A stretch of DNA of 64,000 nucleotides, from IMG/VR virus record IMGVR_UViG_3300036770_007539, positions 237,008 through 301,007 of that record, one strand, 5' to 3'. Under the pieces are notes generated by a model, which made no database searches, had not been told where the DNA came from, and saw only the letters and a list, made by a program, of their open reading frames with translations. How positions within the stretch are numbered: the stretch's first letter is position 1; every line of letters begins with the position of its first letter. The translations under genes were made by a program, and so were the position numbers. Of this stretch, positions 1 to 64,000 are shown one piece after another.

Positions 1-403
1 CTTTTAAGGCTTCTAATGCTGGCTGATACCTTTTCTTGTTTAGAAATTGTAAATAAGCCTTAGCGCCTTCTATTGGGCTGTCCCAGTGCTGGAAAAATGT
101 TTGGGGGTGGTATGGTTCAAACCAATGAGTTTTACCATTTAAAATCTCATTGCATTTATATGACGTATATGTAACTCCTGGTTTTCTTTTAATATTCCCA
201 AAATTATTGTTATAAATAAACTTTCCTCTACCTACCTCTAAAGAGGTATGACACCACAAAATACATAATTGTTCTTTTGTTATTTCTTGATTATATAATT
301 CTTTCCAAGCCTGCCTCAGATAAAAAGCTAGCTCATTTTCATTTAAAGATGTGATGACGGCATCTCTGAATAAAGGATCGTTGGGTCTGGTAGAATGGTC
401 CAT
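1..403 (-). CDS. Putative glucosaminidase/lysozyme-like hydrolase, 3'-truncated by the window edge
   Basis: Hand-translated open frame from ATG 403 (MDHSTRPND...TSLEVGRGK..NNNFGNIK..EGAKAYLQFLNKKRY); not in the ORF track; start uncertain. Confidence 0.45.
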   Translation of the reverse strand, partial: MDHSTRPNDPLFRDAVITSLNENELAFYLRQAWKELYNQEITKEQLCILWCHTSLEVGRGKFIYNNNFGNIKRKPGVTYTSYKCNEILNGKTHWFEPYHPQTFFQHWDSPIEGAKAYLQFLNKKRYQPALEALK

Positions 404-486
404 AAGGTCCTCATAATAAAAAACTCCTGAAAAAAGTTTCCTTCTTTCAAGAGTTTGTTAGATAATTATATTTCAAATTATGCAAA

Positions 487-1317
487 CTAATTCATTATTT
501 TAATCCAAACATCTTTAAATTTGTTTAAATATTTTTCTTGCAGCAAAGAATTAAATCCTAATTCTGAGAATTTGACAGATAGTTTTTCTAAATCAAAAAC
601 TCCTTCTTTAACTTTCCAGTCGTTTGAATCAGAGTCTTTAATTGTAACAAAATTAATCAGAATCATATTCCTTTGATAGATTGAAAGCTCTTCTTCATTT
701 AGAAGATCTACGAAATTTTCTTTTATAACAGTTTTCTCTGCTTTCTTTTCGCCCATGATTCCGGGAATATTATCAGCTGTGTCTCCTTTGAGAGATTTAA
801 ATCTTACATAGTCGTAAGTTGGTGCTTCCATGAATTTTTTAGAAAAAGGATTGTAAATTTGAACGTTTAATTCTTTTTCTTGCAAGAGTTGCAGGTAGTC
901 AGAATCATTGCTAATGACAATATTTTCATGTTCTTTATTTTTTCTAACTAAAGTATTAATAACATCATCGCATTCATATTTGGCATGGCTAATTACTGTC
1001 ATGGGTAAATGATCTAAAATCTCATAAATTTTATATTTATTTTCGCGGAATAAATCTCTAACTTCTTGTTGAGCCGCTGTTTTAACAATTCGATTAGCCT
1101 TATAAGAAGCTAATAACTGATATCTGAATTCAGGATGACCCTCCAAAACAAAATAAACTTTGTCAGGACTGAATTGTTCCACTGTGGCTTTTAAATTTCT
1201 AATGAAATTAAAAGTCATAGCAAAGCTATCATCGGCATCTGATTTGCTTTTGCCAAATTTAATATTGGCACGCCACATGGCATTCATGCCATCAAAATAT
1301 AAAATTTTCACATTCAC
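487..1317 (-). CDS. 5'-3' exonuclease / flap endonuclease (T4 RNase H or PolA N-terminal-like)
   Basis: YFDG, YECDDVI, SNDSDYLQL, GDTADNIPG motifs. Confidence 0.9.
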   Translation of the reverse strand: MNVKILYFDGMNAMWRANIKFGKSKSDADDSFAMTFNFIRNLKATVEQFSPDKVYFVLEGHPEFRYQLLASYKANRIVKTAAQQEVRDLFRENKYKIYEILDHLPMTVISHAKYECDDVINTLVRKNKEHENIVISNDSDYLQLLQEKELNVQIYNPFSKKFMEAPTYDYVRFKSLKGDTADNIPGIMGEKKAEKTVIKENFVDLLNEEELSIYQRNMILINFVTIKDSDSNDWKVKEGVFDLEKLSVKFSELGFNSLLQEKYLNKFKDVWIKIMN

Positions 1318-1318
1318 C

Positions 1319-2245
1319 TCAAAGAGTAATATTAAAATCTTTTACAGCTTTATGAATTGCAAGATTTTTCATTTTGAATTCAAATTCAATATCTAGCTTC
1401 TCTTCATTGTTTAATTTTCTTTGAAGCTCTGGAATGTAGTGAACATAATCAGAATGTTTTCTTCGATCTTTAAAGGATCCTTCTTTAAGCAAAGGATCTG
1501 TATTGCTTAAATGAGTTAATGCTTTTACTTGCCATGTCTTCATAGATTTCTCTAGCCCTTCATCAATGCTCATGCCTCCATCGTTAAAGACGTGATGGTG
1601 GCTATCGAAGCAAATAGGAACGCCTGTTTCTTCAAAACATTGATATAAGTCATTGACATTATAGCAAAGCTCGTCATTTTCTAACGTTAACCTGTTTTTA
1701 ACATTTTCTGGTAGCTTTTTAATGCTATCAATTAAAGTTGTTAGCTGATCCCTTGTTCCGCCATGAATGTTAATTGCATAAAACGGACTCTGTTCTAGTT
1801 CCATAGAGTCAAAAATCCAGGCATGGTGTTCTAAAATTTTAATGCTTTTTCCAATAATGTCGTTTGTTTTAGACGAGATTACGCAAAATTGATCAGGATG
1901 ACAGGTAACTCGAACGTTTGATTCTTTGAGCTTTTTGCCAATCATCTTTAGTTTGTTATTAATCAAATTATTGTTAATTAACAAATGACTCACCAAGTCA
2001 TACAAAGGAAACAAATTAGAAGACAACCTAAAAACTTTGAATCCTTCTTTGATAACTTCATTTAAAGTCATAGAAAGATTATCCAAATTTGACATCCAAG
2101 TTTGGATTATTTGTTCTTCTGAGTATTTACCTTCATTGAATCTTCCAAATTGAAGATTTTTTTCTTCCATGGCATTGAAATATTCAATGATTCCATTTCT
2201 CTTCTCTTTTGATTTTAAATATTGACAGCACAAACCTATTGACAT
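1319..2245 (-). CDS. uvsE: UV damage endonuclease (UVDE)
   Basis: FRLSSNLFP, HPDQF, INIHGG, RLTLENDE, DSHHH, HSDY motifs. Confidence 0.9.
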   Translation of the reverse strand: MSIGLCCQYLKSKEKRNGIIEYFNAMEEKNLQFGRFNEGKYSEEQIIQTWMSNLDNLSMTLNEVIKEGFKVFRLSSNLFPLYDLVSHLLINNNLINNKLKMIGKKLKESNVRVTCHPDQFCVISSKTNDIIGKSIKILEHHAWIFDSMELEQSPFYAINIHGGTRDQLTTLIDSIKKLPENVKNRLTLENDELCYNVNDLYQCFEETGVPICFDSHHHVFNDGGMSIDEGLEKSMKTWQVKALTHLSNTDPLLKEGSFKDRRKHSDYVHYIPELQRKLNNEEKLDIEFEFKMKNLAIHKAVKDFNITL

Positions 2246-2793
2246 TGTTCGCCGAACCCTTCCAAGTCTATGACTTTGATCTTTAAAGAAGCATCACGCA
2301 TGATGTTTGCGTACCATAAGTCAATGTGCTTATAAGTAAACTCAGATAAAAATTGCCAGAAGCTATTTATTCTTTGAGTTTTAGTTTTGTGTATTTTAAA
2401 TGGTTTTTCTTCTGTTATGAATCGATGATAGCGGTCGCAGTTATATTCTATTTCATTCATTTCATATTTTTTCAATGGTAATAATTTTTCTCCGACATAC
2501 CAAAGAAATTTACCATCTAATATTTCGCCAAAATCATAAATATCCATGATATGTAAAGGCTTATTATTCTTTACATATTCACAAATTTCAAAAAAGTTAT
2601 TTTTATTTACTCTTGGATCTAAATTAATTTTAATAATTTTGTCATCATCATATTCGTAGATAATTCCTTCTGATCCGTATCCAATTCTGGATTTAATTTT
2701 ATTTTTATTTATTTTGCTGGGAAGTAATTGAAATATCTCTTCATCTTTCAATTCTTCGAATGTCAAATCATAAAATGCTTCTGTTATCCCCAT
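2236..2793 (-). CDS. Protein kinase-like fold protein
   Basis: IGYGSEGIIY glycine loop, IIK, HIDLWYAN catalytic loop, VIDLE. Confidence 0.6.
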   Translation of the reverse strand: MGITEAFYDLTFEELKDEEIFQLLPSKINKNKIKSRIGYGSEGIIYEYDDDKIIKINLDPRVNKNNFFEICEYVKNNKPLHIMDIYDFGEILDGKFLWYVGEKLLPLKKYEMNEIEYNCDRYHRFITEEKPFKIHKTKTQRINSFWQFLSEFTYKHIDLWYANIMRDASLKIKVIDLEGFGEQCQ

Positions 2794-3130
2794 AAATACA
2801 CAATTTGTCCCAAGTTAAATTTACTACACGGTATGTGATGCCATGTGGACCAATTTTATTGTGCAACACATGTGCCATCCCTAGCTTAACAAAGATATTT
2901 ACATCTGTCAAGCTTCTGTTAAAATTATCTTGATAAGAGCGAATTACTAAAATTCTTTTATTTAATTTCTTATTATCTTCAATGTATGAGGCGTAGCCAT
3001 CAATGGAAGAATCAAAAGTATATCCATCAATGATTTCATCAATAAACAATTGCTTAACCAACATGTTTTTAACATTATCGGTTAAGTCATTATTTACTAC
3101 GATAATTGCTGATGGGTAAAGACCACCCAT
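2768..3130 (-). CDS. Hypothetical protein
   Basis: 120 aa ORF tiled with its neighbours. Confidence 0.6.
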   Translation of the reverse strand: MGGLYPSAIIVVNNDLTDNVKNMLVKQLFIDEIIDGYTFDSSIDGYASYIEDNKKLNKRILVIRSYQDNFNRSLTDVNIFVKLGMAHVLHNKIGPHGITYRVVNLTWDKLCIYGDNRSIL

Positions 3131-3900
3131 CAGCTCTCTTCCTCAAAGTCCTCATCTTCCTCTTCCTCTTCCTCTTCCTCTTCCTCTTCCTCTTCTAGCT
3201 TATTCATTAAATTAAGAAGATTAACTTCGTTTTCATCATCAGAACTGTCAGCTAACTTTTTAAAAGTCGAATCATGAATATTTAACATTTTTAAATTTGA
3301 CTCTTGAAACTTTGCAGTTCTCAGCAAGGACAAATACAAATCATCAACTTCTTTATCAGAAACATAATTCATGTCGTCTGAAGAATTAACGTCTTGAGTG
3401 TCTTCAACGTCTCCGCCATCTTCATCGCTTGAATCGTCCATGCCTTGATTATATGAAGCATCATTAGCGTCATCTTCGATTTTATCATCTTCTTTTTCTT
3501 TATTTTCTTTTCTATGACGCCTTTTGGGAAGCATTTTAACTTCTCCCAAATCATCAACTGAGACATGTTGCTCAACTCCATCTACAATATAGCCAACATC
3601 GCCAGAATCATAAAATATAGCATCTGAAGCATTCGTTAAATCCATATGTTGGATTGTCTTATGGAACTTCATCATGTCTTTTCTAGCTGCATTTACTTGG
3701 CTTCTGGTTTTTTCTAAAGCAGCATTAATTTTGCTTGCTTGAGATTCCAAGTCATTTAAAGCCGCCTTGAGTCTACTGTAATTTTTTTTAGCTTTTTCTA
3801 AAGACGAAACTACTTTTTTTCTGCCAGTTTTTTCTTTAGCAGCTAATTTTTCAATAGCGGTAGCAAATTCTTCTGATGCTGAATGAATTTCTTTTATCAT
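3130..3900 (-). CDS. Coiled-coil protein with acidic tail and poly-Glu C-terminus
   Basis: Heptad-rich N-terminal half, Asp-rich middle, terminal Glu run. Confidence 0.7.
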   Translation of the reverse strand: MIKEIHSASEEFATAIEKLAAKEKTGRKKVVSSLEKAKKNYSRLKAALNDLESQASKINAALEKTRSQVNAARKDMMKFHKTIQHMDLTNASDAIFYDSGDVGYIVDGVEQHVSVDDLGEVKMLPKRRHRKENKEKEDDKIEDDANDASYNQGMDDSSDEDGGDVEDTQDVNSSDDMNYVSDKEVDDLYLSLLRTAKFQESNLKMLNIHDSTFKKLADSSDDENEVNLLNLMNKLEEEEEEEEEEEEEDEDFEEES

Positions 3901-3921
3901 GTCATTATGTTTTATTATTGA

Positions 3922-4647
3922 TTAATAATGTAGGTTTTTCTTATTTGCCCAGTATACATTTGCTTTTAATAAATTGTCATAAGTTCCAGCGTCTTGCCAA
4001 TATCCATTTAACATGGAGTGCTTTAATTGATTCTTATTTAGATACAAATTCAATACATCTGTAATTTCCAGCTGGTTTCTGTGAGAAGGAGATACTTCAT
4101 TTATCAGAGAGGACAATTGCTCATCAAACAAATATAATCCGGTAACGGCAAATTGACTTCCTGGATTGCTTGGTTTTTCAATAATTTCTAATATATTTCC
4201 ATTTGAATCAAAAGATGGGCAGCCAAAATTCTCAGGATCGGGAACTTCTTTTAAGAAGATTTTAGCTCCCTGAGAGAAGTCATTTACATCTTGATAAATA
4301 CTTGCGTCGGTGGTGTTGTCTCCAAGAATTACCGCCACTTGGCTGTCTTTGATAAAACTATCAGCTGCCTTAATGGCATCAGCAATACCACCGTCAGCTT
4401 TATCTTGATAGAAAAAAGACAGACTATTCAATCCAAAATCTTTTCCATTATTTAAAACTCTAATAAAATTACCAGCAAAAGGACCTGATACTACAATTCC
4501 AATATCTTTTACTCCTGCACTGACCAAAGTTTCTAGGGGATAGAAGATCATTGGCTTATCATAAATAGGTAAAAGATGCTTATTATTGGATTGGGTTAAT
4601 AGTCCAAGTCTCGTACCTAGTCCACCAGCTACAATTAAACCTTTCAT
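3922..4647 (-). CDS. Sugar-1-phosphate nucleotidyltransferase (RmlA/RfbA-like)
   Basis: GLIVAGGLGTRL, KHLLPIYDKPMI, ILGDN, EKP, LEITD, WQDAGT. Confidence 0.9.
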   Translation of the reverse strand: MKGLIVAGGLGTRLGLLTQSNNKHLLPIYDKPMIFYPLETLVSAGVKDIGIVVSGPFAGNFIRVLNNGKDFGLNSLSFFYQDKADGGIADAIKAADSFIKDSQVAVILGDNTTDASIYQDVNDFSQGAKIFLKEVPDPENFGCPSFDSNGNILEIIEKPSNPGSQFAVTGLYLFDEQLSSLINEVSPSHRNQLEITDVLNLYLNKNQLKHSMLNGYWQDAGTYDNLLKANVYWANKKNLHY

Positions 4648-4660
4648 ATTTTTCTCAATC

Positions 4661-4912
4661 TCAGTTTAGTTTCATCATTTCTTTATTAATGGATTCGTTA
4701 ATTACGACATCTTCAATCTCTGAATCAATTAAATATTCTTTATAATATTGATTGAAATTTAAATTTAAATATTCTACTTCTTCCGCTGATAATTTTTTCA
4801 TTCTGCTACTTAATAGTAATGATTCTGTTTTAATTAGAAAATCTGGATAGCCATTGTCTTTCATTAGTTTAAATCGGCACATGCTTCGAATAGTTAAATT
4901 TAAATTTTCCAT
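4661..4912 (-). CDS. Hypothetical protein
   Basis: 83 aa, tightly packed ORF. Confidence 0.55.
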   Translation of the reverse strand: MENLNLTIRSMCRFKLMKDNGYPDFLIKTESLLLSSRMKKLSAEEVEYLNLNFNQYYKEYLIDSEIEDVVINESINKEMMKLN

Positions 4913-4913
4913 T

Positions 4914-5261
4914 TTATGATAAATCCTTTGGGTTTTTTGTTGAGGGCTCTAGCCATGATGATGATTTTAATAATTCATCATGACCAATTACTGTTTTTGC
5001 ATTTTGCCAAAAGTCCTTGGATACTTCTAAAAAGTCTTCCAGCGACATCCCTAATTCAATAGCGCAGTTGGCTGATAATGACAATAACACATTAAATATT
5101 GATATCGTGCTGTCATAATTATATTTTTTTTCATAACTTGAACCAACTTTATCTATTACTTCTAAAAATTTCTCCGCAAGAAGTTGATTGAATTCTTCAT
5201 GAATTTTTTCTATTTCTTCTTCGGACATTTTTGTTTTTTTATAAGTTTTTTTCTTAGTCAA
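4914..5261 (-). CDS. Hypothetical protein
   Basis: 115 aa, tightly packed ORF. Confidence 0.55.
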   Translation of the reverse strand: MTKKKTYKKTKMSEEEIEKIHEEFNQLLAEKFLEVIDKVGSSYEKKYNYDSTISIFNVLLSLSANCAIELGMSLEDFLEVSKDFWQNAKTVIGHDELLKSSSWLEPSTKNPKDLS

Positions 5262-5935
5262 AATATTTTCCTTTTTAATTTTTTACAAAGTCTATAAATT
5301 CCTATTTCAGTTTTGGCGTCCGTTAAATAACCAGAGAGAATATGATTCAAAGCATCTTCTATTGATATTTTAAATGTTTGAGTATGTTTTTCTAATGGAT
5401 GACCGTCACCAATAACTGGAACTTTATTTTCATTTTTTATCTCTATATCTAAAAAGAATAGCCTTTCCCCACCTGTACCTGAGAAAACTCTTTTTCCGAG
5501 AAATGACATTTCATCGGGATTTACAACCAAGCCTGTTTCTTCTTTTAATTCTCTGGCAGCTGCCATCTTATAGCCTTTTACCAGTTGTTTAGATTCTTCT
5601 GGCTCCACAGCTCCTGCTGGCAATTCCCAAGTATTTCCAATTCCTACTTCTTCTGGAAAAGCCAAGTAATCTCCCGAACAAAAATCTTTTGTGGGTCGAA
5701 AGCAGCTTGTTAAATAAATGTGAGGTTCAGTCTCCAAGCTATAAGGTACAATAACTACTGCATCTAGAAACTTATTAAGTGCAAGGTCTAGCTCAAACTC
5801 CTCTGATACTTCTTGCGGATCTGTGTCGTATCGAATTACACCTTTTGTTTTCCAGATTTCATGCCATCCAGAATGAATAATTTTATAATCACTTAATTCT
5901 AATTTATGTTGTATGTGTGGTAATTTACAAGTCAT
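5258..5935 (-). CDS. Nudix hydrolase (ADP-ribose pyrophosphatase-like)
   Basis: WELPAG...ARELKEETGL Nudix box; DAKTEIG; start couples to the Fpg stop via ATGA. Confidence 0.8.
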   Translation of the reverse strand: MTCKLPHIQHKLELSDYKIIHSGWHEIWKTKGVIRYDTDPQEVSEEFELDLALNKFLDAVVIVPYSLETEPHIYLTSCFRPTKDFCSGDYLAFPEEVGIGNTWELPAGAVEPEESKQLVKGYKMAAARELKEETGLVVNPDEMSFLGKRVFSGTGGERLFFLDIEIKNENKVPVIGDGHPLEKHTQTFKISIEDALNHILSGYLTDAKTEIGIYRLCKKLKRKIF

Positions 5936-6759
5936 TTTTGTATCTCCGGGCACCACCAAGTGGTTCTTTTGTCCAATGTTTCTTCTTTGAGAATTTTCAT
6001 ATTATCGATTTGATTTTTACCATAAACTTTCAGGAAATTTTCAAAACCACCTTCTGCACCATTTGCATCTTTATAAGTCATTAAAGAAGCTCCCTGGAGA
6101 TTATAACTTTCTTTTAAAACATTTTCAATAGATTCTTTTAAAAGTTCTAGTTCATTATCAGATAGAGATAAGCCCGTTCGATGAGGGCTTAATTTTGCTC
6201 TGAACAAAGCTTCAGCTTTGACATAATTTCCAACCCCAGAAATATTCTTTTGATTCATCAAAATTTCTGGCAAAGTTTTGTCTTGTTTGATTTTCTTGTT
6301 AAAATCTTCTTGAGATGGAGGCGAATTTAACATGTCAGGTCCAATGGAGTTTAATTTTTCTTGCAATTCTTTTTCAGTCACTCGTTTAATTGTTCCGAAG
6401 TGCCTAGTATCATTAAAATAAATAATTTCTCGAATATTTATTCCTGGTTCAAAAGGCAATGATAAATGAATTCCAACTCCACTGTGTTTGCTTGGATTAA
6501 ACTGCCAAGCCCCGCTCATTCCTAGAGTAGAAATCAGGTTAGTCGAATCAGATAATTTCCAATATATAAACTTGCCCTTACAATTAATCGCTTTAATAAT
6601 TGGATATTGGCAATTGTTTAATTCTTCTTGAAATTTTGATAAAGAAATATCGGGTTTAGTTTTGAATCTGCCTCCGATTAGATCTAGTTTAATTATTTTT
6701 GAATTTTCGATCTTTTTAATTTGATCGACAATAGTTCTTACTTCAGCGCCTTCAGGCAT
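5932..6759 (-). CDS. mutM: Fpg/Nei family DNA glycosylase/AP lyase
   Basis: N-terminal PEGAEV, GKFIYW, LGMSG, FNDTRHFG, H2TH motif LMNQKNISGVGNYVKAEALF. Confidence 0.9.
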   Translation of the reverse strand: MPEGAEVRTIVDQIKKIENSKIIKLDLIGGRFKTKPDISLSKFQEELNNCQYPIIKAINCKGKFIYWKLSDSTNLISTLGMSGAWQFNPSKHSGVGIHLSLPFEPGINIREIIYFNDTRHFGTIKRVTEKELQEKLNSIGPDMLNSPPSQEDFNKKIKQDKTLPEILMNQKNISGVGNYVKAEALFRAKLSPHRTGLSLSDNELELLKESIENVLKESYNLQGASLMTYKDANGAEGGFENFLKVYGKNQIDNMKILKEETLDKRTTWWCPEIQK

Positions 6760-6782
6760 TGCATATCTTCCTTTAATTCAAA

Positions 6783-7082
6783 TCAAGAAATGTTATTAAT
6801 TTTTTTCTTATTTTGTAAAAATGTAAGAGATTCAAGATCGTCTGTTTTGTTTAATACTTTTTTCTGTTGCTCTCTTAATGCAACTTCAATTTCGCAGCTA
6901 ATTAATTTAGGATACAAATCCAATACGTCTTGGGCATTAAAATTCCCTGGACCCATTAAATCTTCCAAAATGACTTTGCAAGTTTTCAATGTTTCATAGC
7001 AAAGAGAGGCGCCTTCTTTTGCATAAATTAAGTAATCGGTCTTCTTTTCTAATTCAACTAATCTATCTTTAAATGACGACAT
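6783..7082 (-). CDS. Hypothetical protein
   Basis: 99 aa ORF. Confidence 0.55.
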   Translation of the reverse strand: MSSFKDRLVELEKKTDYLIYAKEGASLCYETLKTCKVILEDLMGPGNFNAQDVLDLYPKLISCEIEVALREQQKKVLNKTDDLESLTFLQNKKKINNIS

Positions 7083-7090
7083 AATTCTCC

Positions 7091-7306
7091 TTAACTGTTT
7101 TTACATGACCAACATTTGAAATGTGGTTTAAGTTCCGCATAAGGATAAAACTCAAAACAACTTTGACAAGTCGCCCCTGTAACTTGGCAAGTATCAAATA
7201 CAGGCAATTTAACAGAAAAATCAAACTCTAATTGTTGATTAGAGTTTTGATTTTTAAGTTTATTAATCATTTTTTCTTGTAAAATTTCTATATCTTTATC
7301 AATCAT
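7091..7306 (-). CDS. Small Cys-rich (putative Zn-binding) protein
   Basis: CQVTGATCQSC and CWSC. Confidence 0.5.
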   Translation of the reverse strand: MIDKDIEILQEKMINKLKNQNSNQQLEFDFSVKLPVFDTCQVTGATCQSCFEFYPYAELKPHFKCWSCKNS

Positions 7307-7751
7307 TTTTTCTCTTTTTATATGAATAAGTGTCTCCGCTTATATGATTTGAAACTTCTATATATTTTACATCTGTTACAGCCGAAATGCTGTAAATTGT
7401 TTCAGGATATATTTCATAAGCGTCGTCTGGGAGTAATTTTATAGTATGCGATGAATTGCCTTTTTCTACAAAAAGATCCATTCTACCTGAGATTATGAAA
7501 AAAGTTTTTATGGTATTTTTATGAAACTTTTTAGTTAAAATAGTTCTTCTTTTCAAGAAGATATTTTTAGCTATATATAATCTATTGTTTGTCCAGCGGC
7601 TTTCTTCGCCCCACAAGAACTTTTCTTTTTTTATTGAAATTTTTTTTGTTATTATTTTGTTTTGGTTCAAATAATGAACATATATCTTTACAAGATAAAG
7701 ATAGCTAAAAATTCCAAATAAAAAAAAAAAAATACCACTCAGCCCAGCCAA
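7299..7751 (-). CDS. Membrane-anchored degenerate cupin
   Basis: Hydrophobic N-terminus; WGEE..W, FFIISG, L.PDDAYEIYP, YIEVS cupin pattern lacking most metal-binding His. Confidence 0.55.
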   Translation of the reverse strand: MAGLSGIFFFLFGIFSYLYLVKIYVHYLNQNKIITKKISIKKEKFLWGEESRWTNNRLYIAKNIFLKRRTILTKKFHKNTIKTFFIISGRMDLFVEKGNSSHTIKLLPDDAYEIYPETIYSISAVTDVKYIEVSNHISGDTYSYKKRKND

Positions 7752-7778
7752 ATCCGCTCATAACAATATACTTAAAAT

Positions 7779-8072
7779 TTAGTTAATATCTTCTTTAACT
7801 GAATTATCTTTTAAAAGTTTTTCAACATAAATTCCGGCAGAATCAATCATTTCTGATAATTTATTTTTGTATTTGTATTTTTTTTCTAGTTCTTTTATTG
7901 CTTCTCTACACCAGAAATCATTGTGAGCTAAAATCATCAATTCTTCCGAAGAGAGCTTTCTCTTAGATTTATTTTCAAAATAAGCTCTAATATGGTTCGA
8001 AAGTTTCTCTGTTTGCTCTGCACAATCATCTTCTTCTTTGACTAAATATTTAAATTCAGAACTGTTAAACAT
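7779..8072 (-). CDS. Hypothetical protein
   Basis: 97 aa ORF. Confidence 0.55.
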   Translation of the reverse strand: MFNSSEFKYLVKEEDDCAEQTEKLSNHIRAYFENKSKRKLSSEELMILAHNDFWCREAIKELEKKYKYKNKLSEMIDSAGIYVEKLLKDNSVKEDIN

Positions 8073-8144
8073 ATGCTCTCCTTCTTGGCAAAGTTTGTTT
8101 AATTATCAGGCGTGAATTGTTTTTGTCAAGTTGTTATTTTTGAT

Positions 8145-8414
8145 TTAAGTGAATTCTTTAACCAATTCCATTGCTATTTGGCAAAATTTTTCCATAGAAT
8201 CTTCTAATTTTTCGCCAGAAGATTCTAAAAAAATTTTACCGTAACTTCCACAAACAACAAATTTATTATTTTTTTTAGTAAACTTTAACTTAAAACCTTT
8301 TTGTTTTAATTCAAAATATTTTTCCATTTTTTCCGAAAAAGCATCAGGTAAATTCTTTCCAAGAAATTGACCCAACGAACGAGTCGGTGCCACCGCCAAA
8401 TTTTTGTACTGCAA
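8145..8414 (-). CDS. Hypothetical protein (true start may be downstream)
   Basis: 89 aa ORF overlapping the next one. Confidence 0.45.
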   Translation of the reverse strand: MQYKNLAVAPTRSLGQFLGKNLPDAFSEKMEKYFELKQKGFKLKFTKKNNKFVVCGSYGKIFLESSGEKLEDSMEKFCQIAMELVKEFT

Positions 8415-8571
8415 GCACTAACTGGTCGGATATTTCAACTGCTCCAGTTCCTTCATTAATAAATAATAAAGATTCATTATCGATAATGTTTATTAAAATG
8501 TCCGGTTGTACCGAAAAAGAATTAGAAGAAACTAAAACCTTTTCAAAAAAGAATCTATCTCTTCGGCTCAT
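8344..8571 (-). pseudogene. Truncated paralog of the N-terminal domain of 11377..13158
   Basis: MSRRDRFFFEK..PD..II....LLFINE....VEIS aligns with MARKERFLFQK..PD..II....LLFINE....VEIS, then diverges. Confidence 0.5.
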
Positions 8572-8596
8572 AAAACCTTTATAATAAAATTATATC

Positions 8597-9040
8597 TCAC
8601 TGTTGAAACCAGCGATAAGTAACTCCCAGCATCACATTGCTGGCGCCTGTATTTTCATAAGTTATTTTAATGCATACCCCTTCTGGAATAATTAAAACGG
8701 CAGAAGTGGTAATTTCGTGCAAATGATCCCAAGGCGCAATGTATAAATCTTCAACATACTCGCCTACTATACTGTCAAGCCCTCTTCCTAAAACGTTATT
8801 TTTATCCACAATTGATAGAGAAAATTTATCTCCTAAATTTGGAGTTTTGACCCAATAACATAATCCTTGGAGTCGAACAGAAGAGCTAATCATCTTTTCA
8901 TGTATTGAAGTTCCTGGCGTACACGTATATAGTTCACCAATAAATCTTGGGTTAATTTCGGTGTAAGCATAAGGAGATTGTGCAATAATTGGAGTTCCAT
9001 CACTGGTTTTTGGATTTCCCCCTGAAATAAATCCACTCAT
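8597..9040 (-). CDS. Putative virion structural protein
   Basis: 147 aa beta-rich ORF in a coupled cluster. Confidence 0.5.
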   Translation of the reverse strand: MSGFISGGNPKTSDGTPIIAQSPYAYTEINPRFIGELYTCTPGTSIHEKMISSSVRLQGLCYWVKTPNLGDKFSLSIVDKNNVLGRGLDSIVGEYVEDLYIAPWDHLHEITTSAVLIIPEGVCIKITYENTGASNVMLGVTYRWFQQ

Positions 9041-9666
9041 ACTGACTCCTTATATCCGCGAGCAATGCATCGAAAAGTATTTATAGAAGTTAAATTATCT
9101 CTAATAGTAATCTTTAAAGAATCGCTTCCTCCAGAGGTAAGAACTACAGGCTTGTCAAAATTAATGTCAAAATGAATATAGTCTTCTGTAGAACTCACTG
9201 AGTTAATTAAGTTTGTGAAAGAGTCTGCATATTTCAAAAAATCACCTAAAAATCTAATAGGCTCATTTGAAATGTCTACTGTTTCTCCGGATTGAACAGT
9301 TTGTATAAGAATTCCATTAGTTAATGGCGTTCCGCCGCCTGTAGCGGTTCCAAATCTTCGAAAATCAGCAGTGTTTATTTCTAAGCTGGCATCTTCTAAA
9401 AATATTCTGATTCCATTAATCCATTGAGTAAATCCCGGAATAGAAACAATATTAAAAGTCACATTAGTTACCGATCCGTTAACATTCATATCAGGCGAAA
9501 TGCCGTTTACTAAATATTCTCTTAGCTGTCTTAAATTGGACAAATCAGGCGATGGAACTCCTTTAGAAGTTTCTGGCAACAACTGCACTCTAAGAGCATT
9601 GTTTTCAGTTACTGCAACTGCTCTATTGGTTCCAGTTCCATCAATAATTACTGATTTTAAGCTCAT
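9037..9666 (-). CDS. Putative virion structural protein
   Basis: 209 aa; N-terminal IIDGTGT motif shared with the next two ORFs. Confidence 0.5.
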   Translation of the reverse strand: MSLKSVIIDGTGTNRAVAVTENNALRVQLLPETSKGVPSPDLSNLRQLREYLVNGISPDMNVNGSVTNVTFNIVSIPGFTQWINGIRIFLEDASLEINTADFRRFGTATGGGTPLTNGILIQTVQSGETVDISNEPIRFLGDFLKYADSFTNLINSVSSTEDYIHFDINFDKPVVLTSGGSDSLKITIRDNLTSINTFRCIARGYKESV

Positions 9667-9675
9667 AAATTAACC

Positions 9676-10263
9676 TCATGCAAAATACGCACAAATTAAA
9701 TTCAAAGATACGTCTGCATTGGCTCCAACAGGTGTAAAAGTTACGGCAATTGTATCAGAAGTTCCTAAAACCAAAGCGCCTTGAAGAACTAGTTCATTAA
9801 AGCCAGCTGAAACATAGCCCAAAGATATTTCATTTCCTGCAGAAGATCCTACTGTTTGACCTGATGCATTTGCCCTATAAGCAACCCCAGAGAATCCCTT
9901 GCTGCTAGGAACATATAACTGTATTGGAGTTACAGCCGTTCCGCCAGATAATACTGTTCCGCCAGTAGTTTTTCTCCAAAGTTTCCAAACGCCCGCCGTA
10001 GTGCTACCAGCTGAAATTCCACCAACCGATAGCGGAAACAAGCCGTCATTTCTAACCCACAAAACTCCAGATTCTGTACCGGCTACCAAGCCAGTAATAA
10101 GACCTGTAGCAGAGTTTACAGCGGTATTTATTGTAAAAGCATCCTGTCTTTCTGCTGATGCCAATGCAATTGAGGGGATTGATTCTGCTTGTACTTTTAA
10201 TTTGTTTTTCGAAGTAACTGCAGCTAAATACCCTTGACCCGTTCCATCTTCAATTTTTGACAT
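9676..10263 (-). CDS. Putative virion structural protein
   Basis: 195 aa, Gly/Ser/Thr-rich; IEDGTGQGYLAAV. Confidence 0.5.
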   Translation of the reverse strand: MSKIEDGTGQGYLAAVTSKNKLKVQAESIPSIALASAERQDAFTINTAVNSATGLITGLVAGTESGVLWVRNDGLFPLSVGGISAGSTTAGVWKLWRKTTGGTVLSGGTAVTPIQLYVPSSKGFSGVAYRANASGQTVGSSAGNEISLGYVSAGFNELVLQGALVLGTSDTIAVTFTPVGANADVSLNLICAYFA

Positions 10264-10277
10264 ATTAATCCCTTGAT

Positions 10278-10862
10278 TTAAGCCACATTAACATAACCGG
10301 AAAAACCGGTATATGCATTAATTGTTTGAGCGCCATTAGCTGTGATAGTTACTAATAGGCTTTGTCCTCTTGGAATAGTTAGGTCTACTTCGCCAAATAC
10401 TCTTGTTGAGGCTGTTTGAGTTTGAAATAATAGTGGTGAAGAAGGCGGCGTTGCAAGCAAAGGCGTACCAGAATCTTGCTTCTTTGCATCAAATGCAAAA
10501 GATCTTCCTTCTCCAATTCGTCTGTTTTGAGGTGTAATGGCGACTCCCCCTGATACAGCGCTTGGATTTGCCCAAACTTTTAATAAAGCATTTTCAGTAG
10601 GTGCTCCACCAGCCACTCCAAGACCAATAAACCAGGCAGATATAAGAACATCATATGGCTCATTGTTTTTAAAATAAAATAATGGAGTTTGGGTTCCAAT
10701 AGTAATAGATACAAATTCTGTATTTAAATTAAAACCTAAGCCTTTAGCGCTTGCTTCTTCAAAAGTGGTTTGATTAACCGCTGAAGTAACTAATCTATTG
10801 TTATTATCAACGGAAGCCAGAAATCCTCTGCCTTTTCCGTCTTGAATAAAACTATTATTCAT
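10278..10862 (-). CDS. Putative virion structural protein
   Basis: 194 aa; IQDGKGRGFLASV; paralog-like to 9676..10263. Confidence 0.5.
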   Translation of the reverse strand: MNNSFIQDGKGRGFLASVDNNNRLVTSAVNQTTFEEASAKGLGFNLNTEFVSITIGTQTPLFYFKNNEPYDVLISAWFIGLGVAGGAPTENALLKVWANPSAVSGGVAITPQNRRIGEGRSFAFDAKKQDSGTPLLATPPSSPLLFQTQTASTRVFGEVDLTIPRGQSLLVTITANGAQTINAYTGFSGYVNVA

Positions 10863-11380
10863 AATGGGTCCTTTTCACCTGTAATTGATTCGAGCTGTCT
10901 ACGTATTAATGTTAATTCAGATAGCATTTGACTCATTAACATTGTTAATTGCCTGGATTCTACCGATAAAGAATTGGTATTATTTATCTCGGCAGAAGAT
11001 AATTTTGCACCACTTCCATCTGAAATTTTTACATTCAAAGTTTCTGGAAATTTTTTTCTAAAAATAGAAGCTGTTACTCCAGCGACAGATGTTCCTGATA
11101 ATGCCCAGTGAACTTTTACCGTTGGACTTTTGTTTAAATTTAAAATAATTACCTGAGCCACAGGCTCATTAATTGTAACAGATGATATTGCCTCTCCTAT
11201 GAGAGTATTTTCATCTGCTGGATCGACTTCAGATAAACTAAATGTTATAGAAGACCCTGAAGTTACTGGACCTGCAATATTATATACCAATCCTACTTCT
11301 GAGAATGAACCGGCTCTAAAAATAAAAGAACCATCAGAAGTAATGGTTTGATTATTTAATACAATTTCTGCGTCGCTCAT
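10859..11380 (-). CDS. Putative virion structural protein
   Basis: Beta-rich with a C-terminal coiled segment; ATGA-coupled. Confidence 0.5.
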   Translation of the reverse strand: MSDAEIVLNNQTITSDGSFIFRAGSFSEVGLVYNIAGPVTSGSSITFSLSEVDPADENTLIGEAISSVTINEPVAQVIILNLNKSPTVKVHWALSGTSVAGVTASIFRKKFPETLNVKISDGSGAKLSSAEINNTNSLSVESRQLTMLMSQMLSELTLIRRQLESITGEKDPL

Positions 11381-13158
11381 CTTATCTCCGACCAAGTTAA
11401 ATCAGCTTCGACATTGGTTCTGCCCACTGCCTCATTAACAGCTACAACAGTTAACGTATCAGCAACATTTGTTCCAGTTCCAGAAAAACCAGCAGTTCTG
11501 ATGATTCTGCCTTGAATATTAAAGAATTTAGAAATATCTATGTCTTGATGTCCTGAGTCTTCGGGTATAAACCCATGATAAATTAATTCCCCTCCAGAAT
11601 AAGAAGTTGCTGATTCATCGTACTCGACACCAGATTTAGAATTAACAGAATTCCAACTGCTGCCCGTTAAAGTTGCACCATAAATTAATTTAAAAGATAT
11701 TTTATATCCTTCCGTGCTAGCAGATAATAACTTTGGAAGAATCAACATTCTATTTGTGACTCCATTAAATGTAGCCTTGGGTCGAATTGATAATACGGGA
11801 ATTTCTGTTAAACCAACTAATTTTGGAACACTAGAATCAATAGCATGGATCCATTCAAAAGGTTCTTGCTGTTGCCCTTGAGCAGCTACACGAGCACAAA
11901 TTAATTTTACAGATCCTGCTGATGAAGCTGCCGTATTAGTAACTCGAACTTGAATTGGTAATGTGGCGGTCTTCATGTATGGAGCCGTTAAAGTGTTGGC
12001 ATGTTTTACTTCATGAACTAAAACTCCATCAACTGAATATCTTGTTGTTCCAACCCCAAACCATTGAAGTTCTATTTGGAAAATATTTCCCTTACTTAAA
12101 TCCAATGTTATTCCGCTAGGACCGCTACCATTCAAAGGATCAATATTCCAGGCGCTTTGATTATAAGTGGTTTCTACCGGAGCGCCTGAAGTACTGCTTC
12201 TTTCTACAATGGAAAAAGTTGTGCCTGATAATCTGAAAAATAACCCATCTTGATCATCAAAGTAGCCCCACTCCCTAACTTGATTAACTTGCCCGGTATC
12301 CGAATTAATAATAGACATATCAACTAATTGAGTATAGCTTGATTGATACTTGTAATATGTATTGGTTCTTATTTCAGAAGTGGAACCTGATGCACTTGTG
12401 ACTTCAACTTTTATAGCCGACTCTGCAGCTTCGTGAGTGGCAGCGCCTCCAGTAGAAGTTTTAATATCCCAATAACGAGAATCTAATTCATATTTGCTAG
12501 TTAAATCCGCAAATGTGTATAATTGTGCAACTTTTAATTCTTGTGATAAAGTGGCTTTGACTGGAGTGTTATTAGAGTCAAATAATTGAATCGGCTGTTT
12601 GGTCGTTCCAGTAGGATCGACCCTTAAAGGATTGCTTGAAGTTCCTGTTTCAACAGAGCCTCCAGATGCACTGGCTCTAAGCATGCTGCCAATAACATAT
12701 TCATTTCCAACACCAGTATTTGCATCAAAGACTCTGGCGCTTTGCATGTTGGAGCCATCATTGAATCCTGAAGCAGTTCCATTTTCAGGAAATGGAAAAT
12801 CGAAAGGATCGGTTGATGTGTAACCATCGCCACTGCCGCCGCCACCAGTGGATTGAGCAAAGTTATATATTGACGCATCATTTTGAATAAGGATAGTGGC
12901 TGATACACCAGCTACTAGTCTAAACCAAATTTTATTAATGTTTGAATAATTAACTAATAAACTCTTGATTCCTAAAGTAGAATTTAATTCACCATGTACA
13001 TTAGTTCCATCGAAAGAAATTTCAACGATAGCATTGCTTTCGTTAATAAATAATAAAGAATTATATTCAATAATATCAAAGACTACATCAGGCTCTACGT
13101 CAAAAGTAGAGCTTAATATAGTAAATTTTTGAAATAAAAAACGCTCTTTTCGTGCCAA
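11377..13158 (-). CDS. Large putative virion/tail protein with a lectin-like beta-sandwich region
   Basis: 593 aa, TTG start; REWGYFDDQDGLFF, QWFGVG motifs. Confidence 0.55.
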   Translation of the reverse strand: MARKERFLFQKFTILSSTFDVEPDVVFDIIEYNSLLFINESNAIVEISFDGTNVHGELNSTLGIKSLLVNYSNINKIWFRLVAGVSATILIQNDASIYNFAQSTGGGGSGDGYTSTDPFDFPFPENGTASGFNDGSNMQSARVFDANTGVGNEYVIGSMLRASASGGSVETGTSSNPLRVDPTGTTKQPIQLFDSNNTPVKATLSQELKVAQLYTFADLTSKYELDSRYWDIKTSTGGAATHEAAESAIKVEVTSASGSTSEIRTNTYYKYQSSYTQLVDMSIINSDTGQVNQVREWGYFDDQDGLFFRLSGTTFSIVERSSTSGAPVETTYNQSAWNIDPLNGSGPSGITLDLSKGNIFQIELQWFGVGTTRYSVDGVLVHEVKHANTLTAPYMKTATLPIQVRVTNTAASSAGSVKLICARVAAQGQQQEPFEWIHAIDSSVPKLVGLTEIPVLSIRPKATFNGVTNRMLILPKLLSASTEGYKISFKLIYGATLTGSSWNSVNSKSGVEYDESATSYSGGELIYHGFIPEDSGHQDIDISKFFNIQGRIIRTAGFSGTGTNVADTLTVVAVNEAVGRTNVEADLTWSEIR

Positions 13159-13382
13159 AGTTTTCCCCTACTTATATAATACCATTTAAATAGTTTAATT
13201 ATTTAATTATTTAATAATTTAAAAACATCAAAAAGTAAAAAGGCTACAGCAAAATCACTGCAACCTTTTTAAATGAAGGTGAAGAAACTGGAATTTTTCA
13301 AATAAAAAACGCTCTTTTCTGGTGGTCATATGCCCTCTTGTTATTATGGCGTTTAAATGATATTATTTTAAAAAATAAAGAA

Positions 13383-13404
13383 ACCGCAGCTATTACACTG
13401 CGGT
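13383..13404. terminator. Rho-independent terminator, possibly bidirectional
   Basis: ACCGCAG/CTGCGGT stem, flanked by A and T tracts. Confidence 0.6.
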
Positions 13405-13432
13405 CTCTTTATTTTTTTTTTGATGTAAAATA

Positions 13433-14905
13433 TCAGGTTATATCGAAGTAAATGTTAATAGTATTAGTACCATCATTTAATACTGCATAATAACTACCAG
13501 CAGTTAAACTTTCATCGGGCACTAAAGTTACAGATCCTCCTGTTACAGTACCGCTATCAATTAAAACATCAGGAGAAGCATCTAAGTATAGTTGCCAGCT
13601 ACCTTCGCCAGAAACAGTGATTTCTGTAGGCTCTTCAACTAAATTATATTGTGTTTCTGATGTGATTTGATATACAACGCCATTGATTGTAATAGTTACG
13701 AAACCAGAACCATCGGCAATCAATTCAGTTACTCTAGCATCGCCACTGGCGGAACCATCACCCCAAAGAGCGTGAACTTCTCCAGTGTATCCTGCAGGAA
13801 GTTCATAATAATCAAAAGATCCAAGCTTAACGGTAAAGCTGTTGGTACTAGCAGCTGAACCAAATTTAATAAACATTGGACGATTTGAGTTGTTGTAGAT
13901 AATTGCGCCTTCACGATCATTATTTGCAGCTAACAATGTAATATCGCTAGCGGAAACTGCGTGAGTGGTTACAATTGCTGAGTTAGCTTTGGACTCATTA
14001 ACTTGAAGAGCACCGTTGCTATCGAGTTTAAAGATTTGAACATTGGTTCCGTCCCAACCACCTGAGAGAAGTGGGAATCCTACTGGAGCAGAACCTGCTG
14101 CAGCAGCGCCGACCATAATTAAACGACCTTGGTCATCAGAGAGAACGTCTCTGGTAACGTCGCTGCTATCTGATGCACCAATTCTAACAGGGCTCCCTGC
14201 AATGGCAACGCCTTTAGCAGCGGCGCCAACATAAATTAAACGACCAGCTGTATCGGTTAAAACATCAGTGGTATCATAACCGTCAGAACCACCTAAGCGC
14301 ACTGGAGCACCAGCGACTGCACTTCCAGCGTCTCCAGCTCCAACACTAACTAAACGTCCAGCCGCATCTGCCAAAACATCAATGGCATCTGTGGAGTTTT
14401 TAGCAGCTATTCTGACTGGTGCTCCTGCTAAAGCAATCCCTGAATCAGCTGCTCCAGCAATGATAAGTTTGCCAGTGGAATCTGACAAGAGGTCTCTAGT
14501 GTCGGTACCATCAGAAGCTCCTAATCTTACAGGGTTTCCCACTGTAGCAGAACCGGAAGCTCCAAGACCGCCTACACTTGCAAGAAGTTCAGAAGCATCG
14601 TCTTGAACAATTGAAAGGTCTGTTGGGAAGTTATCGATGTCGATATGTCCCATAATTTTGAGTTCATCGCCATCACCTGCAGCGCCTTGGGTAGAAAGTA
14701 ACCCACCTGCAGGAGCGCCAGAAGTTCCAGCGCCTACAGCTAACTGGCGGCTATTTTCATCAAGTGAAATATAATGAGTATTTGTTCCATCAGAGCCAGC
14801 AAGTAGAATTGCAGCACTTTGTGCTGGTAATGAACTTCCGTCTTTAACAACGGCTTCATAGCCATCACTATTGAAGACGGTTGCAGTAGGAGAAGTTAAA
14901 GCCAT
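13433..14905 (-). CDS. Repeat-containing fibre/adhesin paralog 1
   Basis: Tandem ~39 aa GA..G.A.AGAPVR.G.SD..D.L.D..GRL repeats. Confidence 0.65.
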   Translation of the reverse strand: MALTSPTATVFNSDGYEAVVKDGSSLPAQSAAILLAGSDGTNTHYISLDENSRQLAVGAGTSGAPAGGLLSTQGAAGDGDELKIMGHIDIDNFPTDLSIVQDDASELLASVGGLGASGSATVGNPVRLGASDGTDTRDLLSDSTGKLIIAGAADSGIALAGAPVRIAAKNSTDAIDVLADAAGRLVSVGAGDAGSAVAGAPVRLGGSDGYDTTDVLTDTAGRLIYVGAAAKGVAIAGSPVRIGASDSSDVTRDVLSDDQGRLIMVGAAAAGSAPVGFPLLSGGWDGTNVQIFKLDSNGALQVNESKANSAIVTTHAVSASDITLLAANNDREGAIIYNNSNRPMFIKFGSAASTNSFTVKLGSFDYYELPAGYTGEVHALWGDGSASGDARVTELIADGSGFVTITINGVVYQITSETQYNLVEEPTEITVSGEGSWQLYLDASPDVLIDSGTVTGGSVTLVPDESLTAGSYYAVLNDGTNTINIYFDIT

Positions 14906-15149
14906 AGTTATCCTATAAAAAAAGTAAAATTTTAACGTTTTTGTTTGTGTTTAACTTGCTCTTAACTTTTTTCTGTCTATAGATATACGATAATATTGCA
15001 AAAATATAAGTAAATGGTAATAAAAAATTAAAACCATTCAAATATTATTAAATCGTAAAATTGAACAAAAAAACAAAAGGCTGAGGATCTTGCGACCCCC
15101 AGCCTTTCAGGTTTTATTTACGGATTATTGGTCATATTGGTGGAGGGAA

Positions 15150-17327
15150 TCACACGCCGCCGCCTCCGCCGCCGCCACCGCCACCGTTAAGCTCCCAAAA
15201 TACCAACCTAAAGGTGACACCGCTAGCTACCACAATCCAATGGTATTGGATTGTGGGAACACTACCAAATGGTGTTACAAATGTCGAAGCCGTAGAATGT
15301 GTGGATCCCTTGCTCTCGTATAGAGCTATGTCTAGCTCTGCTAGGTCTACAGGCATTCCACCGCCAACTGCCGACCCTTCTGGTGCCGGACCACCCGGGT
15401 ATGTGTTGTAGAAAATGTTTCCTGTGGATTGGAAGCTGCTATTCGAAGAGTATACTGTCAAATGCTGGGATGCAAATGTGGAAGATATGCTGCCAGGTGT
15501 CCCGGTATTATTACCATCGGAACTAACCTCATATACTCCGTCTTCTGCAACTGTGACTGTATTGGTATTGGTTACAGGACCTTCGAGCGTCCACGTCACA
15601 TCGTCATATGTTAATGTCACTGCACCCCCGCCGCCGCCGCCACCCCCGCCGCCGCCGCCAACAACATCCACAATGAGTCTGAGATCTCCCGTAGAATCTG
15701 AGCTATTGTAGAATGTGGCTTCGATGAGGTACCATTCTCCTGCAGTGATGTCTCCTGAGCCAACTTCTACAAGTGAGTTCTCAAAGACATCGTAGCTTCC
15801 GCTTCCACCATCGTCGTCATCAGCGACCAAGATGTTGGATCCTGTGTAGGAACTTCCCTCAAACAGATAGATGTAGTTGTCCTCGGACTGTACTTCATCC
15901 GTCTGTACACCGAGTCGTATACGGAGCGTTTCTCCTGGTTCAAGAGTAGGTGCTTGGAACTTGAAGTACTTCCCGTAGATCGTTTCTCCCATGTCTACGC
16001 TTCTATACTGCGCCACTACACTGGTGTCTACAGTGAAGTCATAAACTGTTCCATCGGTCAAGACCAGAGTGGGGTTAGCTGCGGTTCCTGATGCGCCACC
16101 GCCACCACCGCCGCCACCGCCACCACCGCCAGGGGCAAGTTCGGTTACTCTGGCAGATCCTGCAGCAGCTGCATCACCCCAGATGCCAGAAATTTCTCCA
16201 GTGAAACCTGCTGGTACAATATATTGAGCTTGTGGGGCAAGTCTAGCAGTAAAACTAGAAGTGCTTGCAGAAGCACCCAATTTTACATAGAGGAATTTAT
16301 TTGAGTCATTAAATACAATTGCGCCTTCACGAGCAGCATTAGAAGCTAATAAGCTTGCGCTACTTGTGGTTGCTGCTGTCTCATAGAGAGTAGCTTCGGA
16401 AGCTTTAACTTCGCTAACTTGTAGCGCCCCATTAGCGTCAAGTCTGAAGATTTGAACGTTAGTTCCATCCCAACCACCGGCAAGAACAGGATTTCCAGAA
16501 GGCGCAGAATCATCAGCTGCTGCACCTACCATAATTAAGCGACCCTGATCATCAGAGAGAATATCACGAGTGACATCCCCTGCATCAGAAGCTCCTAATC
16601 TAACAGGGCTTCCTACGATTGCATCTCCATTGTTTGCTGCACCGGATACAAGTAAACGACCAGCTGAATCCGTTAGAATATCAGTTGTATCCGTGCTGTC
16701 TGATCCGCCCATTCGTAATGGAGCACCTGCAACTGCATCTCCGGCTGAAGCAGCGCCTACATTAATTAAACGACCAGCGGCATCAGCAAGGACATTGATA
16801 GCATTAGTGCCATCGGAAGCTCCGACACGAACTGGAGCCCCAGCTAATGCATCGCCGCTTGATGCAGCACCAACAACAAGCAATCTACCAGAAGAATCTG
16901 ATAACAAGTCAAGAGTTGTTCCATCTGCTTCATTTTTAAGTCCAAGACGAACCGGATTACCAACGAGAGCTGCGCCAGAAGCGCCGAGACCGCCTACGCT
17001 GGCAAGAAGTTCGGAAGCATCATCTTGAACGATAGAGAGATCTGTTGGAAAGTTATCGATGTCGATATGACCCATAACTTTGATTTCATCACCATCGCCA
17101 GCAGCGCCTTGCATGCTAACAACATCGCCAGAAGGTGAGCCAGAAGTACCTGCACCGACGATTAATTCACGACCAGAAGAGTCAAGTGTAATGTATTGAC
17201 TGTTAGTTCCATCAGAGCCTGCTAGCAAAAGAGCTGCGCTATTTTCTGATAATGCTAAACCATTTTTTGTAGATATATCATAACCGTCTTGATTAAACAA
17301 GACTTGAGTTGGAGATTTAAGAGGCAT
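15150..17327 (-). CDS. Repeat-containing fibre/adhesin paralog 2 with poly-Gly linkers and a PPC-like domain
   Basis: Same repeats; three poly-Gly tracts; DNYIYL..ADDDDGGSG..G.WYLIEAT pattern. Confidence 0.65.
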   Translation of the reverse strand: MPLKSPTQVLFNQDGYDISTKNGLALSENSAALLLAGSDGTNSQYITLDSSGRELIVGAGTSGSPSGDVVSMQGAAGDGDEIKVMGHIDIDNFPTDLSIVQDDASELLASVGGLGASGAALVGNPVRLGLKNEADGTTLDLLSDSSGRLLVVGAASSGDALAGAPVRVGASDGTNAINVLADAAGRLINVGAASAGDAVAGAPLRMGGSDSTDTTDILTDSAGRLLVSGAANNGDAIVGSPVRLGASDAGDVTRDILSDDQGRLIMVGAAADDSAPSGNPVLAGGWDGTNVQIFRLDANGALQVSEVKASEATLYETAATTSSASLLASNAAREGAIVFNDSNKFLYVKLGASASTSSFTARLAPQAQYIVPAGFTGEISGIWGDAAAAGSARVTELAPGGGGGGGGGGGGASGTAANPTLVLTDGTVYDFTVDTSVVAQYRSVDMGETIYGKYFKFQAPTLEPGETLRIRLGVQTDEVQSEDNYIYLFEGSSYTGSNILVADDDDGGSGSYDVFENSLVEVGSGDITAGEWYLIEATFYNSSDSTGDLRLIVDVVGGGGGGGGGGGGAVTLTYDDVTWTLEGPVTNTNTVTVAEDGVYEVSSDGNNTGTPGSISSTFASQHLTVYSSNSSFQSTGNIFYNTYPGGPAPEGSAVGGGMPVDLAELDIALYESKGSTHSTASTFVTPFGSVPTIQYHWIVVASGVTFRLVFWELNGGGGGGGGGGV

Positions 17328-17473
17328 GTTTTTCCTATAGGTTAAAGTAAATAAATGTAATTGTTCTTGCCTTTACTTTCTCTTGCTCTCTTTGTTGTAA
17401 ATTTAAAGTTTATTATTATCCGGATTTAAAACTTTAAATTTACATTTTATATATATGCATTATTATTATAAAA

Positions 17474-17509
17474 AAAACGCTGCGCAGAATTTCTTCTGTG
17501 CAGCGTTTT
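17474..17509 (-). terminator. Rho-independent terminator
   Basis: 14-bp stem followed by a U tract on the minus strand. Confidence 0.7.
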
Positions 17510-17558
17510 CAGCCTAGAAAACTATTTAACTTTAACGAAGTTAAACAGTTTTTGTTTA

Positions 17559-18752
17559 TCAGGCTTCGAGTTCGGTGCAGCGTGCTGCGCCAGAAGCGGC
17601 AGCGTCGTCCCAAACACCGTGGATTGAGCCGGTGAAGCCGGAGGGGATTTCGAAGTAACCCATTGCGCCAACTTTGACTGAGAAGCTTGCTGTTGATGCA
17701 GCGCCACCGAGTTTGAGGTAGAGAGGACGGTTTGAATCGTTATAGATCATGCCGCCTTCACGGTCTGCGTTTGAAGCAAGGAATTCAGCAGAGGTTGTTG
17801 AGCAAGAAGAGCTTGAAACGGCTGCTGTTGCTGGTTTGACTTCGTTGATTTGAAGTGCGCCGTTGCTGTCGAGTTTGAAGGTTTGAACGTTGGTGCCGTC
17901 CCAGCCTGCCATGAGGACAGGGTTGCCGGAAGGAGCAGAGCCAGCAGCTGCTGCGCCTACCATGATCAAGCGACCTTGGTCGTCAGAGAGGATGTCACGG
18001 GTTACATCTGAAGAGTCAGATGCGCCGATACGTACTGGTGAACCAGAAACGGCTGCGCCGTCAGCTGCTGCACCGGAGATGAGGAGACGACCATCTGCAT
18101 CGGTGAGGATGTCGGTGGTGTCGGTTCCGTCAGAACCGCCCATGCGAACAGGGGCGCCTGCAACGGCGGAGCCTGCATCAGCAGCGCCGACCATTACGAG
18201 ACGACCAGCTGCATCAGCGAGTACGTCGATTGCATTGGTGCCATCAGAAGCGCCGATGCGGACAGGTGCGCCAGCGAGTGCTGCACCGGAGTCAGCAGCG
18301 CCAACGACGAGAAGGCGACCAGCAGAGTCAGAGAGGAGGTCACGGGTGTTGGTGCCGTCAGATGCGCCAATGCGAACTGGGTTGCCGACGAGGGCTGCAC
18401 CAGAAGCGCCGAGACCGCCTACGCTGGCAAGAAGTTCGGAAGCATCATCTTGAACGACGGAGAAGTCTGTTGGGAAGTTGTCAACGTCAACGTGACCCAT
18501 GACTTTGAGTTCGTCGCCGGTACCAGCAGTACCTTGGATGGAGAGAACTCCACCAGCTGGTGAACCTGCGGTGCCTGCGCCGACTACAAGTTGACGACCA
18601 TCAGAGTCGAGAGAAATGTAGTGGGTATCGGTACCATCAGAACCTGCAATGAGAAGTGCTGCACTGTTTTCTGCGAGTGCAAGACCATCTTTGACTGCAA
18701 TTTCATAACCATCAGAGTTAAAAAGAACGGAAACAGGTGATTCTAAAGCCAT
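17559..18752 (-). CDS. Repeat-containing fibre/adhesin paralog 3 (core only)
   Basis: Same N-terminus and repeats; ends right after the shared C-terminal domain. Confidence 0.65.
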   Translation of the reverse strand: MALESPVSVLFNSDGYEIAVKDGLALAENSAALLIAGSDGTDTHYISLDSDGRQLVVGAGTAGSPAGGVLSIQGTAGTGDELKVMGHVDVDNFPTDFSVVQDDASELLASVGGLGASGAALVGNPVRIGASDGTNTRDLLSDSAGRLLVVGAADSGAALAGAPVRIGASDGTNAIDVLADAAGRLVMVGAADAGSAVAGAPVRMGGSDGTDTTDILTDADGRLLISGAAADGAAVSGSPVRIGASDSSDVTRDILSDDQGRLIMVGAAAAGSAPSGNPVLMAGWDGTNVQTFKLDSNGALQINEVKPATAAVSSSSCSTTSAEFLASNADREGGMIYNDSNRPLYLKLGGAASTASFSVKVGAMGYFEIPSGFTGSIHGVWDDAAASGAARCTELEA

Positions 18753-19068
18753 TTTTTATCCTATAAATTTAGTTAGTTTTACTTACCGGTTAGTAGTTAA
18801 CTTAATTTGCCCAACATTGGGCGTCTTGCAGTTTGAAATGTCTTACGATATTTTTAATATCAAATAGATACAGAAAATATCCCATGTCAAAAAAATTTTT
18901 GCTATTTTGTCACATTGACAGTTTAATTCCTAATATTTTGTTAATGATATAGTTAGATTTAAGTCTAAGTTTATTGTCATTGATAATTGTTGTAATTGTC
19001 GTGCGAAATTAATCTTTCTTAATTATATACAACAAAATGTATAGAAATTTGATTAGTCAAAAAATTTT

Positions 19069-19743
19069 TTAATATTTAGTAATGCTTCTGGTTCTAGTTG
19101 TTTCTACAACGCCCGAATAAGTAATAGTATCTGTAACTGTAGCTAGTACTGTGCTTCCATCTGTAGCATATGACATCCACGTTACTTCAGATACTGTTCT
19201 ATTTGGATTATAAGTTAATACTTTTTCAACAATCTTTTGGCTTTTATCATTGGATGTCCACCAAACAATATTTGTGGGAAATACATTGCCTAATGGTAAA
19301 GTTTCTTTATATGCGCCTGTGGCAAAGCCTTCATATGGACCACGATCTGCTAAATGTATTAATCTTCTTAATGCATCATGGTCTACCCATTCAGGAGCTT
19401 CGCCAGGACCTTTTGCTTGTAAGAAATATCCATCAGGTCCGGGTGGTAAATTGACCCAATCATTTCCATCATAATATAAAGTAGAGCCATACGTTGCGCC
19501 AGGAACGTGAATGGTTGTAGTATTAATTGGCTCCCAAGATAAATTGTCATCGGTTCTACGATACAATACGTTAATGTCACTTCTCCAGAAAATTTCTCCT
19601 GGATAAGTTGGTGCCTCAGGAAAAGCTACGCCCGATGGCATTCCAAGAACGCCACCACATTCACGATCAAATTGCAATACCCCGGTTATTGTTCTATCCG
19701 AGGAATCGTTGATCTGTATCTGGGCTACTACTAATCCGGACAT
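19069..19743 (-). CDS. Putative tail fibre/virion protein
   Basis: GSTLYYDGNDWVNLPPGPDGYFL fibre-like motif. Confidence 0.5.
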   Translation of the reverse strand: MSGLVVAQIQINDSSDRTITGVLQFDRECGGVLGMPSGVAFPEAPTYPGEIFWRSDINVLYRRTDDNLSWEPINTTTIHVPGATYGSTLYYDGNDWVNLPPGPDGYFLQAKGPGEAPEWVDHDALRRLIHLADRGPYEGFATGAYKETLPLGNVFPTNIVWWTSNDKSQKIVEKVLTYNPNRTVSEVTWMSYATDGSTVLATVTDTITYSGVVETTRTRSITKY

Positions 19744-19883
19744 AAGCGACTACGATTATATATTATTATTGTATTTGACTACATTGTCATACAATGAGTT
19801 GGAACCAATTAAATTCATTATATTTTTTTCAAATATTTTTTTGTATTCTCCATTAAAAACAAAAAAATTACCGAAAGATAAAA

Positions 19884-20303
19884 TCATTTATCCTCCTGTA
19901 ATTTTCTTTGGTTGTCGATGTAATCTTTTAAAGCGTCAATGGTAACATTGCCGCTTGTTGCCAAAAAATATGAAGGAGACCAAAAATTATCTCCCCATAA
20001 TTTATCCTTTAAAAATTCTTTGTATTTTTCACGAATAGCTCGTGAAGTTCTACCTTTGAGTAAATTTATATACTTAGTAATATCTAAAGTGGGCTTAGCT
20101 CTAAAAATAATATAAAGGTGATCTTCTCCGCATTCTTGTTCTACTATCTCTACGTCAAATTCGCTGGAAACTTTTTGAGCAATAGATTTTAAATCAAGAA
20201 TAATATCGTCCTGAACAAAAACTTTTTGACGGTATTTGACTACCGTCACAAAGTGATAGCACAGTGAATACACTGAGTTGTTGTTTTTGTCGGTTCGATA
20301 CAT
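19884..20303 (-). mobile_element. tnpA: IS200/IS605 family Y1 transposase, possibly inactive
   Basis: YHFVTVVKYR, EDHL, LKGRTSR, FWSPSYF, YIDNQ; the HUH motif reads H-L-Y. Confidence 0.9.
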
Positions 20304-20427
20304 TTTTAGCCTACTGAATATTATATCGAACTATTAGCCATCATCAAAAAAAACTAAAAGTATTATAATCTCTAATGAAAAAAGAAAAAAGCCATGTATA
20401 ATGATGGCTTGTTAATGATAAATTGAT

Positions 20428-21150
20428 TTAAGTTTTGACGCTGGTAATGGATACGATCTTATTTCCTAAATATCCGAATGTTTCGGTCAAGGTATTAACT
20501 GGAGCACCAGCTGCATTATATTGAATAATGTGAACTGAAGAAACTTGAGTGTGACAAGGATTAATATTATAAGATAATTGGTACTCCCTTATTTTCTTAT
20601 TCATAGTATTGTCAGTATAAATCGTATAGTTCATTACCTTATTAGCATTGTAAGTAACTAAACTGTACCCATCTTCAGCTATGTGATGGGTTAATGTATC
20701 TAGGTTTTCGTGAGTGGCTTCGCTAATCCCAACGCTATTAATAGCAATTTCTTTGATTGCATCTTGAAGATTTCTAGAAGTAATAGAAGTCATTCCAGTA
20801 GGATCGAATCCTATGAATTTGGCTCCTGGAGGATGCATAAAATGCATTTCGCCAAAAGAAACTTCTTCTACATCTTCTGCTACGCTAAATGAATAGTCAT
20901 TTAATATTTCTTTAACAGTATAATATCCGTCTGCATCTTCTGCATTATAGATGCAAACTCTATCCCCAACTTGAACGGGGTCGTCAATACTTCTTAAAAA
21001 GAAATCAGTGGTAACAATTTTATTACCACTGACCAAAGAAGAAACAATATGTACGATGGAACCGCTGGCATAGACTAAATAACCGTCAGAAGATAACTCT
21101 TCACGGCTTAAAAAGTCTAGATCATGAAAATCTTCTTTTCTAAGTGCCAT
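20428..21150 (-). CDS. Putative virion protein
   Basis: 240 aa ORF in the structural cluster. Confidence 0.5.
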   Translation of the reverse strand: MALRKEDFHDLDFLSREELSSDGYLVYASGSIVHIVSSLVSGNKIVTTDFFLRSIDDPVQVGDRVCIYNAEDADGYYTVKEILNDYSFSVAEDVEEVSFGEMHFMHPPGAKFIGFDPTGMTSITSRNLQDAIKEIAINSVGISEATHENLDTLTHHIAEDGYSLVTYNANKVMNYTIYTDNTMNKKIREYQLSYNINPCHTQVSSVHIIQYNAAGAPVNTLTETFGYLGNKIVSITSVKT

Positions 21151-21174
21151 CGAAACTTATGTTAAAAAATTAAC

Positions 21175-21564
21175 TTAAATCTTAGTTTTTTTCTTTTCTT
21201 TCGTCGCCTTTACCTCTTTCATGCTTTCTTCTTGTTCTTTAAAGCCCTTTAATTCTTCCATTTCCTGGGCTCTTCTTTCTTCATCTAACTTATTTCTTTC
21301 GCTTTGTATAATCAAAGCATTGATAACATTATAAATTATGCTGCTCATAGATGAAAATGCTTGAGCTTGTCCTTCGGCAATAGCAGCTTGCTTTTTTAAA
21401 TTTTCCGCAGTTGTTAAACAATTTTGTTTATTTTTCTCCGCATCATTCATCATTTGGATTAAAGAAGCTTCAAAAAAGTCTTTTTGAGAAGGATTAATTA
21501 ATCCAACAGCAATTGCATCCATCAATCTTTTTCGTAATTTTACTAGATCGTCTGCGTAACTCAT
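21175..21564 (-). CDS. Coiled-coil hypothetical protein
   Basis: 129 aa, helical. Confidence 0.55.
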   Translation of the reverse strand: MSYADDLVKLRKRLMDAIAVGLINPSQKDFFEASLIQMMNDAEKNKQNCLTTAENLKKQAAIAEGQAQAFSSMSSIIYNVINALIIQSERNKLDEERRAQEMEELKGFKEQEESMKEVKATKEKKKTKI

Positions 21565-21776
21565 GTCTTTCCTTTATTTTGTTTAGCTACGTAATTGGCA
21601 ACCGTTAAACATAACTCGCAATAAACTCCATTCATTCCTTTGCCTTTGACAGAAAAAAATCTAGTTGGAATTCTTTCATTTCCGACAAGAAACGACTCAG
21701 GCGGAACATGCCCTGAGTCGCACTTGTTATTTAATGGATTTTCTACTTGTTTAATGTTTAAATCGGGCTTCATCAC
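21561..21776 (-). CDS. Small putative Zn-binding protein
   Basis: CDSGH and CELC. Confidence 0.5.
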   Translation of the reverse strand: MMKPDLNIKQVENPLNNKCDSGHVPPESFLVGNERIPTRFFSVKGKGMNGVYCELCLTVANYVAKQNKGKT

Positions 21777-21787
21777 CTATCTATATA

Positions 21788-23281
21788 TCATTGATAGATA
21801 AGATAGTTGATGTGATCATTCGTATTAATTCTAAAATAAAAAGTTACTTCTGTTGTGCTAGTTTCTTGATATTCATTTCCACCAGAAACAGGACCAGGAT
21901 CTCTTAGCAATCCTCTAGCAAATACCAACATGTTCTGACCATTGTTTGAAGTATCTAAGGTATAAGATGCTCCACCAGGAATTGTATGTGCAGTTCCAGC
22001 ATTGAAACCAGCAGAAACTCTTTCAATGATCCTTACGAAGTTAGCAGATTCTAAAGCCGTAGATAATGCTTGCAATGAAGCTGTAATGCTTTCTCCGCTG
22101 GTTAATAATGAACCGGTATAAGTTCTATCACCAATTTGCTCATTCAATACATTTAAAGCTTCTACAATGGATGGAGTCGCATCTGGCAGATCACTAAATG
22201 GATAATAATTCCCAGTGTTTGTTAATAGTGAATTAAGATCCGAAGAGCCGCTACCCGCCCCAATTAGAGTGTAAATGTCTTCAATGGCTTGTTTATCATC
22301 GTTGACATCACCAACTAAACCATTAACTAACAAAACACGTAAGGCATTTTCATCCATACTGTGCAACGATTGTCTATAAGGATAAATTGCATGAATGTTA
22401 GTGGGCTGATCTCCGTCCCAAGTATAAGGAACTGAAAAAGAAATTGGTGCGCCTGTTGGAACAGCTCTAAATTCAAGCTCAACGCTGTCAGGTGACATTC
22501 CGGAACCAGCTCTAACTCTTCCGAAAATGCGATAACCATCTTCTGCGCCGCCGACTGCAATTAATTCGTTTTCTAAATCAGAATACAATTCAACATAAGT
22601 TGACTCCCAGTTACCGGAATCATAACCATCCCAAATTGGAACGCCGGTAATGTCAACTGAATCAGCATGTTTTAAATTACCAACATCGGTCAAGGTAACA
22701 AATGTATCGCCCATGCCAACAGAAATATTCTCAAATTTTCTATTGGTAACAATGGCTTTTGCATCGGTGGTGTGTCCAGCAATGTTGGCTAAGTTAGCAG
22801 CTACAGTGGCGCTGGTATCTTCGGGACGTACATAGGTTGGAATAGCTGCATGATAGCTAACGCCTTTAATAGCTTCACGATCTGTACGAATAAAATTAAT
22901 ATCGTCTTCGAGAGAATATGGATTTCTTTCTTCCCAAGAAATTGAACCGCTGTTTGCATCAGGAAATACTGCAGTTGCATTAACAAATTCTATTTCTGTA
23001 GCAGATAGAACATCTGTAATTAAAAAGGTACCGTTGTTGCCAGGATCATCTGCATCAGTTATGGTAATAAATCTACCAATAGCAGAGGCTGTCATACCAG
23101 TTACGCCGCTAATCGATACAACTCCAGCATTGACTGCATCGACGCTTAGCGTTGCGCCTGACTGACCTGTTACAGGAGCGCCTAAAGAATTGGGCTCGTC
23201 AGATAAATTGGCATTGGCATTTTTAATTAAAGATCCGGCAATATCTAGTGCTTGATCAAGCGCATTTTTACGATAGCTCAT
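21788..23281 (-). CDS. Putative virion/tail structural protein
   Basis: 497 aa, beta-rich. Confidence 0.55.
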   Translation of the reverse strand: MSYRKNALDQALDIAGSLIKNANANLSDEPNSLGAPVTGQSGATLSVDAVNAGVVSISGVTGMTASAIGRFITITDADDPGNNGTFLITDVLSATEIEFVNATAVFPDANSGSISWEERNPYSLEDDINFIRTDREAIKGVSYHAAIPTYVRPEDTSATVAANLANIAGHTTDAKAIVTNRKFENISVGMGDTFVTLTDVGNLKHADSVDITGVPIWDGYDSGNWESTYVELYSDLENELIAVGGAEDGYRIFGRVRAGSGMSPDSVELEFRAVPTGAPISFSVPYTWDGDQPTNIHAIYPYRQSLHSMDENALRVLLVNGLVGDVNDDKQAIEDIYTLIGAGSGSSDLNSLLTNTGNYYPFSDLPDATPSIVEALNVLNEQIGDRTYTGSLLTSGESITASLQALSTALESANFVRIIERVSAGFNAGTAHTIPGGASYTLDTSNNGQNMLVFARGLLRDPGPVSGGNEYQETSTTEVTFYFRINTNDHINYLIYQ

Positions 23282-23354
23282 TGTTTCCTTTTAAAAACAG
23301 TTACATTAAGATGCAAAATTATTAATTGCTTAAACTCTTGATATATTAAAATAT

Positions 23355-24629
23355 ATGCTGATTTCAATTTTTACACCCACAAATAATACCTCTTGGCTTC
23401 TCGAAGCTTGGCAATCCCTGCAAAATCAGTCTCAAGAATTTGAATGGTTGATTGGTTTAAACAACGGAGCTGATGCTTCCATTATTCCCAATGATCCTCG
23501 GATTCGTCAAATAACTCTTGGAGAATGGAAAGGAGTTGGAGATGCCAAGCTTCGATTATGTTGTGAAGCCAAAGGAGAAGTAGTATTAGAATTAGACCAT
23601 GATGATATTTTAGCTGATGGAGCTTTGGCTAAAGTAGCAGAAGCTTTTGTCAATCCAGAAGTTGGTTTTGTTTATTCCGATACGGCAGAGTGGCTCGATG
23701 CTACAGGAGAGCCCTTTACTTATTCAGAAGCTTATGGTTGGAAAAGCTATCCTTGTGAAATTCAAGGAAGAAAGTTACAAGCCACTGCATCAAAACCAGC
23801 AACGGCTAGAAATATGTGTCAGATTCTTAATGCTCCCAATCATTTAAGAGCTTGGAGAAAAAGCGTTTATGATGCAGTTGGTGGACATGATGCCTCTTTA
23901 CAAGTAGCTGATGATTTTGATTTAATGTGCAGAACTTATTTAGTTACTAAGTTTTATCATATCAAAGAAGCTTTGTATGGTTATCGTCGAAGAGCAGATG
24001 GAGCCAATACTTGGATTTTGCATAATAAAGAAATTCAAAGACTTTGTGGGCAAGGAGCAGACCTAACTATTCCTGCGGAAGGTCAAGCTATGCCATTAAG
24101 AGATAAATATCTTCATAAGTTAGTTGAAAGAGAATGTCAATTAAATAATTTAAAGATGGTAGATATTGGCGGGGGAATTTTTGGAGCACCAGGCTGGACT
24201 ACTTTAGACGTTTCAGGTAAGCCAGATGTTCAATGGGATGTTTTTGGAACCAAGAAATTACCGTTTGAAGATAATTCTATTGGAGCTTTTAGAGCATTTG
24301 ATTTTCTGGAGCATGGTGAGAATTTGGATGCATTTTGGTTGATGGATGAAATTTATCGTTGTTTAGTTCCTGGAGGATGGTTTTTATCTTATACGCCTCA
24401 TGCGCAAGGAATTGGGGCAACGTGTGATCCATCTCATCGATCTCAGTGGGATGAACGAAGGTTTTTGTATTGGTGCTCTGAGCAATTGAGACCATTTTTA
24501 CTTTCGGCTTATCCTGAGGCTAAGGCTAAATTTCAAGCAGTAAGATTATATAAGGAGACAAGAATAATGGGACCTTCACCTTGGAGGTTTGAGGTCCCAT
24601 ATCTTATAGCTGATTTGATGAAAGTTTAG
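23355..24629 (+). CDS. GT2 glycosyltransferase fused to a class I SAM methyltransferase-like domain
   Basis: ISIFTPT, LELDHDD, HLRAW, ADDFDL; C-terminal VDIGGG, FDFLEH, LVPGG, DPSH. Confidence 0.85.
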   Translation: MLISIFTPTNNTSWLLEAWQSLQNQSQEFEWLIGLNNGADASIIPNDPRIRQITLGEWKGVGDAKLRLCCEAKGEVVLELDHDDILADGALAKVAEAFVNPEVGFVYSDTAEWLDATGEPFTYSEAYGWKSYPCEIQGRKLQATASKPATARNMCQILNAPNHLRAWRKSVYDAVGGHDASLQVADDFDLMCRTYLVTKFYHIKEALYGYRRRADGANTWILHNKEIQRLCGQGADLTIPAEGQAMPLRDKYLHKLVERECQLNNLKMVDIGGGIFGAPGWTTLDVSGKPDVQWDVFGTKKLPFEDNSIGAFRAFDFLEHGENLDAFWLMDEIYRCLVPGGWFLSYTPHAQGIGATCDPSHRSQWDERRFLYWCSEQLRPFLLSAYPEAKAKFQAVRLYKETRIMGPSPWRFEVPYLIADLMKV

Positions 24630-24631
24630 AT

Positions 24632-25561
24632 TTATTCAGTTATATCGCTGGGCGTTACTGAATATTTTTTCCAAGTTAACGGGGAAGTAGATGAGCAAAC
24701 ATAAATACCACTATCAGCGTAAACTGTTTGTCCTACAACTGCATCTCCTGGTAAGTCTGCAAATCCGCTGGCATTTGGAAAAGCTGAAGTGGGTGGTGTG
24801 AAATTGCTGGTGTAACGTGCTAAGCCTTTGGTGATCCTAAATTCATCGAGATAGCCATTCAAGAAGCCAGTGGGAGAATTCCAGCTTTCAGAACCGATTG
24901 ACCAATAGGATGCTCCGTTTGTGACCGAAGCTGCCGTGGCGCTGTCTCCAGCCTGTGTTCCATTCCAAAAAATCATTACGTTGCTACCACTTTTTACAAC
25001 TGCAAAATGATACCAAGTATCGACAAGTATCGTAGGAACTGTTCGAACAATACCACCAGGAGTACTATTCAAACTAAGTATAAGAGATGTCGATGAATTA
25101 ATCCCAAATCCAATGTCAGCAATACTTCCTGCGTTGTATTTGTTGACAATTACTTGATAGGATACGGTGTTGAGCCTTACCCATCCTTCAATGGTTAAAT
25201 CTCCGCTTCCGAAATCTGTGTCAGAAGATGCAGGAAATGTTAGGTAATCTCCGCTTCCATCGAAGGCAGCTGAAGCTCCACCGAATTTGCTTTGTGCCGT
25301 GCTAATTTTAGCATTTCCATATGCTGTAATCGTTTTTGGTGAGTATGATTTATCTGTGAACGTCGTGCTGTTATTAGCTCCGTCCATATGAAGGAGGAGT
25401 GAAACAGTTGGGTCTCCTATAACTGCATAAGATGATCCTGCCGCATTTGATCCGGCAATGCCTGTTGCGCCTTGAGCCCCCTGAGGACCTTGAATGCTTT
25501 GACCTTGTGGACCTTGGGCTCCCTGAGCCCCTTGTGGTCCTGCTACGTTTAAATTTAACAT
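24632..25561 (-). CDS. LamG/ConA-like fibre tip protein with a very short collagen segment
   Basis: LLLHMDG, KFGGASAAFDG, DLTIEGW, WYHFAVV, GYLDEFRITKG.ARY. Confidence 0.8.
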   Translation of the reverse strand: MLNLNVAGPQGAQGAQGPQGQSIQGPQGAQGATGIAGSNAAGSSYAVIGDPTVSLLLHMDGANNSTTFTDKSYSPKTITAYGNAKISTAQSKFGGASAAFDGSGDYLTFPASSDTDFGSGDLTIEGWVRLNTVSYQVIVNKYNAGSIADIGFGINSSTSLILSLNSTPGGIVRTVPTILVDTWYHFAVVKSGSNVMIFWNGTQAGDSATAASVTNGASYWSIGSESWNSPTGFLNGYLDEFRITKGLARYTSNFTPPTSAFPNASGFADLPGDAVVGQTVYADSGIYVCSSTSPLTWKKYSVTPSDITE

Positions 25562-25694
25562 TAATATCTCCTGAGATTGTTAATTGTTTAATCTTAATAC
25601 TAAAAAATATCAAGGTAAAAAACTTACCTTGATATTTTTCTTTATATTAGTATATGATTTTATTGGTAATTTTAAAGCGCCTCATTAACTAAAA

Positions 25695-27785
25695 TCAAGT
25701 TGGAACTATTGCATACTTTTTCCAAGCAACAGGGGACTCACCAGAACAAATAAACACGCCTTGATTAGTGTGAACAATGTCACCAGCTTTTGGACTAACA
25801 GGCAATGAAGCTGTGCCATCTTCTGTTGCAAATGCTTCTGTTGGCGGTGTAAAATTGCTAGTATAGCGAGCTGTGTGGCTAATTCTAAACTCGTCCATGT
25901 AGCCATTAAGGAAAAGGTTAGGTCCGCTTATTCTATCACATCCAATAGTAATGTGAATGCCAGAATTTTTAGGATTAGATGCCGCAGCGCCCCCATATTG
26001 AGTTCCATTCCAATATATTCTTAATTCTCCGCTTGAATTTCTAACTACTGCAATATGATGCCATGTTTCAGCAGTTATTGAGGGAATTGTAACAGGATGA
26101 GTAAATGTGGTAAATCCTCCAGGATGCCAAGCCCAAGTAATTTGAGTTGCGCTATCTATGTAAAGACCATAATCATAAGTAATGTTATGATTATGCTTTC
26201 CTATAATACACATTTGCGTATTTGGAACTGATGGAAAATACAACCATGTCTCTATGGTAAATTCTTTGTTGCCAAGAGCGAATTCATCACTGGGGTTGTA
26301 ATATATAAAAGAATCAGTGCCATTAAAATAACCACTGGAGACTCCAAATTTTTTAATGGCTGTACTTAATTTGGCACCACCTGATACAGTTGGAGTGATT
26401 GGACTAGAAGAGCTGTCAAGAAATGTTGTACTATTATTGTCGCCATTCATATGCAATAAGAGCATGGTCGAAGAGCCCGACACTGGCGTCAATTCCATAT
26501 AAGTATTTGCACTGTTTCCAGCGACTCCTTGCACGCCTTGAGGTCCTTGCGATCCGCCATATTCTCCTTTAAAGCCTTGACTTCCTTGGACTCCTTGGGC
26601 TCCTTGAGTTCCTTGAAAACCTTGATTGCCCTGAGTGCCTTGAGGTCCTTGAACTGCTAAACCTTGAAATCCTTGATTTCCTTGAGATCCTTGATTTCCT
26701 TGGCTTCCTTGGTCCCCTTGTACGCCTTGGGTACCTTGAAGACCCTGCGACCCTTGATGACCTTGCGACCCTTGAAAACCAATAAATCCATCAAAGCCTT
26801 GATGACCTTGAAGTCCTCGGTTTCCTTGAAAGCCTTCATTGCCTTGAAAGCCTTGAGGACCTTGGGGTCCTTGGGGACCTTGAGAACCTATCGGTCCTTG
26901 TGGTCCGGGTATTCCTTGAAAACCTTGAGTGCCTTGATCTCCCGTATGTCCTGGATATCCTTGATATCCTCTGTGTGGTCCAGGATGACCTTGATGACCT
27001 ACAACCGATCCTTGAACGCCTCTGTCTCCGCCATAGTTAGAATAACCTTGAGGACCTTGAACTCCTTGTATCCCTTGAGGACCGCCTGGAATTCCTTGAA
27101 ATCCTTGATGTCCCTGTGAACCCTGCGGACCTTGTGGACCAGGACCACCTTGAGGTCCTTGAGCCCCAGAAGATCCAGAATGTCCCGCAGGACCATTTGA
27201 GCCTTGAGGACCTTGATGACCTAAATGCCCATCCGGTCCTTGAAATCCTTGGACTCCAACAATATCTCCTTGAACTCCACGATTTCCTTGAACGCCTTGA
27301 ATTCCTCGATTCCCATCTAATCCTTGATGCCCTTGAAATCCTTGAAATCCAGTCTCGCCTTTCACGCTTAAGAAAATTGAATATTCTTTGCCTGCAACTA
27401 AACTTCCATCAGAGCCAGAAATATTAGCCGAAACGATAACTGCATATCCGCTTCCGGTAGAATATACTGAAGAAACATCAGTAACTGTTCCTACTCGATA
27501 TTTGCTATCATCATCCAATTGAACCAAGGAAAGTTTTAAATCTTGTGTTTCTAGCAATGATTTAAAACCAGCTAACAATACAGTTACATCATTGGATTCA
27601 TTGTTAATGACGTTAATTGCTAACTGTAAAGAGCTGCCTTGTTGAAAATATTTGGCATATCCATCTAATGGATTAACATCTTCTGCATTGTTGGATGGCG
27701 CTACTTTCCATTTAGAAACGCCTTTTAAATTAGATCCGCTGTTTCCTTGAGAACCTTTTGGAGCTGTGATATTTAAATGAATCAT
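25695..27785 (-). CDS. Collagen-like fibre with LamG domain
   Basis: Long G-X-Q triplet run; C-terminal LamG motifs. Confidence 0.85.
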   Translation of the reverse strand: MIHLNITAPKGSQGNSGSNLKGVSKWKVAPSNNAEDVNPLDGYAKYFQQGSSLQLAINVINNESNDVTVLLAGFKSLLETQDLKLSLVQLDDDSKYRVGTVTDVSSVYSTGSGYAVIVSANISGSDGSLVAGKEYSIFLSVKGETGFQGFQGHQGLDGNRGIQGVQGNRGVQGDIVGVQGFQGPDGHLGHQGPQGSNGPAGHSGSSGAQGPQGGPGPQGPQGSQGHQGFQGIPGGPQGIQGVQGPQGYSNYGGDRGVQGSVVGHQGHPGPHRGYQGYPGHTGDQGTQGFQGIPGPQGPIGSQGPQGPQGPQGFQGNEGFQGNRGLQGHQGFDGFIGFQGSQGHQGSQGLQGTQGVQGDQGSQGNQGSQGNQGFQGLAVQGPQGTQGNQGFQGTQGAQGVQGSQGFKGEYGGSQGPQGVQGVAGNSANTYMELTPVSGSSTMLLLHMNGDNNSTTFLDSSSSPITPTVSGGAKLSTAIKKFGVSSGYFNGTDSFIYYNPSDEFALGNKEFTIETWLYFPSVPNTQMCIIGKHNHNITYDYGLYIDSATQITWAWHPGGFTTFTHPVTIPSITAETWHHIAVVRNSSGELRIYWNGTQYGGAAASNPKNSGIHITIGCDRISGPNLFLNGYMDEFRISHTARYTSNFTPPTEAFATEDGTASLPVSPKAGDIVHTNQGVFICSGESPVAWKKYAIVPT

Positions 27786-27800
27786 ATTTTCTCCAAATTA

Positions 27801-29921
27801 TCAAGGATAGATGGTTACAGGTGTAGATGAATATTTTTTCCAAGTTGCAGGAGATGTTGCTGAACATACATAAAATCCATCTCCAGAGTAAACAATTTGA
27901 CCCAACGTTGGATTAGCTGGCAAGTAAGAAGCAGCATCTGCATTTGCAAATGCACTCGTTGAGGGTGTAAAGTTTCCTGTGTATCTGGCAATTCCTTTAC
28001 TGATACGAATTTCATCAATATATCCATTTACATACCAGCGAGGGGAGTTAGGTCTATCTGCGCCAACTCCTAAAGTAGAAACTGAGTTTGTTGTGGCGGT
28101 CACAAATGAATCACCTGCTTGAGTTCCATTCCAATAAATAGCATATGTTCCAGAGTTTTTTACAACAGCAAAGTGATACCATGCCCCAGTTGTTATTGCT
28201 GGAATTTCTCTGTAATAGAAAGCTCCATTTGTATAAAAATGTACATAATTGGCTCTGTCAATAGAGAATAACCAGTCTGCAGCAATGCCGCTATTATGCT
28301 TAGTAACAACGGTCATTGTAGTAGCATCGGACCAGCCCGCCCCTCCAGCAGCTCCAACTGAACTAAGATTTACCCATCCTTCTATGGTAAAATCACCGCT
28401 GCTCAAATCAAAATCTGAAGAATAAGGTATGTTTAAGTATCCGGAACCATTAAAACTTCCGCTGGCGCTGCCAAATTTACTGGTTGCTGTGCTAATTTTG
28501 GCAGTTCCGTTAGCTGCGGGAATCTTGGTGGTATAAGAGTTATCTGTAAATGTAGTACTTTCATTTGCTCCATCCATATGCAAAAGCAATGAAACTGTTG
28601 AATCACCTAAATCGGTATAACTAGCGTTTACTCCATTTCCAGGTCCAGCTGCCCCTTGGACTCCTTGTGGTCCTTGTGGTCCGGTAGTATCGCCTTGTAC
28701 ACCTTGCGTTCCTTGCGTTCCTTGGAATCCTTGAACGCCTTGAGTTCCCTGTGTTCCTTGCGTTCCTTGAGCGCCTTGCACAGATGAGCCTTGAACGCCT
28801 TGTGCTCCTTGAGTACCTTGAAAGCCCTGCGCTCCTTGAACGCCTTGAGTTCCTTGAGTTCCTTGAAAGCCTTGGGTTCCTTGAACACCTTGCGTTCCTT
28901 GGGCTCCAACGAATCCTGGCTCGCCTTGGAATCCTTGGTTTCCTTGAACGCCTTGAGAGCCTTGAACGCCTTGAGGTCCTGGGTATCCTCTAACTCCAGT
29001 GCTGCCCGTTGGACCAGTAGCTCCTTGAGGTCCGCCATACATGCCTTGATGACCTTGTGGACCTTGTGCTCCTTGCACTCCTTGATAACCTTGAGGTCCA
29101 CCAGCAGCGCCTTGAACGCCTTGGGGTCCTTGAGGTCCTGCATAGCCTTGGGGTCCTTGTGGAGCTTGAGGTCCCATTGCTCCTACAGGACCAGGGAATC
29201 CTTGCGGTCCTTGGGGATTTCCTTGATGACCTTGGGGTCCTTGGACGCCTTGGAATCCTTGAGGACCGCCAAATAATCCTTGAGGACCTTGAGCACCCTG
29301 ACTTCCTTGAACGCCCTGTCCTCCGACTACTCCTTGATAACCTTGAGGACCTTGAGCGCCTTGTACACCTTGGACTCCTTGAGGACCACCGGAGGCGCCT
29401 TGATGACCTTGCAAACCTTGAGGTCCTTGATAACCATCAACTCCTTGTACTCCTTGGCTGCCTTGAACGCCTTGTGCTCCGGTATCACCACGGACATTGA
29501 TTAATATAGAATATTCTTTTCCTTCGGTAAATTCTCCAGAAGCATTCAAAATAAGGCTGGCAATAATGGCGGCATTTCCTGATCCCACAGGATAAGGATA
29601 CACACTGGAAATAGCACTAATTAATCCAGATTTATAAATGCTAGGGTCATCATTTTGAATAACGGTAACGATTAAACCTTCAGATTGTAATAAGGTTTTA
29701 GAGCTAGTTAAGAACTCTAATACGCTGCTAGAACTGCTGTTAATTTCGTTGATTGCAAATTGTAAAGAAGGACCATCTTGGAAAAATTTAAAATATCCAT
29801 CGACAGGATAAACATCTGAATTATTTATAGCGGCAGACATTCGCCATTTAGAGTTGCCCAGTAAATTAGAACCGCTAATTCCTTGAACTCCTTGAGGTCC
29901 GCTGATGTTTAATTGTATCAT
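27801..29921 (-). CDS. Collagen-like fibre with LamG domain
   Basis: Long G-X-Q triplet run; C-terminal LamG motifs. Confidence 0.85.
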   Translation of the reverse strand: MIQLNISGPQGVQGISGSNLLGNSKWRMSAAINNSDVYPVDGYFKFFQDGPSLQFAINEINSSSSSVLEFLTSSKTLLQSEGLIVTVIQNDDPSIYKSGLISAISSVYPYPVGSGNAAIIASLILNASGEFTEGKEYSILINVRGDTGAQGVQGSQGVQGVDGYQGPQGLQGHQGASGGPQGVQGVQGAQGPQGYQGVVGGQGVQGSQGAQGPQGLFGGPQGFQGVQGPQGHQGNPQGPQGFPGPVGAMGPQAPQGPQGYAGPQGPQGVQGAAGGPQGYQGVQGAQGPQGHQGMYGGPQGATGPTGSTGVRGYPGPQGVQGSQGVQGNQGFQGEPGFVGAQGTQGVQGTQGFQGTQGTQGVQGAQGFQGTQGAQGVQGSSVQGAQGTQGTQGTQGVQGFQGTQGTQGVQGDTTGPQGPQGVQGAAGPGNGVNASYTDLGDSTVSLLLHMDGANESTTFTDNSYTTKIPAANGTAKISTATSKFGSASGSFNGSGYLNIPYSSDFDLSSGDFTIEGWVNLSSVGAAGGAGWSDATTMTVVTKHNSGIAADWLFSIDRANYVHFYTNGAFYYREIPAITTGAWYHFAVVKNSGTYAIYWNGTQAGDSFVTATTNSVSTLGVGADRPNSPRWYVNGYIDEIRISKGIARYTGNFTPSTSAFANADAASYLPANPTLGQIVYSGDGFYVCSATSPATWKKYSSTPVTIYP

Positions 29922-30007
29922 CTAATTCTCCAAAACAAGTTAAATAAATAAACTTACAAGTTTATCTTCATCTGCCCATCTTTATTTATATCTGTTTATT
30001 GAATAAT

Positions 30008-30475
30008 TTAATAACTTAACTCCACTTCCAATACCCCCACCGCCCTCAACCTCTCCATAACTAAATTGTCCATCTTGTAACAATGCAACCTCTCCCTGTC
30101 ACTATAATATACCTCCCCACGCCTCATATACAACATCATGTCATCGTAATCTAAATAATAATACTCATCATCCACCACCCTCTTCTCTACCTCTATCCCC
30201 AAATCCCCCAACTTGTTCACCCACTCCAATGCCACATCCCATAACAACATCTCCACCCTCCCCACCATACTTATATCTTTAACCCTCCAAATCTTTCCCA
30301 CTCCCATATCCTCCGACTCCATCAATAAATATCCAATCTCCTTGGTCTTTCCCCGTACACATATCCTCACCTCTCCATCTCTAGAAAAAAGTTTAACCTT
30401 ATACCCGTTGGGCAACTTCACCAAACGGTCTTTGAGCCCGTCTAAGTTGCGTATAAAAGTCATACCTATATGCAA
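30008..30475 (-). CDS. Hypothetical protein (possibly acetyltransferase-like)
   Basis: 155 aa; composition distorted by skew. Confidence 0.45.
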   Translation of the reverse strand: MHIGMTFIRNLDGLKDRLVKLPNGYKVKLFSRDGEVRICVRGKTKEIGYLLMESEDMGVGKIWRVKDISMVGRVEMLLWDVALEWVNKLGDLGIEVEKRVVDDEYYYLDYDDMMLYMRRGEVYYSDRERLHCYKMDNLVMERLRAVGVLEVELSY

Positions 30476-30628
30476 TTTTAATCGTAAATTTTCCCAAACT
30501 TAAATAATTAATTTAATCTTTTTCTCGTCGCCCTAAAAATTAAAATCTTCCGAGTAAACCTTGCCACCCAATATAAATCGATCCAAAATCGGAGTGCTAT
30601 CTTTCCGCTAAATTTAATATCATTTTTT

Positions 30629-31243
30629 TCAATAAATAAATTTTCTAATTTTATTTAATCCAATTCCCATTACCTTGGATAATACCTCCACCTCCGCTAA
30701 ACATTCTCGCTCTTGACCACCCACCAAATCCGCCCCAGACCAATCCTTTAATACATCCTTTAAATCAGGAATGAAAAATCCATAACCCTCCAAATCTTCC
30801 ACCAATAATTCATCCACCCCAATCAATTCCACATCCCCTTCCCCTAAATCCCGAATGTCCCGAATCTCATTATCAATCATATACCCAGCAATCTTTTCCA
30901 CATCCTCCGATGAAAAACAAGGATGATCCATTATCTCTCGGAAAAATCCATACCCCTTATCAAAAAACTCCGCCCGAGATATAAATTCCTCATATAACTC
31001 CTCATCATAATTCATCTTCTCTAAATAATATCTTCTTAAATCTTCCTCCGAACTCATTCCCAGTTCAGGTCCGTTCCATAATACCAAAATCCGAGAATAT
31101 CCAACAGCTACCCCCAATAACTCCCCAATGTCAAATCCAATAAATCCCTCATACTCAGGTTGAACATCCACAATAATTAATTTCCCTCCCCCAACCACCT
31201 GAGCAAACTTATCTACCAACTTCCTTATTTCCTTAACATCCAT
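30629..31243 (-). CDS. Hypothetical protein, cysteine hydrolase/isochorismatase-like N-terminus
   Basis: LIIVDVQPEY; GG..ECL.EV. Confidence 0.5.
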   Translation of the reverse strand: MDVKEIRKLVDKFAQVVGGGKLIIVDVQPEYEGFIGFDIGELLGVAVGYSRILVLWNGPELGMSSEEDLRRYYLEKMNYDEELYEEFISRAEFFDKGYGFFREIMDHPCFSSEDVEKIAGYMIDNEIRDIRDLGEGDVELIGVDELLVEDLEGYGFFIPDLKDVLKDWSGADLVGGQERECLAEVEVLSKVMGIGLNKIRKFIY

Positions 31244-31283
31244 ACCTCAATATCCTACCATTACCATATTTTCATATATTACC

Positions 31284-31667
31284 ATGATCCCCCTCAATTA
31301 TCAACTCCAAGCCCTAGGCGCCATTAATCAAGTCTTCCTCAAAATCCTCCCCCACTCTCCCCATGACCCCACCCCAGCCTGGATCTACCTCACCCTCCAT
31401 CCCAATAACTCCTGGATCCTCACCGCCTCCTCCTCCAATCTCCCTCTCCTAACCCAACTCTTCGAAATTGCCCTGGAACTTCCCTCCACCATCAATTCCA
31501 ACGGTATCTCGCCCTCCAATTTCATCCCTCCTTGGGAAATCCCCCTATGGGAATCCCTCCAAGAAAGATCCGATCTCTCCCATCACCCCTTCAAAAAAGA
31601 TTCAACCCACTTATTCCAAGATTTAAAAAATAATGACCGAATCTGCCTTAAAGATTATCACTTCTGA
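31284..31667 (+). CDS. Hypothetical protein
   Basis: 127 aa, fills the gap between minus-strand genes; Pro/Leu/Ser-rich because of skew. Confidence 0.4.
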   Translation: MIPLNYQLQALGAINQVFLKILPHSPHDPTPAWIYLTLHPNNSWILTASSSNLPLLTQLFEIALELPSTINSNGISPSNFIPPWEIPLWESLQERSDLSHHPFKKDSTHLFQDLKNNDRICLKDYHF

Positions 31668-31682
31668 ATCCTCATCCCAACC

Positions 31683-32306
31683 TCATCCCAACCTCTTCTT
31701 CAATCCACCAATCAATCCCCCCAAGGTCCGATCCACCCATACCGTCGTCCCACAATACGTATCCTCAAAATGTATCTCCTCGTAATTCCCAGGTACCTCC
31801 ACTACCTCATACCCATATGTCCCCCTCTTCACCCTCCTACCATCCCTCGTACTGTCATGCCCCACAATTACCCCAGCCCGACCCATTACCAGATTCACAA
31901 TATCTCCCCGATTGCAAATCCCCGGATCCACAAAAATTAAATCCCACCCACCCCCTACCCCATCCACGATCTCCCGTAACTCACCCATATGCCCCCGCTC
32001 CTCAATCGGATATCCCCCAACCCTCGCCTCCTCATGCGCCCGACGTATCCCCTCCCCAGCTTCCACATAAACACCCCTCCAGTTCCTACCAACATACCTC
32101 TCCCTGCTCCTCTCATACCACCCCCTATTAAATTCCCCCAAGGAAATCTCCACAGACATTACCTCCCCACTATGATCCAATAAATACTCCGTCCCATCCC
32201 CTATCCCAAATTCCAATAACCGTCCCACCTTATATTCCCTAAACACTATCTCCAGATAATGATGCCAGTCCTGCGCTACCCCAAATCCATAATCCCTCTT
32301 TTTCAT
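31683..32306 (-). CDS. Class I SAM methyltransferase-like protein
   Basis: LLEFGIG, VMSVE, WDLIFVD, VIVGHD. Confidence 0.65.
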   Translation of the reverse strand: MKKRDYGFGVAQDWHHYLEIVFREYKVGRLLEFGIGDGTEYLLDHSGEVMSVEISLGEFNRGWYERSRERYVGRNWRGVYVEAGEGIRRAHEEARVGGYPIEERGHMGELREIVDGVGGGWDLIFVDPGICNRGDIVNLVMGRAGVIVGHDSTRDGRRVKRGTYGYEVVEVPGNYEEIHFEDTYCGTTVWVDRTLGGLIGGLKKRLG

Positions 32307-32823
32307 TCATTTCTCCTAAAAGTTATTTTCTATCTCTTATATCTCTTAATTACTATGTTTCTAAAATGACCATATGTGACCATATAATAATTTGTTCCAA
32401 GAAATTTTTATCAAAAAGTCCTGAATTAAAGGATCCACTTTTTACCACTTAAAACCACTTTTTACCATTTTTAACTAATTAAAATCAACCCCAAAGAAAT
32501 TATCTTATAAATAAAAGATAACACAAGGAAATGTAATGGTGGGAAGTAGTGGGAAAAGAAAAAGATGTCAAAAATAGAAAATGAAAAGACTGACGGATAG
32601 AAAAGACATAGAGAGAAGTGGGATAGATGGGATAGAAGCGGGAACAGAGAGAAGAGGAATTGGATAGAAAGGGAAACAAAGAAGATAGAAGATGGATAGG
32701 AAATGGATAGAAGTGGGAACAGGTGGGTGATAGAATACGGATAGAAGGTGAATAGAATACAGATAGAAGAGGGAACAGGCGGGGTAGAAAGGGGATGGAA
32801 GGGGAGAGGATATGGATAGAAAG

Positions 32824-32987
32824 GGATAGAATACGGATGGAATATGGATGGAATATGGGTAGAATATGGGTAGAATACGGATAGAATACGGATAGGAGTG
32901 GGATAGAATACGGATAGGAGTGGGATAGAAGTGGGATGGAATACGGATAGAAAGGAATGGAAGTGGGATAGGAGTGGGATAGAAAGA
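32824..32987 (+). repeat. About 15 tandem copies of an 11-bp unit GGATAGAATAC/GGATAGGAGTG
   Basis: Units read directly; degenerate GGATAG copies extend left to about 32590. Confidence 0.9.
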
Positions 32988-33116
32988 GGAGAGGATTGGT
33001 GGGAGTTGGTGCCAGAAGTAAATAAGAGCCATAAGTACGTTTACCCTGCTCGGGCGTCCGCTTCGACACGCCTGTCATCCCCCTCCATCGCTACCTGCCC
33101 CCTTTTGCCCCATTTC

Positions 33117-33258
33117 TTGACAATCTCTGGTTTGTTGCTATATATATGGTGTGACGACGAGACGAGACGAAACGAAACGCATCGCGAAACGATGCGAAAC
33201 GGAACGAATCGGCTCACGAACGACGCACGCTTGACAAGTGCCGGATCGGCGCTAGGAT
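33117..33258 (+). promoter_or_regulatory. Tandem sigma70-like promoters, unit 1
   Basis: TTGACA 33117-N16-TATATA; TTGACA 33231-N16-TAGGAT. Confidence 0.75.
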
Positions 33259-33340
33259 AGTGGTGTGGCGGATCGTCACGCCGTTGCCGGACGGATTCCG
33301 GTATCTCCCATGGGGGCAACGCCCCCGGAAAGGATCTCCC

Positions 33341-33634
33341 GTGTCAAAGGGAGCGATCCGTAGGAGAGCCCGTCGCTACAGGGAGCACGGGCTCTCCTTC
33401 ATCGTGCGCGTTCGGCTGGCGAAAGCCGCCGAACGCGCGATGAGCGACGAGGGCGGTCTCCGCGCCCTCGGCGCGGAGATGATCACGCATCGCACGTACA
33501 CAATGTGTACGTGCGATGCGTGCGACGAGTGGATCGCCGAGTGGAAGCTCGGCGATTTCACCATCAAAACCGACAGCGGATACATCGTATCCGCTGTCAA
33601 AAACCAACCCGTGCTCCCCTCTTCGGAGGGTTGA
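33341..33634 (+). CDS. Hypothetical protein
   Basis: AAAGGA RBS and GTG start; stop lies inside a repeat hairpin. Confidence 0.55.
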   Translation: MSKGAIRRRARRYREHGLSFIVRVRLAKAAERAMSDEGGLRALGAEMITHRTYTMCTCDACDEWIAEWKLGDFTIKTDSGYIVSAVKNQPVLPSSEG

Positions 33635-33642
33635 GCGCGGGT

Positions 33643-33701
33643 TGCGTCGCCAAGGTCCGCTTTCGAGCGGAGGGGGTTCGATTCCCCCGCGACGCACTAC
33701 C
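33643..33701 (+). ncRNA. Anticodon-less tRNA-like element 1
   Basis: TGCGTCGC/GCGACGCA stem; T-arm GGGGG-TTCGATT-CCCCC. Confidence 0.7.
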
Positions 33702-33761
33702 GCGCCAGACGGATTCTGGTGTTTCTCGAATGGGGGACATATGTCCCCGGAGGATAAGAGC

Positions 33762-34496
33762 ATGATGAAAAAGTACAATATTGCCGCGAAGTCCGCTCCC
33801 GCTCCCGCCCCCGCCGCCGCCCCCGTCGCCGCCGCCGTCCTCGCCGCCCCGGAGAACCCGGGCGTGTGGTTCGACCTCCACATCACGCGATTCAAAGAGG
33901 TGGGTTGCTCGGCTCGGGGCAACTTCGCGATGGTGCCGTCGGGCACCGTCGCGATCCTAGGGGCGAGCGACTACGAAGTCGGAGACGCCCTTTTGTCATA
34001 CGACTTCGATCGGGAGGGGCACACGCCCCTCAGCACCGCCCTCTCGCTCCGCATCTGGGCGGACCACACGTGGTGGGGAAAGGAATACCTCAAAGGCTGG
34101 GGCGCCGCCGCCCGCCGAAAGGCGGAGCGGATCTTGAACGACCTCGCGACGCCCGGTGGTAGCGACGAGGAGGACTACCCGGCATGGGTAGCTGCTGCAA
34201 AGCAGTATACTCTCTACTGCTTCCCCCCGTTCGACTTGTATCAGCGTATTCTTGTTGTGGAGTCTGACAGGTGCGGGTTCATAACCGCCCGCGTCGACGA
34301 GCAGCATCCGGATGAGAGCAAGCCCATGCACGGGGGCTGGCTGGTGCTTGCCCTTGCTCGAACGCAAGACCTGCCATCCAAGACCCGCCAAGCATGGGAG
34401 ATGTGCTCCCCGCTGTGGAGGGCGAGAGCCCTCGAATACATCCGTATGGTTGGATTTAAGGTTACGCCAGGAAGTTTCCTGGCTGATCTGGTCTGA
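33762..34496 (+). CDS. Hypothetical protein with an Ala/Pro-rich N-terminal linker
   Basis: RBS and ATG after a structured leader; 244 aa. Confidence 0.65.
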   Translation: MMKKYNIAAKSAPAPAPAAAPVAAAVLAAPENPGVWFDLHITRFKEVGCSARGNFAMVPSGTVAILGASDYEVGDALLSYDFDREGHTPLSTALSLRIWADHTWWGKEYLKGWGAAARRKAERILNDLATPGGSDEEDYPAWVAAAKQYTLYCFPPFDLYQRILVVESDRCGFITARVDEQHPDESKPMHGGWLVLALARTQDLPSKTRQAWEMCSPLWRARALEYIRMVGFKVTPGSFLADLV

Positions 34497-34538
34497 CCTG
34501 TCTCCCCCGCGCTCCCCTTCGGGGTCGAGCGCGGGGGC

Positions 34539-34611
34539 GTGCATCGCTTTGGAGTCTCGTTCCCCCGCAAGGGGGAACGAGGAGGGGGTTCGATTCCCTC
34601 ACGATGCACCA
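34539..34611 (+). ncRNA. Anticodon-less tRNA-like element 2
   Basis: GTGCATCG/CGATGCAC stem; TTCGATT T-loop; ends ACCA. Confidence 0.75.
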
Positions 34612-34898
34612 TGAGGAACATTCGTTCCTCCCGTTGTCGGACGGATTCCGGCTTCTCGTTGGGGCGCTCGCGCCGCCGAGCGGGAGGCGTTCCGCGCTTC
34701 CCTTCGCGGCGATGAGCGCCGTGAGGGGAATCGCGGTCGCCGCCTCGGCGACCGCGACGTCATCTGACCCATCTGCCCCTGGCTCCCCTCGCAAGAGGGT
34801 CGAGCCGGGGGCATCACCCCGAGGAACATTCGTTCCTCACCCTGACCGGAGGGTGTCCGGTGCTTCCAAGGGGATGAATGTCCCCGGAAAGGATTCTG

Positions 34899-35111
34899 AT
34901 GACCATCGGCGAGGCGGTCGACCGCCTCGTCTCGGAGGGGTACAACCCCGACCGAGACGACCTCCCCGCATGGGCAAAGGGGAAGGGGTTCCGACAGGAA
35001 CTCCGGACCCTCCCCTGCGGGGAGGAGTGCTGCGGGCAAGGGTACGCCCTTGTCCGCGGCAACGACGACGAGGAGGAGGAGCGGTTCATTCCGCTTCCTC
35101 CTCTCTTCTGA
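34899..35111 (+). CDS. Hypothetical protein with CGEECCG motif (paralog of 40796..41086)
   Basis: AAAGGA RBS; shared motif. Confidence 0.6.
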   Translation: MTIGEAVDRLVSEGYNPDRDDLPAWAKGKGFRQELRTLPCGEECCGQGYALVRGNDDEEEERFIPLPPLF

Positions 35112-35163
35112 GACTCGCCCCTGGCTCCCCTCGCAAGAGGGTCGAGCCGGGGGCATTTTTTCT

Positions 35164-35408
35164 GCGCTACATTGGCTATTTGGAGATCTAGTGTATTCGA
35201 AGCCGTACTATAAGAAATATTCTTCTTTCAATGACTTCTTTTTCTTTTCTCTTTTCCAAGAAAGAGGGGGGAGGGGGAGTCAATGAAAAAAAATCTTCTT
35301 TACAAGAGGCTTTACCTTTCTTTTTAGAGATCATGTTTCTTCGAAGCCAGTGCAGGTCTGACATTTCTAATCAATCGTTCGTTTTATTACTCTCTTGATA
35401 GCTAGGGC
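35164..35408. repeat. AT-rich spacer element 1
   Basis: GCGCTACATTGGCT ... AGCCAGTGCAG ... GCTAGGGC. Confidence 0.75.
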
Positions 35409-35433
35409 ATATTGTCGTGTTTGCGTGCGTAAC

Positions 35434-35535
35434 TTGACAAGTGATGGATCGTTGCTAGTATGTAGGGTGTGAGATGAACGCAAACGAGACAACGCAAGCG
35501 CGCTTGATTGACAAGCGGTGCAGCGGTGCTAGTAT
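35434..35535 (+). promoter_or_regulatory. Tandem sigma70-like promoters, unit 2
   Basis: TTGACA 35434-N16-TAGTAT; TTGACA 35508-N16-TAGTAT. Confidence 0.8.
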
Positions 35536-35819
35536 GCGGTCATCGAAGATTCGACGCAGCATAGGGGCGTCGAGACGAGCCGCCGTTAGCGGTGCTCTAA
35601 CAGAGCAGTCACGGGCTAGCCCGTGAATCGAGCCGGGCGATTCCCGGTGGTGAGCAAGGGATCTTGCGGCTTTGCCGGTTGAAGCCGCAAGATCCCTTGC
35701 CCTTGATAATCTGTGGAAGCTGTGCATAATGGTGTGCATGGCTTTGGGGGTCAATCCCCGCTTTGCCGGAGAGTGTCCGGTAACGTCCAAGGGGACGCAT
35801 GTCCCCGGAAAGGACTTTC

Positions 35820-36185
35820 TTGAACCTCCAAAAGAGGATCGAGGAAGTGGACCAGGCGCTCGCGCGTCTGGTCCAGAGCGAGATCGTCGTCGCGCAGGTA
35901 GTGCTCGACGATCTGATCTACCTCCACCGCCCCGCCAGCCGTCAGCACGTCTTGCGACAGCGGGCGGATCGCCTACTCCAGGATCGGGACTGGCGAGTCC
36001 AGCCGATCCTGGAGCGGCGCGAGCGACTGGAGCGCCTTCGCGGGCTGCTCGTCGCTCGCGCCGCACGCGCCGCAGGTCGCGACACCTGCGGCTACTGTGG
36101 GTGGGACAACGGTCCCATCGACCCCGCCACAGGTCGCGGTCTCAGCCGTCAAGGCTGGGATTGCGGCTATTGCGGGGGGAACTAA
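35820..36185 (+). CDS. Coiled-coil protein with a C-terminal Zn finger
   Basis: CGYCGWD..CGYC; TTG start after AAAGGA. Confidence 0.6.
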   Translation: MNLQKRIEEVDQALARLVQSEIVVAQVVLDDLIYLHRPASRQHVLRQRADRLLQDRDWRVQPILERRERLERLRGLLVARAARAAGRDTCGYCGWDNGPIDPATGRGLSRQGWDCGYCGGN

Positions 36186-36243
36186 CCCTTCTCTCCGCAT
36201 CGTTTCCTCCGCGCTCCCCTTCGGGGTCGAGCGCGGGGGAGGC

Positions 36244-36312
36244 TGCATCTTCTCGCTTGGAGGCGAGCGCCCCTTGCGGGGCGGACGGGTTCGATTCCCG
36301 TAGGATGTACCA
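36244..36312 (+). ncRNA. Anticodon-less tRNA-like element 3 (four-arm)
   Basis: TGCATCTT/AGGATGTA; GG-containing D-like loop; 4-nt-loop middle arm; ACGGG-TTCGATT-CCCGT; ends ACCA. Confidence 0.75.
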
Positions 36313-36380
36313 TGAGAGCTTGTCTCTCCCGCGTCGGACGGATTCCGATTGTCTGCGATCGAGAAAGGAGGACTGTCCAC

Positions 36381-36722
36381 ATGGCACAGTACCTCGGAAA
36401 CGCCTTCTCGCTCGGTATGCTCGATTGTCTCACGGCGGAAACGCCTGTGAGCGTCGAGTGTGCCGCCTTCACGCTCGACGAGGCACGCGCCTACGTCGAG
36501 CACAACCGCCCGACCTCGACGGTCGGGCACCTCGACACGGCGGAACTCTTCTCCGCCATGTTGGGGTCTTCCGTGGAGATGCGCCGCGTCTCCACGTCTC
36601 TGATCGGCGGGGATGAGATCCTCGTCGGTCAATACAACGGTCCGCGTCTTCCGGAGGGGGCGAAGAGCCTCCCCGAGGGCGCCAAGGTCCGCTGGATTCT
36701 GGCGCGCATCGTCGCGCGCTGA
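36381..36722 (+). CDS. acrIII-1: DUF1874 / AcrIII-1-like viral ring nuclease (anti-CRISPR type III)
   Basis: YLGNAFS, TLDEAR, STVGHLDTAELFSAMLG, EMRR, GDEIL, RLPEG match the STIV B116 / SIRV1 gp29 / YddF pattern. Confidence 0.8.
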   Translation: MAQYLGNAFSLGMLDCLTAETPVSVECAAFTLDEARAYVEHNRPTSTVGHLDTAELFSAMLGSSVEMRRVSTSLIGGDEILVGQYNGPRLPEGAKSLPEGAKVRWILARIVAR

Positions 36723-36881
36723 GGGTCCACACTCGCCCCTGGTTCCCCGCAAGGGTTGAGCCGGGGGCGTCCCTTCGGGGGAATATCTTTGGAAACTGCC
36801 TGCAAGTTCTGGCTTGTGGGCAGCTTCGAGGGATTGTCCCTTGACCGTAGCTAGGCGGACACCTAGCATCAGGAGGGTCAC

Positions 36882-37106
36882 ATGACTCTTCAAGAAGCAA
36901 TCCGAGAGGTCCGAGACCTTTCGGGAATCCCGGAGGAGCAGCTGCTCCGGGATTGGAACGAGAAGAAGTGCCAGTCTATGGACTGGCACTTCGACACCGA
37001 GACGGTCGAAGACCGTCTCGGAGAGTTGGTGACGTACTTCTACGTGGAAATCATCCCCGAAGGGGATGGTTTCCGCGTCAGGTCTCGAAAAGAGACCTGG
37101 CGATGA
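36882..37106 (+). CDS. Hypothetical protein
   Basis: AGGAGG RBS; 74 aa. Confidence 0.6.
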   Translation: MTLQEAIREVRDLSGIPEEQLLRDWNEKKCQSMDWHFDTETVEDRLGELVTYFYVEIIPEGDGFRVRSRKETWR

Positions 37107-37413
37107 GCCTCGCCCCCGCGTTCCCCTTCGGGGTCGAGCGCGGGGGCACTCGCGGGTTGAGCCGAAAGGTTCCCCGCTCTGACTTCAGGTGGCTCCGACG
37201 CTGATAACGGCGCGGGTTTGATACCCGCTGGAGGACACAGAACATCCTCCTAGCGAAAAGCCGCAGCGGGGAGTGCTTCCGATTCGGGTTACGGTGCAGG
37301 TTTGAGTCCTGCTCTCCCGCGTCACGGGGGTCGGTTGAGACGCCGCCGAACGGAAGCAACGCCTGATTGCAACAACAATAAAGGGGGCGCATATCCCCCG
37401 GAAAGGATATGGT

Positions 37414-38127
37414 TTGAGGACCATCTGCATCGGCGACATCCACGGATGTATCGCCGAGTTTCAAAAGCTCGTGGAGGTTCTCGCGCCCACGAGCGAGGAT
37501 CGGATCGTCCTGTTGGGCGATCTGATCGACAAGGGTCCAAAAAGCGCAGAAGTGGTTCGCTTCGCCCGCGAGATCGGAGCGACCACCATTCAGGGCAACC
37601 ACGAGGAGAAGGCTCTTCGATGGTTTGCCCACGAGAAGACTCGGATCGCCACGGGGAAGGCGAATCCGATGAGCCCTCCCGAGCACAAGGTTCGGGAGTG
37701 GAACACGATCCCCGCCGATGATCGGGAGTGGCTGGCAGCTGCTCCCGTTTACACGGATCTCGGCTCCGGGTTCCTCGCCGTTCACGGCGGGATGCTGCCC
37801 GGGGTCAAGCCACAAGATCACAAGAAGGGAATCCCCCTCCGCCTGAGGTTCGTCAACGACAAGGGCAAGTTTCTGCCCCTCGACGACGACCACGGCGATC
37901 CTGAGGGAGGTATCCCCTGGTACCAGGTCTACGATGGGGAGCACTCCCTGGTGGTGGGTCACACGGTTCACAGCCTGGAGTATCCCCGAATGGATCGTAT
38001 CGGGGATCGGGTGATCTGGCACCTGGACACGGGTTGCGTTCATGGTGGTCGCCTGACGGCGCTCATCCTGGAGACGCAAGAAGTCGTCCAGGTACAAGCG
38101 TCCCAAGTCTACAAGGCGCGGGACTGA
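37414..38127 (+). CDS. Calcineurin-like metallophosphoesterase (ApaH/PrpE/Pnkp-phosphatase-like)
   Basis: GDIHG, GDLIDKG, GNHE, HGG, GHT, LDTGCVHGGRLTA. Confidence 0.9.
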   Translation: MRTICIGDIHGCIAEFQKLVEVLAPTSEDRIVLLGDLIDKGPKSAEVVRFAREIGATTIQGNHEEKALRWFAHEKTRIATGKANPMSPPEHKVREWNTIPADDREWLAAAPVYTDLGSGFLAVHGGMLPGVKPQDHKKGIPLRLRFVNDKGKFLPLDDDHGDPEGGIPWYQVYDGEHSLVVGHTVHSLEYPRMDRIGDRVIWHLDTGCVHGGRLTALILETQEVVQVQASQVYKARD

Positions 38128-38447
38128 GGCGATTGGATTGTTCCTGCGTTCCCCGCAAGGGTTGAGCGCAGGAACAAGTTTCAAGAAGAAAGGAAGAGGA
38201 AGTGGAAATCTGTATGGTTTCGGGTTTTCCGACTCCTTGCGGGTGTTTTGCCTGCCAGGAGTCGGTGGAGCAGGCGCGCGGTGGCAACTGCCACTGCAGC
38301 GCCTGCTGCAAGGTTCGCTTCGGAAACGAAGCGAACGAAGCGAACGAAGGTTGCCGATGGGAGGCGGTTCGACCGCCTCGTCCTCGGCAGTAGGAATCGC
38401 CCCATCGCGTTCCCCCTTGCGGGGTCGAGCGCGATGGGGATTTTTCT

Positions 38448-38683
38448 GCGCTACATTGGCTATATCTGAGATCTTGACATATTCGTTGCTGATGCAGAAT
38501 CTTTTTTTCTTCAATGATTTTTCTTTTTTCTTTTCTACGGGAGGGAGAAACAAGAGAATCAATGAGCTAAGATATTCTTCAAAAGAAACGACTTGTCATT
38601 TATCTTTTACGAGATCAAACACATTCGGAGCCGATGCAGCTCTGATTCGTTTATCAAACGTTTGTTTAGTTCTCAGCTAGGGC
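38448..38683. repeat. AT-rich spacer element 2
   Basis: GCGCTACATTGGCT ... AGCCGATGCAGC ... GCTAGGGC. Confidence 0.75.
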
Positions 38684-38717
38684 TAGGGTGTTCGTTTCTG
38701 CGTGAATCTGTGCAGCC

Positions 38718-38873
38718 TTGACAACGGGCGGATCGATGCTAGATTGTATGGTGTGAGAGAGAGCAACGAATCGAAACAAGCGAGCGAATGAGCGAACGCA
38801 TAAGCCGCGACGGTAGCGGTTAGCGGGTAGCGGATAGCGCGTAGCTTGACACGGTTGGATTCGCTGCTAGGCT
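38718..38873 (+). promoter_or_regulatory. Tandem sigma70-like promoters, unit 3
   Basis: TTGACA 38718-N16-TAGATT; TTGACA 38846-N16-TAGGCT. Confidence 0.75.
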
Positions 38874-38894
38874 TTCTCATAGAAGGGAGGTTAC

Positions 38895-39200
38895 ATGCAA
38901 CAGATTTGTGGAAGATGCTCCGGAAGGGAGAGTCATTCCTGTTGCCCTGATTGCAGGGGAAAGGGCTGGCTTTCCCGCGCGGACGTTCGCGTTCTTCGCT
39001 TGAAGCAGGCGGCATTCTGTTTGCTTCACGAGAAGGCGCGCGAGCATTGGCTCACGCTGAGTGAGCCGCGTCCGCGCCAGGAGTCCTTCGTGCTGGACTA
39101 CGTGTTCAAGCACGAGCAATGGTACTTCGAGACGATCGTCTCGAAGTTTACCCCGGAGCAGAAGCGCACGCTTCTGCGTCGGTTCCCCTGCAATCCCTGA
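38895..39200 (+). CDS. Hypothetical protein with a DnaJ-type Zn motif
   Basis: CGRCSGR..CPDCRGKG. Confidence 0.6.
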   Translation: MQQICGRCSGRESHSCCPDCRGKGWLSRADVRVLRLKQAAFCLLHEKAREHWLTLSEPRPRQESFVLDYVFKHEQWYFETIVSKFTPEQKRTLLRRFPCNP

Positions 39201-39307
39201 ACCGGGTAGAGCGAGCCCTCGCAAGGGGGCTCGTTCCCTACAACCGGATCTGGATCGTGATTGATCTAGGTTCGATTATAGGGATTACCCCTATTGAAAG
39301 GAGGAGC

Positions 39308-39445
39308 ATGAAGTTTCTGGAAAAGCTCTCGAATCGATTGCCCTACGTCGTTCAAGAGTCCCCGCTCGACCCGATCACTTGGATCTTTGCGGTCCCTTTG
39401 CTGGTCCTTTACGGGATTGGCTACATTGTCGGGGGATTGACGTGA
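39308..39445 (+). CDS. Small membrane peptide
   Basis: GAGGAG RBS; hydrophobic C-terminal half. Confidence 0.5.
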   Translation: MKFLEKLSNRLPYVVQESPLDPITWIFAVPLLVLYGIGYIVGGLT

Positions 39446-39615
39446 AAGACGACTTCCTCGACGATATCATCGCAAAGATCGACTCTCTTCGCATCGAGGA
39501 GTGCGAGAGCGGGGCGATCATTCGCAAGCCGGAGGTGAGCGACTTCAAGCGTCCCTCCCTTCTACCCAAGATCATCAACATGCGATCCTTGCTGGTCGAT
39601 TCTAGCAAGTCGTGA
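39442..39615 (+). CDS. Hypothetical protein
   Basis: GTG start overlapping the upstream stop. Confidence 0.45.
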   Translation: MKDDFLDDIIAKIDSLRIEECESGAIIRKPEVSDFKRPSLLPKIINMRSLLVDSSKS

Positions 39616-39621
39616 ACGGCA

Positions 39622-39687
39622 GCATCCCCTCGTGTGGTTGCGAGCACCTGAAAAGGTGGACAGGTTCGATTCCTGTGGGATGCACTA
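39622..39687 (+). ncRNA. tRNA-like element 4 (compact cloverleaf)
   Basis: GCATCCC/GGGATGC; CTCG-TGTGGTTG-CGAG; CACC-TGAAAA-GGTG; ACAGG-TTCGATT-CCTGT; ends ACTA. Confidence 0.75.
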
Positions 39688-39747
39688 CCGCGTCGGACGG
39701 ATTCCGATATCTCTTGAATGGGGGCAAAGCTCCCGGAAGGATTCTTC

Positions 39748-40131
39748 ATGTCGAATGATGACCGTATCGAGCGATTTGCTCGCTCGATCGCCTTGAAGCT
39801 GTACAACGATTCATGGTCCGAGAACGACCTCAAGTACTTTCTCGTACCCCGCCCGCCGCCTGCGTGGGTGGTTTGCAATGTTGCAGCTTCCAATGCGTTC
39901 ATTAGAGGCGGCGAACCTCTGGATCGAGAGGGCATGATCGCTCTTGCTGGTGATTGTGCAAGGAAAATCTTTGCAATCTTCCAGGAGGAGATGTTCATAG
40001 ATTCGGAGGTGACTGTTCCATCTCCCCTCTACCAGCAGGAAGATATCGAGCAGGCGATCTTGACCATCCCTGCGAGGGTGGACGAGGCTCTCGAAGAAGC
40101 GAAGAAACCCCCGATTCGTGCCATCGCATGA
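39748..40131 (+). CDS. Hypothetical protein
   Basis: RBS after a structured leader. Confidence 0.6.
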   Translation: MSNDDRIERFARSIALKLYNDSWSENDLKYFLVPRPPPAWVVCNVAASNAFIRGGEPLDREGMIALAGDCARKIFAIFQEEMFIDSEVTVPSPLYQQEDIEQAILTIPARVDEALEEAKKPPIRAIA

Positions 40132-40293
40132 GTTTGGTGTGGTATCGTCCCTGGCTCCCCTCTTCGGAGGGTCAAGCCGGAGGCACCCCTTCGGGTGAAT
40201 ATCTTTGGAGCCTGCTTGCAAGTTTCTTGTAGGCAGGTTCGAGGGATTATCTCTCGACCGATACCGGACGGATATCCGGCAAAGGGAGACATC

Positions 40294-40629
40294 ATGTACG
40301 ATGATGATGTGCTCGAAGCTCTGCTGGTGCTCTTGACTGAGCATCAGCGGTTGGAGAGGCTTCTGAACGCTCAGAAGTCTCGTGGGATCGCCTTCGAATG
40401 CCTTCTCCGCCAGCAGAAAGCTGTCGAGAAGGCTCTCTTCTCTCGCACGATGCGGGGGAAGATTCGCCGCCAGCTCCGCGACGCCGCCGACAAGGCGGCA
40501 GTCGAGAAGATGCACGCAGCCGCCGCCAAGAAGCTGCGAGAGGCAGAAGCTGAGAAGCGTTGGGAGGCGGAGGAGCGAATGAAGCAAACGTGGCGAGAGC
40601 TTGGCGCGGTCGCCGCCAAATTTCCGTAG
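40294..40629 (+). CDS. Coiled-coil hypothetical protein
   Basis: GGGAG RBS; Glu/Lys/Arg/Ala-rich. Confidence 0.6.
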   Translation: MYDDDVLEALLVLLTEHQRLERLLNAQKSRGIAFECLLRQQKAVEKALFSRTMRGKIRRQLRDAADKAAVEKMHAAAAKKLREAEAEKRWEAEERMKQTWRELGAVAAKFP

Positions 40630-40795
40630 TGTTCTAGATCGAATCCGTCCCATCGCGTTCCCCTTCGGGGTGAGCGCGATGGGGCGACCCTTCATGGGAA
40701 TATCTTTGGAAGCTACCTGCAAGTTTCTTGCAGGTAGCTTCGAGGGATTGTCCCTTGATTGAAACCAGGCAAATACCTGGTCTTTTGGAGGCATC

Positions 40796-41086
40796 ATGGG
40801 CATCATCATCGAAGTTGTGAACCACCCCTCTGCTAACGAAAAAACAAAATGGTGGATGATTGAGACGTTGGAGAACGTCTTCAACATCTCCTTGACTGCT
40901 GAGGAGGATCGCCAGTTGGATATGGTGATGGAGAATTTGCCCGTGGGAGGTACGATTCGTATCTCTCACGACAGTCTTCCTGTGGAGTACTTACTTCACC
41001 GAGCGCAGGAACGAGACGTTCCTTACTCTTGCGGTGAGGAATGCTGCGGAATCGAATCCTACGAATGGGTTCGGTTGTTGACATGA
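40796..41086 (+). CDS. Hypothetical protein with CGEECCG motif
   Basis: GGAGG RBS; paralog of 34899..35111. Confidence 0.65.
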   Translation: MGIIIEVVNHPSANEKTKWWMIETLENVFNISLTAEEDRQLDMVMENLPVGGTIRISHDSLPVEYLLHRAQERDVPYSCGEECCGIESYEWVRLLT

Positions 41087-41206
41087 CTTGGGAGGATCTT
41101 GGGGGAGTGGCAACGTTGCTGCTCCTCTTTCTGATGGTTCTCTTTGCGTGAAGTCCTGTCCGGGGCGAGGTTGAGCCGAAAGGTTCCCTCGTTCCGGGTC
41201 TTTTCT

Positions 41207-41444
41207 GCGCTACACTGGCTATTTCTTTGGAGATCATGCATGTTCAGATTCTTTTTTGTAATCAAAATCTTTCAGTGTTTTTCCTTTTTCTTTTTTCACA
41301 ACATAAGAGAAATAAACAACAATGATAAATGTGGTTTCAATAAACGATTTCTAACGATCATTTCTTTTCAAAGAGACATGAATGTTCAGAGCCTATGCAG
41401 CCCTGATTGTGTTATCAAACGTTCGTTTAGTTCTTAGCTAGGGC
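41207..41444. repeat. AT-rich spacer element 3
   Basis: GCGCTACACTGGCT ... AGCCTATGCAGC ... GCTAGGGC. Confidence 0.75.
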
Positions 41445-41479
41445 ATAAAGCGCGTTAGATCGTGAATATAGGCGTGCGC

Positions 41480-41595
41480 TTGACAAGTAGCTGATCGTTG
41501 CTAGTATGTAGGGTGTGAGAGGGAGAGTGTGAACGGAAACGCTAGCAAGCGCGAACGGGCTAGCGGTTGACAACGGCTCGAGCGTGGTGTATACT
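41480..41595 (+). promoter_or_regulatory. Tandem sigma70-like promoters, unit 4
   Basis: TTGACA 41480-N16-TAGTAT; TTGACA 41567-N17-TATACT. Confidence 0.8.
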
Positions 41596-41615
41596 GCATC
41601 ACGGTAGGAGGAAGC

Positions 41616-41789
41616 ATGTACGTCATTCAGGTAGGCAGGGGACCCAAGGGTTCGTATCGTACCCGCTACACGTTCAGTGCGGAGGATTGGACCAAAGCAA
41701 GCTTCTACTACGCTTGCATCAATGTGGGGTACGGGTACAAGAAGCGCCTTGTGCGCGATGGCAAGGTGATCGCACGCTGCTACAGCTGA
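41616..41789 (+). CDS. 57 aa basic protein (MYVIQVGRGPKGSY...)
   Basis: AGGAGG RBS; hand-translated, below the ORF-track cutoff. Confidence 0.6.
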   Translation: MYVIQVGRGPKGSYRTRYTFSAEDWTKASFYYACINVGYGYKKRLVRDGKVIARCYS

Positions 41790-41803
41790 AAGGACAAGTG
41801 AGC

Positions 41804-41959
41804 ATGAAAGTAACGCCTGCAATCGTCAAGGCTCAGATTCGTGCGGCGAGGGCGCAAGCCTCTCGCCTGAAGAAGATGATTGCGCTGCTGGAGCAGCGCG
41901 ACCGCGCATACAGGCACTTGGAGGAGCTTGGTGATAGATTGGCTCACTTGAAGAAGTGA
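41804..41959 (+). CDS. Small coiled-coil protein
   Basis: AAGGA RBS. Confidence 0.5.
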   Translation: MKVTPAIVKAQIRAARAQASRLKKMIALLEQRDRAYRHLEELGDRLAHLKK

Positions 41960-42068
41960 GCCGGAATGGGCGAGCCCTTGCGGGCTCGTTCCCTGCAATC
42001 GGACCTGGATCGTCACTGATCTAGGTTCGACTCCAGGGAATCTTTCCTGGTCTTTCGGAGGTGTGTTT

Positions 42069-42530
42069 ATGGTCAAGGTCGTCATCATGCAAGGTGTCCC
42101 TGGTTCGGGCAAGTCGAGCTACGTCAAGTCGCTGCGACCCGTGGCGACGGTGGTCTGCTCGGCGGATACGTTCTTCGAGTCGTGGAGCCCGGAAACGGGT
42201 GCTACCTATAACTTCGACCCGTCCAAGCTCGGCGAGGCGCACGGCGAGTGCCTGTTGAGTTTCGTGGACGCCATGGAATATGCCAACCAAGACGGCGATA
42301 CGGTGGTGGTGGATAACACCAACACCACCGCCATGGAGATTGCACCCTACATGGCGCTCGCGAACGCCTACGGGTGCGAGGTTGAGATCGTGCGAGTCCA
42401 GTGCGACCCCGAGATCGCCGCTGCTCGCAACATTCACGGCGTTCCGCTGGCTTCGATCCGCCGCATGGCAGACAACATCGCGAACTTCCACGCCCCGCCA
42501 TTCTGGCGGTTCAAGCTGACGGAAGTGTGA
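42069..42530 (+). CDS. P-loop kinase (AAA_33 / polynucleotide kinase / N4BP2-like)
   Basis: GVPGSGKS Walker A; SADTFF; VVVDNTN; ARNIHGVP. Confidence 0.85.
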   Translation: MVKVVIMQGVPGSGKSSYVKSLRPVATVVCSADTFFESWSPETGATYNFDPSKLGEAHGECLLSFVDAMEYANQDGDTVVVDNTNTTAMEIAPYMALANAYGCEVEIVRVQCDPEIAAARNIHGVPLASIRRMADNIANFHAPPFWRFKLTEV

Positions 42531-42632
42531 ACTAGGACGGGCGAGCCTGCAAGGGCTCGCTCCCTGCAATCGGGATTCGATACGGATCGAATCTCGATTC
42601 TAGGGAATGTCCCCTAGCAACATGGAGGCTTT

Positions 42633-42890
42633 ATGCCCTTGTTCGTTTCTTTCGAGGATGACAACATCGACCCCACCTACGCCGACGCTTCCGACGCGGT
42701 GATCGTTTCTGCGCTGCACGATGCGGCGTTGGAAACCAATCCGTGTGTGGGTCGCGGAGTGCGGCATCGTGCTCCGGTCGCGCCTCGCACCGAAAAGGAG
42801 ATCATCGCCTTCGCCAAGGTGATGGGATGGCGAACGGAAGGATCGGGGAGTGATCTTGTGATCTACCCCGCTGTTTCCGAGGATGACTGA
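42633..42890 (+). CDS. Hypothetical protein (paralog of 47019..47270)
   Basis: MPLFVSF.D...DPTYA shared. Confidence 0.7.
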   Translation: MPLFVSFEDDNIDPTYADASDAVIVSALHDAALETNPCVGRGVRHRAPVAPRTEKEIIAFAKVMGWRTEGSGSDLVIYPAVSEDD

Positions 42891-42963
42891 TAGGACGGGC
42901 GAGCCCCTTGGCAACAAGGGGCTCGCATCTCTCGACACTCAATCCGAAACGTGAAAGGCTGAT

Positions 42964-43128
42964 GTGGATCCGAAAGAAAAAAAGCAATCTATGTTGGACC
43001 GAATGAACGCGAATAACGCGGAGATTCATCGGAAGATGAAAGAAGCTGCGGAGAAGAATGGGGAAATGGATTCCTCGCTGCGCGAGGCTATTCTCAAGAT
43101 CGGAGCAAAACCCTCTTCGGAGGGTTGA
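42964..43128 (+). CDS. 54 aa hypothetical protein
   Basis: Hand-translated; ends PSSEG inside a repeat hairpin. Confidence 0.45.
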   Translation: MDPKEKKQSMLDRMNANNAEIHRKMKEAAEKNGEMDSSLREAILKIGAKPSSEG

Positions 43129-43185
43129 GCGCGGGCACCAATCGCCGCAAGGTGCGGCGATGATCAAACGTGAAAGGCTGGAATA

Positions 43186-43443
43186 ATGTTCTCGTTGAAA
43201 AATGTTTCAGTTCAGCGGACATTCATCCTGATGATCGGGGATCGTATTCAAGGCGTCGCCAAAAGCGAGCAAGAACTACGCCCCATTGCTAAGGAGGCGT
43301 GGCGTCGGTACGGGGTCGCGCGCCCTCAATCTCCCGGAAAGGTTTTCGTGGTAGAAACCACGATTCCCTTTTTGAAGGGAATCGAATGGGTGGAGACTAC
43401 ACCACCGAAGTTCGTGTGCGATATCGACCTGGATAGTGATTGA
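43186..43443 (+). CDS. Hypothetical protein
   Basis: 85 aa ORF. Confidence 0.55.
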   Translation: MFSLKNVSVQRTFILMIGDRIQGVAKSEQELRPIAKEAWRRYGVARPQSPGKVFVVETTIPFLKGIEWVETTPPKFVCDIDLDSD

Positions 43444-43526
43444 TCCAGGTTCGATGAAGGAAGTTTGAACCACAATGAGAAGCGAGCCCTCGCAAGGGGG
43501 CTTGCTTCCTAGACAAAGGAAGCTCC

Positions 43527-43988
43527 ATGACGTTATCAAGAGATGTCATGATCGAAGCATACAACGATGCGGTGGCAGCAGCATACGGGGCAATCCGTTC
43601 GCGCTGCCCTGTAGAACTGGCTACCGCTGCCGATCTTCTCGCAAAAACTTCACCTTCGGAGGAATACTTCGATAATCACGCCATCACTCAGCACAAGACC
43701 TTGACGCATCACGTCGAGTTTTATCGTGCTCAAGAACGCGACGACGACTTTTTGAATGCTCTGTTCGACGAGTTTGCCGACAATCACGACATGGATCTCG
43801 ACGACGACGACGCAGCTAGTTTCGCTCGTAGTTGTGTAAACAACTACGGCTCGAGCTTTCTTGTTTATCAAGAGGCGCGAGGTTCGTTTCCTGGTGGCGA
43901 ATGTACGGCGGGGGGAATCGCCTCTGCCTGGAATATCATTCGCGATCAGATCAAGTTTGCAAAGAAGGAAAAGGAGGTATTGCCATGA
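43527..43988 (+). CDS. Hypothetical acidic protein
   Basis: AAGGAAG RBS; 153 aa. Confidence 0.6.
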   Translation: MTLSRDVMIEAYNDAVAAAYGAIRSRCPVELATAADLLAKTSPSEEYFDNHAITQHKTLTHHVEFYRAQERDDDFLNALFDEFADNHDMDLDDDDAASFARSCVNNYGSSFLVYQEARGSFPGGECTAGGIASAWNIIRDQIKFAKKEKEVLP

Positions 43989-44398
43989 ACAAGTACGCCA
44001 GCATCAAGGAATACGTCGAAGCTCTCTACCGAGAGGGCAACAATCAGGTTGCGGATACGTTGCAGCGTATCCGTTCGGGCGAGTCCAACGACGTTTCCGA
44101 GGTTTTCAAACCTACGGAAGCTCTCCGAAACGCAGGCTTCGAGGTAATGCCTCAAGAAGTCACCGATCCGGTCCTGGAAGCCTTCGGATTGCGCTCTTTC
44201 GGAGAGGGTGCTTTTGCGGTATACGACATGTATGGTCGAACCCCTTATCACAAGCTCTCCAGTGCGGAGATTCTGGAGCGTTTCCGTGCCAAGACGGTCA
44301 CGCATGAAGTCGATGTTCTTTGCGAGTTTCTTCGCTACTATCTCGAAGGCGTTTTTCGTCGCGCCATGTACGAAGGCGAGCACTATCAAAAGAAGTAA
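43985..44398 (+). CDS. Hypothetical protein
   Basis: AAGGAGG RBS; ATGA coupling. Confidence 0.65.
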   Translation: MNKYASIKEYVEALYREGNNQVADTLQRIRSGESNDVSEVFKPTEALRNAGFEVMPQEVTDPVLEAFGLRSFGEGAFAVYDMYGRTPYHKLSSAEILERFRAKTVTHEVDVLCEFLRYYLEGVFRRAMYEGEHYQKK

Positions 44399-44525
44399 CT
44401 GAATCGTAAGGGCGAGCCTCTTCGGGGGCTCGCTCCCTGCAATCGAATATTGACTCCCGGCATGTTCTGGGATACAGTCGATGTTCGATTCTAGGGAGTT
44501 TCCCCTAGTTTCTTCGGAGGAAAGC

Positions 44526-44735
44526 ATGCGTTGTTTCATGTATGGCGAAGTTCACACGATGGACGGCAAGCGCAAGATGGTGCGACGTTACTTCGACGGA
44601 TCGGGGAACGTCTACGCAGCTGCACTTCAAGAACTTTACAAGCGTAAAGACAAGGGTTCCCCTTGGAGAGGTGATGCAGTCAACGTCATCACTCCTTTGG
44701 GACAGAGGGTGATCGTCGAAGTTCCTCATCTGTAA
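44526..44735 (+). CDS. Hypothetical protein
   Basis: GGAGG RBS after a switch-like leader. Confidence 0.6.
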   Translation: MRCFMYGEVHTMDGKRKMVRRYFDGSGNVYAAALQELYKRKDKGSPWRGDAVNVITPLGQRVIVEVPHL

Positions 44736-44788
44736 CCAATCTCAACACCTGGAGCATGTGTCTAAACTGCTCCTTTCCAAAGGAGAAT

Positions 44789-44914
44789 ATGTCCAAACGC
44801 AAGAACTCCGATGAAGTTCTCGAAGCTCGAATCGCTCATCGTCTCGCCATGATTGCCGCTTTGGAGGCGGAAATCGCGGAACTTCGCAAGCAACAAGGAA
44901 AGGATAACCAATGA
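44789..44914 (+). CDS. 41 aa coiled-coil peptide
   Basis: AAAGGAG RBS; hand-translated. Confidence 0.5.
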   Translation: MSKRKNSDEVLEARIAHRLAMIAALEAEIAELRKQQGKDNQ

Positions 44915-45189
44915 CCGCTCGATCTGCTCGTCGACAGCACTCCAAGTATCTGCGTGAGATGGGTGTGCCCTTCATCATGCGCCAGAGTCTCGCCAAGACT
45001 CGCTACCAAGGATTGATGGATGACCATTACTTGAGTCGAAAAACTCAGCTGGTCACTACCTACTACGACAGCAACGGTTGCGATTGCTGTCCTCCTTCCA
45101 AGATTCAATATTGGGAGGTGGTGGTGCAGAAAAAGACCTATCGAATCCAAACGGAAGATGGTCGAATCCAATCTTGCCTCAAGTTCTGA
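44911..45189 (+). CDS. Hypothetical protein
   Basis: ATGA coupling; 92 aa. Confidence 0.55.
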   Translation: MTARSARRQHSKYLREMGVPFIMRQSLAKTRYQGLMDDHYLSRKTQLVTTYYDSNGCDCCPPSKIQYWEVVVQKKTYRIQTEDGRIQSCLKF

Positions 45190-45237
45190 GGCTTGGGGAC
45201 GCATCTGGGGCTGAACGGTCCTGGGTGCGTCCCCGAA

Positions 45238-45489
45238 GCGCTACATTGGCTCAACAGTGATCTTTGCATGTTCAGAACGTTCTTTATGCAAAAGCATCTT
45301 TTTTCTTTCAATGATTGCTATTTCTTCTTTCAAGTAACGACATGAATAATCAATGAATGACAAGTATCTTTCAAACAAAGAACTTTCAAATCATATATCT
45401 TTTCAACCAGATCTTTGTTCGTTCAGAGCCTATGCAGTCCTGACTTTTTCACTGGCTTTTTGACGGTTTTCGTCCCTTCTGGCTAGGGC
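45238..45489. repeat. AT-rich spacer element 4
   Basis: GCGCTACATTGGCT ... AGCCTATGCAGT ... GCTAGGGC. Confidence 0.75.
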
Positions 45490-45522
45490 TAGATCGCTTG
45501 TTTTCGCGCATATTCGCGCGCC

Positions 45523-45649
45523 TTGACAATCGGCGGATCGTTGCTAGTATGTAGGGTGTGAGAGAGAGCACGAACGAACGAATGAACGAACGAACGCTAG
45601 CACGACGCTAGCGCGATGCGTTTGACGCGGCTCGATTCGATGCTACGTT
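45523..45649 (+). promoter_or_regulatory. Tandem sigma70-like promoters, unit 5
   Basis: TTGACA 45523-N16-TAGTAT; TTGACG 45622-N16-TACGTT. Confidence 0.75.
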
Positions 45650-45683
45650 GCAAGTGTCGCCGATACATGGCGAGGGAGGCAAT

Positions 45684-46157
45684 ATGTGGATTGACCAGCG
45701 CGAGATCGACCGAGAGAACGAGAACTACAGCCTGGAGTCGCACCAGGAGGTAGTTCAGGAACAGGCTCGGAAAGAGATGATCGCGAGCTTGACCAAGCTC
45801 TGGGAGGAGACGGATCGCAAGATCGACGGCAAACGCGAAGCTCTCACGAGTGAGAGCTTCGACGAATACATCCGTCGGATCGCAGATGATAACGCCTATG
45901 AGAAGCGCGAAGCTCTCTCGGAGAAGCTCGGACGCAAACTCACCCGTGATGAGGAGCACGAAATCTTTCGCGAGGAGAAGGATAGCATCATTCAAAAGAT
46001 CAATGGCGAGATCGAGATCCTGGTCGCCAAGCTCGACATGATCGAAACGCAACTTCGCAGCCTGGGTGCTCGCAAGGCACGTCCTTACGAGCACTGGAAC
46101 GAGGAGGAGCACATCGTTCAGTATCTGGAAACCAGGAACGACAACCGCGACTACTGA
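45684..46157 (+). CDS. Acidic coiled-coil protein (paralog of 53676..54170)
   Basis: Shared LGAR..RPYEH.NE.E..YLE.R..NDR C-terminus. Confidence 0.7.
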   Translation: MWIDQREIDRENENYSLESHQEVVQEQARKEMIASLTKLWEETDRKIDGKREALTSESFDEYIRRIADDNAYEKREALSEKLGRKLTRDEEHEIFREEKDSIIQKINGEIEILVAKLDMIETQLRSLGARKARPYEHWNEEEHIVQYLETRNDNRDY

Positions 46158-46212
46158 ACCCAAGATCCCGGCTCGCCCTTCGGGGCGGGTCGGGTTCGAC
46201 AACGGAGGAATC

Positions 46213-46485
46213 ATGGAAAAGATTGCACGAGTGGTTGAGCACCCCGAAGCCCAAAAGTACGACCTGCGATGCAACTATCATCGGGGCGTCCTGGTGGACG
46301 TGCCTTCGGACAAGGTTCTGCGAGGGTACGATGGCGGTCTGTACGCCACCGTGGACGGTGAGTGGTACAGCGTTCATCCGTCCAATACTTCCAACCTGAT
46401 CGGAGCCCTGGGTATTCGATACCAGCTCCGAGAGGAAGGCTCGGAGGGAGACATGATCTCCTTCCTGCAAGCGCAAACCGACTGA
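46213..46485 (+). CDS. Hypothetical protein
   Basis: GGAGG RBS. Confidence 0.6.
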   Translation: MEKIARVVEHPEAQKYDLRCNYHRGVLVDVPSDKVLRGYDGGLYATVDGEWYSVHPSNTSNLIGALGIRYQLREEGSEGDMISFLQAQTD

Positions 46486-46587
46486 TCTGGACGGGCGAGC
46501 CCGCAAGGGCTCGCTCCCTGCAATCGGGATTCGATACGGATCGAATCTCGATTCTAGGGAATGTCCCCTAGCAACGGAGGTATTGTG

Positions 46588-46908
46588 ATGGGCAAACTGG
46601 CAGGATCGATGTGGAGGATCAATAAGTCGAGCATGGTGGTTCCCCTCCAGCCTGTCGAGGACGCGGATGCGTATTGGTTTGGCTATGCTGAACTTGACGA
46701 GGGAGACACGGTAATCATCCTCGGTGAACCGGTCCCCACGGTCGATTCAGACCCCGCTAAGAAGCACCACAGCTACGTCCCTGTCGAGTTTCGTAACGGT
46801 TACGCGCCTTTTTTCGGGTGGCGCAACGGTTATGTGTCCAACTACAAGGGTTACATGAACGCGACCTACTTCATCTGCGAATCTATCTGGATGGAGAGAG
46901 TAGGGTAA
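46588..46908 (+). CDS. Hypothetical protein (SH3-like?)
   Basis: GGAGG RBS after a switch-like leader. Confidence 0.55.
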   Translation: MGKLAGSMWRINKSSMVVPLQPVEDADAYWFGYAELDEGDTVIILGEPVPTVDSDPAKKHHSYVPVEFRNGYAPFFGWRNGYVSNYKGYMNATYFICESIWMERVG

Positions 46909-47018
46909 TATCCAGAACTAGGACGGGCGAGCCCGCAAGGGCTCGCTCCCTGCAATCGGGATTCGACACTTGTCGAGTTTCGATTCTAGGGAATGTCCCC
47001 TAGCACCAAGGAGGCTTT

Positions 47019-47270
47019 ATGCCGCTTTTCGTTTCTTTCCAGGATTCCAGCACCGATCCCACCTACGCGCTCGCCGATGATGTGGTCCTCGTCGAGAGCA
47101 GCGACGACGATGACAACAATCCTTGCGTCGGGCGCTCGGTTCGTCGCACCGCACCCGTCGCTCCGATGACGGCGGAAGAGATTCGCGCTTTCGCTATGGT
47201 CATGGGTTGGTCATGGGAGACGCACCGTGATGGGACACTGGTCCTATCTACGGGCGTCCAAGATATCTGA
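47019..47270 (+). CDS. Hypothetical protein (paralog of 42633..42890)
   Basis: Same leader and N-terminus. Confidence 0.7.
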   Translation: MPLFVSFQDSSTDPTYALADDVVLVESSDDDDNNPCVGRSVRRTAPVAPMTAEEIRAFAMVMGWSWETHRDGTLVLSTGVQDI

Positions 47271-47389
47271 TAGGAAGGGCGAGCCCTCGCAAGGGGGCTC
47301 GCTCCCTGCAATCGAACCTTGATGCCGAAAACATCGGAGCTATGTCAAGGTTCGATTCTAGGGATGTCCCTAGTGTTACGGAGGTTTCC

Positions 47390-47848
47390 ATGAACGACGA
47401 TTATCTGCACGTCAACCAGTTCAGCTTCAACTTCCGCCAGAATCAGTACGAGATCCTGGAACTCAAGGGTGTCAACATCTACGAAGATAGGACCATCTGG
47501 TGCTCTCATGCCGATGATGGGGAAGGCTGGGATGTATTCATCTGCTACCAGCCCGAAGATGACGACAATACTGGGACCATCAATCCTAGCCATCTCAACA
47601 AGTCTTGGGCTAAGAAGTTCAAGACTGAGATGCAAGAAGATCAGGACGGTGAACCCGCTCCTTGGAACATGGGCAGGAATCTGAGCATGAGCGAGGTTCA
47701 AAGCATGGTTCGCTACTTCAGGCGAAAGATACTGGTGGGTGTCCTTCGGCAGAAACGCGACCGTGAACTCGGTTACTGTGACGAGGATCTCAACCGAGAA
47801 AAGTGGTCCAACTACTGGATCGGCGAAGGCTATACCGAATACTACTGA
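47390..47848 (+). CDS. Hypothetical protein (paralog of 52511..52957)
   Basis: Shared GEGWDVFI.Y.PEDDD, SWAKKFKTEMQEDQDG, MVRYFRR. Confidence 0.75.
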   Translation: MNDDYLHVNQFSFNFRQNQYEILELKGVNIYEDRTIWCSHADDGEGWDVFICYQPEDDDNTGTINPSHLNKSWAKKFKTEMQEDQDGEPAPWNMGRNLSMSEVQSMVRYFRRKILVGVLRQKRDRELGYCDEDLNREKWSNYWIGEGYTEYY

Positions 47849-47902
47849 AACAACGCACCTGGGCATGTGTCTAAACTGCCCTTTTCTTGAAAGGAGAATG
47901 TC

Positions 47903-48193
47903 ATGAACAATGATTTTCGTGCTTCCATTCTTGCCGCTCGTGAAGATTGGCGCATATCCAATCTGATCAAAGCAATCCAGTCTCATCTGGACGGTGAGGA
48001 AATCTATCTTCCCCGATTCGAGGAAGATCAGCAGGGCGGTCATTTCGTGCTCTCGGAATGGATCAAGATCCCTGCTTCCCGAATCATGAGAATATTGGGA
48101 GTCGACCATCCCCGCGATTTGGGATGGGGGCGTGATGGTGAACCACCGACTCCGAATCCTTCGGCAATTCCTTTCAAAGGAGAATGTCAATGA
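47903..48193 (+). CDS. Hypothetical protein
   Basis: AAAGGAG RBS. Confidence 0.6.
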   Translation: MNNDFRASILAAREDWRISNLIKAIQSHLDGEEIYLPRFEEDQQGGHFVLSEWIKIPASRIMRILGVDHPRDLGWGRDGEPPTPNPSAIPFKGECQ

Positions 48194-48390
48194 ACGTGAA
48201 TGAGTTTCTGAAAGAGGCATTGGAGCCGCAACCTCAAATGCGCAAGGGGCAGCATTTCATCAATCGTCTTACGGTGGTGAAGCCCTGGCTATCTTACAAG
48301 CTCCAGCAGACAGGCTTGGATCCATACTACGTTGACAGCAAGCTGCCTGCTGCAATCCAATACACCGTAGAAAACTGGGATCTCTTCTAA
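48190..48390 (+). CDS. Hypothetical protein
   Basis: AAAGGAG RBS; ATGA coupling. Confidence 0.6.
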   Translation: MNVNEFLKEALEPQPQMRKGQHFINRLTVVKPWLSYKLQQTGLDPYYVDSKLPAAIQYTVENWDLF

Positions 48391-48400
48391 AAGAGATACC

Positions 48401-48461
48401 GCATCGACTGGTCCGCACCCGCAAGGGTGCGGAGGAGGTTCGATTCCTCCACGATGCACTA
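48401..48461 (+). ncRNA. Anticodon-less tRNA-like element 5
   Basis: GCATCG/CGATGC; CTGGT linker; GCAA hairpin; GGAGG-TTCGATT-CCTCC; ends ACTA. Confidence 0.75.
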
Positions 48462-48513
48462 AGCACACAAGCTGTTGCATTGGGCAATTGCAAGTGCTTT
48501 CGTGAGGTGAGTC

Positions 48514-48891
48514 ATGGATTTCGTTCTTTCCCGCAAGACTGGCAGCGACATGTACGGATTCTGCCCCCTTTTCCAGTCTTTGGTCATCGGGAATCTGCGC
48601 GTCTCCATCCAAGCGAGTCGAACCCACTTCTCCTCTCCCCAAGCAGACTTCTCCAACTCGGACTTGTATTCTGAGTTCGAAGTGGCGCTGCTGACGCTCC
48701 GAGATGGCAAGTGGTTTCATCCGGAGAAGGACAAGCGGTTCGCTCAAACCGAATGGGCAAAGTACTACTGGAAAGACTACGATGACGTAGCTGCTTACGT
48801 ACCGCGTCATCTGGTGGCGCAAATGATAACTGACCTGCGCTTGGATGCGGCTTCAAGGCGAAAGCGTATGAAGCCGATTGCCAAGAAGTGA
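48514..48891 (+). CDS. Hypothetical protein
   Basis: GAGGTG RBS; 125 aa. Confidence 0.65.
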   Translation: MDFVLSRKTGSDMYGFCPLFQSLVIGNLRVSIQASRTHFSSPQADFSNSDLYSEFEVALLTLRDGKWFHPEKDKRFAQTEWAKYYWKDYDDVAAYVPRHLVAQMITDLRLDAASRRKRMKPIAKK

Positions 48892-48956
48892 CCGCACAGC
48901 CTCTCGGCTCGCCCTTCGGGGCGGGTCGGGAGGCTTTTTTTTTTGCGAAGAAGTAG

Positions 48957-49210
48957 AGCGGCTTCGCCGCTCCAATGTTTCTATCAATTTCTTTTTTTCA
49001 AAGCCATATTCATTTCAATTTCAAAAACAAATCATTTCTTTGAAATCTATTCAGATTCAATTACAAGATACTTTGATTTCAAACAGTATCTTTGATCATC
49101 TTATTCCATACAATGTTTTTCCATTCTTTTCTAACAAAGCCAATGTAGCGCTGACATTCCGTCAATGGTTTTTGTCCCGTTTTTTGCCTTTTACCCCTTC
49201 GGGCTAGGGC
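48957..49210. repeat. AT-rich spacer element 5 (variant)
   Basis: GAGCGGC-TTC-GCCGCTC CAATG ... AGCCAATGTAGCGC ... GCTAGGGC. Confidence 0.7.
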
Positions 49211-49234
49211 AGAATACGTCTAAACGCACGCGAT

Positions 49235-49360
49235 TTGACAAGCGCAAGATCGTTGCTAGTATGTAGGGTGTGAGAACGAATGCGAACACGCAAACGCTCT
49301 CGTCGAGAGTAGCACGGCGCGATTGACAATGTTTGACAATCGCGGATTCGTGGCTACAAT
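49235..49360 (+). promoter_or_regulatory. Tandem sigma70-like promoters, unit 6
   Basis: TTGACA 49235-N16-TAGTAT; TTGACA 49333-N16-TACAAT. Confidence 0.8.
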
Positions 49361-49397
49361 ACAGATGCGGCAATCAAGCCGCGTTTCGGAGGTTGTC

Positions 49398-49853
49398 ATG
49401 TCCAACACGTTCAAGATCGATCCCTCGTTCCTCGTCAAGTTCGTTTCCTCCGTCGTGGATGCTGCGAACAAGCGGATTCCGGTCAAGGATCTGGCTGGAA
49501 TCCTGCAAAGGCTCGACAGCGATCAGGGGCGCGTGGCTGCGTCGTTCGACGCCGACGATCTGGAAAAGGTGATCGTCGGCACGGTCAACAACCTGCACGG
49601 ATTCGACATTCGTGCGGGTCGTTCGGGTGGCGTCGGGCGCGTGGAGATGTTCAAGGGTGGAGCATCCGACGAGCCGAGCGGTGTCGCCGCGCAGATCGCG
49701 GCACGTCTGCGTGAATACTGCAAGGCGGCTGGAAAGCCCTTGGAGATCCCCGAGTCCCGGCGGATCGTCAACGCTTACCTGAACGATCTGATCTTGCAGC
49801 AGGCACCGGGCAATCTGACGGCGGAGGATCTGCTGTCTCGATACGGCGGCTGA
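49398..49853 (+). CDS. Promoter-proximal protein (paralog of 51807..52232)
   Basis: Shared VDAAN.R.PV, RAGRSGGVGR, FKGG, NAYL. Confidence 0.75.
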   Translation: MSNTFKIDPSFLVKFVSSVVDAANKRIPVKDLAGILQRLDSDQGRVAASFDADDLEKVIVGTVNNLHGFDIRAGRSGGVGRVEMFKGGASDEPSGVAAQIAARLREYCKAAGKPLEIPESRRIVNAYLNDLILQQAPGNLTAEDLLSRYGG

Positions 49854-49982
49854 TCGGGTGAGGGAGCGAGCCTTTAGGGGCTCGCTCCCTGTAACCGAGG
49901 GTTGACACCGAAAACATCGGATCTATGTCAATCTTCGGTTACAGGGAGCAATTCCGCTATCCTGTATTCTGGGAGTGTTTGC

Positions 49983-50243
49983 ATGAGAATGCATGAGATT
50001 CTGGCACCGATCCGCGCGCACGCACGTCTCGCTCCGCTGGATCGTCTGTCCGTGGATGGTGCGAAGATCCTCGCCGACATGGTGTACGCCATGCGTGGCG
50101 CGGATCGTCGCTGTCAAGAGCACGCGGCGGATTGTCTCGCGGCTCTGCGTCCGCGTCTCTACGATCTCTGGGACGTGGCTCGCGCTGTCGAGCCGTGTCC
50201 AGAGTGGCTGAAGCCACTGGCGGAGTACGGTCCTCGACACTGA
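49983..50243 (+). CDS. Hypothetical protein
   Basis: GGGAG RBS after a switch-like leader. Confidence 0.55.
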   Translation: MRMHEILAPIRAHARLAPLDRLSVDGAKILADMVYAMRGADRRCQEHAADCLAALRPRLYDLWDVARAVEPCPEWLKPLAEYGPRH

Positions 50244-50316
50244 AACAAGGGCGGGGAACGAGCCCGAATGGGCTCGTTCCCCGCCTGTCTCTCATCTCAA
50301 ACCTGGAGGTTTTCAC

Positions 50317-50655
50317 ATGCGTATGCACCCCACTACTGCCATTCTCGTGACCCTCAACACCTTCGCCCGCGAATACGTCGAGTATTACGGAGGGGTGAAT
50401 CACCTGCTGGACGTTCCTGTTCTCGCGGAACAGGGGCGTGCGCTGGAGGCGGTCATCACCGCCATCTACAAGGGAATCGTCGATGGCAGTATCCCTGCCA
50501 ACGAGCGCACACGTCAAAGCGCGCAACAGTGGAGCGAGGGGTTGATTACCCTTCCAGAATCTCTGGCATTCCTGATCTCTGAGATGAAGCCGCCGAAAGG
50601 CATTCCCCTTCACGGTGAACGCTTGGCGGTCATTCTTGGAGGCTTCTTGCCTTAG
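50317..50655 (+). CDS. Hypothetical protein
   Basis: GGAGG RBS. Confidence 0.6.
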   Translation: MRMHPTTAILVTLNTFAREYVEYYGGVNHLLDVPVLAEQGRALEAVITAIYKGIVDGSIPANERTRQSAQQWSEGLITLPESLAFLISEMKPPKGIPLHGERLAVILGGFLP

Positions 50656-50802
50656 TCATCGACACGAGAGCGAGCCCTCGCAAGGGGCTCGCTCCCTGCA
50701 ATCGAACCTTGACGAGCACTTGTTGCTGTGATAACGTCAAGGTTCGATTCTAGGGGATTGACAATTCTGTGTGAGCTAACCTTTCCCTCAAAGGAGGTAT
50801 CA

Positions 50803-51237
50803 ATGAACATCGAAATCGACCCGATCAGCATGGCTCTCATCAAGAACCCTCGTGCCGTTGCCAAGGCGATGGTGGTCCTGTTTTCTTTCCAGACAGCTAA
50901 GGAGAGAAGCACGGGCATCACCAGGGAATCCAACGGCAAGGGCTTCTCTTCTTACGACGATAAGAAGTGCAGCCGCTACGCACGATGGATCCTCCGCATA
51001 AGTAACAACGCCTCTGACGAGGAGGTGCGGACCAAAATCCGCAACTACCTGACGCACGGTCATCAACCCAACAACCGTGACCTGACCGGTACTCATCTGG
51101 ATGACGCTCGTATGCGCTCTCTCAAGTACGTCGGTCAGCTGAAGCGGTATGCTGACAGCAAGAAGGCTGCCAGCGCGGCGGTCACTGCACCGGTCACGGC
51201 TCCTACGGAGGCGAATGATGCAGCTGACGATTCTTGA
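50803..51237 (+). CDS. Hypothetical protein
   Basis: AAGGAGG RBS. Confidence 0.65.
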   Translation: MNIEIDPISMALIKNPRAVAKAMVVLFSFQTAKERSTGITRESNGKGFSSYDDKKCSRYARWILRISNNASDEEVRTKIRNYLTHGHQPNNRDLTGTHLDDARMRSLKYVGQLKRYADSKKAASAAVTAPVTAPTEANDAADDS

Positions 51238-51293
51238 CTATCTGATCCGTAGCAATGCGGATTGTGTAGTCCAGCAAGCTTGGAAGTGAAAGT

Positions 51294-51333
51294 GAGCGAG
51301 TCCCTGGCAACGGGGGCTCGCTCCTTTTTTTTG
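51294..51333 (+). terminator. Rho-independent terminator
   Basis: GAGCGAG..CTCGCTC stem followed by a T tract. Confidence 0.7.
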
Positions 51334-51344
51334 TGGATTTTTCA

Positions 51345-51600
51345 GCGCTAGGGCGGCTTTGCCGCCCCAATGAGATCAATGTTTGGAGCCCGATCTATTC
51401 CAATGCCCTATTTCTATTCCAACAATGCTTCTATATTCTTCTATCTATCTCTCTTTGCTTCTTTCAATTCATTCTTACAATGAACTTAAACAATCTCTTC
51501 AATGATCAATGTTTGGAGCCAATGTAGGTTTTCCATTGTTTTGGGTGATTTTTAATCTCAGAATTGGTGATTTCCCGAAAAAATGCTTTTTAGCTAGGGC
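51345..51600. repeat. AT-rich spacer element 6 (variant)
   Basis: GGGCGGC-TTT-GCCGCCC CAATG; several CAATG boxes; AGCCAATGTAG; GCTAGGGC. Confidence 0.7.
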
Positions 51601-51624
51601 ATGTTGCGCGTATGGGCGCACGAT

Positions 51625-51652
51625 TTGACAAGCGGGGGATCGTTGCTAGTAT
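51625..51652 (+). promoter_or_regulatory. Sigma70-like promoter, unit 7
   Basis: TTGACA-N16-TAGTAT. Confidence 0.8.
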
Positions 51653-51806
51653 GCAAGGTGTGAGAGAGACGCTAACCGATACGCGATAACGCGATAGGGC
51701 AACGATACGCATTTTCGCGTGTTTATGTTGGCGTGGGCTGAAGCTAGGATTAAGCGATGGTTGCTTAATGCGTGTTTCAGTGGTTGTTTGTTATTCGAGG
51801 TGTATC

Positions 51807-52232
51807 ATGTTCAAGTTCGATTTTTCCGCCGTCCACAACGCTGTTGTTTCGCTCGTCGATGCTGCAAACCACCGCGTTCCGGTGGAGGGGCTTTCCAAGG
51901 ATTTGAAGGTTGCGGGATTCGATCTGGGTGAGGACGCGGACGTGGTTATCCGCGCAATTTGCGCGGCGTCTACGGTCGTGGATTTGCGGGCGGGTCGTTC
52001 TGGCGGCGTTGGTCGAAAGGAGTGGTTTAAGGGCGGGGCTAATCCTGAGCCTACGGGTGTGGGTGCAAAGATCGCCAAATCCATTCGTGAAACCGCTGGA
52101 ATTTCTCTTCCCAAGGGTGATGAGCGTTCGGCTTCTCTGGCAATTGCGAACGCATATCTGGAGGCATTGGCGACTGGAAAATGCGATCCAATGCCGCTGG
52201 CGGAGGTAATCAAGAAGTTCGGCAAGAGCTGA
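51807..52232 (+). CDS. Promoter-proximal protein (paralog of 49398..49853)
   Basis: Shared motifs as listed for 49398..49853. Confidence 0.75.
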   Translation: MFKFDFSAVHNAVVSLVDAANHRVPVEGLSKDLKVAGFDLGEDADVVIRAICAASTVVDLRAGRSGGVGRKEWFKGGANPEPTGVGAKIAKSIRETAGISLPKGDERSASLAIANAYLEALATGKCDPMPLAEVIKKFGKS

Positions 52233-52510
52233 AAAGCCAAGGGTTTGCGGTAATCCCATAAAACCGCTCATAGCTTGCCAACTAGAGTCCTTTCCATTAA
52301 CGTAAGTGGCGGATACGTCCTGTTTTTGGTGTAAATGGTCGCTCTATTATTAGAGTAGTTGGCGCACCTGGGTAAGTGTATAAACTGCCTTTTTCCGGCG
52401 AGGCGATTACCTATCAAATCGTCGGAACCAAAACTAAAAAGTTAGAATAACTGGGCTGGCTATTTTTATAATAGCTGGTCTTAGATACTCTCGACAAAAG
52501 AGGAAAAGTC

Positions 52511-52957
52511 ATGAAACAAATTTTGGACGTTGAGGATTTCACCTTTTCTCTCGAGCCGGATCGGTATGAGATTCTGAGTCTAAAAGGTGCAAATCTCTAC
52601 GAAGATCGAAACATCTGGCTTGAAAAAGCGGAAAATGGGGAAGGTTGGGATGTATTCATTACTTACCGACCGGAAGATGACGATAACCGTGGCAGCTACA
52701 ATCCTGTGGGATTGAATCGATCCTGGGCTAAAAAGTTCAAGACTGAAATGCAGGAAGATCAGGATGGTGAGGTTAAACCCTGGAATATGGGCAGTAATCT
52801 GACCACGGATGAAGTTAAGGGAATGGTTCGATATTTCCGCCGAACGGCATTGGTGGGGATATTGCGAGCCAAGCGGGATCGTGAGTGTTACGGTGAGGAT
52901 TTGGAAAAGGAGAAGTGGGACAATTACTGGGCGGGTGAGGGATATTCTGGGTATTGA
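52511..52957 (+). CDS. Hypothetical protein (paralog of 47390..47848)
   Basis: Long shared blocks. Confidence 0.75.
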   Translation: MKQILDVEDFTFSLEPDRYEILSLKGANLYEDRNIWLEKAENGEGWDVFITYRPEDDDNRGSYNPVGLNRSWAKKFKTEMQEDQDGEVKPWNMGSNLTTDEVKGMVRYFRRTALVGILRAKRDRECYGEDLEKEKWDNYWAGEGYSGY

Positions 52958-53083
52958 GGGTAAACACCTGGGTAAGTGTTAAAACTGCCTTTTTCCCTAG
53001 GATGCGATTACCTATCAATTCCTAGGGACCAAACAATCAGAAAAACCAATAACTGAGTGTTTTTCGGAACAAGGAGAAATCAA

Positions 53084-53395
53084 ATGACCTTGCATTATCT
53101 CATGGCGGAATATGTTGATTCTCAATCGTACATGCACAATAACAGCGAAGTTATTGGTGGTCCTGGGTATAAGGAAAAGCAAAAGAGGCATTTGCGAGCC
53201 TGCAAAAAGCTCCAGGAATACGTCATGAACAATCTTCCCGCTGAAGATAACTTCAGCATTTACAATGGGGAAACCGAGGAGCGTCTAGTTTCTTTAATTA
53301 AGGAAACTGGGGAAGAACTATTTTACTCGAACGCTTCATGCGGCACGCGAATCTGTAGGGATAAGTTTGGGTTGGTTTATGTATTCGGCGTGTAA
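53084..53395 (+). CDS. Hypothetical protein
   Basis: AAGGAG RBS. Confidence 0.6.
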   Translation: MTLHYLMAEYVDSQSYMHNNSEVIGGPGYKEKQKRHLRACKKLQEYVMNNLPAEDNFSIYNGETEERLVSLIKETGEELFYSNASCGTRICRDKFGLVYVFGV

Positions 53396-53410
53396 TAGAA
53401 GGAGAGAATC

Positions 53411-53566
53411 ATGAACGAACGTGTTAGGTTGATTCGTCGAAAGCTCATTGATTACACTTCGGAATCCGAGGAATTCAAGGATTTCTATTTGGTGATTGAG
53501 GGTCAAAAGCTGACATTCAGCAGAGCCGGTGAGACGATCGAAATCAACATCGAAGAAAAGAGTTGA
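53411..53566 (+). CDS. 51 aa protein (paralog of 54441..54611)
   Basis: MNE.V.L...QKLT...E.IEINI.EKS; hand-translated. Confidence 0.6.
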   Translation: MNERVRLIRRKLIDYTSESEEFKDFYLVIEGQKLTFSRAGETIEINIEEKS

Positions 53567-53675
53567 AGTTTACACCTGGACAAGTGGATAAACTGTCTTT
53601 TCCTAATGGTGAGATTACCTATCAATCCATTAGGACCAAACAATCAGAAAAACCAATAACTGAGAGGTTATCATC

Positions 53676-54170
53676 ATGGCAATGGCAAATGTTCGTGGTT
53701 ATGTGGTTGAGTCCGAAGATTCTGATAACGAGGATTCGGATCGCGAGGATTCGGATAACGAGATCAAGGCAGAAATCCGAAGGGAAATGATTGCCAAGCT
53801 CGCGAGGGAATGGAATCAAATCAATAACCGAATCGAAATCGAAAGTTTCGATGATGAGCTTCAAGGTCAAAGGGCGGATTATCATGCCGAAATGGCAGAT
53901 GAATACGTCCAAAACTGTCTTTATGGGCTTTTCAAGGAAAAGCCCAATGTAACTCCAGAGGAAAAGGCGGCTTTCATTGAAAAAGCCCAAAACGAATATT
54001 ACAAGAAAGTTTCCCAAGAGGAAAACAAGATTTATCTGCAGAAGCAGGTAATCGAGGAGCTTTTGGGAAATTTGGGTGCTCGAATGATGCGTCCTTATGA
54101 GCATCATAACGAGATGGAGGGTTATTACCGATATATGGAAAACCGATACAACAATGATCGGGATTGGTAA
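53676..54170 (+). CDS. Acidic coiled-coil protein (paralog of 45684..46157)
   Basis: Shared C-terminus. Confidence 0.7.
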   Translation: MAMANVRGYVVESEDSDNEDSDREDSDNEIKAEIRREMIAKLAREWNQINNRIEIESFDDELQGQRADYHAEMADEYVQNCLYGLFKEKPNVTPEEKAAFIEKAQNEYYKKVSQEENKIYLQKQVIEELLGNLGARMMRPYEHHNEMEGYYRYMENRYNNDRDW

Positions 54171-54234
54171 TAACTGAACAAACACCTAGGGTAAGTGTAT
54201 AAACTGCCCTTTTCCTAAAGGTTGGAGGTGCGAT

Positions 54235-54426
54235 ATGGGTTACGACATGAATCTCGGAAACATAAACTTCGAGAATATGGTAAAGCGAACGGCTCAAATG
54301 CTTTCCTTTGAGGTTTCCGTGGAGGATATTCGCGAAGCCCTAATCGCAGAAGGTTGCACGGAGGAGCAAGCGTATTTTGTTTATATTGCGGCAAAGTTGC
54401 TTCTTCGCGAGCCTGCAAACCCTTGA
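54235..54426 (+). CDS. Hypothetical protein
   Basis: GGAGG RBS. Confidence 0.6.
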   Translation: MGYDMNLGNINFENMVKRTAQMLSFEVSVEDIREALIAEGCTEEQAYFVYIAAKLLLREPANP

Positions 54427-54440
54427 AATAGGAGGAAATC

Positions 54441-54611
54441 ATGAATGAAAAGGTCAAACTTCTTCTCGAGAAAATCGTAGATTTCGTTACCTTGGAATCC
54501 GAGGATTTCGAGGACTACGACCTAATATGGGATAACCAAAAGGAACTTCAAAAGCTGACATTAATCGGTGCCAGCGAGAAGATCGAAATCAACATCCAAG
54601 AAAAGAGTTGA
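54441..54611 (+). CDS. 56 aa protein (paralog of 53411..53566)
   Basis: AGGAGG RBS; hand-translated. Confidence 0.6.
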   Translation: MNEKVKLLLEKIVDFVTLESEDFEDYDLIWDNQKELQKLTLIGASEKIEINIQEKS

Positions 54612-54698
54612 GGTTTACACCTAGGGTAAGTGTATAAACTACCCTTGTATAAACTGCCCTTTTCTTCATAAACCTTTCAAAGCAGAGGAAAAAAAGTC

Positions 54699-54974
54699 AT
54701 GAAGATCAGTTTTTGTCATCCCAGGAGCGCACACAAAACTGTTTACTTTTTTTTCGGTCGCCACAATGTTAGGGCTGGCTTTACAGTAAAGGATTCTAAC
54801 GGTTATCTGCCAATGATCCACTTTGGTTTCAATGAAAAAAGCGGGGATATTCGCTTGGGTGTGAGCTTTCAAAGTTACTTGATTTTGAAAGAGCGATTAC
54901 CCGTCTTGGCAGATGGAATCATGAAAGTTCAGAACAAGGCGAGAAAGTTGATTGATACTCGCTGGAAAGATTGA
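54699..54974 (+). CDS. Hypothetical protein
   Basis: 91 aa ORF. Confidence 0.55.
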   Translation: MKISFCHPRSAHKTVYFFFGRHNVRAGFTVKDSNGYLPMIHFGFNEKSGDIRLGVSFQSYLILKERLPVLADGIMKVQNKARKLIDTRWKD

Positions 54975-55025
54975 TCAGCTAAAAGCTGAAGTTTGACACC
55001 TAAGCATGTGTATAAACTGCTTTAC

Positions 55026-55098
55026 GGGTCCATAACTCAATTGGTAGAGTAGCTGGCTTTTAACCAGTTTGTTGGCAGTTCGACCCTGCCTGGACCCA
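55026..55098 (+). tRNA. trnK: tRNA-Lys(UUU)
   Basis: GGGTCCA/TGGACCC acceptor; anticodon loop CTTTTAA; GGCAG-TTCGACC-CTGCC. Confidence 0.9.
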
Positions 55099-55246
55099 CA
55101 AAGAAAAAGACAAATCTAAAAGAGGAAAACATGAAAATCCTGGTATTGAACGATTCTGCGGAGGAGATTCTTTTGGCATTGAAGCCATAGATTGAAAACA
55201 CGGTTACATGCACAAGTAACTTCCTCAAACATTTGAGGGATGGAAA

Positions 55247-55966
55247 ATGAAAGCAAGAATCCTAAGTGACCTACATTTTGAGTTTTCTCAAGACCAAGGA
55301 AAGGATTTTATTGCCAATCAAAACGATTCGGACTATGATCTTTTGATTTTGGCAGGCGATATTGCTCCTGTAGGAATCTTGCTGTCTGTTTTCCAGAAGT
55401 TTCGGAAAGCGGCTGGCAATCGACCTATTGTATTCGTTCCCGGCAATCATGAATATTATCATTCCAGCTTGGAAGAAGCTAACAATATCTTCTCTCAGCT
55501 TGATGAGATTCATGTTTTGAACGGAAATGTTGTCAATATCGGGGATGTGCGAATTGTGGGAACTACCTTGTGGTTTCCTCATTCTGGAATGATGCAAGCC
55601 TCTGATTATCAAATCAATGATTTCCATAAGATTTCTGATTTGAATCAGTGGCTAAATCACCGATCTAGGTGGGAGGCTAACTTCCTAAATCAAAACATCC
55701 AAGAGAATGACATAGTGGTAACTCATTATCTGCCTTGTTATGACTCGGTGGATGATAAGTTCAAGAACAGCAATCTCAACAAATACTTTGTTCATAACGT
55801 AAAGCCTTTGGTTGAGGATTGCGGAGTTAAACTTTGGGTTCATGGTCATACCCATTCTTCTGTGGATTACACTTTGGGTTCTACCAGGGTGGTTTGTAAT
55901 CCCTGTGGATATCCTGGGCATGATTTGAATCTGAACTTTAACAACCGCCTAACCATTGATCTTTAA
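55247..55966 (+). CDS. Calcineurin-like metallophosphoesterase
   Basis: LSDLHFE, LAGDI, VPGNHEYY, VTHYLP, WVHGHTH, VVCNP.GY. Confidence 0.9.
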   Translation: MKARILSDLHFEFSQDQGKDFIANQNDSDYDLLILAGDIAPVGILLSVFQKFRKAAGNRPIVFVPGNHEYYHSSLEEANNIFSQLDEIHVLNGNVVNIGDVRIVGTTLWFPHSGMMQASDYQINDFHKISDLNQWLNHRSRWEANFLNQNIQENDIVVTHYLPCYDSVDDKFKNSNLNKYFVHNVKPLVEDCGVKLWVHGHTHSSVDYTLGSTRVVCNPCGYPGHDLNLNFNNRLTIDL

Positions 55967-56062
55967 TGACATGGTGGCAATGTCTTAGGTTCCCACTTAT
56001 CCTATAAAAGTGGAAGTTTCTCCTATTACCCAAAACACACCCATTAACAAACAAAGGTAAAT

Positions 56063-56482
56063 ATGAACAAAGCAGCTTCTTTGTACGATTCGGCAGCAAA
56101 CCTTATTTCCGCCAAAGCCGTTTATTGGCTTAATAACCATCGTTTGCAACTCCTGAATCTTAAGAATAGCGAAATTACCCGACGTTTGAGCAGTTACAAT
56201 ATGGGTTGGATTTCGGCTATCTCGATTCTCGAGCATTTTAGCTTTCTTCAATCCTTGGACGAAGAATTCATGAATCATCGGGAATATCAAATTCTGTGTG
56301 ATTCCTGGTTTGCTTCTCATGATGCAGCTTTGGTTGAATGGGCAAAGATGGAATTTGAGCAATTGGCTCAAGTTGCAAAGGAAGATATGGAGGGAATTAC
56401 TAAAGACTCAATTTCCCCCCGAGCCGCACAACAGCTTTTTGATACAGTTCGCATCAGAAACTTTAAGGGTCTGGCTGCGTAA
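56063..56482 (+). CDS. Hypothetical protein
   Basis: 139 aa ORF. Confidence 0.6.
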   Translation: MNKAASLYDSAANLISAKAVYWLNNHRLQLLNLKNSEITRRLSSYNMGWISAISILEHFSFLQSLDEEFMNHREYQILCDSWFASHDAALVEWAKMEFEQLAQVAKEDMEGITKDSISPRAAQQLFDTVRIRNFKGLAA

Positions 56483-56546
56483 AGGTAAAGATTCACCTGG
56501 GCATGTGGATAAACTGCCCTTTCCCCCAACATAAAAACGAGGCTTT

Positions 56547-56726
56547 ATGAACAACGATTCTACTCAGTTTCAGTTTACTTGCTGTGATTCTTGTTTTCAG
56601 AAGTCTGTTTGTACCGTTCATTATTACAACGGTATTCCTGTAATTGCTACCTGCAAAACCTGCGATCTTCGTGCCTTCCAAAATAAGGCTTCTCAGCAAA
56701 TCAATCAATGGCTAATCGGTAAGTAA
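56547..56726 (+). CDS. 59 aa Cys-rich protein
   Basis: CCDSC..C..CKTC; hand-translated. Confidence 0.5.
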   Translation: MNNDSTQFQFTCCDSCFQKSVCTVHYYNGIPVIATCKTCDLRAFQNKASQQINQWLIGK

Positions 56727-56736
56727 AGATAAAACC

Positions 56737-56922
56737 ATGCGTAATTACCAAGAATCCCTCAATCGTTTGATTTGTGACATGACTTCTCTAAAGCGCGTTT
56801 ATGAGTGTACGCATCCAAAGACAAATGATACTTTTGTGGAATTGGTGGAGGATAACGTAACCACTCGATATCGTTGGGATATTGAAGATGGGTTTATATC
56901 TTGCGGCGAAGTTTTATTTTGA
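56737..56922 (+). CDS. Hypothetical protein
   Basis: 61 aa ORF. Confidence 0.5.
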   Translation: MRNYQESLNRLICDMTSLKRVYECTHPKTNDTFVELVEDNVTTRYRWDIEDGFISCGEVLF

Positions 56923-56934
56923 AGGTTGAAGGGC

Positions 56935-56962
56935 TTGACAAGAAAATTTCCCGTGTTATGTT
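56935..56962 (+). promoter_or_regulatory. Sigma70-like promoter
   Basis: TTGACA-N16-TATGTT with extended TG. Confidence 0.7.
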
Positions 56963-57080
56963 AGCTTGGTTGGCGGATATCCCTAAACCGCCCGTTTAAT
57001 ATCAAAAGCCTACAAGAAGGATATTAAATGTAAATTTGACTTGTGGGCAGACCTGGGTAAGTCTAAAACTGCCCTTTAAT

Positions 57081-57164
57081 GTCGCTGTGGTGGAATCGGC
57101 AGACACGATTGACTCAAAATCAATTGATAGTAATATCGTATCAGTTCAAGTCTGATCAGCGACA
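57081..57164 (+). tRNA. trnL: tRNA-Leu(CAA)
   Basis: GTCGCTG/CAGCGAC; ATTGA-CTCAAAA-TCAAT; long variable arm; TTCAAGT T-loop. Confidence 0.9.
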
Positions 57165-57200
57165 CAAATTCTCAAGTAACCCAATCCAAAGGATAAAGCA

Positions 57201-57377
57201 ATGAATTCCGATAATAAACAAGCCCTGAAAAACCTCAACGAAGGCGAGGAGATTGTTATCGAGGGAAAAACCTATACTCTGTTCCATAATGAATATGGAA
57301 ACCGAGAGTATAAGGTTTCCCCTCATGCGCCAAAGTGTTATGATAAGGATTGCTACTGGACAGCTAATCCTTTCTGA
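57201..57377 (+). CDS. 58 aa hypothetical protein
   Basis: AAAGGA RBS; hand-translated. Confidence 0.5.
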   Translation: MNSDNKQALKNLNEGEEIVIEGKTYTLFHNEYGNREYKVSPHAPKCYDKDCYWTANPF

Positions 57378-57503
57378 TAATATTTAAGGTTGACCGTTTC
57401 CTCCATGAAAAACGGCAGCGGTTTCCGGTAATCCCTTAGGTATTAAAACCGGGTATTGTAAATCCAAGCCAAATCTTTAACTCCAAGATAAAGGCAAAGA
57501 CAA

Positions 57504-57698
57504 ATGAGCAGCTATTCCATTGTTATCGGGCGTTTCGAGTTTGGGGATTCCGAGATGTTTTCGGTAATCCAAACCAATAATATTGAGGAGCTTTCTCCTG
57601 TGGATCGGGATAATCCGCACTTTGGTAAATGGGTGGATATGGTTTATACCACCTTTTCAAAGGGGCGGCTTTTCCATGATGAGAAAAATGGTTCTTAA
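57504..57698 (+). CDS. Hypothetical protein
   Basis: 64 aa ORF. Confidence 0.45.
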   Translation: MSSYSIVIGRFEFGDSEMFSVIQTNNIEELSPVDRDNPHFGKWVDMVYTTFSKGRLFHDEKNGS

Positions 57699-58083
57699 TG
57701 GTCGCAGCCGTCATTATCAGGATTTAGATATGACTGAAAAAGAAATTCAAGATCGAATCAATGTGATTAAAAATTTAGCTGCTGAATATCAAGGATATCA
57801 AGAGCAGAATAAAAGTTATAAAAGTTTAGCCGGTGAATATAAATGGAATGATTTGGATCTTCCTCCAAGGAAAAAGTTATCTTTTACTACTATCAATGGA
57901 ATTGACTTTTACATGGTAGGTCGTAATTCCAGTCAAGATTTTTATCTTGGATTAGATTCAAAAGGAAATTATTGGATTCGTTCTTTGGAAGTAGATTCTT
58001 ATAACGAAGATGGCGAACCTGAATATAAAGAGGATATTCACCAAGTAGATAATTTGGAATATGCTTATTTAGGTCATCTATGA
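57676..58083 (+). CDS. Hypothetical protein (start uncertain)
   Basis: Long open frame. Confidence 0.55.
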   Translation: MMRKMVLNGRSRHYQDLDMTEKEIQDRINVIKNLAAEYQGYQEQNKSYKSLAGEYKWNDLDLPPRKKLSFTTINGIDFYMVGRNSSQDFYLGLDSKGNYWIRSLEVDSYNEDGEPEYKEDIHQVDNLEYAYLGHL

Positions 58084-58370
58084 AGATTGAGCTTATAGAA
58101 ATCAAAGATAATCCTGATGGTTCTGCCCAATATATTTTTGAGGTAGATGAGGAACCAGGATTAGTCTAAAAACAAAGGGTTGGGTGGACTCCTGGAAAAC
58201 ACCTTTTGTAATATAAGTGGGTGTCTTTACCTAATACTTTGGTCGGTATTATGGCAGGGCAAGATTTAGATAGACGACCAACTATCTAAATTAAAGGTTC
58301 GACGCCTTTTATTAGCGAGAGCTAATACGCAATAAAGGCACGCACTTATATTACAAACAAATTCGAGGAG

Positions 58371-58604
58371 ATGATTATGTTCAATGTTGACTGGAGCGGT
58401 GCGGTTCCTATTTCTGAAGTTACCCGAAACGAGTGGGCAAAGGAGCTTATCAATAAGCTCCAGGAAAATCCCGAAATGGAATATACTTATATTCTTGGCG
58501 GTGAAAGCATTGTCTTTGCCGCAAAAAGCGGAGATCGAATCCAAGTTTTCGATTGCAAGCTAGTTCGACGGGGAGAAACTTCCCTGGAACCTACCGAGGA
58601 GTAA
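58371..58604 (+). CDS. Hypothetical protein
   Basis: GAGGAG RBS. Confidence 0.6.
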   Translation: MIMFNVDWSGAVPISEVTRNEWAKELINKLQENPEMEYTYILGGESIVFAAKSGDRIQVFDCKLVRRGETSLEPTEE

Positions 58605-58801
58605 ATCCTGAAAAATCCGTGCCAGTTAGCTACTGGCTAGTTAGGACCAACCTAATGAATGAAATGGGGTAGCTCCCATAAAAAAGGGATGTTAACCGAG
58701 TCTATTCGGTGAGCCATAACCGCTGGCTTTGAGTTATTTCAACGGATCGCGTAGGGCGTCCCGAGAAATAACAGCGGTTACTTTTATAAAGGGAGAAAAT
58801 C

Positions 58802-59011
58802 ATGATTAAGCACGCCGTTGAAGGTTCGGAAAACGTATTCGAGGAATGTAATGCGATTCCGGTTCGAGTATTGTTTTCTCCTGGTGGACCTACGGGCGAA
58901 CCTACTTATTATCTAATGCAAGATGATAAGATGATGATTATCTCCCAAAGTATGTTGAAGGCTATTGTGGAGAAAAGCGTGATGGAGGAATCTTATTCTG
59001 AGGAAATTTAG
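58802..59011 (+). CDS. Hypothetical protein
   Basis: GGGAG RBS. Confidence 0.55.
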   Translation: MIKHAVEGSENVFEECNAIPVRVLFSPGGPTGEPTYYLMQDDKMMIISQSMLKAIVEKSVMEESYSEEI

Positions 59012-59039
59012 AGGTGGGAAAAGAAAGTTGTAACGGGGG

Positions 59040-59068
59040 TTGACGGGGAAAAGAAAGAGTGTTATAGT
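59040..59068 (+). promoter_or_regulatory. Sigma70-like promoter upstream of tRNA-Leu(UAA)
   Basis: TTGACG-N17-TATAGT. Confidence 0.7.
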
Positions 59069-59105
59069 AGTGGTGTGAATGAGAGAATAGATTAGCTTAA
59101 TATAT

Positions 59106-59397
59106 GCCTAGGTAGCCCAAAGGCAGGAGGCAGGGGACTTAAAAAATTGAGTGCTCCTTGGGAAACTAAGGAAGTAGAACTGCTCAAATTCGGTGAAACT
59201 CTCTGAAAGGAGACAATACCGAGCCAAGCAAATCGAAAGATTTGAAGGTGTAGAGACTAGACGGGCAGGGTCTAAGGCAATAATCAAATTGCTATGATCA
59301 AGGTATAGTCCAGACCACAACTCAAGAAATTGAGCCTGGTGTGAATCAGGGTGGTAAGAAAATCCCTACAGTGTGGGTTCGAATCCCACCCTAGGCA
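59106..59397 (+). tRNA. trnL: tRNA-Leu(UAA), split: exon 1 59106-59140, exon 2 59359-59397
   Basis: GCCTAGG/CCTAGGC acceptor; spliced anticodon arm GGGGA-CTTAAAA-TCCCT; GTGGG-TTCGAAT-CCCAC. Confidence 0.9.
59141..59358 (+). ncRNA. Group I intron (IC3-like, 218 nt, no ORF) in the tRNA-Leu(UAA) anticodon
   Basis: P AAATTCGGTGAAAC, Q AATACCGAGCC, R AGAGACTAGA, S AAGGTATAGTCC; terminal G; inserted after U34. Confidence 0.9.
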
Positions 59398-59504
59398 CTA
59401 ATGTAGGATAAAGTAGTAAAGTAATAAAGGCGCTGGTTATGATGAAAAATCAAATTAGCGCCTTTATTCTTAGCATCAAGTTTGTCTGAAAAGGAGTTAA
59501 TACC

Positions 59505-59678
59505 ATGCGTAAGTATCTCACCAAGGTTCAAGTTCTGTCTCTTTTCCGAGAATTCGATAACTCCCCCAAAGGTGATATTGTCTGGAAACGTGAAGCCTGG
59601 AATAACTTTACCGATTATCTTTGCAAGGATGGACAAATTTCATCCCAACAATATGATAATTGGACCAATCCGTTCTGA
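59505..59678 (+). CDS. 57 aa hypothetical protein
   Basis: AAGGAG RBS; hand-translated MRKYLTK...WTNPF. Confidence 0.6.
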   Translation: MRKYLTKVQVLSLFREFDNSPKGDIVWKREAWNNFTDYLCKDGQISSQQYDNWTNPF

Positions 59679-59728
59679 CCAATAATTCCTCAAATTCCAT
59701 CTCGTTAGTTTTAGAGAAAGAGGATATC

Positions 59729-60193
59729 ATGGAAATCTGTAGCAATTGCAACGGTGAAGGTTATGAATACTTCGTGGAGGATTTCCGAGAGTTTCGAGAT
59801 GCCTGTTATCATTGTGGTACAACCGGAATGATTGACGATAATAAGGCATACCATGATAAAATCCAAAAGGTTGCCGTATTTCTAGCCCAATGCGAAGTTG
59901 AGGATTATCGAAAAGCGGTGGATTCCAATCCTGATGGAGAAGGTTGGGATTTTCGAGCAGCCGAATCTATGATGAGCGGTTGGGAACTGTACCAATCTTG
60001 TGTTTATAATTATGCTGAGGAGTATCATCATCTCTTGACAAAGATGGATCTTGAAGGTCAAGATTTGCTGATTGCTTGGCATAATCAAGTCTTATACAAT
60101 CTTTGCAGAAATCCGCCTGCTGTTAACTTTGTTCCTAGGGTTACTTATCAGCCAGATTTGTATCAGGTTGATAGTGATGAAATTCCGTTCTGA
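59729..60193 (+). CDS. Protein with an N-terminal DnaJ-type Zn finger
   Basis: CSNCNGEG..CYHCGTTG. Confidence 0.65.
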   Translation: MEICSNCNGEGYEYFVEDFREFRDACYHCGTTGMIDDNKAYHDKIQKVAVFLAQCEVEDYRKAVDSNPDGEGWDFRAAESMMSGWELYQSCVYNYAEEYHHLLTKMDLEGQDLLIAWHNQVLYNLCRNPPAVNFVPRVTYQPDLYQVDSDEIPF

Positions 60194-60206
60194 GAGGGAT
60201 ATTAAA

Positions 60207-60428
60207 ATGCGAAAGAACATTCAGGCTGCTTATTCTGCCGCTATCAATGGTAAGAGCTATTCCACTAAGAATGGTTCTCTTTCGGTAAAAGAGGGGATTA
60301 TCCGTAGTTATGCTATGGAAATCGGTCGATTAATCAATGGAAATGAGATTGAGGTGACTTCCGAAAAAGCTCCAAGTAAGACCACGGCTTGTCATATCAA
60401 GGGTTTGCGATTTCTGGCAGATAGATAA
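60207..60428 (+). CDS. Hypothetical protein
   Basis: GAGGG RBS. Confidence 0.55.
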   Translation: MRKNIQAAYSAAINGKSYSTKNGSLSVKEGIIRSYAMEIGRLINGNEIEVTSEKAPSKTTACHIKGLRFLADR

Positions 60429-60440
60429 GAAAGAGGCAAC

Positions 60441-60698
60441 ATGAATTTTCTCGAGTCTTTTACTAAGATTGTAGCTTCGCTGGAAGCCAGCCAAAAGGAT
60501 CTTAATGACTTGATTGAAATTCGGTCAAGTTATCAAAAGATGCTAAACCATCTTTCTAAAAAGACACCTACTCCCGAAGTTCAAACCCAAATCCAAAAAA
60601 TCTCTCGAGATTTACAATACGCAAACAAACTGATAGCTAAATGTCAAACCGCTATCAAGTTATTTTCCCAAGCTCTTAGCTCTCCAAATCCCAACTAA
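60441..60698 (+). CDS. Helical protein (paralog of 61427..61681)
   Basis: IVA.LE..Q.DLN.L ... LSS.NPN shared. Confidence 0.6.
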   Translation: MNFLESFTKIVASLEASQKDLNDLIEIRSSYQKMLNHLSKKTPTPEVQTQIQKISRDLQYANKLIAKCQTAIKLFSQALSSPNPN

Positions 60699-60701
60699 CT
60701 T

Positions 60702-60745
60702 AAAAGGGGAAGGTTTCCTTAACTGGAAACCTTCCCCTTTTTTTT
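60702..60745 (+). terminator. Rho-independent terminator
   Basis: 17-bp perfect stem followed by a T tract. Confidence 0.8.
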
Positions 60746-61336
60746 GTTCATTATTTAATTATAATAATATAATTAACAATCTCTATTTCAATGTTTTAAA
60801 AAGCAGCCGCCCTAGATATTCTAATATTATATTTACTAGCTTTTTGCTTTTTCTTTTAATTCTTCGCCAGCCATTTCTCATTGCCCTGGGTTTTTTCCAA
60901 TGTCTTTTCATTCTTAGCCCGGTTTAATTACTAAATAACTTATCCATACAAGCGATTAATTGTTTATGATTGTTTATACAGTTATCTTTGAAGGAAATCC
61001 TGGCAAGAAGATAGCACCAGATATTAATTTGACAAGAATCAAATAGCTATAGATAGAAGATTGGGGAATTAATGTAAGTAAGGGTGGCAAAGATAACAAT
61101 AGCGGAAGGGCTACGGCGGCAAATTCTAAGATTATATTTACTAGATAACTTCTTATTATTAAATTACTGGTTCAATTTCATTTCTTATTACCCTTATTAC
61201 TCTTTTCTTTTTCCTTTGCTAGAGGGATTTTCCAAGCATAATTACATTAACATACGCTTGTTTGGTTCCATATATATACTATATAATATAGTGATTAAGA
61301 TTTGCGTGTGTGTGGATACTTTCTGGTAAATGGGGG

Positions 61337-61365
61337 TTGACGATTTAAATGATCGTGGTTAAGTT
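61337..61365 (+). promoter_or_regulatory. Sigma70-like promoter
   Basis: TTGACG-N17-TAAGTT. Confidence 0.6.
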
Positions 61366-61426
61366 ATCTGAGGGTGGGTAGAACAATTAAGGAAAGTTAG
61401 TTATTCCTGCAATTGGAGAGGCAAAT

Positions 61427-61681
61427 ATGAACATTGATATCTTTAATGAGATTGTTGCTGATATGGAATTGGCTCAATCGGATTTAAATCTTCTTTATGC
61501 TGCTCAAAATGATGCCATTGATCAATTGGCTAAACTTGCTATGAAAGCCATTTCAAACGAGCGTTATATTCTTGCGGTAGAAAAGATTGAAAGTCAGCTT
61601 TTGGAAATTGAGGATCTTATTTATGATTCTCGGATGACCATTCAATTGGCTATTAAGGTTCTTTCCTCCAATCCTAACTGA
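61427..61681 (+). CDS. Helical protein (paralog of 60441..60698)
   Basis: Shared motifs as listed for 60441..60698. Confidence 0.6.
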   Translation: MNIDIFNEIVADMELAQSDLNLLYAAQNDAIDQLAKLAMKAISNERYILAVEKIESQLLEIEDLIYDSRMTIQLAIKVLSSNPN

Positions 61682-61694
61682 AAGAAATATCACC

Positions 61695-62321
61695 ATGAAT
61701 TCTATTCTTCGAGCTACCAATAATCTCAAGCCTTTTCTGAATCAAATTGTGGGTTATGTTCGGGTGAATAAAAGTTATATTCATCATAAGAATACTTTTG
61801 AGACTGCGGCATGGTGGGAAGATTCCGAAATTCAAACCGGGATTTATCCTTTGGTTTTGAAGCAAAGCTATTTGGCTCCTTATTCTTTGATCCTATCTAG
61901 TATTTTTTCTGCTAAGGTGACAGATTGTCATTTTGGTAGTTCTCATGATAAGAATCGAATTGGTGGGGATCGAGAGATCCATGTAAATTTTGATATTGTA
62001 GATTGTATCAATAAGACGGGTTATATTTCTGGCGAAGAAAAGGATTTTGTAGTTCATCCTTTTCTGTGGGAAGGATTTATTGAGTCTGCCCGAATTGAAT
62101 TGGAAGAATGTGTTAAGGGTATGAATCAGTCTTATCAAGATTATCATTTTAAGGGAGATGGTAATTATAATGGTAATCTTTCTATGCTGGGTTATTATGC
62201 TCGAAATATCGAGGCATTGACTAAGGCAATTGATGAAATGAAGCGGGTAAAAGATAAGTTTGATAACGCTACGGAATATATGGCTAAGATTTATTCCGAA
62301 AATACTTCTTGGGCAGCTTAA
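61695..62321 (+). CDS. Hypothetical protein
   Basis: 208 aa ORF. Confidence 0.65.
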   Translation: MNSILRATNNLKPFLNQIVGYVRVNKSYIHHKNTFETAAWWEDSEIQTGIYPLVLKQSYLAPYSLILSSIFSAKVTDCHFGSSHDKNRIGGDREIHVNFDIVDCINKTGYISGEEKDFVVHPFLWEGFIESARIELEECVKGMNQSYQDYHFKGDGNYNGNLSMLGYYARNIEALTKAIDEMKRVKDKFDNATEYMAKIYSENTSWAA

Positions 62322-62343
62322 TCTTAATTAACTTAACTGAAAG

Positions 62344-62365
62344 AGCCCCTTTATTGGGGCTTTTT
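62344..62365 (+). terminator. Rho-independent terminator
   Basis: AGCCCC/GGGGCT stem followed by a T tract. Confidence 0.7.
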
Positions 62366-62427
62366 CTTTGGTGGATCTTTAACGATCCAATTCTCGAGAT
62401 ATGGCAAAAAGAAGTTATTTTGAGGTG

Positions 62428-62455
62428 TTGACACATAAAAGTTCGTGGTTATGTT
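62428..62455 (+). promoter_or_regulatory. Sigma70-like promoter
   Basis: TTGACA-N16-TATGTT. Confidence 0.7.
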
Positions 62456-62462
62456 AGGGTAG

Positions 62463-62660
62463 GTGGGAGAAGCAAAGATAAAAAAAGCTGAGAATATCAT
62501 GGATAAGCAAATCAAGGATTATGAAACCTGTGGAGTTTGTGGATATGATCATTCTTATGATTTTCCTGTTCTTTCGGAAGAACAACTTTTGGAAGCGGAA
62601 GCTCAACATCTCGAGTTTGAATATCAATGTTTGAATGACTTTGATTATCCTGGACCTTGA
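62463..62660 (+). CDS. Small acidic protein with CxxC
   Basis: CGVCGYDH; start may be 62499. Confidence 0.5.
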   Translation: MGEAKIKKAENIMDKQIKDYETCGVCGYDHSYDFPVLSEEQLLEAEAQHLEFEYQCLNDFDYPGP

Positions 62661-62684
62661 GTAAATTTTAGAATCGAGGTATTT

Positions 62685-63188
62685 ATGAGCAACGATATGA
62701 CCAAAATCAATCATCTTGTGATTCAAACCGCTGAATATTTGGGTTCTGTCCCAAGCGATGATGATAGTTTTGATGCAAAAATCAAAGTCACGGGTACATT
62801 TAATGGTATCAAGTTTGAAGTATTTGATACCATTGCTGTAGCTTTGAAGCAAGATTTGTATGGCAGATTTTACATGAAAGATTATGAAAGTCATTTCATT
62901 GAGGGAAATGGCGATAATTATCAAATCTTTCTTGATGGTAAGGAAGATACTGCTGACAATTATACTTTGGATTTGTCTTTTAAGGACAAGCTAGATTCTT
63001 TTTTGGATTATATTGGTTGGGATAACGGAAGCGATAAATTGCAAAAGGCTTTGATTCCTTTGAAGAGTCAAATTCTTGAAGTAGAGGAAAATTATTTTTC
63101 TGAATCTATCGGTGATTATCTTGATTCGGAAAAAGAATCCAGAGATCCGCTCGGATATCGTGGGCTTAGCCAATCTGATTTTATCTGA
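62685..63188 (+). CDS. Hypothetical acidic protein
   Basis: GAGGT RBS; 167 aa. Confidence 0.65.
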   Translation: MSNDMTKINHLVIQTAEYLGSVPSDDDSFDAKIKVTGTFNGIKFEVFDTIAVALKQDLYGRFYMKDYESHFIEGNGDNYQIFLDGKEDTADNYTLDLSFKDKLDSFLDYIGWDNGSDKLQKALIPLKSQILEVEENYFSESIGDYLDSEKESRDPLGYRGLSQSDFI

Positions 63189-63218
63189 GGATTTTCGGCT
63201 GGAGAGGAAAAAGCAATT

Positions 63219-63599
63219 ATGAAACGCACTATTGAAATGGAAGATACTTTGGAGTCTCGTGTTAATTCTGCTATTGAGCAGGTTCGCGAGCATTTTCAAT
63301 CTTATCTGAAGGACAATAATTGTACGGAATGTCCTGATGTTTCAGATTTGAATTATTCTGGGGAGGTTCATGAAATTGTAGATAGTTGCGTTCCGGTGTA
63401 TACCAAGGAAATTAAAGATACTTGGTATTTGCATCAAGACGAGCTAACTGAGGCTTATGAGAATTCTGGAATGGGCGATAATTCTTTTGATAATGGGGGA
63501 ATGGTAGCTATTTATTGTTATATTGAGCAAAAGGTTTACGAATGGTTTGATGAGAATTCCGAGGAGATTTTCGAGAATTTCAAGAAGGATCAAGGATAA
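63219..63599 (+). CDS. Hypothetical acidic protein
   Basis: 126 aa, Asp/Glu-rich. Confidence 0.65.
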   Translation: MKRTIEMEDTLESRVNSAIEQVREHFQSYLKDNNCTECPDVSDLNYSGEVHEIVDSCVPVYTKEIKDTWYLHQDELTEAYENSGMGDNSFDNGGMVAIYCYIEQKVYEWFDENSEEIFENFKKDQG

Positions 63600-63603
63600 G
63601 AAT

Positions 63604-63807
63604 ATGCTAAGCACTACCAAGAAGTTTTTTATGCTTGTGGATAATGAGGGAATTGATGCTGTCACAAATTCTTGGAATGACATGAGGGATTATTGTTCGG
63701 AAACTGGCAAAACTGGCAAAGTTTATGTGGTAGAAAATAAGATTCCTTTTGGGGGCAAGGTAGAGGATATTACAACTGTCACTAATTTCTTTGGTGATAT
63801 TAAGTGA
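63604..63807 (+). CDS. Hypothetical protein
   Basis: 67 aa ORF. Confidence 0.5.
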   Translation: MLSTTKKFFMLVDNEGIDAVTNSWNDMRDYCSETGKTGKVYVVENKIPFGGKVEDITTVTNFFGDIK

Positions 63808-64000
63808 TTTGAACAGATGGTTAAGGTTAAACATCTATGGCGAAATCTTTGGCATTTTCTCAGAGGAGTTAATGTGGAGAATTATCGAGGGATTTGTCAA
63901 AGGTGCGGTCAAACCGGACAAGTTCATATTTCGGAAGTGAAGTGTCTCAGGCATAAGTGAATGAAAAAGAGAAATGCGCCATTGGGGGTGGCGCATTTTA

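What the first reader, a model, noticed from the sequence alone, without database searches (positions are those of the whole stretch)
35164..51600. Length-conserved AT-rich spacer bounded by a GCTACATTGGCT inverted repeat before each promoter unit
Seen: six ~240-255 bp AT-rich blocks interrupt a GC-rich region. In copies 1-4 the left box GCGCTACAYTGGCT faces a degenerate reverse copy (AGCCNRTGCAG) 193-201 bp away. Between them are ordered GATC, TCAATGA, TCAATGA, GATC boxes and A/T tracts. Each block ends with GCTAGGGC 24-35 bp before the -35 box. Copies 5-6 carry AGCCAATGTAG and many CAATG boxes. A possibly inverted relative lies at ~60.75-61.0 kb. The filler sequence has diverged while box order and spacing are kept. 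Inference: a protein-wrapping, looping or insulator element, a recombination site, or a signal for stepwise DNA injection. I do not recognise it as a described element.
Basis: partly seen in the sequence, partly recalled or inferred. Interest (0 to 1): 0.75.

Follow-up and report, generated by a model that had tools for sequence, protein, structure and literature searches.

The report
Repeated terminator–spacer–promoter cassettes in phage
Six diverged copies of one control cassette (a terminator, a roughly 250-bp T-rich spacer with fixed sequence boxes, and a strong bacterial-type promoter) separate the small-gene operons of a GC-rich island in an uncultivated giant phage. They are most likely protein-binding control regions, an enlarged variant of the repeated promoter/terminator cassettes already known from T4-like phages.

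Summary
Six T-rich, 33-36% GC spacers of 238-269 bp lie at the stated places. Each sits between a very stable terminator hairpin and a near-identical sigma-70-type promoter with an extended -10. The boxes occur nowhere else in the 301-kb virus record. These are the left box GCGCTACAYTGGCT (copies 1-4), the right box AGCCNRTGYAG (all six) and GCTAGGGC (all six). CAATG is 16-fold enriched in the spacers. Copies 1 and 2 differ by about 16 indels, yet both measure exactly 274 bp from left box to -35.

Three corrections. The GC-rich region is not non-coding: it holds seven rightward operons of small, mostly orphan genes. The proposed relative at 60.75-61.0 kb is not supported. The A/T tracts are not helically phased in copies 1-3.

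Best reading: each spacer is the upstream control and insulating part of a repeated inter-operon cassette, and its boxes bind an unidentified protein. No binding protein, recombinase or orthologous spacer could be found. Related phages have GC-rich islands with their own, different repeated cassettes; one carries 18 sigma-54-type promoters. The closest known analogue is the PeSL cassette of T4-like phages. I class it as a new variant of a known kind, of moderate interest.

The parts
35117..35461 (+). Cassette 1. Terminator hairpin 35117-35154 followed by a U-run. Left box GCGCTACATTGGCT 35164-35177. 167-nt T-rich inner segment. Right box 35345-35362. GCTAGGGC 35401-35408. P1 promoter 35434-35461. 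A second promoter, P2, lies at 35508-35535.
   Evidence: hairpin -35.1 kcal/mol, z -5.0
38400..38745 (+). Cassette 2. Terminator hairpin 38400-38439 followed by a U-run. Left box 38448-38461. 167-nt inner segment. Right box 38629-38646. A sequence matching the IHF consensus (TATCAAACGTTTG; consensus recalled, not scanned or tested) just after the right box. GCTAGGGC 38676-38683. P1 promoter 38718-38745.
   Evidence: -41.8 kcal/mol
41159..41507 (+). Cassette 3. Terminator hairpin 41159-41198 followed by a U-run. Left box, variant GCGCTACACTGGCT, 41207-41220. 169-nt inner segment. Right box 41390-41407. GCTAGGGC 41437-41444. P1 promoter 41480-41507. P2 at 41567-41595.
   Evidence: -28.7 kcal/mol
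45191..45550 (+). Cassette 4. Hairpin 45191-45239 with no U-run, so read-through is possible. Left box 45238-45251. 175-nt inner segment. Right box 45427-45444. GCTAGGGC 45482-45489. P1 promoter 45523-45550.
   Evidence: -39.6 kcal/mol
48898..49262 (+). Cassette 5. Terminator 48898-48935 followed by a run of nine T's. Second small hairpin 48956-48972 followed by CAATG, standing where the left box would be. Right box 49138-49155, which is the exact reverse complement of the 14-nt left box. GCTAGGGC 49203-49210. P1 promoter 49235-49262. P2 at 49333-49360.
   Evidence: -35.7 kcal/mol
51294..51652 (+). Cassette 6. Terminator 51294-51322 followed by a T-run. An extra GCTAGGGC at 51347, fused to hairpin 51351-51367, followed by CAATG. 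Eight CAATG copies in all. A 17-nt direct repeat, GATCAATGTTTGGAGCC. Right box 51517-51527. GCTAGGGC 51593-51600. P1 promoter 51625-51652.
   Evidence: -30.1 kcal/mol
33100..52500 (+). Context: a GC-rich island (61% falling to 47% GC) inside a 33% GC phage genome. It holds seven rightward operons of small genes. Recognisable genes are a Metallophos phosphoesterase (37414-38127), an AAA_33 kinase (42063-42530) and a STIV_B116-like protein (36312-36722). The rest are orphans. The first operon (promoters at 33116 and 33231) has no left, right or GCTAGGGC box upstream.

Best explanation
Each block is the middle part of a composite inter-operon control cassette, present six times in the probably early-expressed small-gene island of an uncultivated jumbo phage.

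Order of parts: a strong intrinsic terminator ends the upstream operon. A 240-270-bp T-rich non-coding spacer follows. A 24-35-nt GC-rich linker then leads into a sigma-70-type promoter with an extended -10 (TTGACAAG, 5 nt, GATCGTTGCTAGTAT).

Proposed mechanism (inferred): the left box, right box, GCTAGGGC box and the CAATG-then-T-run repeats are binding sites for one or more sequence-specific DNA-binding proteins, host- or phage-encoded. Binding sets the activity of all six promoters together, either as activation or as timed shut-off, and isolates each promoter from transcription and supercoiling coming from the operon upstream. The two inverted end boxes lie 179-187 bp apart across easily bent AT-rich DNA. 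That arrangement suits bridging or looping by a bivalent protein, or wrapping by a cooperative array.

A side effect: the repeated cassettes supply homology for recombination that shuffles the orphan-gene operons.

What is shown: the anatomy, its uniqueness, the pattern of conservation, the length constraint, and the terminator and promoter consensus matches.

What is inferred: early expression, protein binding, looping, the regulatory effect, and the recombination role.
For: 1. The boxes are far beyond chance and confined to these six sites in 301 kb, all in one orientation and one order.
2. The filler is diverged (59-66% identity) while the boxes are invariant.
3. The two central positions of the right box vary freely (AG, GA, TA, TA, AA, AA). 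The single change in the left box of copy 3 is not compensated. This fits protein half-sites, not base pairing. The covariation term is only -0.31 kcal/mol.
4. Length is constrained. Copies 1 and 2 have about 16 indels with a net change of 0. Right box to -35 is 89, 89, 90 bp, even though GCTAGGGC moved 9-10 bp within that interval.
5. GCTAGGGC to -35 falls in two classes one helical turn apart (32-33 and 41-43 bp). Vector strength is 0.9, and 0.5% of random sets do as well. Right box to GCTAGGGC is 47, 47, 55, 56, 65, 76 bp, with vector strength 0.87.
6. CAATG is 16-fold enriched and strand-biased, and is usually followed by a T-run.
7. Every spacer starts right after a hairpin of -28 to -42 kcal/mol. 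Five of the six hairpins are followed by a U-run. Every spacer ends at a near-identical promoter.
8. The first operon of the island has no operon upstream of it and lacks the element. This fits an inter-operon role.
9. Related phages have the same design with different boxes: terminator, then a multi-box spacer, then a repeated promoter.
10. Indel sizes are mostly not multiples of three, so the spacer is not coding.
Against: - No binding protein was identified. There is no HU/IHF, HTH_3 or sigma-54 activator in the 301 kb. The one complex-prediction job was not run by the tool.
- No orthologous spacers at useful divergence could be recovered, so selection on the boxes is inferred from paralogues only. 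Those are related by descent, which inflates the phasing statistics.
- The left box is absent from copies 5 and 6, and the right box is degenerate in copies 1-4. A strict two-site loop therefore cannot be universal.
- Left-to-right and right-to-promoter distances are not helically phased across all copies.
- A/T tracts are not phased in copies 1-3, so there is no evidence for intrinsic curvature.
- Similarity between copies falls with distance along the genome. Serial duplication or local gene conversion would produce that pattern without any function.
Confidence: 0.5

Rival explanations
1. A passive repeated cassette. Only the terminator and the promoter are functional. The spacer and its boxes are leftover sequence, copied along when the cassette spread by duplication and kept patchily similar by gene conversion. 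Its only consequence is homologous recombination that shuffles operons, as with PeSLs.
For: - Similarity between copies falls with genomic distance: z about 15 for copies 1-2 and 2-3, and about 2 for copies 2-6.
- Island gene content turns over almost completely between relatives. Only 3 of 49 ORFs are shared, and two of those are in swapped order.
- Each related lineage has its own homogenised cassette.
- PeSLs are known to behave this way (PMC2839356).
Against: - Gene conversion homogenises tracts. It does not preserve 8-14-nt boxes embedded in 35-40% diverged filler.
- A net length change of zero after about 16 indels needs selection on spacing.
- So does the one-turn relocation of GCTAGGGC with the total distance kept.
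- The promoter core is about 90% identical while the 25-35 nt just upstream of it are not conserved.
Confidence: 0.2
2. Remnants of a small mobile or invertible DNA element bounded by terminal inverted repeats. This could be a MITE-like element, or a segment flipped by a site-specific recombinase.
For: - A 12-17-nt inverted repeat bounds an AT-rich segment of about 190 bp. In copy 5 the right box is the exact complement of the 14-nt left box.
- Conserved ends with a diverged interior is what is seen in MITE families.
Against: - All copies share one orientation and one context, and there are none elsewhere in 301 kb.
- No consistent target-site duplications flank the copies.
- Single-strand DNA folding is barely better than shuffles, with z of -0.9 to -2.2 for copies 1-4.
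- No resolvase or integrase was found.
- T-richness of the + strand is kept in all six copies, so none is inverted.
- No strand-switch joints were seen, though only contigs were available.
- The promoter lies outside the repeat.
Confidence: 0.07
3. A DNA-transaction signal: a pause or stop signal for stepwise genome entry, multiple replication origins or unwinding elements, or packaging sites.
For: - AT-rich, easily melted segments sit in GC-rich surroundings, with repeated boxes and GATC sites. GATC occurs 12 times against 4.6 expected.
- All units point one way, as would suit transcription-driven DNA entry.
Against: - Six copies at intervals of 2.4-4 kb, each tied to a terminator and a promoter, fit transcription units better than entry, replication or packaging.
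- No DnaA-box-like or iteron arrays lie inside them. The 11-bp array at 32.56-33.01 kb is a better origin candidate.
- The genome ends are unknown, and the record is estimated 71% complete.
Confidence: 0.05
4. An RNA-level element. The spacer would be transcribed, either by read-through or from its own promoter, and act as a structured RNA or a small RNA.
For: - The hairpin of cassette 4 lacks a U-run, so some read-through is likely.
- RNAalifold draws a left/right closing stem and a pyrimidine/purine hairpin.
Against: - The covariation term is -0.31 kcal/mol, and most 'pairs' are U-G or U-A between a U-run and a purine run.
- The left-box change in copy 3 breaks the stem without compensation.
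- No consistent internal promoter was found on either strand.
- No Rfam match was found.
Confidence: 0.05

Closest known systems
PeSL cassettes (promoter-early stem-loops) of T4-like phages (Arbiol et al. 2010, PMC2839356; Comeau et al. 2014, PMC4122927)
   Same: Both are repeated composite motifs: a stem-loop terminator with G/C runs, an AT-rich region upstream of -35, and a strong sigma-70-like promoter. Both are concentrated in hyperplastic regions and flank small orphan genes, and both are lineage-specific in sequence.
   Different: - PeSLs are compact, and the stem-loop often overlaps the promoter. Here the terminator and promoter lie about 280-300 bp apart.
- The intervening spacer here has its own ordered, dyad-arranged boxes and a length constraint.
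- Here the cassettes flank multi-gene operons rather than single ORFs.
- The phage is unrelated to T4. It uses a DnaE-type polymerase whose best match to known phages is 30% identity.
- Recombination between copies has not been shown here.
Upstream activating regions of bacterial rRNA P1 promoters (UP element plus phased Fis sites, with tandem P1-P2); from general knowledge
   Same: Both involve very strong sigma-70 promoters, and three of the six here have a second promoter 74-98 bp downstream. Both have AT-rich upstream DNA carrying several factor sites. One box here lies at helically equivalent distances from the promoter.
   Different: - The AT-rich block here starts about 60 bp upstream of the -35 element, behind a GC-rich linker, so it is not a classical UP element.
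- The box sequences are unrelated to Fis sites.
- The element extends to about -300.
Host-takeover module of Bacillus phage SPO1 and its TF1-bound early promoters; from general knowledge
   Same: Both are clusters of many strong host-type early promoters and terminators that drive small orphan genes in one region of a large phage genome. In SPO1, a phage DNA-bending protein binds near the early promoters and represses them.
   Different: - No HU/TF1 homologue was found here.
- No long boxed spacers are described for SPO1.
Repression loops between paired operators (araO2-araI at about 210 bp; galOE-galOI at 113 bp with HU); from general knowledge
   Same: Both have two related sites in defined orientation, 100-200 bp apart, across bendable DNA.
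   Different: - The putative loop here lies wholly upstream of the promoter.
- Copies 5 and 6 have only one good site.
- The protein is unknown.
Correia/MITE-type small repeats with terminal inverted repeats and internal IHF sites
   Same: Similar size (about 190 bp), terminal inverted repeats, an AT-rich interior and an intergenic position next to promoters and terminators.
   Different: - There is no dispersal, no mixed orientation and no target duplication here.
- Hairpin potential is weak.

Membership tests
PeSL-type repeated promoter/terminator cassette | Sigma-70-like consensus promoter in every copy | tested here: met
   TTGACA, 16 nt, TAGTAT (TAGATT in copy 2), preceded by TG, at 35434, 38718, 41480, 45523, 49235 and 51625. 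This is a consensus match only; activity was not measured.
PeSL-type repeated promoter/terminator cassette | Adjacent stable stem-loop acting as a terminator | tested here: met
   All six have hairpins of -28.7 to -41.8 kcal/mol, with z of -3.5 to -7.6. Five are followed by U-runs.
PeSL-type repeated promoter/terminator cassette | AT-rich region upstream of -35 | tested here: met
   33-36% GC across 238-269 bp. It is far longer than in PeSLs and is separated from -35 by a 24-35-nt GC-rich linker.
PeSL-type repeated promoter/terminator cassette | Copies flank orphan genes in a hyperplastic region | tested here: met
   - Most island ORFs have no Pfam or PHROG match.
- Only 3 of 49 ORFs are shared with related islands.
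PeSL-type repeated promoter/terminator cassette | Recombination between copies (indels, mini-circles) | tested here: inconclusive
   Only assembled contigs were available. The joints seen have short sides (21-29 nt) in repeated sequence and are probably mapping artefacts.
PeSL-type repeated promoter/terminator cassette | Sequence homology to T4-like PeSLs, or a T4-like host genome | tested here: not met
   - No DNA match to any phage record.
- The replicative polymerase is DnaE-type, with a best match of 30% identity to known phages.
MITE-like element | Terminal inverted repeats | tested here: met
   12-17 nt, imperfect in copies 1-4. Copies 5 and 6 have one end only.
MITE-like element | Target-site duplication, with dispersed copies in both orientations | tested here: not met
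   There are no consistent flanking duplications. All copies share one orientation and one context, and there are none elsewhere in 301 kb.
Invertible promoter segment (inverton) | Site-specific recombinase, and both orientations present in a population | tested here: not met
   - No resolvase or integrase domain was found in the 301 kb. The record is only 71% complete.
- Orientation in reads could not be tested, as only contigs were available.
- Strand composition is the same in all six copies.
Sigma-54 enhancer (upstream activator sites, IHF bend, -24/-12 promoter) | A -24/-12 promoter and an enhancer-binding ATPase | tested here: not met
   - There is no TGGCAC-N5-TTGC at the six promoters.
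- No Sigma54_activat domain is present.
- A related phage does carry 18 such promoters.
T5-type injection stop signal | A single non-coding repeat region at a fixed fraction from the entering genome end | not testable with these tools
   The genome ends are unknown: the record is linear and estimated 71% complete. Six dispersed copies do not resemble it.

The most novel reading that the evidence does not exclude
The spacer is a dedicated, dyad-arranged nucleoprotein element about 190 bp long, placed between a terminator and the next promoter. An unknown factor bridges the terminator-proximal left box and the promoter-proximal right box. This would couple the end of one operon to initiation at the next, by polymerase hand-off or supercoil cancellation, and would allow one protein to switch the whole array at once. 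That would be a cis-regulatory architecture not described for phages.
Probability: 0.15. Interest if true: 0.65.

Novelty: new variant of a known kind. Interest (0 to 1): 0.45.

Why it matters
If the boxes are real operator sites, this element would show how an uncultivated jumbo phage coordinates a whole battery of probable host-takeover operons through one repeated control module. It would also provide a ready-made set of strong promoter, insulator and terminator parts.

The wider context may matter more than the spacer itself:
- A GC-rich small-gene island is maintained inside AT-rich phage genomes across diverged relatives.
- Each lineage has its own repeated cassette, and one lineage appears to use sigma-54-type promoters.

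Together these make the phage group a natural experiment in how phage regulatory cassettes and orphan genes turn over.

Tried and rejected
Searches for the boxes and promoter elsewhere:
- The exact promoter and box patterns in IMG/VR gave no hits or only chance hits inside coding sequence.
- blastn against 50,697 phage records found no match.
- A GCTAGGGC-to-promoter pattern in JGI metagenome contigs gave 7 chance hits.

Searches for relatives:
- A related-locus search with the phosphoesterase in IMG/VR found nothing.
- Relatives were reached through protein homologues. They have GC-rich islands but not these boxes.
- The closest relative, at 71% identity, has no DNA on file.
- Clusters of the flanking proteins contain only this phage.

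Reads:
- Public runs were laid on the region, but only assembled contigs exist. Relatives at about 93-98% identity are fragmentary, and nothing is informative on inversion or deletion.

Hypotheses rejected:
- Giant non-coding RNA for the GC-rich units. ORFs tile the + strand with a coding GC pattern, there are Pfam hits, and alternative genetic codes are not needed.
- RNA or cruciform structure for the spacer.
- Intrinsic curvature from phased A-tracts.
- An inverted relative at 60.75-61.0 kb.
- Dam-type methyltransferase as a reader of the GATC sites: none found.

Not done:
- A complex prediction of the B116-like protein with the left-box DNA was not run by the tool, so it is no evidence either way.
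- The similarity between the right-box core CCNATGC and the relatives' ATGCTTTTGCC boxes is too short to count as homology.

Full report
WHERE THE WINDOW LIES. The window is the last 64 kb of a 301-kb linear IMG/VR virus record, estimated 71% complete. Public runs that hold it are subsurface and freshwater metagenomes. The record encodes a DnaE-type DNA polymerase III alpha subunit, and one of its large proteins contains an intein. Its best match to known phages is only about 30% identity. It is therefore an uncultivated jumbo phage. The genome is about 33% GC, except at record positions 270-289 kb (window 33.1-52.5 kb), where GC runs from 61% down to 52%.

THE OBSERVATION.
- The left box matches 6 times in the window (one mismatch allowed), against 0.34 expected. 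None of 100 shuffles reached that.
- In the whole record, the left box, the right box AGCCNRTGYAG and GCTAGGGC occur essentially only at the six spacers. All are on the + strand and in the same order.
- Distances: left to right box 179, 179, 181, 187 bp. Right box to -35: 89, 89, 90, 96, 97, 108 bp. The gap from GCTAGGGC to -35 is 24-35 nt.
- The blocks are 238-269 bp long, 33-36% GC and T-rich on the + strand.
- CAATG, usually as TCAATGA or followed by a T-run, is the most enriched 5-mer: 19 observed against 1.2 expected, with + strand bias.
- Copies 5 and 6 lack the left box. They carry a small GC hairpin plus CAATG in its place.
- The right box of copy 5 is the exact complement of the 14-nt left box. 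The ancestral element therefore probably had perfect inverted ends.

CORRECTIONS TO THE OBSERVATION.
- The proposed relative at 60.75-61.0 kb is not significantly similar on either strand.
- A/T tracts are not helically phased in copies 1-3.

WHAT SURROUNDS THE SPACERS. The GC-rich stretches are not non-coding.
- Plus-strand ORFs with a coding GC1/GC2/GC3 pattern tile each unit.
- Three have Pfam matches: a Metallophos phosphoesterase, an AAA_33 kinase and a STIV_B116-like protein.
- Several are independently called genes in public collections.
- Most are orphans.
- Each unit starts at a near-identical promoter: TTGACAAG, 5 nt, GATCGTTGCTAGTAT, then GTAGGGTGTGAGA. This is a sigma-70 consensus with an extended -10.
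- Units 1, 3 and 5 have a second promoter 74-98 bp downstream.
- Each unit ends in a hairpin of -28 to -42 kcal/mol, and five of the six are followed by a U-run.
- The left box begins 6-12 nt after that hairpin.
- The blocks are therefore the inter-operon regions of seven tandem operons. The first operon has no operon upstream and lacks the element.

EVIDENCE FOR CONSTRAINT.
- The inner segments of copies 1-4 are homologous but only 59-66% identical. The boxes are invariant.
- Copies 1 and 2 differ by 16 gaps, 22 nt on each side, yet both span exactly 274 bp from left box through -35.
- Within the right-box-to-promoter interval, GCTAGGGC lies 9-10 bp further from -35 in copies 2 and 3 than in copy 1, while the total stays at 89-90 bp.
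- Across all six copies, GCTAGGGC to -35 falls in two classes one helical turn apart. Vector strength is 0.9, and 0.5% of random sets do as well.
- Right box to GCTAGGGC is 47, 47, 55, 56, 65, 76 bp, with vector strength 0.87.
- These statistics treat the copies as independent, which they are not, so I count them as suggestive only.
- Left-to-right and right-to-promoter distances are not phased across all copies.

PROTEIN SITE OR NUCLEIC-ACID STRUCTURE?
- The two central positions of the right box vary freely.
- The one left-box substitution, in copy 3, is not compensated.
- The alignment fold has a covariation term of only -0.31 kcal/mol.
- Single-strand DNA folding of copies 1-4 is barely better than shuffles, with z of -0.9 to -2.2.
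- Indel sizes rule out a conserved ORF.
- No Rfam family matches.
- This favours protein recognition of duplex DNA.
- No candidate binder was found. The 301 kb contains no HU/IHF, HTH_3, sigma-54 activator, resolvase, integrase or Dam-type methylase.
- The B116-like ORF is the only island gene linked to a DNA-binding fold. That link comes from my recollection of the STIV B116 literature and was not tested. The complex prediction was not run by the tool.

RELATIVES.
- Neither the boxes nor the promoter occur in IMG/VR, in 50,697 phage records or in JGI metagenome contigs beyond chance.
- Homologues of the phosphoesterase at 54-71% identity led to contigs from other samples.
- The two long enough to judge, L019 and L022, again show a GC-rich island (55-66% GC, falling rightwards), which in L019 directly abuts AT-rich phage DNA. 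This rules out a chimeric assembly.
- Gene content is almost entirely different: only 3 of 49 ORFs are shared.
- Each lineage has its own repeated inter-operon cassette.
- One (L022) has TTGACAAC...GCTAGATAGGG promoters behind 300-500-bp spacers filled with ATGCTTTTGCC boxes.
- Another (L019) has 18 copies of TGGCATGRTAGTTGCT, all on one strand, a close match to the sigma-54 -24/-12 consensus. Most are followed by a GGATCAWTGGCAAACG box.
- The design is therefore conserved, while the sequences are lineage-specific.
- Orthologous spacers at informative divergence were not obtainable.

INTERPRETATION. The best-supported reading is a composite inter-operon control cassette whose spacer is a protein-binding upstream region. 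I give this 0.5.
- Its nearest described counterpart is the PeSL cassette of T4-like phages. That is a stem-loop terminator, an AT-rich region and a sigma-70-like promoter, repeated around orphan genes in hyperplastic regions, and it mediates recombination (PMC2839356, PMC4122927).
- The present element shares that logic but is not homologous to it.
- It differs in having about 280-300 bp between terminator and promoter, an ordered dyad layout of boxes, and a length constraint.
- A purely passive cassette gets 0.2. The decay of similarity with genomic distance and the heavy gene turnover favour it. The box-versus-filler contrast and the compensated indels argue against it.
- Mobile or invertible element, DNA-entry or origin signal, and RNA element are each weakly supported (0.05-0.07).
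- Early expression of the island is itself an inference, drawn from the promoter type and the gene content.

VERDICT. The element is a new variant of a known kind. Interest is moderate (0.45). It rises if a box-binding factor and a looping or insulating function are shown.

Noticed in passing
window 33100-52500; L019:5000-17500; L022:1-14000: A GC-rich island (61% falling to 47% GC, left to right) of small, mostly orphan genes sits inside a 33% GC jumbo-phage genome. The same GC-rich island, with the same left-to-right fall in GC, recurs in relatives that share almost no island genes; in L019 it directly abuts AT-rich phage DNA. The high GC is therefore maintained and is not a recent import. 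The cause is unknown.
   Followed up: partly
window 32560-33010; L019:5189-5375: About 40 tandem copies of an 11-bp unit (GGATAGAAnnn), purine-rich and almost free of C, lie between the divergent gene blocks, just upstream of the first island promoter and next to a 25% GC stretch. GC skew flips from -0.7 to +0.8 here. The relative has an 11-bp TGCTATGAGAT array at the equivalent place. This could be an origin or a protein-nucleation array.
   Followed up: partly
L019 (18 sites between 5381 and 17066); L025:277 and 1200: A related phage island carries 18 same-strand copies of TGGCATGRTAGTTGCT, a close match to the sigma-54 -24/-12 promoter consensus. Most are followed by a GGATCAWTGGCAAACG box. 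This suggests a phage gene island driven by sigma-54. The window's own promoters are sigma-70 type but share the GCTAG motif at the -12/-10 position.
   Followed up: partly
window 33667-33699, 34579-34611, 39655-39687, 48429-48461: tRNA-like T-arm plus acceptor-end minihelices (GGGGGTTCGATTCCCCC..GCACTA or GCACCA) lie between island genes. They give sub-threshold Rfam hits to tRNA-Sec and mascRNA. They may be RNA processing points.
   Followed up: no
window 41956-42050, 42527-42617, 46481-46571, 46913-47003, 47269-47375, 49852-49950, 50665-50767 and others: Families of 50-100-nt GC-rich two-level hairpin modules (CGAGCC..GGCTCG followed by TCCCTGCAATCGA..TTCGATTCTAGGGA) recur between cistrons of the island operons. 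An identical 40-nt hairpin occurs at 34775-34814 and 35117-35156.
   Followed up: no
window 30000-32310 (minus-strand ORFs 30008-30475, 30629-31243, 31683-32306): These genes have extreme strand composition: GC skew is about -0.7, so the coding strand is nearly free of C. They encode ordinary-looking G/E/V/R-rich proteins.
   Followed up: partly
window 35466-35500, 38750-38790, 45555-45600, 33150-33220; L022:8150-8170, 12570-12620: The transcribed leaders begin with a conserved GTGTGAGAG, which is also present in a relative. They continue with U-poor (ACGA/CGAAA)n-like runs before the first gene.
   Followed up: no
window 59131-59336, 55026-55099, 57081-57165: A group I intron (Rfam, 59.9 bits), tRNA-Lys(UUU) and tRNA-Leu(CAA) lie in the AT-rich part to the right of the island.
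   Followed up: no
G000:C1:30695-30880 (L035) and 211370-211468 (L036): The phage encodes at least one sigma-70-family factor (Sigma70_r2, 44.9 bits). Similar TTGACA-type promoters also occur at the left end of the record (for example 8788, 22782, 30508). The probable early region may therefore continue across the record's ends.
   Followed up: no
window 25695-29921, 24632-25561: Two large paralogous proteins with collagen triple-helix repeats plus a Laminin_G_3 domain, and a third Laminin_G_3 protein, lie just left of the island. They are probably fibre or adhesin proteins.
   Followed up: no

What the first reader, a model, noticed from the sequence alone, without database searches (positions are those of the whole stretch)
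35708..50760. Switch-like leader: a long stem whose 3' strand can re-pair with an RBS-proximal hairpin, in two sequence families
Seen: family B (39209, 41968, 42539, 44410, 46493, 46925, 47277, 49861, 50666) is a GGGCGAGCC-loop-GGCTCGCTC hairpin, then a ~17-21 bp stem CCCTGCAATCG...CGATTCTAGGG with G-U pairs. The TAGGG end can instead pair downstream (CTAGGG/CCCTAG, ATAGGG/CCCTAT, CCAGGGAA/TTCCTGG, ACAGG/CCTGT), just before GGAGG. Both alternatives covary. Family D (36785, 40201, 40702, diverged 35708) has unrelated sequence but the same topology (ATCTTTGGA...TCGAGGGAT-TG-TCCCT). Known: T7 and SPO1 early mRNAs are cut by RNase III between genes. Inference: cleavage of the long stem frees the 3' strand to form a protective 5' hairpin on a monocistronic mRNA, or this is a new two-state translational switch.
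Basis: partly seen in the sequence, partly recalled or inferred. Interest (0 to 1): 0.85.

Follow-up and report, generated by a model that had tools for sequence, protein, structure and literature searches.

The report
Repeated hairpin cassettes between phage early genes
Between the early genes of an uncultured 301-kb freshwater phage lies a repeated, evolutionarily conserved RNA cassette: a hairpin, a two-turn stem and a small overlapping hairpin before the ribosome site, which most likely marks where long transcripts are cut and capped with protective hairpins, and often hides a promoter in its tip.

Summary
The sequence observation largely holds. Nine family-B copies sit between co-directional early genes of a jumbo phage. 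I found 17 more in related metagenomic phages and none in 185,579 bacterial genomes. Each copy has a GC hairpin (H1) and a 20-21 bp stem (LS) with a conserved mismatch at position 6. Usually (22/26) there is also a 5-7 bp hairpin (H3) that reuses the last 6 nt of LS, 6-10 nt before GGAGG.

H1, LS and H3 all covary. The shared 5-bp LS base is almost invariant, so its pairing is consistent but not proven. The two states are predicted to lie within about 2 kcal/mol. Predicted SD accessibility does not differ between them, so a translational on/off switch is not supported.

In 15/26 copies the LS apex carries an oriented sigma70-type promoter (TTGAC-17 nt-TAnnnT). Its predicted start lies inside the 3' strand, so those transcripts can only form H3.

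Best reading (about 0.45): an intercistronic cassette combining an RNase III-type processing helix, 3' and 5' protective hairpins, and an optional internal promoter.

Family D (3 copies, this window only) has the long stem, but its alternative hairpin is weaker evidence. Nothing is experimentally shown.

The parts
39210..39310 (+). Family B copy 1 (short type): H1 39210-39235, LS 39236-39283, H3 39278-39294 (AUAGGG/CCCUAU), SD, ATG 39308
41968..42071 (+). Family B copy 2 (short): H1 ~41968-41990, LS 41991-42038, H3 42033-42050 (CCAGGGA/UUCCUGG), ATG 42069 (AAA_33 kinase gene)
42540..42635 (+). Family B copy 3 (short): H1 42540-42561, LS 42562-42605, H3 42600-42617, ATG 42633
44411..44528 (+). 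Family B copy 4 (long, 62-nt LS): H1 44411-44434, LS 44435-44496, apex promoter TTGACT-17-TACAGT 44450-44478, H3 44491-44508, ATG 44526
46494..46587 (+). Family B copy 5 (short): H1 46494-46515, LS 46516-46559, H3 46554-46571, GTG 46585 / ATG 46588. LS+H3 are identical to copy 3 although the downstream gene is unrelated
46926..47021 (+). Family B copy 6 (short): H1 46926-46947, LS 46948-46991, H3 46986-47003, ATG 47019 (paralogue of the gene after copy 3)
47278..47392 (+). Family B copy 7 (long): H1 47278-47303, LS 47304-47363, near-promoter TTGATG-16-TATGTC 47319-47346, H3 47358-47373, ATG 47390
49865..49985 (+). Family B copy 8 (long): H1 49865-49886, fully paired 21-bp LS 49887-49946, near-promoter TTGACA-16-TATGTC 49902-49929, H3 ACAGG/CCUGU ~49940-49966, ATG 49983
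50669..50805 (+). Family B copy 9 (long): H1 50669-50693, LS 50694-50755, apex promoter TTGACG-17-TAACGT 50709-50737, no convincing H3, ATG 50803
36770..36884 (+). Family D copy 1: small hairpin 36770-36782, LS 36785-36834, optional hairpin 36826-36844, hairpin H4 36850-36867, SD 36871-36877, ATG 36882. Preceded by a family-A hairpin at 36737-36766
40184..40296 (+). Family D copy 2: small hairpin 40184-40197, LS 40201-40247, optional hairpin 40239-40257, H4 40264-40279, ATG 40294
40688..40798 (+). Family D copy 3: LS 40702-40748, optional hairpin 40740-40758, H4 40765-40780, ATG 40796
35655..35801 (+). Leader of the first unit ('diverged D'): 18-bp hairpin 35655-35699, 13-bp hairpin 35716-35745, GGGG/CCCC hairpin 35746-35759, hairpin 35766-35780, ATG 35799. 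Its resemblance to D is weak
42885..42925 (+). H1-type hairpin standing alone after a stop codon (another at 50250-50285). This shows H1 is a separable module

Best explanation
Family B, and probably family D, is a modular intercistronic RNA cassette of the phage's host-polymerase-transcribed early operons. Its modules, in order, are as follows. (1) H1 is a GC-rich tetraloop hairpin a few nt after the stop codon. It becomes the 3'-terminal protective hairpin of the upstream message. (2) LS is a two-turn (20-21 bp) irregular helix with a conserved base sequence and a mismatch. It is a double-strand-specific (RNase III-type) processing site in read-through transcripts. (3) H3 cannot coexist with the base of LS. 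It forms once the LS 5' strand has been cut away, giving the downstream monocistronic mRNA a 5' stem-loop just ahead of an open SD. In more than half of the copies the LS apex also holds an oriented sigma70-type promoter. Its predicted start lies about 11-12 nt before the end of LS, so transcripts born there contain only the 3' strand and fold the same H3-SD leader as processed read-through RNA. Shown here: the structures, their covariation, the near-equal predicted energies, the promoter motif, and conservation across related phages. Inferred: cleavage, the enzyme, the protective roles, and promoter activity.
For: There are nine window copies, far above chance, and 17 more in 9 related metagenomic contigs. 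All lie in the same orientation between a stop codon and an SD.

H1+LS is 96.9% paired against 89.5% in shuffles. Thirteen pairs change on both sides, 0 of 500 shuffles match, and slid controls give 24-50% pairing. RNAalifold finds the same fold.

G-U pairs outnumber A-C mismatches 64 to 22 on the coding strand, which points to an RNA-level constraint.

H3 covaries.

The LS-full and H3 states lie within about +/-2 kcal/mol in most copies.

LS length matches the 22-bp ideal RNase III substrate. Mismatches direct single-strand cuts that leave stabilising 3' hairpins, and unstructured 5'-monophosphate ends invite RNase E decay (PMC3867540).

A promoter motif with a 16-17 nt spacer is present in 15 of 26 copies on the + strand and 0 of 26 on the - strand. 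There are 11 different 17-nt spacers, and the -10 element always ends 17-18 nt before the LS end. One of these promoters was also picked up by the generic scan. Stand-alone TTGACA-N17-TAACGT promoters occupy equivalent gaps in relatives.

Orthologous leaders are as conserved as the adjacent CDS or more so: 91% against 70%, and 95% against 72%.

tRNA-like minihelices fill the same slot in other gaps.

True unit ends use canonical T-run terminators.
Against: There are no experimental data, and the host is unknown.

No RNase III gene lies in the 64-kb window, so a host enzyme must be assumed.

The base of LS (CCCUR/YAGGG plus AAUCG/CGAUU) is conserved in sequence far beyond what a generic dsRNA nuclease needs. 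That suggests a sequence-specific partner.

Four of the 26 copies lack H3, and one (L051) has no closely following gene.

A third pairing, between the 5' flank of H1 and the H3 loop/3' arm, is predicted in many copies and has some support (39 of 10000 shuffles). The precursor may therefore be a three-way junction, whose fit to RNase III is unclear.

One IMG/VR phage keeps both 11-mers without the inner stem.

Family D evidence rests on three paralogous copies.
Confidence: 0.45

Rival explanations
1. The conserved stem base is the docking site of a dedicated, probably phage-encoded, sequence- and structure-specific factor rather than generic RNase III. The factor could be an endoribonuclease, an RNA chaperone or regulator, or a DNA-binding regulator of the embedded promoter. 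The hairpins then serve that factor, for example in timing of early-gene shut-off or processing by a private nuclease.
For: Eleven-nt arms (CCCURCAAUCG / CGAUUCYAGGG) are nearly invariant across phages whose proteins are only 35-70% identical, while the inner stem varies freely. The position-6 mismatch is kept in 23 of 26 copies. An unrelated-looking IMG/VR phage keeps both 11-mers 48 nt apart without a complementary interior. Most early proteins are ORFans with no Pfam match, so an unknown factor is possible.
Against: No candidate protein was identified. The spacing between arms varies from 22 to 53 nt, which does not suit a simple dimeric DNA operator. The inner stem and H3 covary, which a pure DNA-binding model does not need. 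The G-U excess argues for an RNA-level constraint.
Confidence: 0.2
2. The elements are mainly recombination or mobility cassettes, like PeSLs of T4-like phages or Correia/nemis MITEs of Neisseria. On this view they are repeated promoter-plus-stem-loop modules that spread and shuffle small early genes, and the alternative RNA pairings are by-products of repeated CCCU/AGGG motifs.
For: LS+H3 is identical in front of unrelated genes (copies 3 and 5). Leaders are more similar than adjacent CDS, which suggests gene conversion. The composition, stem-loop plus sigma70 promoter plus SD between small ORFan genes, matches the PeSL description (PMC4122927). Correia elements likewise combine inverted repeats, promoters and RNase III cleavage (PMC2649163). 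Short and long variants differ by an apex insertion or deletion.
Against: No target-site duplications flank the elements. The only transposase in the window, an IS200-like gene at 19887-20303, sits in an unrelated AT-rich context with no similar hairpins. The element is absent from 185,579 bacterial genomes. It is kept at orthologous positions in relatives. Compensatory changes maintain three helices, which implies selection on RNA structure and not only on sequence identity. This rival is also compatible with the best explanation rather than exclusive of it.
Confidence: 0.15
3. The element is an equilibrium two-state translational switch: LS-full is the OFF state and H3 the ON state, or the reverse. 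The balance is set by temperature, a ligand, or the ribosome terminating on the upstream gene.
For: The two states are mutually exclusive and predicted to be nearly isoenergetic. ddG is mostly between -1.2 and +2.2 kcal/mol, and P(LS base) ranges from 0.01 to 0.98 among copies. H3 ends 6-10 nt before the SD.
Against: Predicted SD and start-codon accessibility is the same in state A, state B and truncated RNA. The same holds for family D. The SD is never part of either helix. Four copies work without H3. There is no conserved unpaired pocket that would suggest a ligand. No Rfam riboswitch hit appears even at E<=1.
Confidence: 0.07
4. H1 and/or LS are U-tail-less intrinsic terminators or attenuators that partition the operons transcriptionally.
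For: They are stable GC hairpins directly after stop codons. Internal promoters follow in many copies, which would be needed after termination.
Against: There is no T-run after H1 or LS. Real unit ends in the same region do have hairpin plus T-run (38400-38450, 41155-41210, 48898-48945, 51294-51333). Five of the nine window copies have no internal promoter, so termination there would silence the downstream gene.
Confidence: 0.03

Closest known systems
RNase III processing sites between early genes of T7/T3 and of SP82/SPO1-type Bacillus phages
   Same: They are repeated, sequence-related irregular hairpins of about two helical turns between cistrons of host-polymerase early transcripts. Mismatches or loops are associated with single-strand cleavage that leaves a 3' hairpin on the upstream RNA (PMC3867540; SP82 sites are cited in PMC4838370).
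   Different: There is no sequence or Rfam similarity. Here a separate H1 hairpin precedes the helix, and the 3' strand is pre-programmed to refold into a 5' hairpin (H3). Half of the copies also carry a promoter in the helix apex. Cleavage has not been demonstrated.
PeSLs (promoter-early stem-loops) of T4-like phages
   Same: These are conserved composite intergenic motifs, stem-loop plus sigma70-like promoter (N17 spacer) plus SD plus start codon, repeated between small ORFan early genes (PMC4122927; PMC2839356).
   Different: In PeSLs the stem-loop lies upstream of the promoter and is read as a terminator. Here the promoter lies inside a 20-bp inverted repeat, 11 of 26 copies have no promoter, and a third hairpin overlaps the stem. 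The phage shows no T4-like markers in the window.
Correia/nemis repeat elements (CREE) of Neisseria
   Same: These are inverted-repeat elements with a conserved end and a variable core, in short and long forms. They are co-transcribed with neighbouring genes, can create promoters, and can be bound or cut by RNase III (PMC2649163 abstract).
   Different: CREE are chromosomal MITEs with target duplications and hundreds of copies. Family B shows no duplications, has a fixed orientation and slot, is confined to one phage clade, and is absent from bacterial genomes.
5'-terminal stem-loop mRNA stabilisers (ompA-type) and RNase III-dependent leader remodelling (lambda N, T7 0.3)
   Same: A hairpin at or near the 5' end that would shield a processed or primary transcript, and refolding of a leader after RNase III cutting (established knowledge, recalled from memory and not re-read here).
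   Different: In those cases the hairpin or remodelling is a single-gene feature. Here it is a repeated cassette, and no effect on SD exposure is predicted.

Membership tests
Bacterial RNase III processing site (T7 R1.1-type) | Double-helical segment of about two A-helical turns (about 20-22 bp) | tested here: met
   LS is 20-21 bp in all 26 copies, whatever the apex length. The reference length of 22 bp is from PMC3867540.
Bacterial RNase III processing site (T7 R1.1-type) | Internal loop or mismatch at the target site that directs single-strand cleavage | tested here: inconclusive
   There is a conserved 1x1 mismatch at position 6 in 23 of 26 copies, and an asymmetric apex loop in long copies. 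Whether either of these is the cleavage site is unknown.
Bacterial RNase III processing site (T7 R1.1-type) | Actual cleavage by RNase III with a 2-nt 3' overhang or a single nick | not testable with these tools
   This needs an enzyme assay or RNA-end mapping. No RNase III gene lies in the window.
PeSL promoter-stem-loop cassette | Stem-loop + sigma70-like promoter (N17) + SD + start, repeated between small early ORFs | tested here: met
   15 of 26 copies meet this overall. In the window, 2 copies match strictly and 2 nearly. H1 lies upstream and the SD and start codon downstream.
PeSL promoter-stem-loop cassette | Belongs to T4-like myoviruses, with breakpoints of insertions, deletions and gene swaps at the motif | tested here: inconclusive
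   No T4-like hallmark was found in the window. Identical leaders precede unrelated genes, and the apex promoter is present or absent at orthologous sites. Both hint at exchange, but no breakpoint analysis was possible on the short contigs.
MITE / Correia-like or REP-RAYT element | Terminal inverted repeats with target-site duplication, and mobilisation by a cognate transposase | tested here: not met
   The LS flanks are H1 and H3, not direct repeats. The only Y1 transposase (19887-20303) has unrelated AT-rich flanks. There are zero matches in 185,579 bacterial and archaeal genomes.
Riboswitch / translational RNA switch | Two mutually exclusive folds, one of which occludes the SD or start codon | tested here: not met
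   Mutually exclusive folds exist. However, SD and start-codon accessibility does not differ between them (family D).
Intrinsic terminator | GC hairpin followed by a U-run | tested here: not met
   There is no T-run after H1 or LS. The terminator scan lists only the unit-end hairpins, plus H3 of copy 4 as a weak match.
Any Rfam 15 family | Covariance-model match at or near the gathering score | tested here: not met
   At gathering threshold the window yields only 2 tRNAs and a group I intron. At E<=1, B copies hit only mir-23 at E 0.94.

The most novel reading that the evidence does not exclude
The cassette is a 'dual-origin leader'. A sigma70 promoter is deliberately buried in the apex of an RNase III-type helix, so that transcripts initiated there and read-through transcripts cut there converge on the same H3-capped 5' UTR. 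Four short G/C-rich segments are involved: the 5' flank of H1, the LS 5' base, the LS 3' base and the H3 3' arm. They exchange partners on cleavage so that both products end in clamped hairpins. Together with the tRNA-like minihelices in neighbouring gaps, this would mean that a jumbo phage punctuates its early operons with several classes of RNA-processing signals, much like mitochondrial tRNA punctuation.
Probability: 0.25. Interest if true: 0.75.

Novelty: new variant of a known kind. Interest (0 to 1): 0.55.

Why it matters
If the reading is right, this uncultured clade of freshwater jumbo phages controls the stoichiometry and lifetime of its host-takeover mRNAs with a compact, reusable RNA module. 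The module combines a 3' stabiliser, a processing helix, a 5' stabiliser, an SD and, optionally, an internal promoter.

It would be a natural counterpart of synthetic insulator parts (RNase III or ribozyme sites followed by a hairpin). It would also extend the T7/SP82 paradigm of RNase III punctuation to a very different phage group.

The promoter-inside-a-processing-hairpin arrangement links two ideas so far treated separately: PeSL-type promoter cassettes and RNase III sites.

With 26 sequences and three covarying helices, the element is a well-defined new RNA motif. It could be added to RNA family databases and used to find more relatives.

Tried and rejected
(1) Similarity to known phages. 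Megablast of 17 kb and 20 kb of the window against 50,697 phage records found nothing.

(2) Rfam. There was no family for B or D at gathering threshold or at E<=1.

(3) First IMG/VR pattern scans. The core found only the source contig and one chance hit, L006. The T-loop-like 15-mer found mostly real tRNAs.

(4) Metagenome scan. 

(5) The search for related loci with the first-gene protein or its alignment found only the source contig in IMG/VR.

(6) tRNA-like reading of family B, prompted by GGUUCGAUUC in the 3' strand. No T-arm can be drawn and ARAGORN is silent, so I rejected it. True tRNA-like minihelices exist elsewhere in the region.

(7) REP/RAYT idea, prompted by an IS200-like Y1 transposase. 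I rejected it because the context is unrelated.

(8) Extension of H1 by pairing its 5' flank with the LS 5' base shows no covariation signal.

(9) SD sequestration in family D precursors appears in some MFE folds but is not robust once flanking sequence is included.

(10) MAFFT could not put the H3 3' arms in register. I therefore tested H3 with swap and shuffle scripts instead of the count of structure pairs.

(11) P0018 contig: no DNA was available.

Full report
CONTEXT

The window is the last 64 kb of IMGVR_UViG_3300036770_007539, a 301-kb uncultured phage contig. Window position 49398 corresponds to contig position 286405.

The left half of the window is AT-rich (29-47% GC). It encodes virion, tail-fibre and DNA-repair proteins on the minus strand.

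From about 33.1 to 52.3 kb the composition jumps to 51-63% GC. All genes there are short, lie on the plus strand, and are almost all ORFans. They are organised in about six transcription units:
- Near-identical sigma70-type promoters with an extended -10 element lie at 35434, 38718, 41480, 45523, 49235 and 51625. A second promoter lies a little downstream of most of them.
- Canonical hairpin-plus-T-run terminators close the units (38400-38450, 41155-41210, 48898-48945, 51294-51333).
- The units are separated by spacers of about 300 nt that are AT-rich.

This is the layout expected of an early, host-polymerase-transcribed, host-takeover region. Related metagenomic contigs show the same mosaic, so it is not an assembly artefact.

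THE OBSERVATION: FAMILY B

The 18-nt core occurs 9 times against 0.02 expected, all on the plus strand. Every copy lies between a stop codon and the SD of the next co-directional gene. Each copy has three parts:
- H1 is a 9-11 bp GC hairpin with a tetraloop-type loop. It abuts the next helix with no linker.
- LS is a 20-21 bp helix that starts with CCCUR and ends with YAGGG. It contains G-U pairs, and 23 of 26 copies have a 1x1 mismatch at position 6.
- H3 is present in 8 of the 9 window copies. It is a 5-7 bp hairpin whose 5' arm is the last 6 nt of LS.

Whole elements fold far better than shuffled controls, with z between -5.2 and -7.6.

RELATIVES

A metagenome pattern scan gave three contigs with true elements, L051, L061 and L096. 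I then built a profile of the conserved first gene of the units (A1). It found 25 homologues, and their contigs yielded more elements in L161, L164, L165, L167, L168 and L172. This gave 26 distinct copies in total (alignment A2).

A stricter two-arm pattern found no match in one genome from each of 185,579 bacterial and archaeal species. In IMG/VR it found only the source contig and one odd locus, L173/L174, which keeps both 11-nt arms but not the inner stem.

The element is therefore specific to one clade of freshwater phages. At orthologous positions the leader is as conserved as the adjacent coding sequence, or more so: 91% against 70%, and 95% against 72%.

COVARIATION

On A2, H1+LS is 96.9% paired against 89.5% in column shuffles. 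Thirteen of 27 pairs change on both sides, 0 of 500 shuffles reach any observed measure, and sliding the partner by 1-3 columns drops pairing to 24-50%. RNAalifold predicts the same two helices independently and leaves position 6 open. G-U pairs outnumber A-C oppositions 64 to 22 on the gene strand, which argues for selection on the RNA rather than on a DNA palindrome.

MAFFT could not align the 3' arms of H3, so I tested H3 with scripts:
- All four copies with C at position 5' have a G partner, and both copies with A at 6' have a U partner.
- 19 of 22 tails pair best with their own 5' arm.
- Native arm-tail duplexes beat all 5000 shuffles.

H3 is therefore a real, selected helix.

The weak point is the 5 bp that LS and H3 compete for. 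Four of these pairs are invariant. The fifth is AU 12, GU 10, GC 4 and never a mismatch. My hypergeometric estimate that this arises by chance is about 0.07. The pairing is consistent, not proven.

ENERGETICS AND THE 'SWITCH'

With LS forced or with H3 forced, ensemble free energies differ by -3.7 to +6.7 kcal/mol, and mostly by -1.2 to +2.2. The unconstrained probability of the LS base ranges from 0.01 to 0.98 among copies. The two folds really are close competitors.

The mean unpaired probability of the SD and start codon is essentially the same in the LS state, in the H3 state, and in an RNA truncated inside the LS 3' strand. Neither helix touches the SD. An equilibrium translational on/off switch is therefore not supported.

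The picture is also not strictly two-state. The 4-7 nt just 5' of H1 can pair with the H3 loop and 3' arm, closing a three-way junction around H1 and LS. This is predicted in about half of the copies and has modest shuffle support (39 of 10000). A third sequence family in L061 folds the same way.

Copies fall into two types. Short copies have a 44-50 nt LS with a plain loop. Long copies have an LS of about 60-62 nt.

In 15 of 26 copies the long apex reads TTGACN, then a spacer (17 nt in 14 copies, 16 nt in one), then TAnnnT, often preceded by TGn. There are 11 different 17-nt spacer sequences. The same search on the complementary strand gives 0 of 26, although the -35-like TTGAC is present there by symmetry.

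The -35 element is LS positions 16-21, and the -10 overlaps the first bases of the 3' strand. The -10 always ends 17-18 nt before the end of LS, which places the expected start about 11-12 nt before that end. Such transcripts carry only the 3' strand, so H3 forms a few nt from their 5' end.

In the window, copies 4 (44450-44478) and 9 (50709-50737) match strictly; the generic scan also reported copy 4. Copies 7 and 8 are near matches. In relatives, plain TTGACA-N17-TAACGT promoters sit in equivalent gaps. At one orthologous site the window has the short form and the relatives have the long form.

The spacer itself usually forms a small covarying hairpin. RNA-level and promoter-level constraints therefore coexist.

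FAMILY D

Three copies (LS 36785-36834, 40201-40247, 40702-40748) share a 22-bp stem with compensatory changes, and a further covarying hairpin just before the SD. Each is preceded by a 'family A' hairpin in the position that H1 occupies in family B.

The proposed alternative hairpin (UCGAGGGA/UCCCUUGA) is possible. However, the MFE folds of D1 and D3, and the consensus fold, instead pair UCCCUU with an upstream G-run, which lengthens the stem to about 30 bp. With three paralogous copies and none in relatives, nothing more can be decided. The 'diverged' copy at 35708 is a different set of hairpins.

MECHANISM

The best-supported model is a processing-and-protection cassette.
- LS has the length of the idealised RNase III substrate (22 bp).
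- Mismatches at target sites favour single-strand cleavage, which leaves 3' hairpins that stabilise RNA.
- RNase III cuts that leave an unstructured 5'-monophosphate end trigger RNase E decay (PMC3867540). That gives a reason for the downstream product to refold into H3.
- H1, and possibly the upper part of LS, would protect the upstream product.

The apex promoter produces the same H3-SD leader de novo.

Two kinds of context support this. Five tRNA-like minihelices have an acceptor-like stem, a canonical T arm, and a 3' ACCA or ACUA. They sit in other gaps of the same region, two of them directly after a family-A hairpin, as if the slot after the 3' hairpin holds interchangeable endonuclease signals. 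Phage precedents also exist: T7 (my own knowledge) and SP82 (Panganiban and Whiteley 1983, as cited in PMC4838370).

Cleavage, the enzyme, stabilisation and promoter activity are all inferred. No RNase III gene lies in the window, and the rest of the genome could not be read.

RIVALS

- Dedicated factor (0.2). The near-invariant 11-nt arms, the retained mismatch and the L173/L174 locus suggest a dedicated sequence-specific factor.
- Recombination cassette (0.15). Identical leaders before unrelated genes, and the PeSL-like composition (PMC4122927), suggest a recombination-cassette role. Correia elements offer a bacterial analogy that combines inverted repeats, promoters and RNase III (PMC2649163). 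No target duplications or cognate transposase were found. This rival can coexist with the main model.
- Equilibrium switch (0.07) and terminator (0.03). Both are disfavoured by the tests above.

VERDICT

The element is real, conserved and structured, and it is new as a sequence family. It is most economically read as a new variant of phage intercistronic processing sites fused with a promoter cassette. The 'switch' is better described as programmed refolding after the 5' strand is lost. All functional statements await experiment.

Noticed in passing
window 33643-33697, 34541-34609, 36244-36311, 39622-39686, 48401-48460 (+): Five tRNA-like minihelices lie in intergenic gaps of the early region. 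Each has a 7-bp acceptor-like stem, a canonical T arm (GGUUCGAUUCC), tetraloop hairpins in place of the D and anticodon arms, and a 3' ACCA or ACUA. ARAGORN does not call them, and Rfam gives only sub-threshold tRNA-Sec/mascRNA hits. They look like RNase P/Z punctuation signals.
   Followed up: partly
window 34506, 36208, 36737, 37115, 38143, 38406, 40147, 40648 (+): 'Family A' is a repeated bulged hairpin (CCCGCGCUCCCC-UUCG-GGGG-UC-GAGCGCGGG and variants) placed directly after stop codons. It precedes family D stems or tRNA-like elements, so it appears to be the H1 equivalent of those gaps.
   Followed up: partly
window 33100-52300: A 19-kb island of 51-63% GC sits inside a 29-47% GC genome. 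It is built of about six units with near-identical extended -10 sigma70 promoters (TTGACA...TGCTAGTAT), tandem second promoters, and AT-rich spacers of about 300 nt carrying conserved blocks (CGCTACATTGGCTAT, GCTAGGGC).
   Followed up: partly
window 44740-44790 and 47855-47905; also L051, L096, L161, L164, L169: There is another conserved leader family (CACCTGGRGCATGTGTCTAAACTGC..., followed by AAAGGAGAAT and ATG). It is shared with distant relatives. I did not analyse it.
   Followed up: no
window 32684-32984: About 24 degenerate 11-nt tandem repeats (GATAGAATAGG) lie just upstream of the first early promoters (33108, 33231). A similar purine-rich array lies at the equivalent place in L051 (about 600-1200). 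It could be an iteron-like or protein-binding array.
   Followed up: no
window 19887-20303 (-): An IS200-like Y1 transposase gene (139 aa, Pfam Y1_Tnp E 4e-36) lies in the AT-rich structural region. Its flanks show no similarity to family B.
   Followed up: partly
L173 12099-12168 (-) and L174 166-235 (+): A different IMG/VR phage carries both 11-mers (CCCTACAATCG and CGATTCTAGGG) 48 nt apart, but the sequence between them is not self-complementary. This may be a remnant, or a hint that the arms are recognised as sequence.
   Followed up: partly
window 37414-38127 and 42069-42530 (+): A calcineurin-like metallophosphatase and a small AAA_33/zeta-like P-loop kinase are among the few annotatable early genes. 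This pairing is reminiscent of RNA-end healing enzymes. A second metallophosphoesterase lies at 55247-55966.
   Followed up: no
window 59131-59336, 55026-55099, 57081-57165 (+): A group I intron (Rfam 59.9 bits), tRNA-Lys(UUU) and tRNA-Leu(CAA) lie downstream of the early region. Relatives L051, L096 and L161 also carry tRNA genes at the corresponding place.
   Followed up: no
L061 1194-1290 (-): A third sequence family has the same architecture: H1, a 17-bp stem with a 2x2 loop, and GAGGG/CCCUC overlap. Its MFE closes a three-way junction by pairing AGGGU upstream of H1 with ACCCU downstream.
   Followed up: partly

What the first reader, a model, noticed from the sequence alone, without database searches (positions are those of the whole stretch)
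36381..36722. AcrIII-1-like ring nuclease in the early region
Seen: the DUF1874 pattern with the GH motif (STVGHLDTAE), an Arg at the NR position and RLPEG. Known: AcrIII-1 degrades cyclic tetra-adenylate and neutralises type III CRISPR. Inference: the host has cA4-dependent type III CRISPR or CBASS, and this arm is a counter-defence region in which the neighbouring small ORFs are candidate new anti-defence proteins.
Basis: partly seen in the sequence, partly recalled or inferred. Interest (0 to 1): 0.75.

Follow-up and report, generated by a model that had tools for sequence, protein, structure and literature searches.

The report
Phage ring nuclease gene, early arm
A 113-residue gene in a GC-rich arm of small genes in an uncultivated 300-kb phage is a well-conserved member of the known AcrIII-1/DUF1874 ring-nuclease family, which most likely destroys the cyclic tetra-adenylate alarm signal of type III CRISPR. 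The gene is an ordinary new family member; the RNA-structured region around it is the unusual part.

Summary
Window 36381-36722 (+) is a real 113-aa gene with a strong ribosome-binding site and GC3 of 0.82. It matches Pfam PF08960 just above the cut-off, and a profile of its homologues matches the solved DUF1874 proteins strongly. Its predicted fold and dimer match SIRV1 gp29 (AcrIII-1). The catalytic His and most cA4-contact residues are conserved. It is therefore very probably a cA4 ring nuclease, a new member of a known family.

The record is a 301-kb, 33% GC phage from a subsurface metagenome. The gene lies in a 52-65% GC arm of about 19 kb. That arm holds about 35-40 small same-strand genes (about 42 if the run is followed to 56 kb), eight near-identical sigma-70-type promoters and dense structured RNA. 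Early expression and a counter-defence role are therefore plausible but unproven. The arm is not an assembly chimera.

The host is unknown, so host type III CRISPR cannot be tested. The CBASS alternative has no support. Almost all neighbouring genes have no recognisable relatives; the exceptions are a Pnkp-like phosphatase and a kinase.

The more novel feature is five anticodon-less tRNA-like elements with base-pair covariation. One sits 69 nt upstream of this gene and may act as an RNA-processing signal.

The parts
36381..36722 (+). DUF1874/AcrIII-1-like ring nuclease gene, 113 aa. Catalytic H50; cA4-contact equivalents N7, S10, T53, R69, Q84, R89; E92 is a further conserved position.
36364..36371 (+). 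Ribosome-binding site AAAGGAGG, 9 nt before the ATG.
36334..36348 (+). Small conserved hairpin (stem 4 bp, loop ACGGAUU). It also follows the tRNA-like elements at about 33704, 34636 and 39690, and the promoter at 33288.
   Evidence: read directly from the sequence
36245..36312 (+). tRNA-like element TLS3: 7-bp acceptor stem, two tetraloop hairpins, T arm with loop UUCGAUU, discriminator A, then CCA. It lies 69 nt upstream of the ATG. An orthologue with compensatory changes lies upstream of the 82%-identical gene in L004.
36202..36243 (+). GC-rich bulged hairpin of a repeated family (copies at 33606, 34500, 36202 and 37109; degenerate copies at 34998 and 38400). It lies directly 5' of the tRNA-like element.
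   Evidence: (D13, D18)
35799..36185 (+). Upstream ORF of 128 aa, helical with a C-terminal CxxC...CxxC zinc ribbon. It is probably the first cistron of the same transcription unit. Function unknown.
35434..35535 (+). Two tandem sigma-70-type promoters (TTGACA, 16 nt, TAGTAT, with TG before the -10). These are the nearest promoters upstream of the gene.
   Evidence: (D5, D11)
36735..36864 (+). Structured 3' intergenic region (z = -5.2). It contains a bulged hairpin, a stem-loop with a weak T-rich tail at 36770-36782, and a repeat element also present at 40168 and 40669. A weaker promoter-like site lies at 36841-36869.
   Evidence: (D19, D20)
36882..37106 (+). Downstream ORF of 74 aa, no recognisable relatives.
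37414..38127 (+). Calcineurin-like metallophosphoesterase, 237 aa. It aligns over its full length to the phosphatase domain of bacterial Pnkp and to PrpE/ApaH, all below the equivalog cut-offs.
42069..42530 (+). AAA_33 P-loop kinase, 153 aa, resembling polynucleotide kinase. It is conserved in both related loci and lies directly after the DUF1874 gene in L019.
33030..52300 (+). GC-rich arm (52-65% GC in a 33% GC genome) holding about 35-40 small + strand genes, eight repeated promoters, five tRNA-like elements and several hairpin repeat families. It has a sharp left edge next to an 11-nt tandem repeat. On the right, GC falls gradually towards tRNA genes.

Best explanation
The gene encodes a homodimeric ring nuclease of the DUF1874 (AcrIII-1/Crn2) family. 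By analogy with SIRV1 gp29, the dimer clamps one cyclic tetra-adenylate (cA4) molecule in its central cleft. His50 of each subunit protonates the leaving group, and cA4 is cut twice into A2>P. This removes the second messenger that a type III CRISPR-Cas complex makes when it detects phage RNA, so CARF/SAVED effectors stay inactive.

The gene is probably transcribed by host RNA polymerase from strong sigma-70-type promoters about 0.9 kb upstream, as the second cistron of a short unit. The transcript is probably processed at the tRNA-like element in front of the gene. Early expression would make the enzyme available before cA4 builds up.

Shown computationally: family membership, fold, conserved active site, predicted dimer, phage origin and promoter-rich context. 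Inferred only: enzymatic activity, timing of expression, RNA processing and the host's defence repertoire.
For: Family and fold:
- Pfam PF08960 above the cut-off.
- Profile against PDB: E 4e-18 to 7e-13 for the four solved viral DUF1874 proteins, with weaker hits to Csx1-Crn2.
- AlphaFold2 model with pLDDT 93.2. Its 16 significant Foldseek PDB hits are all DUF1874 proteins, with TM 0.71-0.77 by query length.

Active site:
- gp29 H47, the residue whose H47A change costs more than 2500-fold in activity, aligns with invariant H50.
- The cA4 contacts N8, S11, T50, R66, Q81 and R85 listed align with N7, S10, T53, R69, Q84 and R89. All are invariant or at least 90% conserved among 36 homologues.

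Dimer: predicted homodimer score 0.84 against a best control of 0.00. That mark was reached by 20 of 30 solved homodimers and 1 of 23 monomers.

Viral rather than cellular context:
- The record carries RIIA, a DnaE-like polymerase and SbcC.
- No Csx1, CARF or SAVED was found in the record.

Early or accessory context:
- Eight near-identical consensus promoters occur only in this arm.
- Gene content is mosaic in relatives, but DUF1874 and the kinase are retained.
- Homologues elsewhere lie near an AcrVA2-like gene and a NADAR gene.
Against: - No biochemical or expression data exist, and the phage and its host are uncultivated.
- The Pfam score is only 0.3 bits above the cut-off for the single sequence, and the whole-genome scan gave 25.6 bits, just under it.
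- Two gp29 contact positions differ: N13 aligns with G12 and S49 with D52. The lid loop carries a clade-specific N-G-P insertion and a duplicated LPEGA motif, so substrate preference could differ.
- SIRV2 gp37 shows that an active viral ring nuclease need not act as an anti-CRISPR in its native infection.
- Promoter matches are consensus hits, not measured transcription.
Confidence: 0.62

Rival explanations
1. The protein is an active or partly active ring nuclease, but its selected role in this phage is not to block type III CRISPR. It could bind or inhibit another host protein, as SIRV2 gp37 does with a lysine methyltransferase, or it could degrade a different cyclic or linear oligonucleotide.
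For: In its native infection, SIRV2 gp37 is not an anti-CRISPR and has a second activity. This clade has a lid-loop insertion and two changed contact residues. The host's defence systems are unknown.
Against: The cA4-contact residues and catalytic His are invariant across a diverse clade, which points to selection on that chemistry. The gp37 partner is restricted to Crenarchaeota. The reason gp37 fails as an anti-CRISPR is late expression, whereas this gene sits behind strong sigma-70-type promoters.
Confidence: 0.22
2. The enzyme is a Crn2-type housekeeping ring nuclease that tunes a cA4 signalling system carried by the phage itself or captured from a host CRISPR locus. In this reading it is not a counter-defence weapon.
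For: DUF1874 domains do occur in cellular type III loci and fused to Csx1. Huge phages sometimes carry CRISPR-Cas (own knowledge).
Against: No Csx1 HEPN, CARF (Cas_APE2256) or SAVED match was found in the 301-kb record. The controls for two of these searches did not ring, and the record is about 71% complete. The gene stands alone among unrelated small genes, not in a cas operon.
Confidence: 0.06
3. The GC-rich segment does not belong to the phage. It is an assembly chimera or a recent foreign insertion, so 'phage early region' is an artefact.
For: There is a 30-point GC jump at 33.0 kb next to a tandem repeat. Depth in the arm is 2-3 times that of the left flank.
Against: A 12.8-kb Logan contig crosses the edge without a mismatch, and a contig from a different sample spans 32886-33198. 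GC falls gradually on the right. A repeat motif is shared between the arm and the 40% GC flank. Two related loci show the same high-to-low GC gradient ending in the same tRNA genes. No integrase or transposase was found among the ORFs scanned.
Confidence: 0.04
4. The protein is a small nucleic-acid-binding protein without catalytic function, as several archaeal virus homologues are annotated ('DNA binding protein').
For: GenBank annotations of the Betalipothrixvirus homologues read this way.
Against: Those annotations predate the ring-nuclease work. The catalytic His and the cA4 contacts are conserved here.
Confidence: 0.03

Closest known systems
AcrIII-1 SIRV1 gp29 (PDB 2x4i; H47A-cA4 complex 6scf)
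   Same: Same Pfam family and fold (TM about 0.74-0.77). Same catalytic His and the same Asn, Ser, Thr, Arg, Gln and Arg cA4 contacts. Similar length, predicted homodimer and viral origin.
   Different: Only 22-26% identity. This one is from a bacterial-type phage (sigma-70 promoters, Shine-Dalgarno sites) rather than an archaeal virus. It has an N-G-P insertion and a duplicated LPEGA in the lid loop, with N13->Gly and S49->Asp. Activity is untested.
AFV3-109 (PDB 2j6b), Betalipothrixvirus
   Same: Best single-sequence PDB match (E 3.7e-9, 32% identity in the structural alignment), including the R-L-P-E-G motif.
   Different: The N-terminal strand region aligns less well. It comes from an archaeal virus and has no biochemical assay of its own known to me.
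Bacterial and phage DUF1874 members: B. subtilis ICEBs1 YddF and the Thermoanaerobacterium phage THSA-485A protein
   Same: They show the family works in bacterial mobile elements. YddF cleaves cA4. THSA-485A is the nearest relative among deposited phages.
   Different: THSA-485A is only 34% identical. Only 7 distinct phage or virus genomes among 50,697 GenBank phage records have any match, so this clade is known only from metagenomes.
Crn2 (Marinitoga Csx1-Crn2 fusion, PDB 8y7f/8y7g)
   Same: Same fold and active-site His.
   Different: Crn2 is a cellular, CRISPR-encoded self-limiting domain. This gene is a stand-alone phage gene with no cas neighbours.
For the tRNA-like elements: plant mitochondrial t-elements, the MALAT1 mascRNA and the bacterial Y RNA YrlA
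   Same: All are anticodon-less tRNA mimics with an acceptor stem and a T arm, embedded in longer transcripts. t-elements mark mRNA ends (PMC1920247). A 7-bp acceptor stem makes M. smegmatis YrlA an RNase P substrate.
   Different: These five copies lie in the 5' leaders of phage genes. Each is preceded by a GC hairpin and followed by a small conserved hairpin. No Ro60 or RtcB gene is present in the phage. No Rfam family reaches its threshold.

Membership tests
DUF1874 / PF08960 (STIV_B116-like) | Sequence match to the family profile at or above the curated cut-off | tested here: met
   26.3 bits against a cut-off of 26, which is borderline for the single sequence; the six-frame genome scan gave 25.6. 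All 98 homologues carry PF08960. The homologue profile hits four solved family members at E 4e-18 to 7e-13.
DUF1874 / AcrIII-1 | The family's distinctive fold | tested here: met
   AlphaFold2 model with pLDDT 93.2 and pTM 0.86. The 16 significant Foldseek PDB hits are all DUF1874 proteins; the next hit has E 0.27.
AcrIII-1 ring nuclease | The absolutely conserved catalytic histidine (gp29 H47) in the G-H motif | tested here: met
   H50 aligns with gp29 H47, which is Ala in the 6scf variant. It is invariant in 36 homologues.
AcrIII-1 ring nuclease | cA4-contact side chains (gp29 N8, S11, N13, S49, T50, R66, Q81, R85) | tested here: met
   Six of eight are conserved (N7, S10, T53, R69, Q84, R89). 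N13->G12 and S49->D52 differ, consistently across this clade.
AcrIII-1 ring nuclease | Homodimer forming the cA4 cleft | tested here: met
   Predicted homodimer score 0.84 against a best control of 0.00. The mark was reached by 20 of 30 solved homodimers and 1 of 23 monomers. The result may partly reflect the model's memory of solved relatives.
AcrIII-1 ring nuclease | Rapid, specific cleavage of cA4 to A2>P that depends on the His | not testable with these tools
   This needs purified protein and a cA4 assay.
Anti-CRISPR (functional class, as opposed to Crn2) | Encoded by a virus or mobile element, not in a cas locus | tested here: met
   The record is a 301-kb phage with RIIA, DnaE-like polymerase and SbcC. 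No Csx1, CARF or SAVED was found in it. The junction of the GC-rich arm with the phage is bridged by independent contigs.
Anti-CRISPR (functional class) | Expressed early and strongly enough to act before the signal builds up (the criterion) | tested here: inconclusive
   Two consensus sigma-70-type promoters with an extended -10 lie 0.85-0.95 kb upstream, members of an eight-copy promoter family restricted to this arm. No transcript data were available.
Anti-CRISPR (functional class) | The host uses cA4-dependent type III CRISPR and the gene protects the phage from it | not testable with these tools
   The host is unknown. The nearest phage polymerase is about 30% identical, and homologues are scattered over metagenome bins of many phyla.
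tRNA (for the upstream element) | Cloverleaf with D arm, anticodon arm and anticodon | tested here: not met
   ARAGORN calls none of the five and the Rfam tRNA model does not reach its threshold. Tetraloop hairpins replace the D and anticodon arms. The acceptor and T arms are present with covariation.

The most novel reading that the evidence does not exclude
The ring-nuclease gene may be one cassette of a previously undescribed kind of phage host-takeover module. This is a GC-rich arm, possibly terminally redundant, written in G/C-ending codons inside an AT-rich jumbo phage.

In this reading, anticodon-less tRNA-like elements act as RNase P/RNase Z punctuation marks. Each is flanked by a 3'-protective GC hairpin and a 5' leader hairpin. 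They would cut polycistronic early transcripts into individually stabilised mRNAs, as a bacteriophage counterpart of mitochondrial tRNA punctuation. Alternatively, the elements could be decoys for tRNA-targeting defences. Cassettes would be gained and lost by recombination between the hairpin repeats.
Probability: 0.3. Interest if true: 0.75.

Novelty: new member of a known kind. Interest (0 to 1): 0.38.

Why it matters
As an annotation, this adds a confident, metagenome-only clade of AcrIII-1-type ring nucleases carried by huge phages. It implies that cA4 signalling is a relevant barrier for such phages in the subsurface.

It also bears on a live argument about whether viral DUF1874 proteins are real anti-CRISPRs in native infections. 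Here the gene sits behind strong host-type promoters in an accessory arm, which is the configuration the sceptical study says is needed. This lineage would therefore be a good test case if a host is found.

The surroundings are the more interesting part. They include an early arm with GC3 of 0.6-0.8 in a genome with GC3 of about 0.2, covarying tRNA-like elements in mRNA leaders, and RNA end-healing enzymes next to the ring nuclease. Together these point to unexplored RNA-level strategies in phage takeover.

Tried and rejected
- **Chimeric assembly.** Rejected after laying Logan contigs from four runs on 30800-36700: the edge is bridged in two samples.
- **Organelle or giant-virus origin.** I considered this because of the group I intron, tRNAs, collagen repeats and UvdE. 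I rejected it after finding RIIA, a DnaE-type polymerase and SbcC PHROG hits, Shine-Dalgarno sites and sigma-70 promoters.
- **The 136-aa reading of the ORF.** Rejected.
- **Close relatives in viral contigs.** Single-protein pattern searching found none. Megablast of 15 kb against GenBank phages found none.
- **Function of neighbours.** Pfam, PHROGs and NCBIfam scans of about 25 arm ORFs gave three hits. Atlas look-ups of two neighbours gave only a zinc-ribbon likeness, or nothing.
- **Host identification.** The polymerase gave only about 30% identity. DUF1874 homologues in genome bins are scattered across CPR, Omnitrophota and Clostridia and are probably mis-binned phage contigs. Neither gave a host.
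- **Y-RNA idea for the tRNA-like elements.** There is no Ro60/TROVE or RtcB in the record.
- **Phage-borne cA4 signalling.** No SAVED, CARF or Csx1 was found. Two of these searches had silent controls, so that part is weak.
- **Right edge of the high-depth zone.** The terminal-repeat idea could not be checked there.

Full report
**1. The observation**

Window 36381-36722 (+) is an ATG-initiated ORF of 113 codons, preceded by AAAGGAGG 9 nt upstream.

The stretch is 63-66% GC, so long spurious ORFs overlap it on both strands. This frame has the GC pattern of a real gene, 0.65/0.49/0.82 at codon positions 1/2/3. It also has 98 database homologues that all carry PF08960. The alternative start at 36312 (136 aa) is not supported by the homologues' N-termini.

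**2. Family, fold and active site**

The sequence evidence is as follows:
- Pfam gives PF08960 STIV_B116-like at E 8e-6 and 26.3 bits, against a cut-off of 26.
- PHROGs gives phrog_5063 at 5.5e-13.
- The single sequence finds AFV3-109 in the PDB at 3.7e-9.
- A profile of 36 homologues finds AFV3-109 (4e-18), SIRV1 gp29 (2e-17), its H47A-cA4 complex 6scf (3e-15) and STIV B116 (7e-13). It also finds the Crn2 domain of Marinitoga Csx1-Crn2 weakly.

An AlphaFold2 model built on that alignment has mean pLDDT 93.2. Its 16 significant Foldseek hits in the PDB are all DUF1874 structures, with TM 0.71-0.77 by query length. The next hit has E 0.27.

In the founding paper, H47 of gp29 is the general acid, and H47A costs more than 2500-fold in activity. 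N8, S11, N13, S49, T50, R66, Q81 and R85 contact cA4. In the profile alignment these correspond here to H50, N7, S10, G12, D52, T53, R69, Q84 and R89. All except the G12 and D52 positions keep the gp29 residue. N7, S10, H50, Q84 and R89 are invariant in the 36-sequence alignment, and D52, T53, R69 and E92 are at least 90% conserved.

This clade adds N-G-P before the lid arginine and duplicates the LPEGA motif.

A homodimer is predicted with score 0.84 against a best control of 0.00. That mark was reached by 20 of 30 solved homodimers and 1 of 23 monomers, and memory of solved relatives may contribute.

I conclude that the protein is a DUF1874 member with an intact ring-nuclease site. Activity itself is inferred.

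**3. What genome this is**

The window is the last 64 kb of a 301-kb IMG/VR virus record, estimated 71% complete, from a subsurface metagenome. The record encodes RIIA, a DnaE-type DNA polymerase and an SbcC-like nuclease. The window also holds collagen/LamG fibre-like proteins, UvdE, two tRNAs and a group I intron.

The polymerase is only about 30% identical to anything in GenBank phages. Among 50,697 deposited phage records, only seven distinct genomes have a DUF1874 match. The best is Thermoanaerobacterium phage THSA-485A at 34%. The host is unknown.

**4. The arm in which the gene lies**

The genome is 33% GC, but window 33.0-52 kb is 52-65% GC. GC3 of the arm's genes is 0.6-0.82, against 0.17-0.31 in the main genome.

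About 42 small genes, all on the + strand, fill 33.7-56 kb. Eight copies of one promoter lie at 33228, 35431, 35505, 38715, 41477, 45520, 49232 and 51622. The promoter is TTGACA, 16 nt, TAGTAT, preceded by TG and followed by a conserved GTAGGGTGTGAGA. Copies occur nowhere else in the 301 kb. This is the signature of genes read by the host polymerase, so 'early region' is a reasonable but unmeasured inference.

The arm is not an assembly artefact:
- A 12.8-kb Logan contig crosses the sharp left edge (about 33,030) without a mismatch.
- A contig from another sample spans 32886-33198.
- A second repeat motif is shared by the arm and its 40% GC right flank.
- Two related metagenomic loci, L004 and L019, have DUF1874 proteins 82% and 68% identical. 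Both show the same GC decline from about 0.6 to 0.4, ending at tRNA-Leu(CAA)/tRNA-Lys(UUU) genes.

K-mer depth in the arm is 2-3 times that of the left flank in two samples. A collapsed long terminal repeat, as in T5-like pre-early regions, would explain a factor of two. GC-dependent sequencing bias is the alternative. I could not examine the right edge.

**5. The transcription unit of the gene**

The unit, in order, is:
- Promoters at 35434 and 35508.
- A 128-aa zinc-ribbon ORF at 35799-36185.
- A GC-rich bulged hairpin at 36202-36243.
- A tRNA-like element at 36245-36312.
- A small hairpin with loop ACGGAUU at 36334-36348.
- The ribosome-binding site and the DUF1874 gene.
- A strongly structured 3' region (z = -5.2) containing a stem-loop with a weak T tail.

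**6. Neighbours and the counter-defence claim**

Of about 25 arm ORFs scanned, only four gave hits:
- The DUF1874 gene itself.
- A metallophosphoesterase at 37414-38127. It aligns over its full length to the Pnkp phosphatase domain (E 2e-22) and to PrpE/ApaH, all below the cut-offs.
- An AAA_33 kinase at 42069-42530, with polynucleotide-kinase-like PHROGs.
- One PHROG family of unknown function.

Atlas look-ups of two neighbours gave nothing usable.

Comparison with L004 and L019 shows a mosaic. Several cassettes are shared in shuffled order, and only the DUF1874 gene and the kinase are present in all three. In L019 the two are adjacent. The phage also has an Rnl2-type RNA ligase elsewhere. 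A kinase, a phosphatase and a ligase are the parts of an RNA end-healing and sealing pathway, as T4 uses against anticodon nucleases (own knowledge).

More distant homologues lie near an AcrVA2-like gene and a NADAR gene. These facts fit an anti-defence arm, but the small ORFs remain uncharacterised.

**7. Does it work as an anti-CRISPR?**

The family binds cA4 specifically.

A preprint on SIRV2 gp37 shows that an active viral ring nuclease fails as an anti-CRISPR in native infection because it is a middle/late gene. The same study argues that a strong early promoter and an anti-defence neighbourhood are the discriminating features. This gene appears to meet both, on computational evidence only.

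No CARF, Csx1 or SAVED gene was found in the phage record (two of the controls were silent). This argues against a Crn2-type self-regulatory role.

My estimates are about 0.9 that this is a competent cA4 ring nuclease, and about 0.6 that its selected role is early neutralisation of type III CRISPR signalling.

**8. The tRNA-like elements**

Five elements lie on the + strand at 33644-33697, 34540-34612, 36245-36312, 39622-39685 and 48401-48459. Each has the following parts:
- A 7-bp acceptor stem.
- One or two tetraloop hairpins in place of the D and anticodon arms.
- A 5-bp T stem with loop UUCGAUU.
- Discriminator A, then CCA, CA or CUA.

ARAGORN does not call them. Rfam gives only sub-threshold hits to mascRNA, tRNA-Sec and, on the opposite strand, a plastid leader.

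On an alignment that includes the L004 orthologue, 97% of cells pair. Six of 12 pairs show compensatory changes, against 32-56% pairing when partners are slid. The element upstream of the DUF1874 gene differs from its L004 orthologue by a compensatory change in the T stem (G-C to A-U) and two wobble-to-Watson-Crick changes in the acceptor stem.

A covariance model finds only these five copies in the whole genome. Four of the five sit 55-69 nt before a start codon.

A 7-bp acceptor stem with a T arm is the main RNase P determinant. Plant mitochondrial t-elements use the same principle to define mRNA ends. I therefore propose that these elements punctuate early polycistronic RNA. The upstream GC hairpin would protect the new 3' end, and the small hairpin would protect the new 5' end. 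This is inference only. A decoy role against tRNA-directed defences is an alternative.

**9. Verdict**

The gene is a new member of a known kind. The structured, GC-rich arm around it deserves a separate look.

Noticed in passing
window 33644-33697, 34540-34612, 36245-36312, 39622-39685, 48401-48459 (+): Five anticodon-less tRNA-like elements with an acceptor stem, T arm and tetraloop hairpins. They show base-pair covariation and mostly lie 55-69 nt upstream of start codons. No tRNA finder calls them and no Rfam family reaches its threshold. One has an orthologue with compensatory changes in L004:19-92.
   Followed up: partly
window 33030-52300: A GC-rich arm (52-65% GC, GC3 0.6-0.82) inside a 33% GC phage (GC3 about 0.2). 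The same gradient occurs in related loci L004 and L019. K-mer depth is 2-3 times that of the left flank in two samples, which suggests a collapsed long terminal repeat or sequencing bias.
   Followed up: partly
window 30000-32400 (genes on the - strand: 30008-30475, 30629-31243, 31683-32306): The + strand has only 4-8% G here, so three consecutive genes are written almost without C in their mRNA (GC skew about -0.67). This is the only such stretch in the 301-kb genome. No family hits. Unexplained.
   Followed up: partly
window 32600-33000: About 30 imperfect copies of an 11-nt tandem unit (GGATAGAATAC-like) with almost no C on the + strand. The array abuts the sharp left edge of the GC-rich arm and could be a terminus or packaging-related array.
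   Followed up: no
window 34815-35116: A 77-aa ORF cassette between two identical 40-nt hairpin repeats (34775-34814 and 35117-35156). Its depth is about 10 against about 190 in one run, and 1.5 against about 12 in another. Only a minority of the population carries it, which suggests cassette gain or loss by recombination between hairpin repeats.
   Followed up: partly
window 37414-38127 and 42069-42530; genome 22091-22573: A Pnkp/PrpE/ApaH-like metallophosphoesterase and an AAA_33 polynucleotide-kinase-like gene lie in the same arm as the ring nuclease, and an Rnl2-type RNA ligase lies elsewhere in the phage. Together they could form an RNA end-healing and sealing kit against RNA-cutting defences. 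The kinase is adjacent to the DUF1874 gene in L019.
   Followed up: partly
window 59106-59398 (+): A 75-nt tRNA with anticodon UAA and no long variable arm is interrupted in the anticodon loop by a 218-nt group I intron (Rfam 59.9 bits; ARAGORN with introns allowed).
   Followed up: yes
window 41956-50770 (eight or more copies, e.g. 42527-42620, 46481-46575, 46913-47005, 47269-47375, 50665-50770): A second intergenic module: a GC hairpin with a GCAA or similar loop, followed by a long stem built on CCCUGCAAUCGA...UCGAUUCUAGGG. It contains a T-loop-like GGUUCGAUUC and may derive from the tRNA-like elements.
   Followed up: no
window 44745-56520 (nine copies): The repeated motif CACCTGGGTAAGTGTATAAACTGCC occurs only on the + strand. 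It spans the right part of the arm and the 40% GC flank and may be a second promoter or regulatory class.
   Followed up: no
window 24632-29921 (- strand): Three consecutive Laminin_G_3 (LamG) proteins. The two largest, about 700 aa each, also carry long collagen triple-helix repeats and are probably tail fibres. A glycosyltransferase/methyltransferase fusion lies at 23355-24629 (+).
   Followed up: no
L035:9351-10303: A Saccharibacteria-binned contig carries two tandem DUF1874 genes.
   Followed up: no
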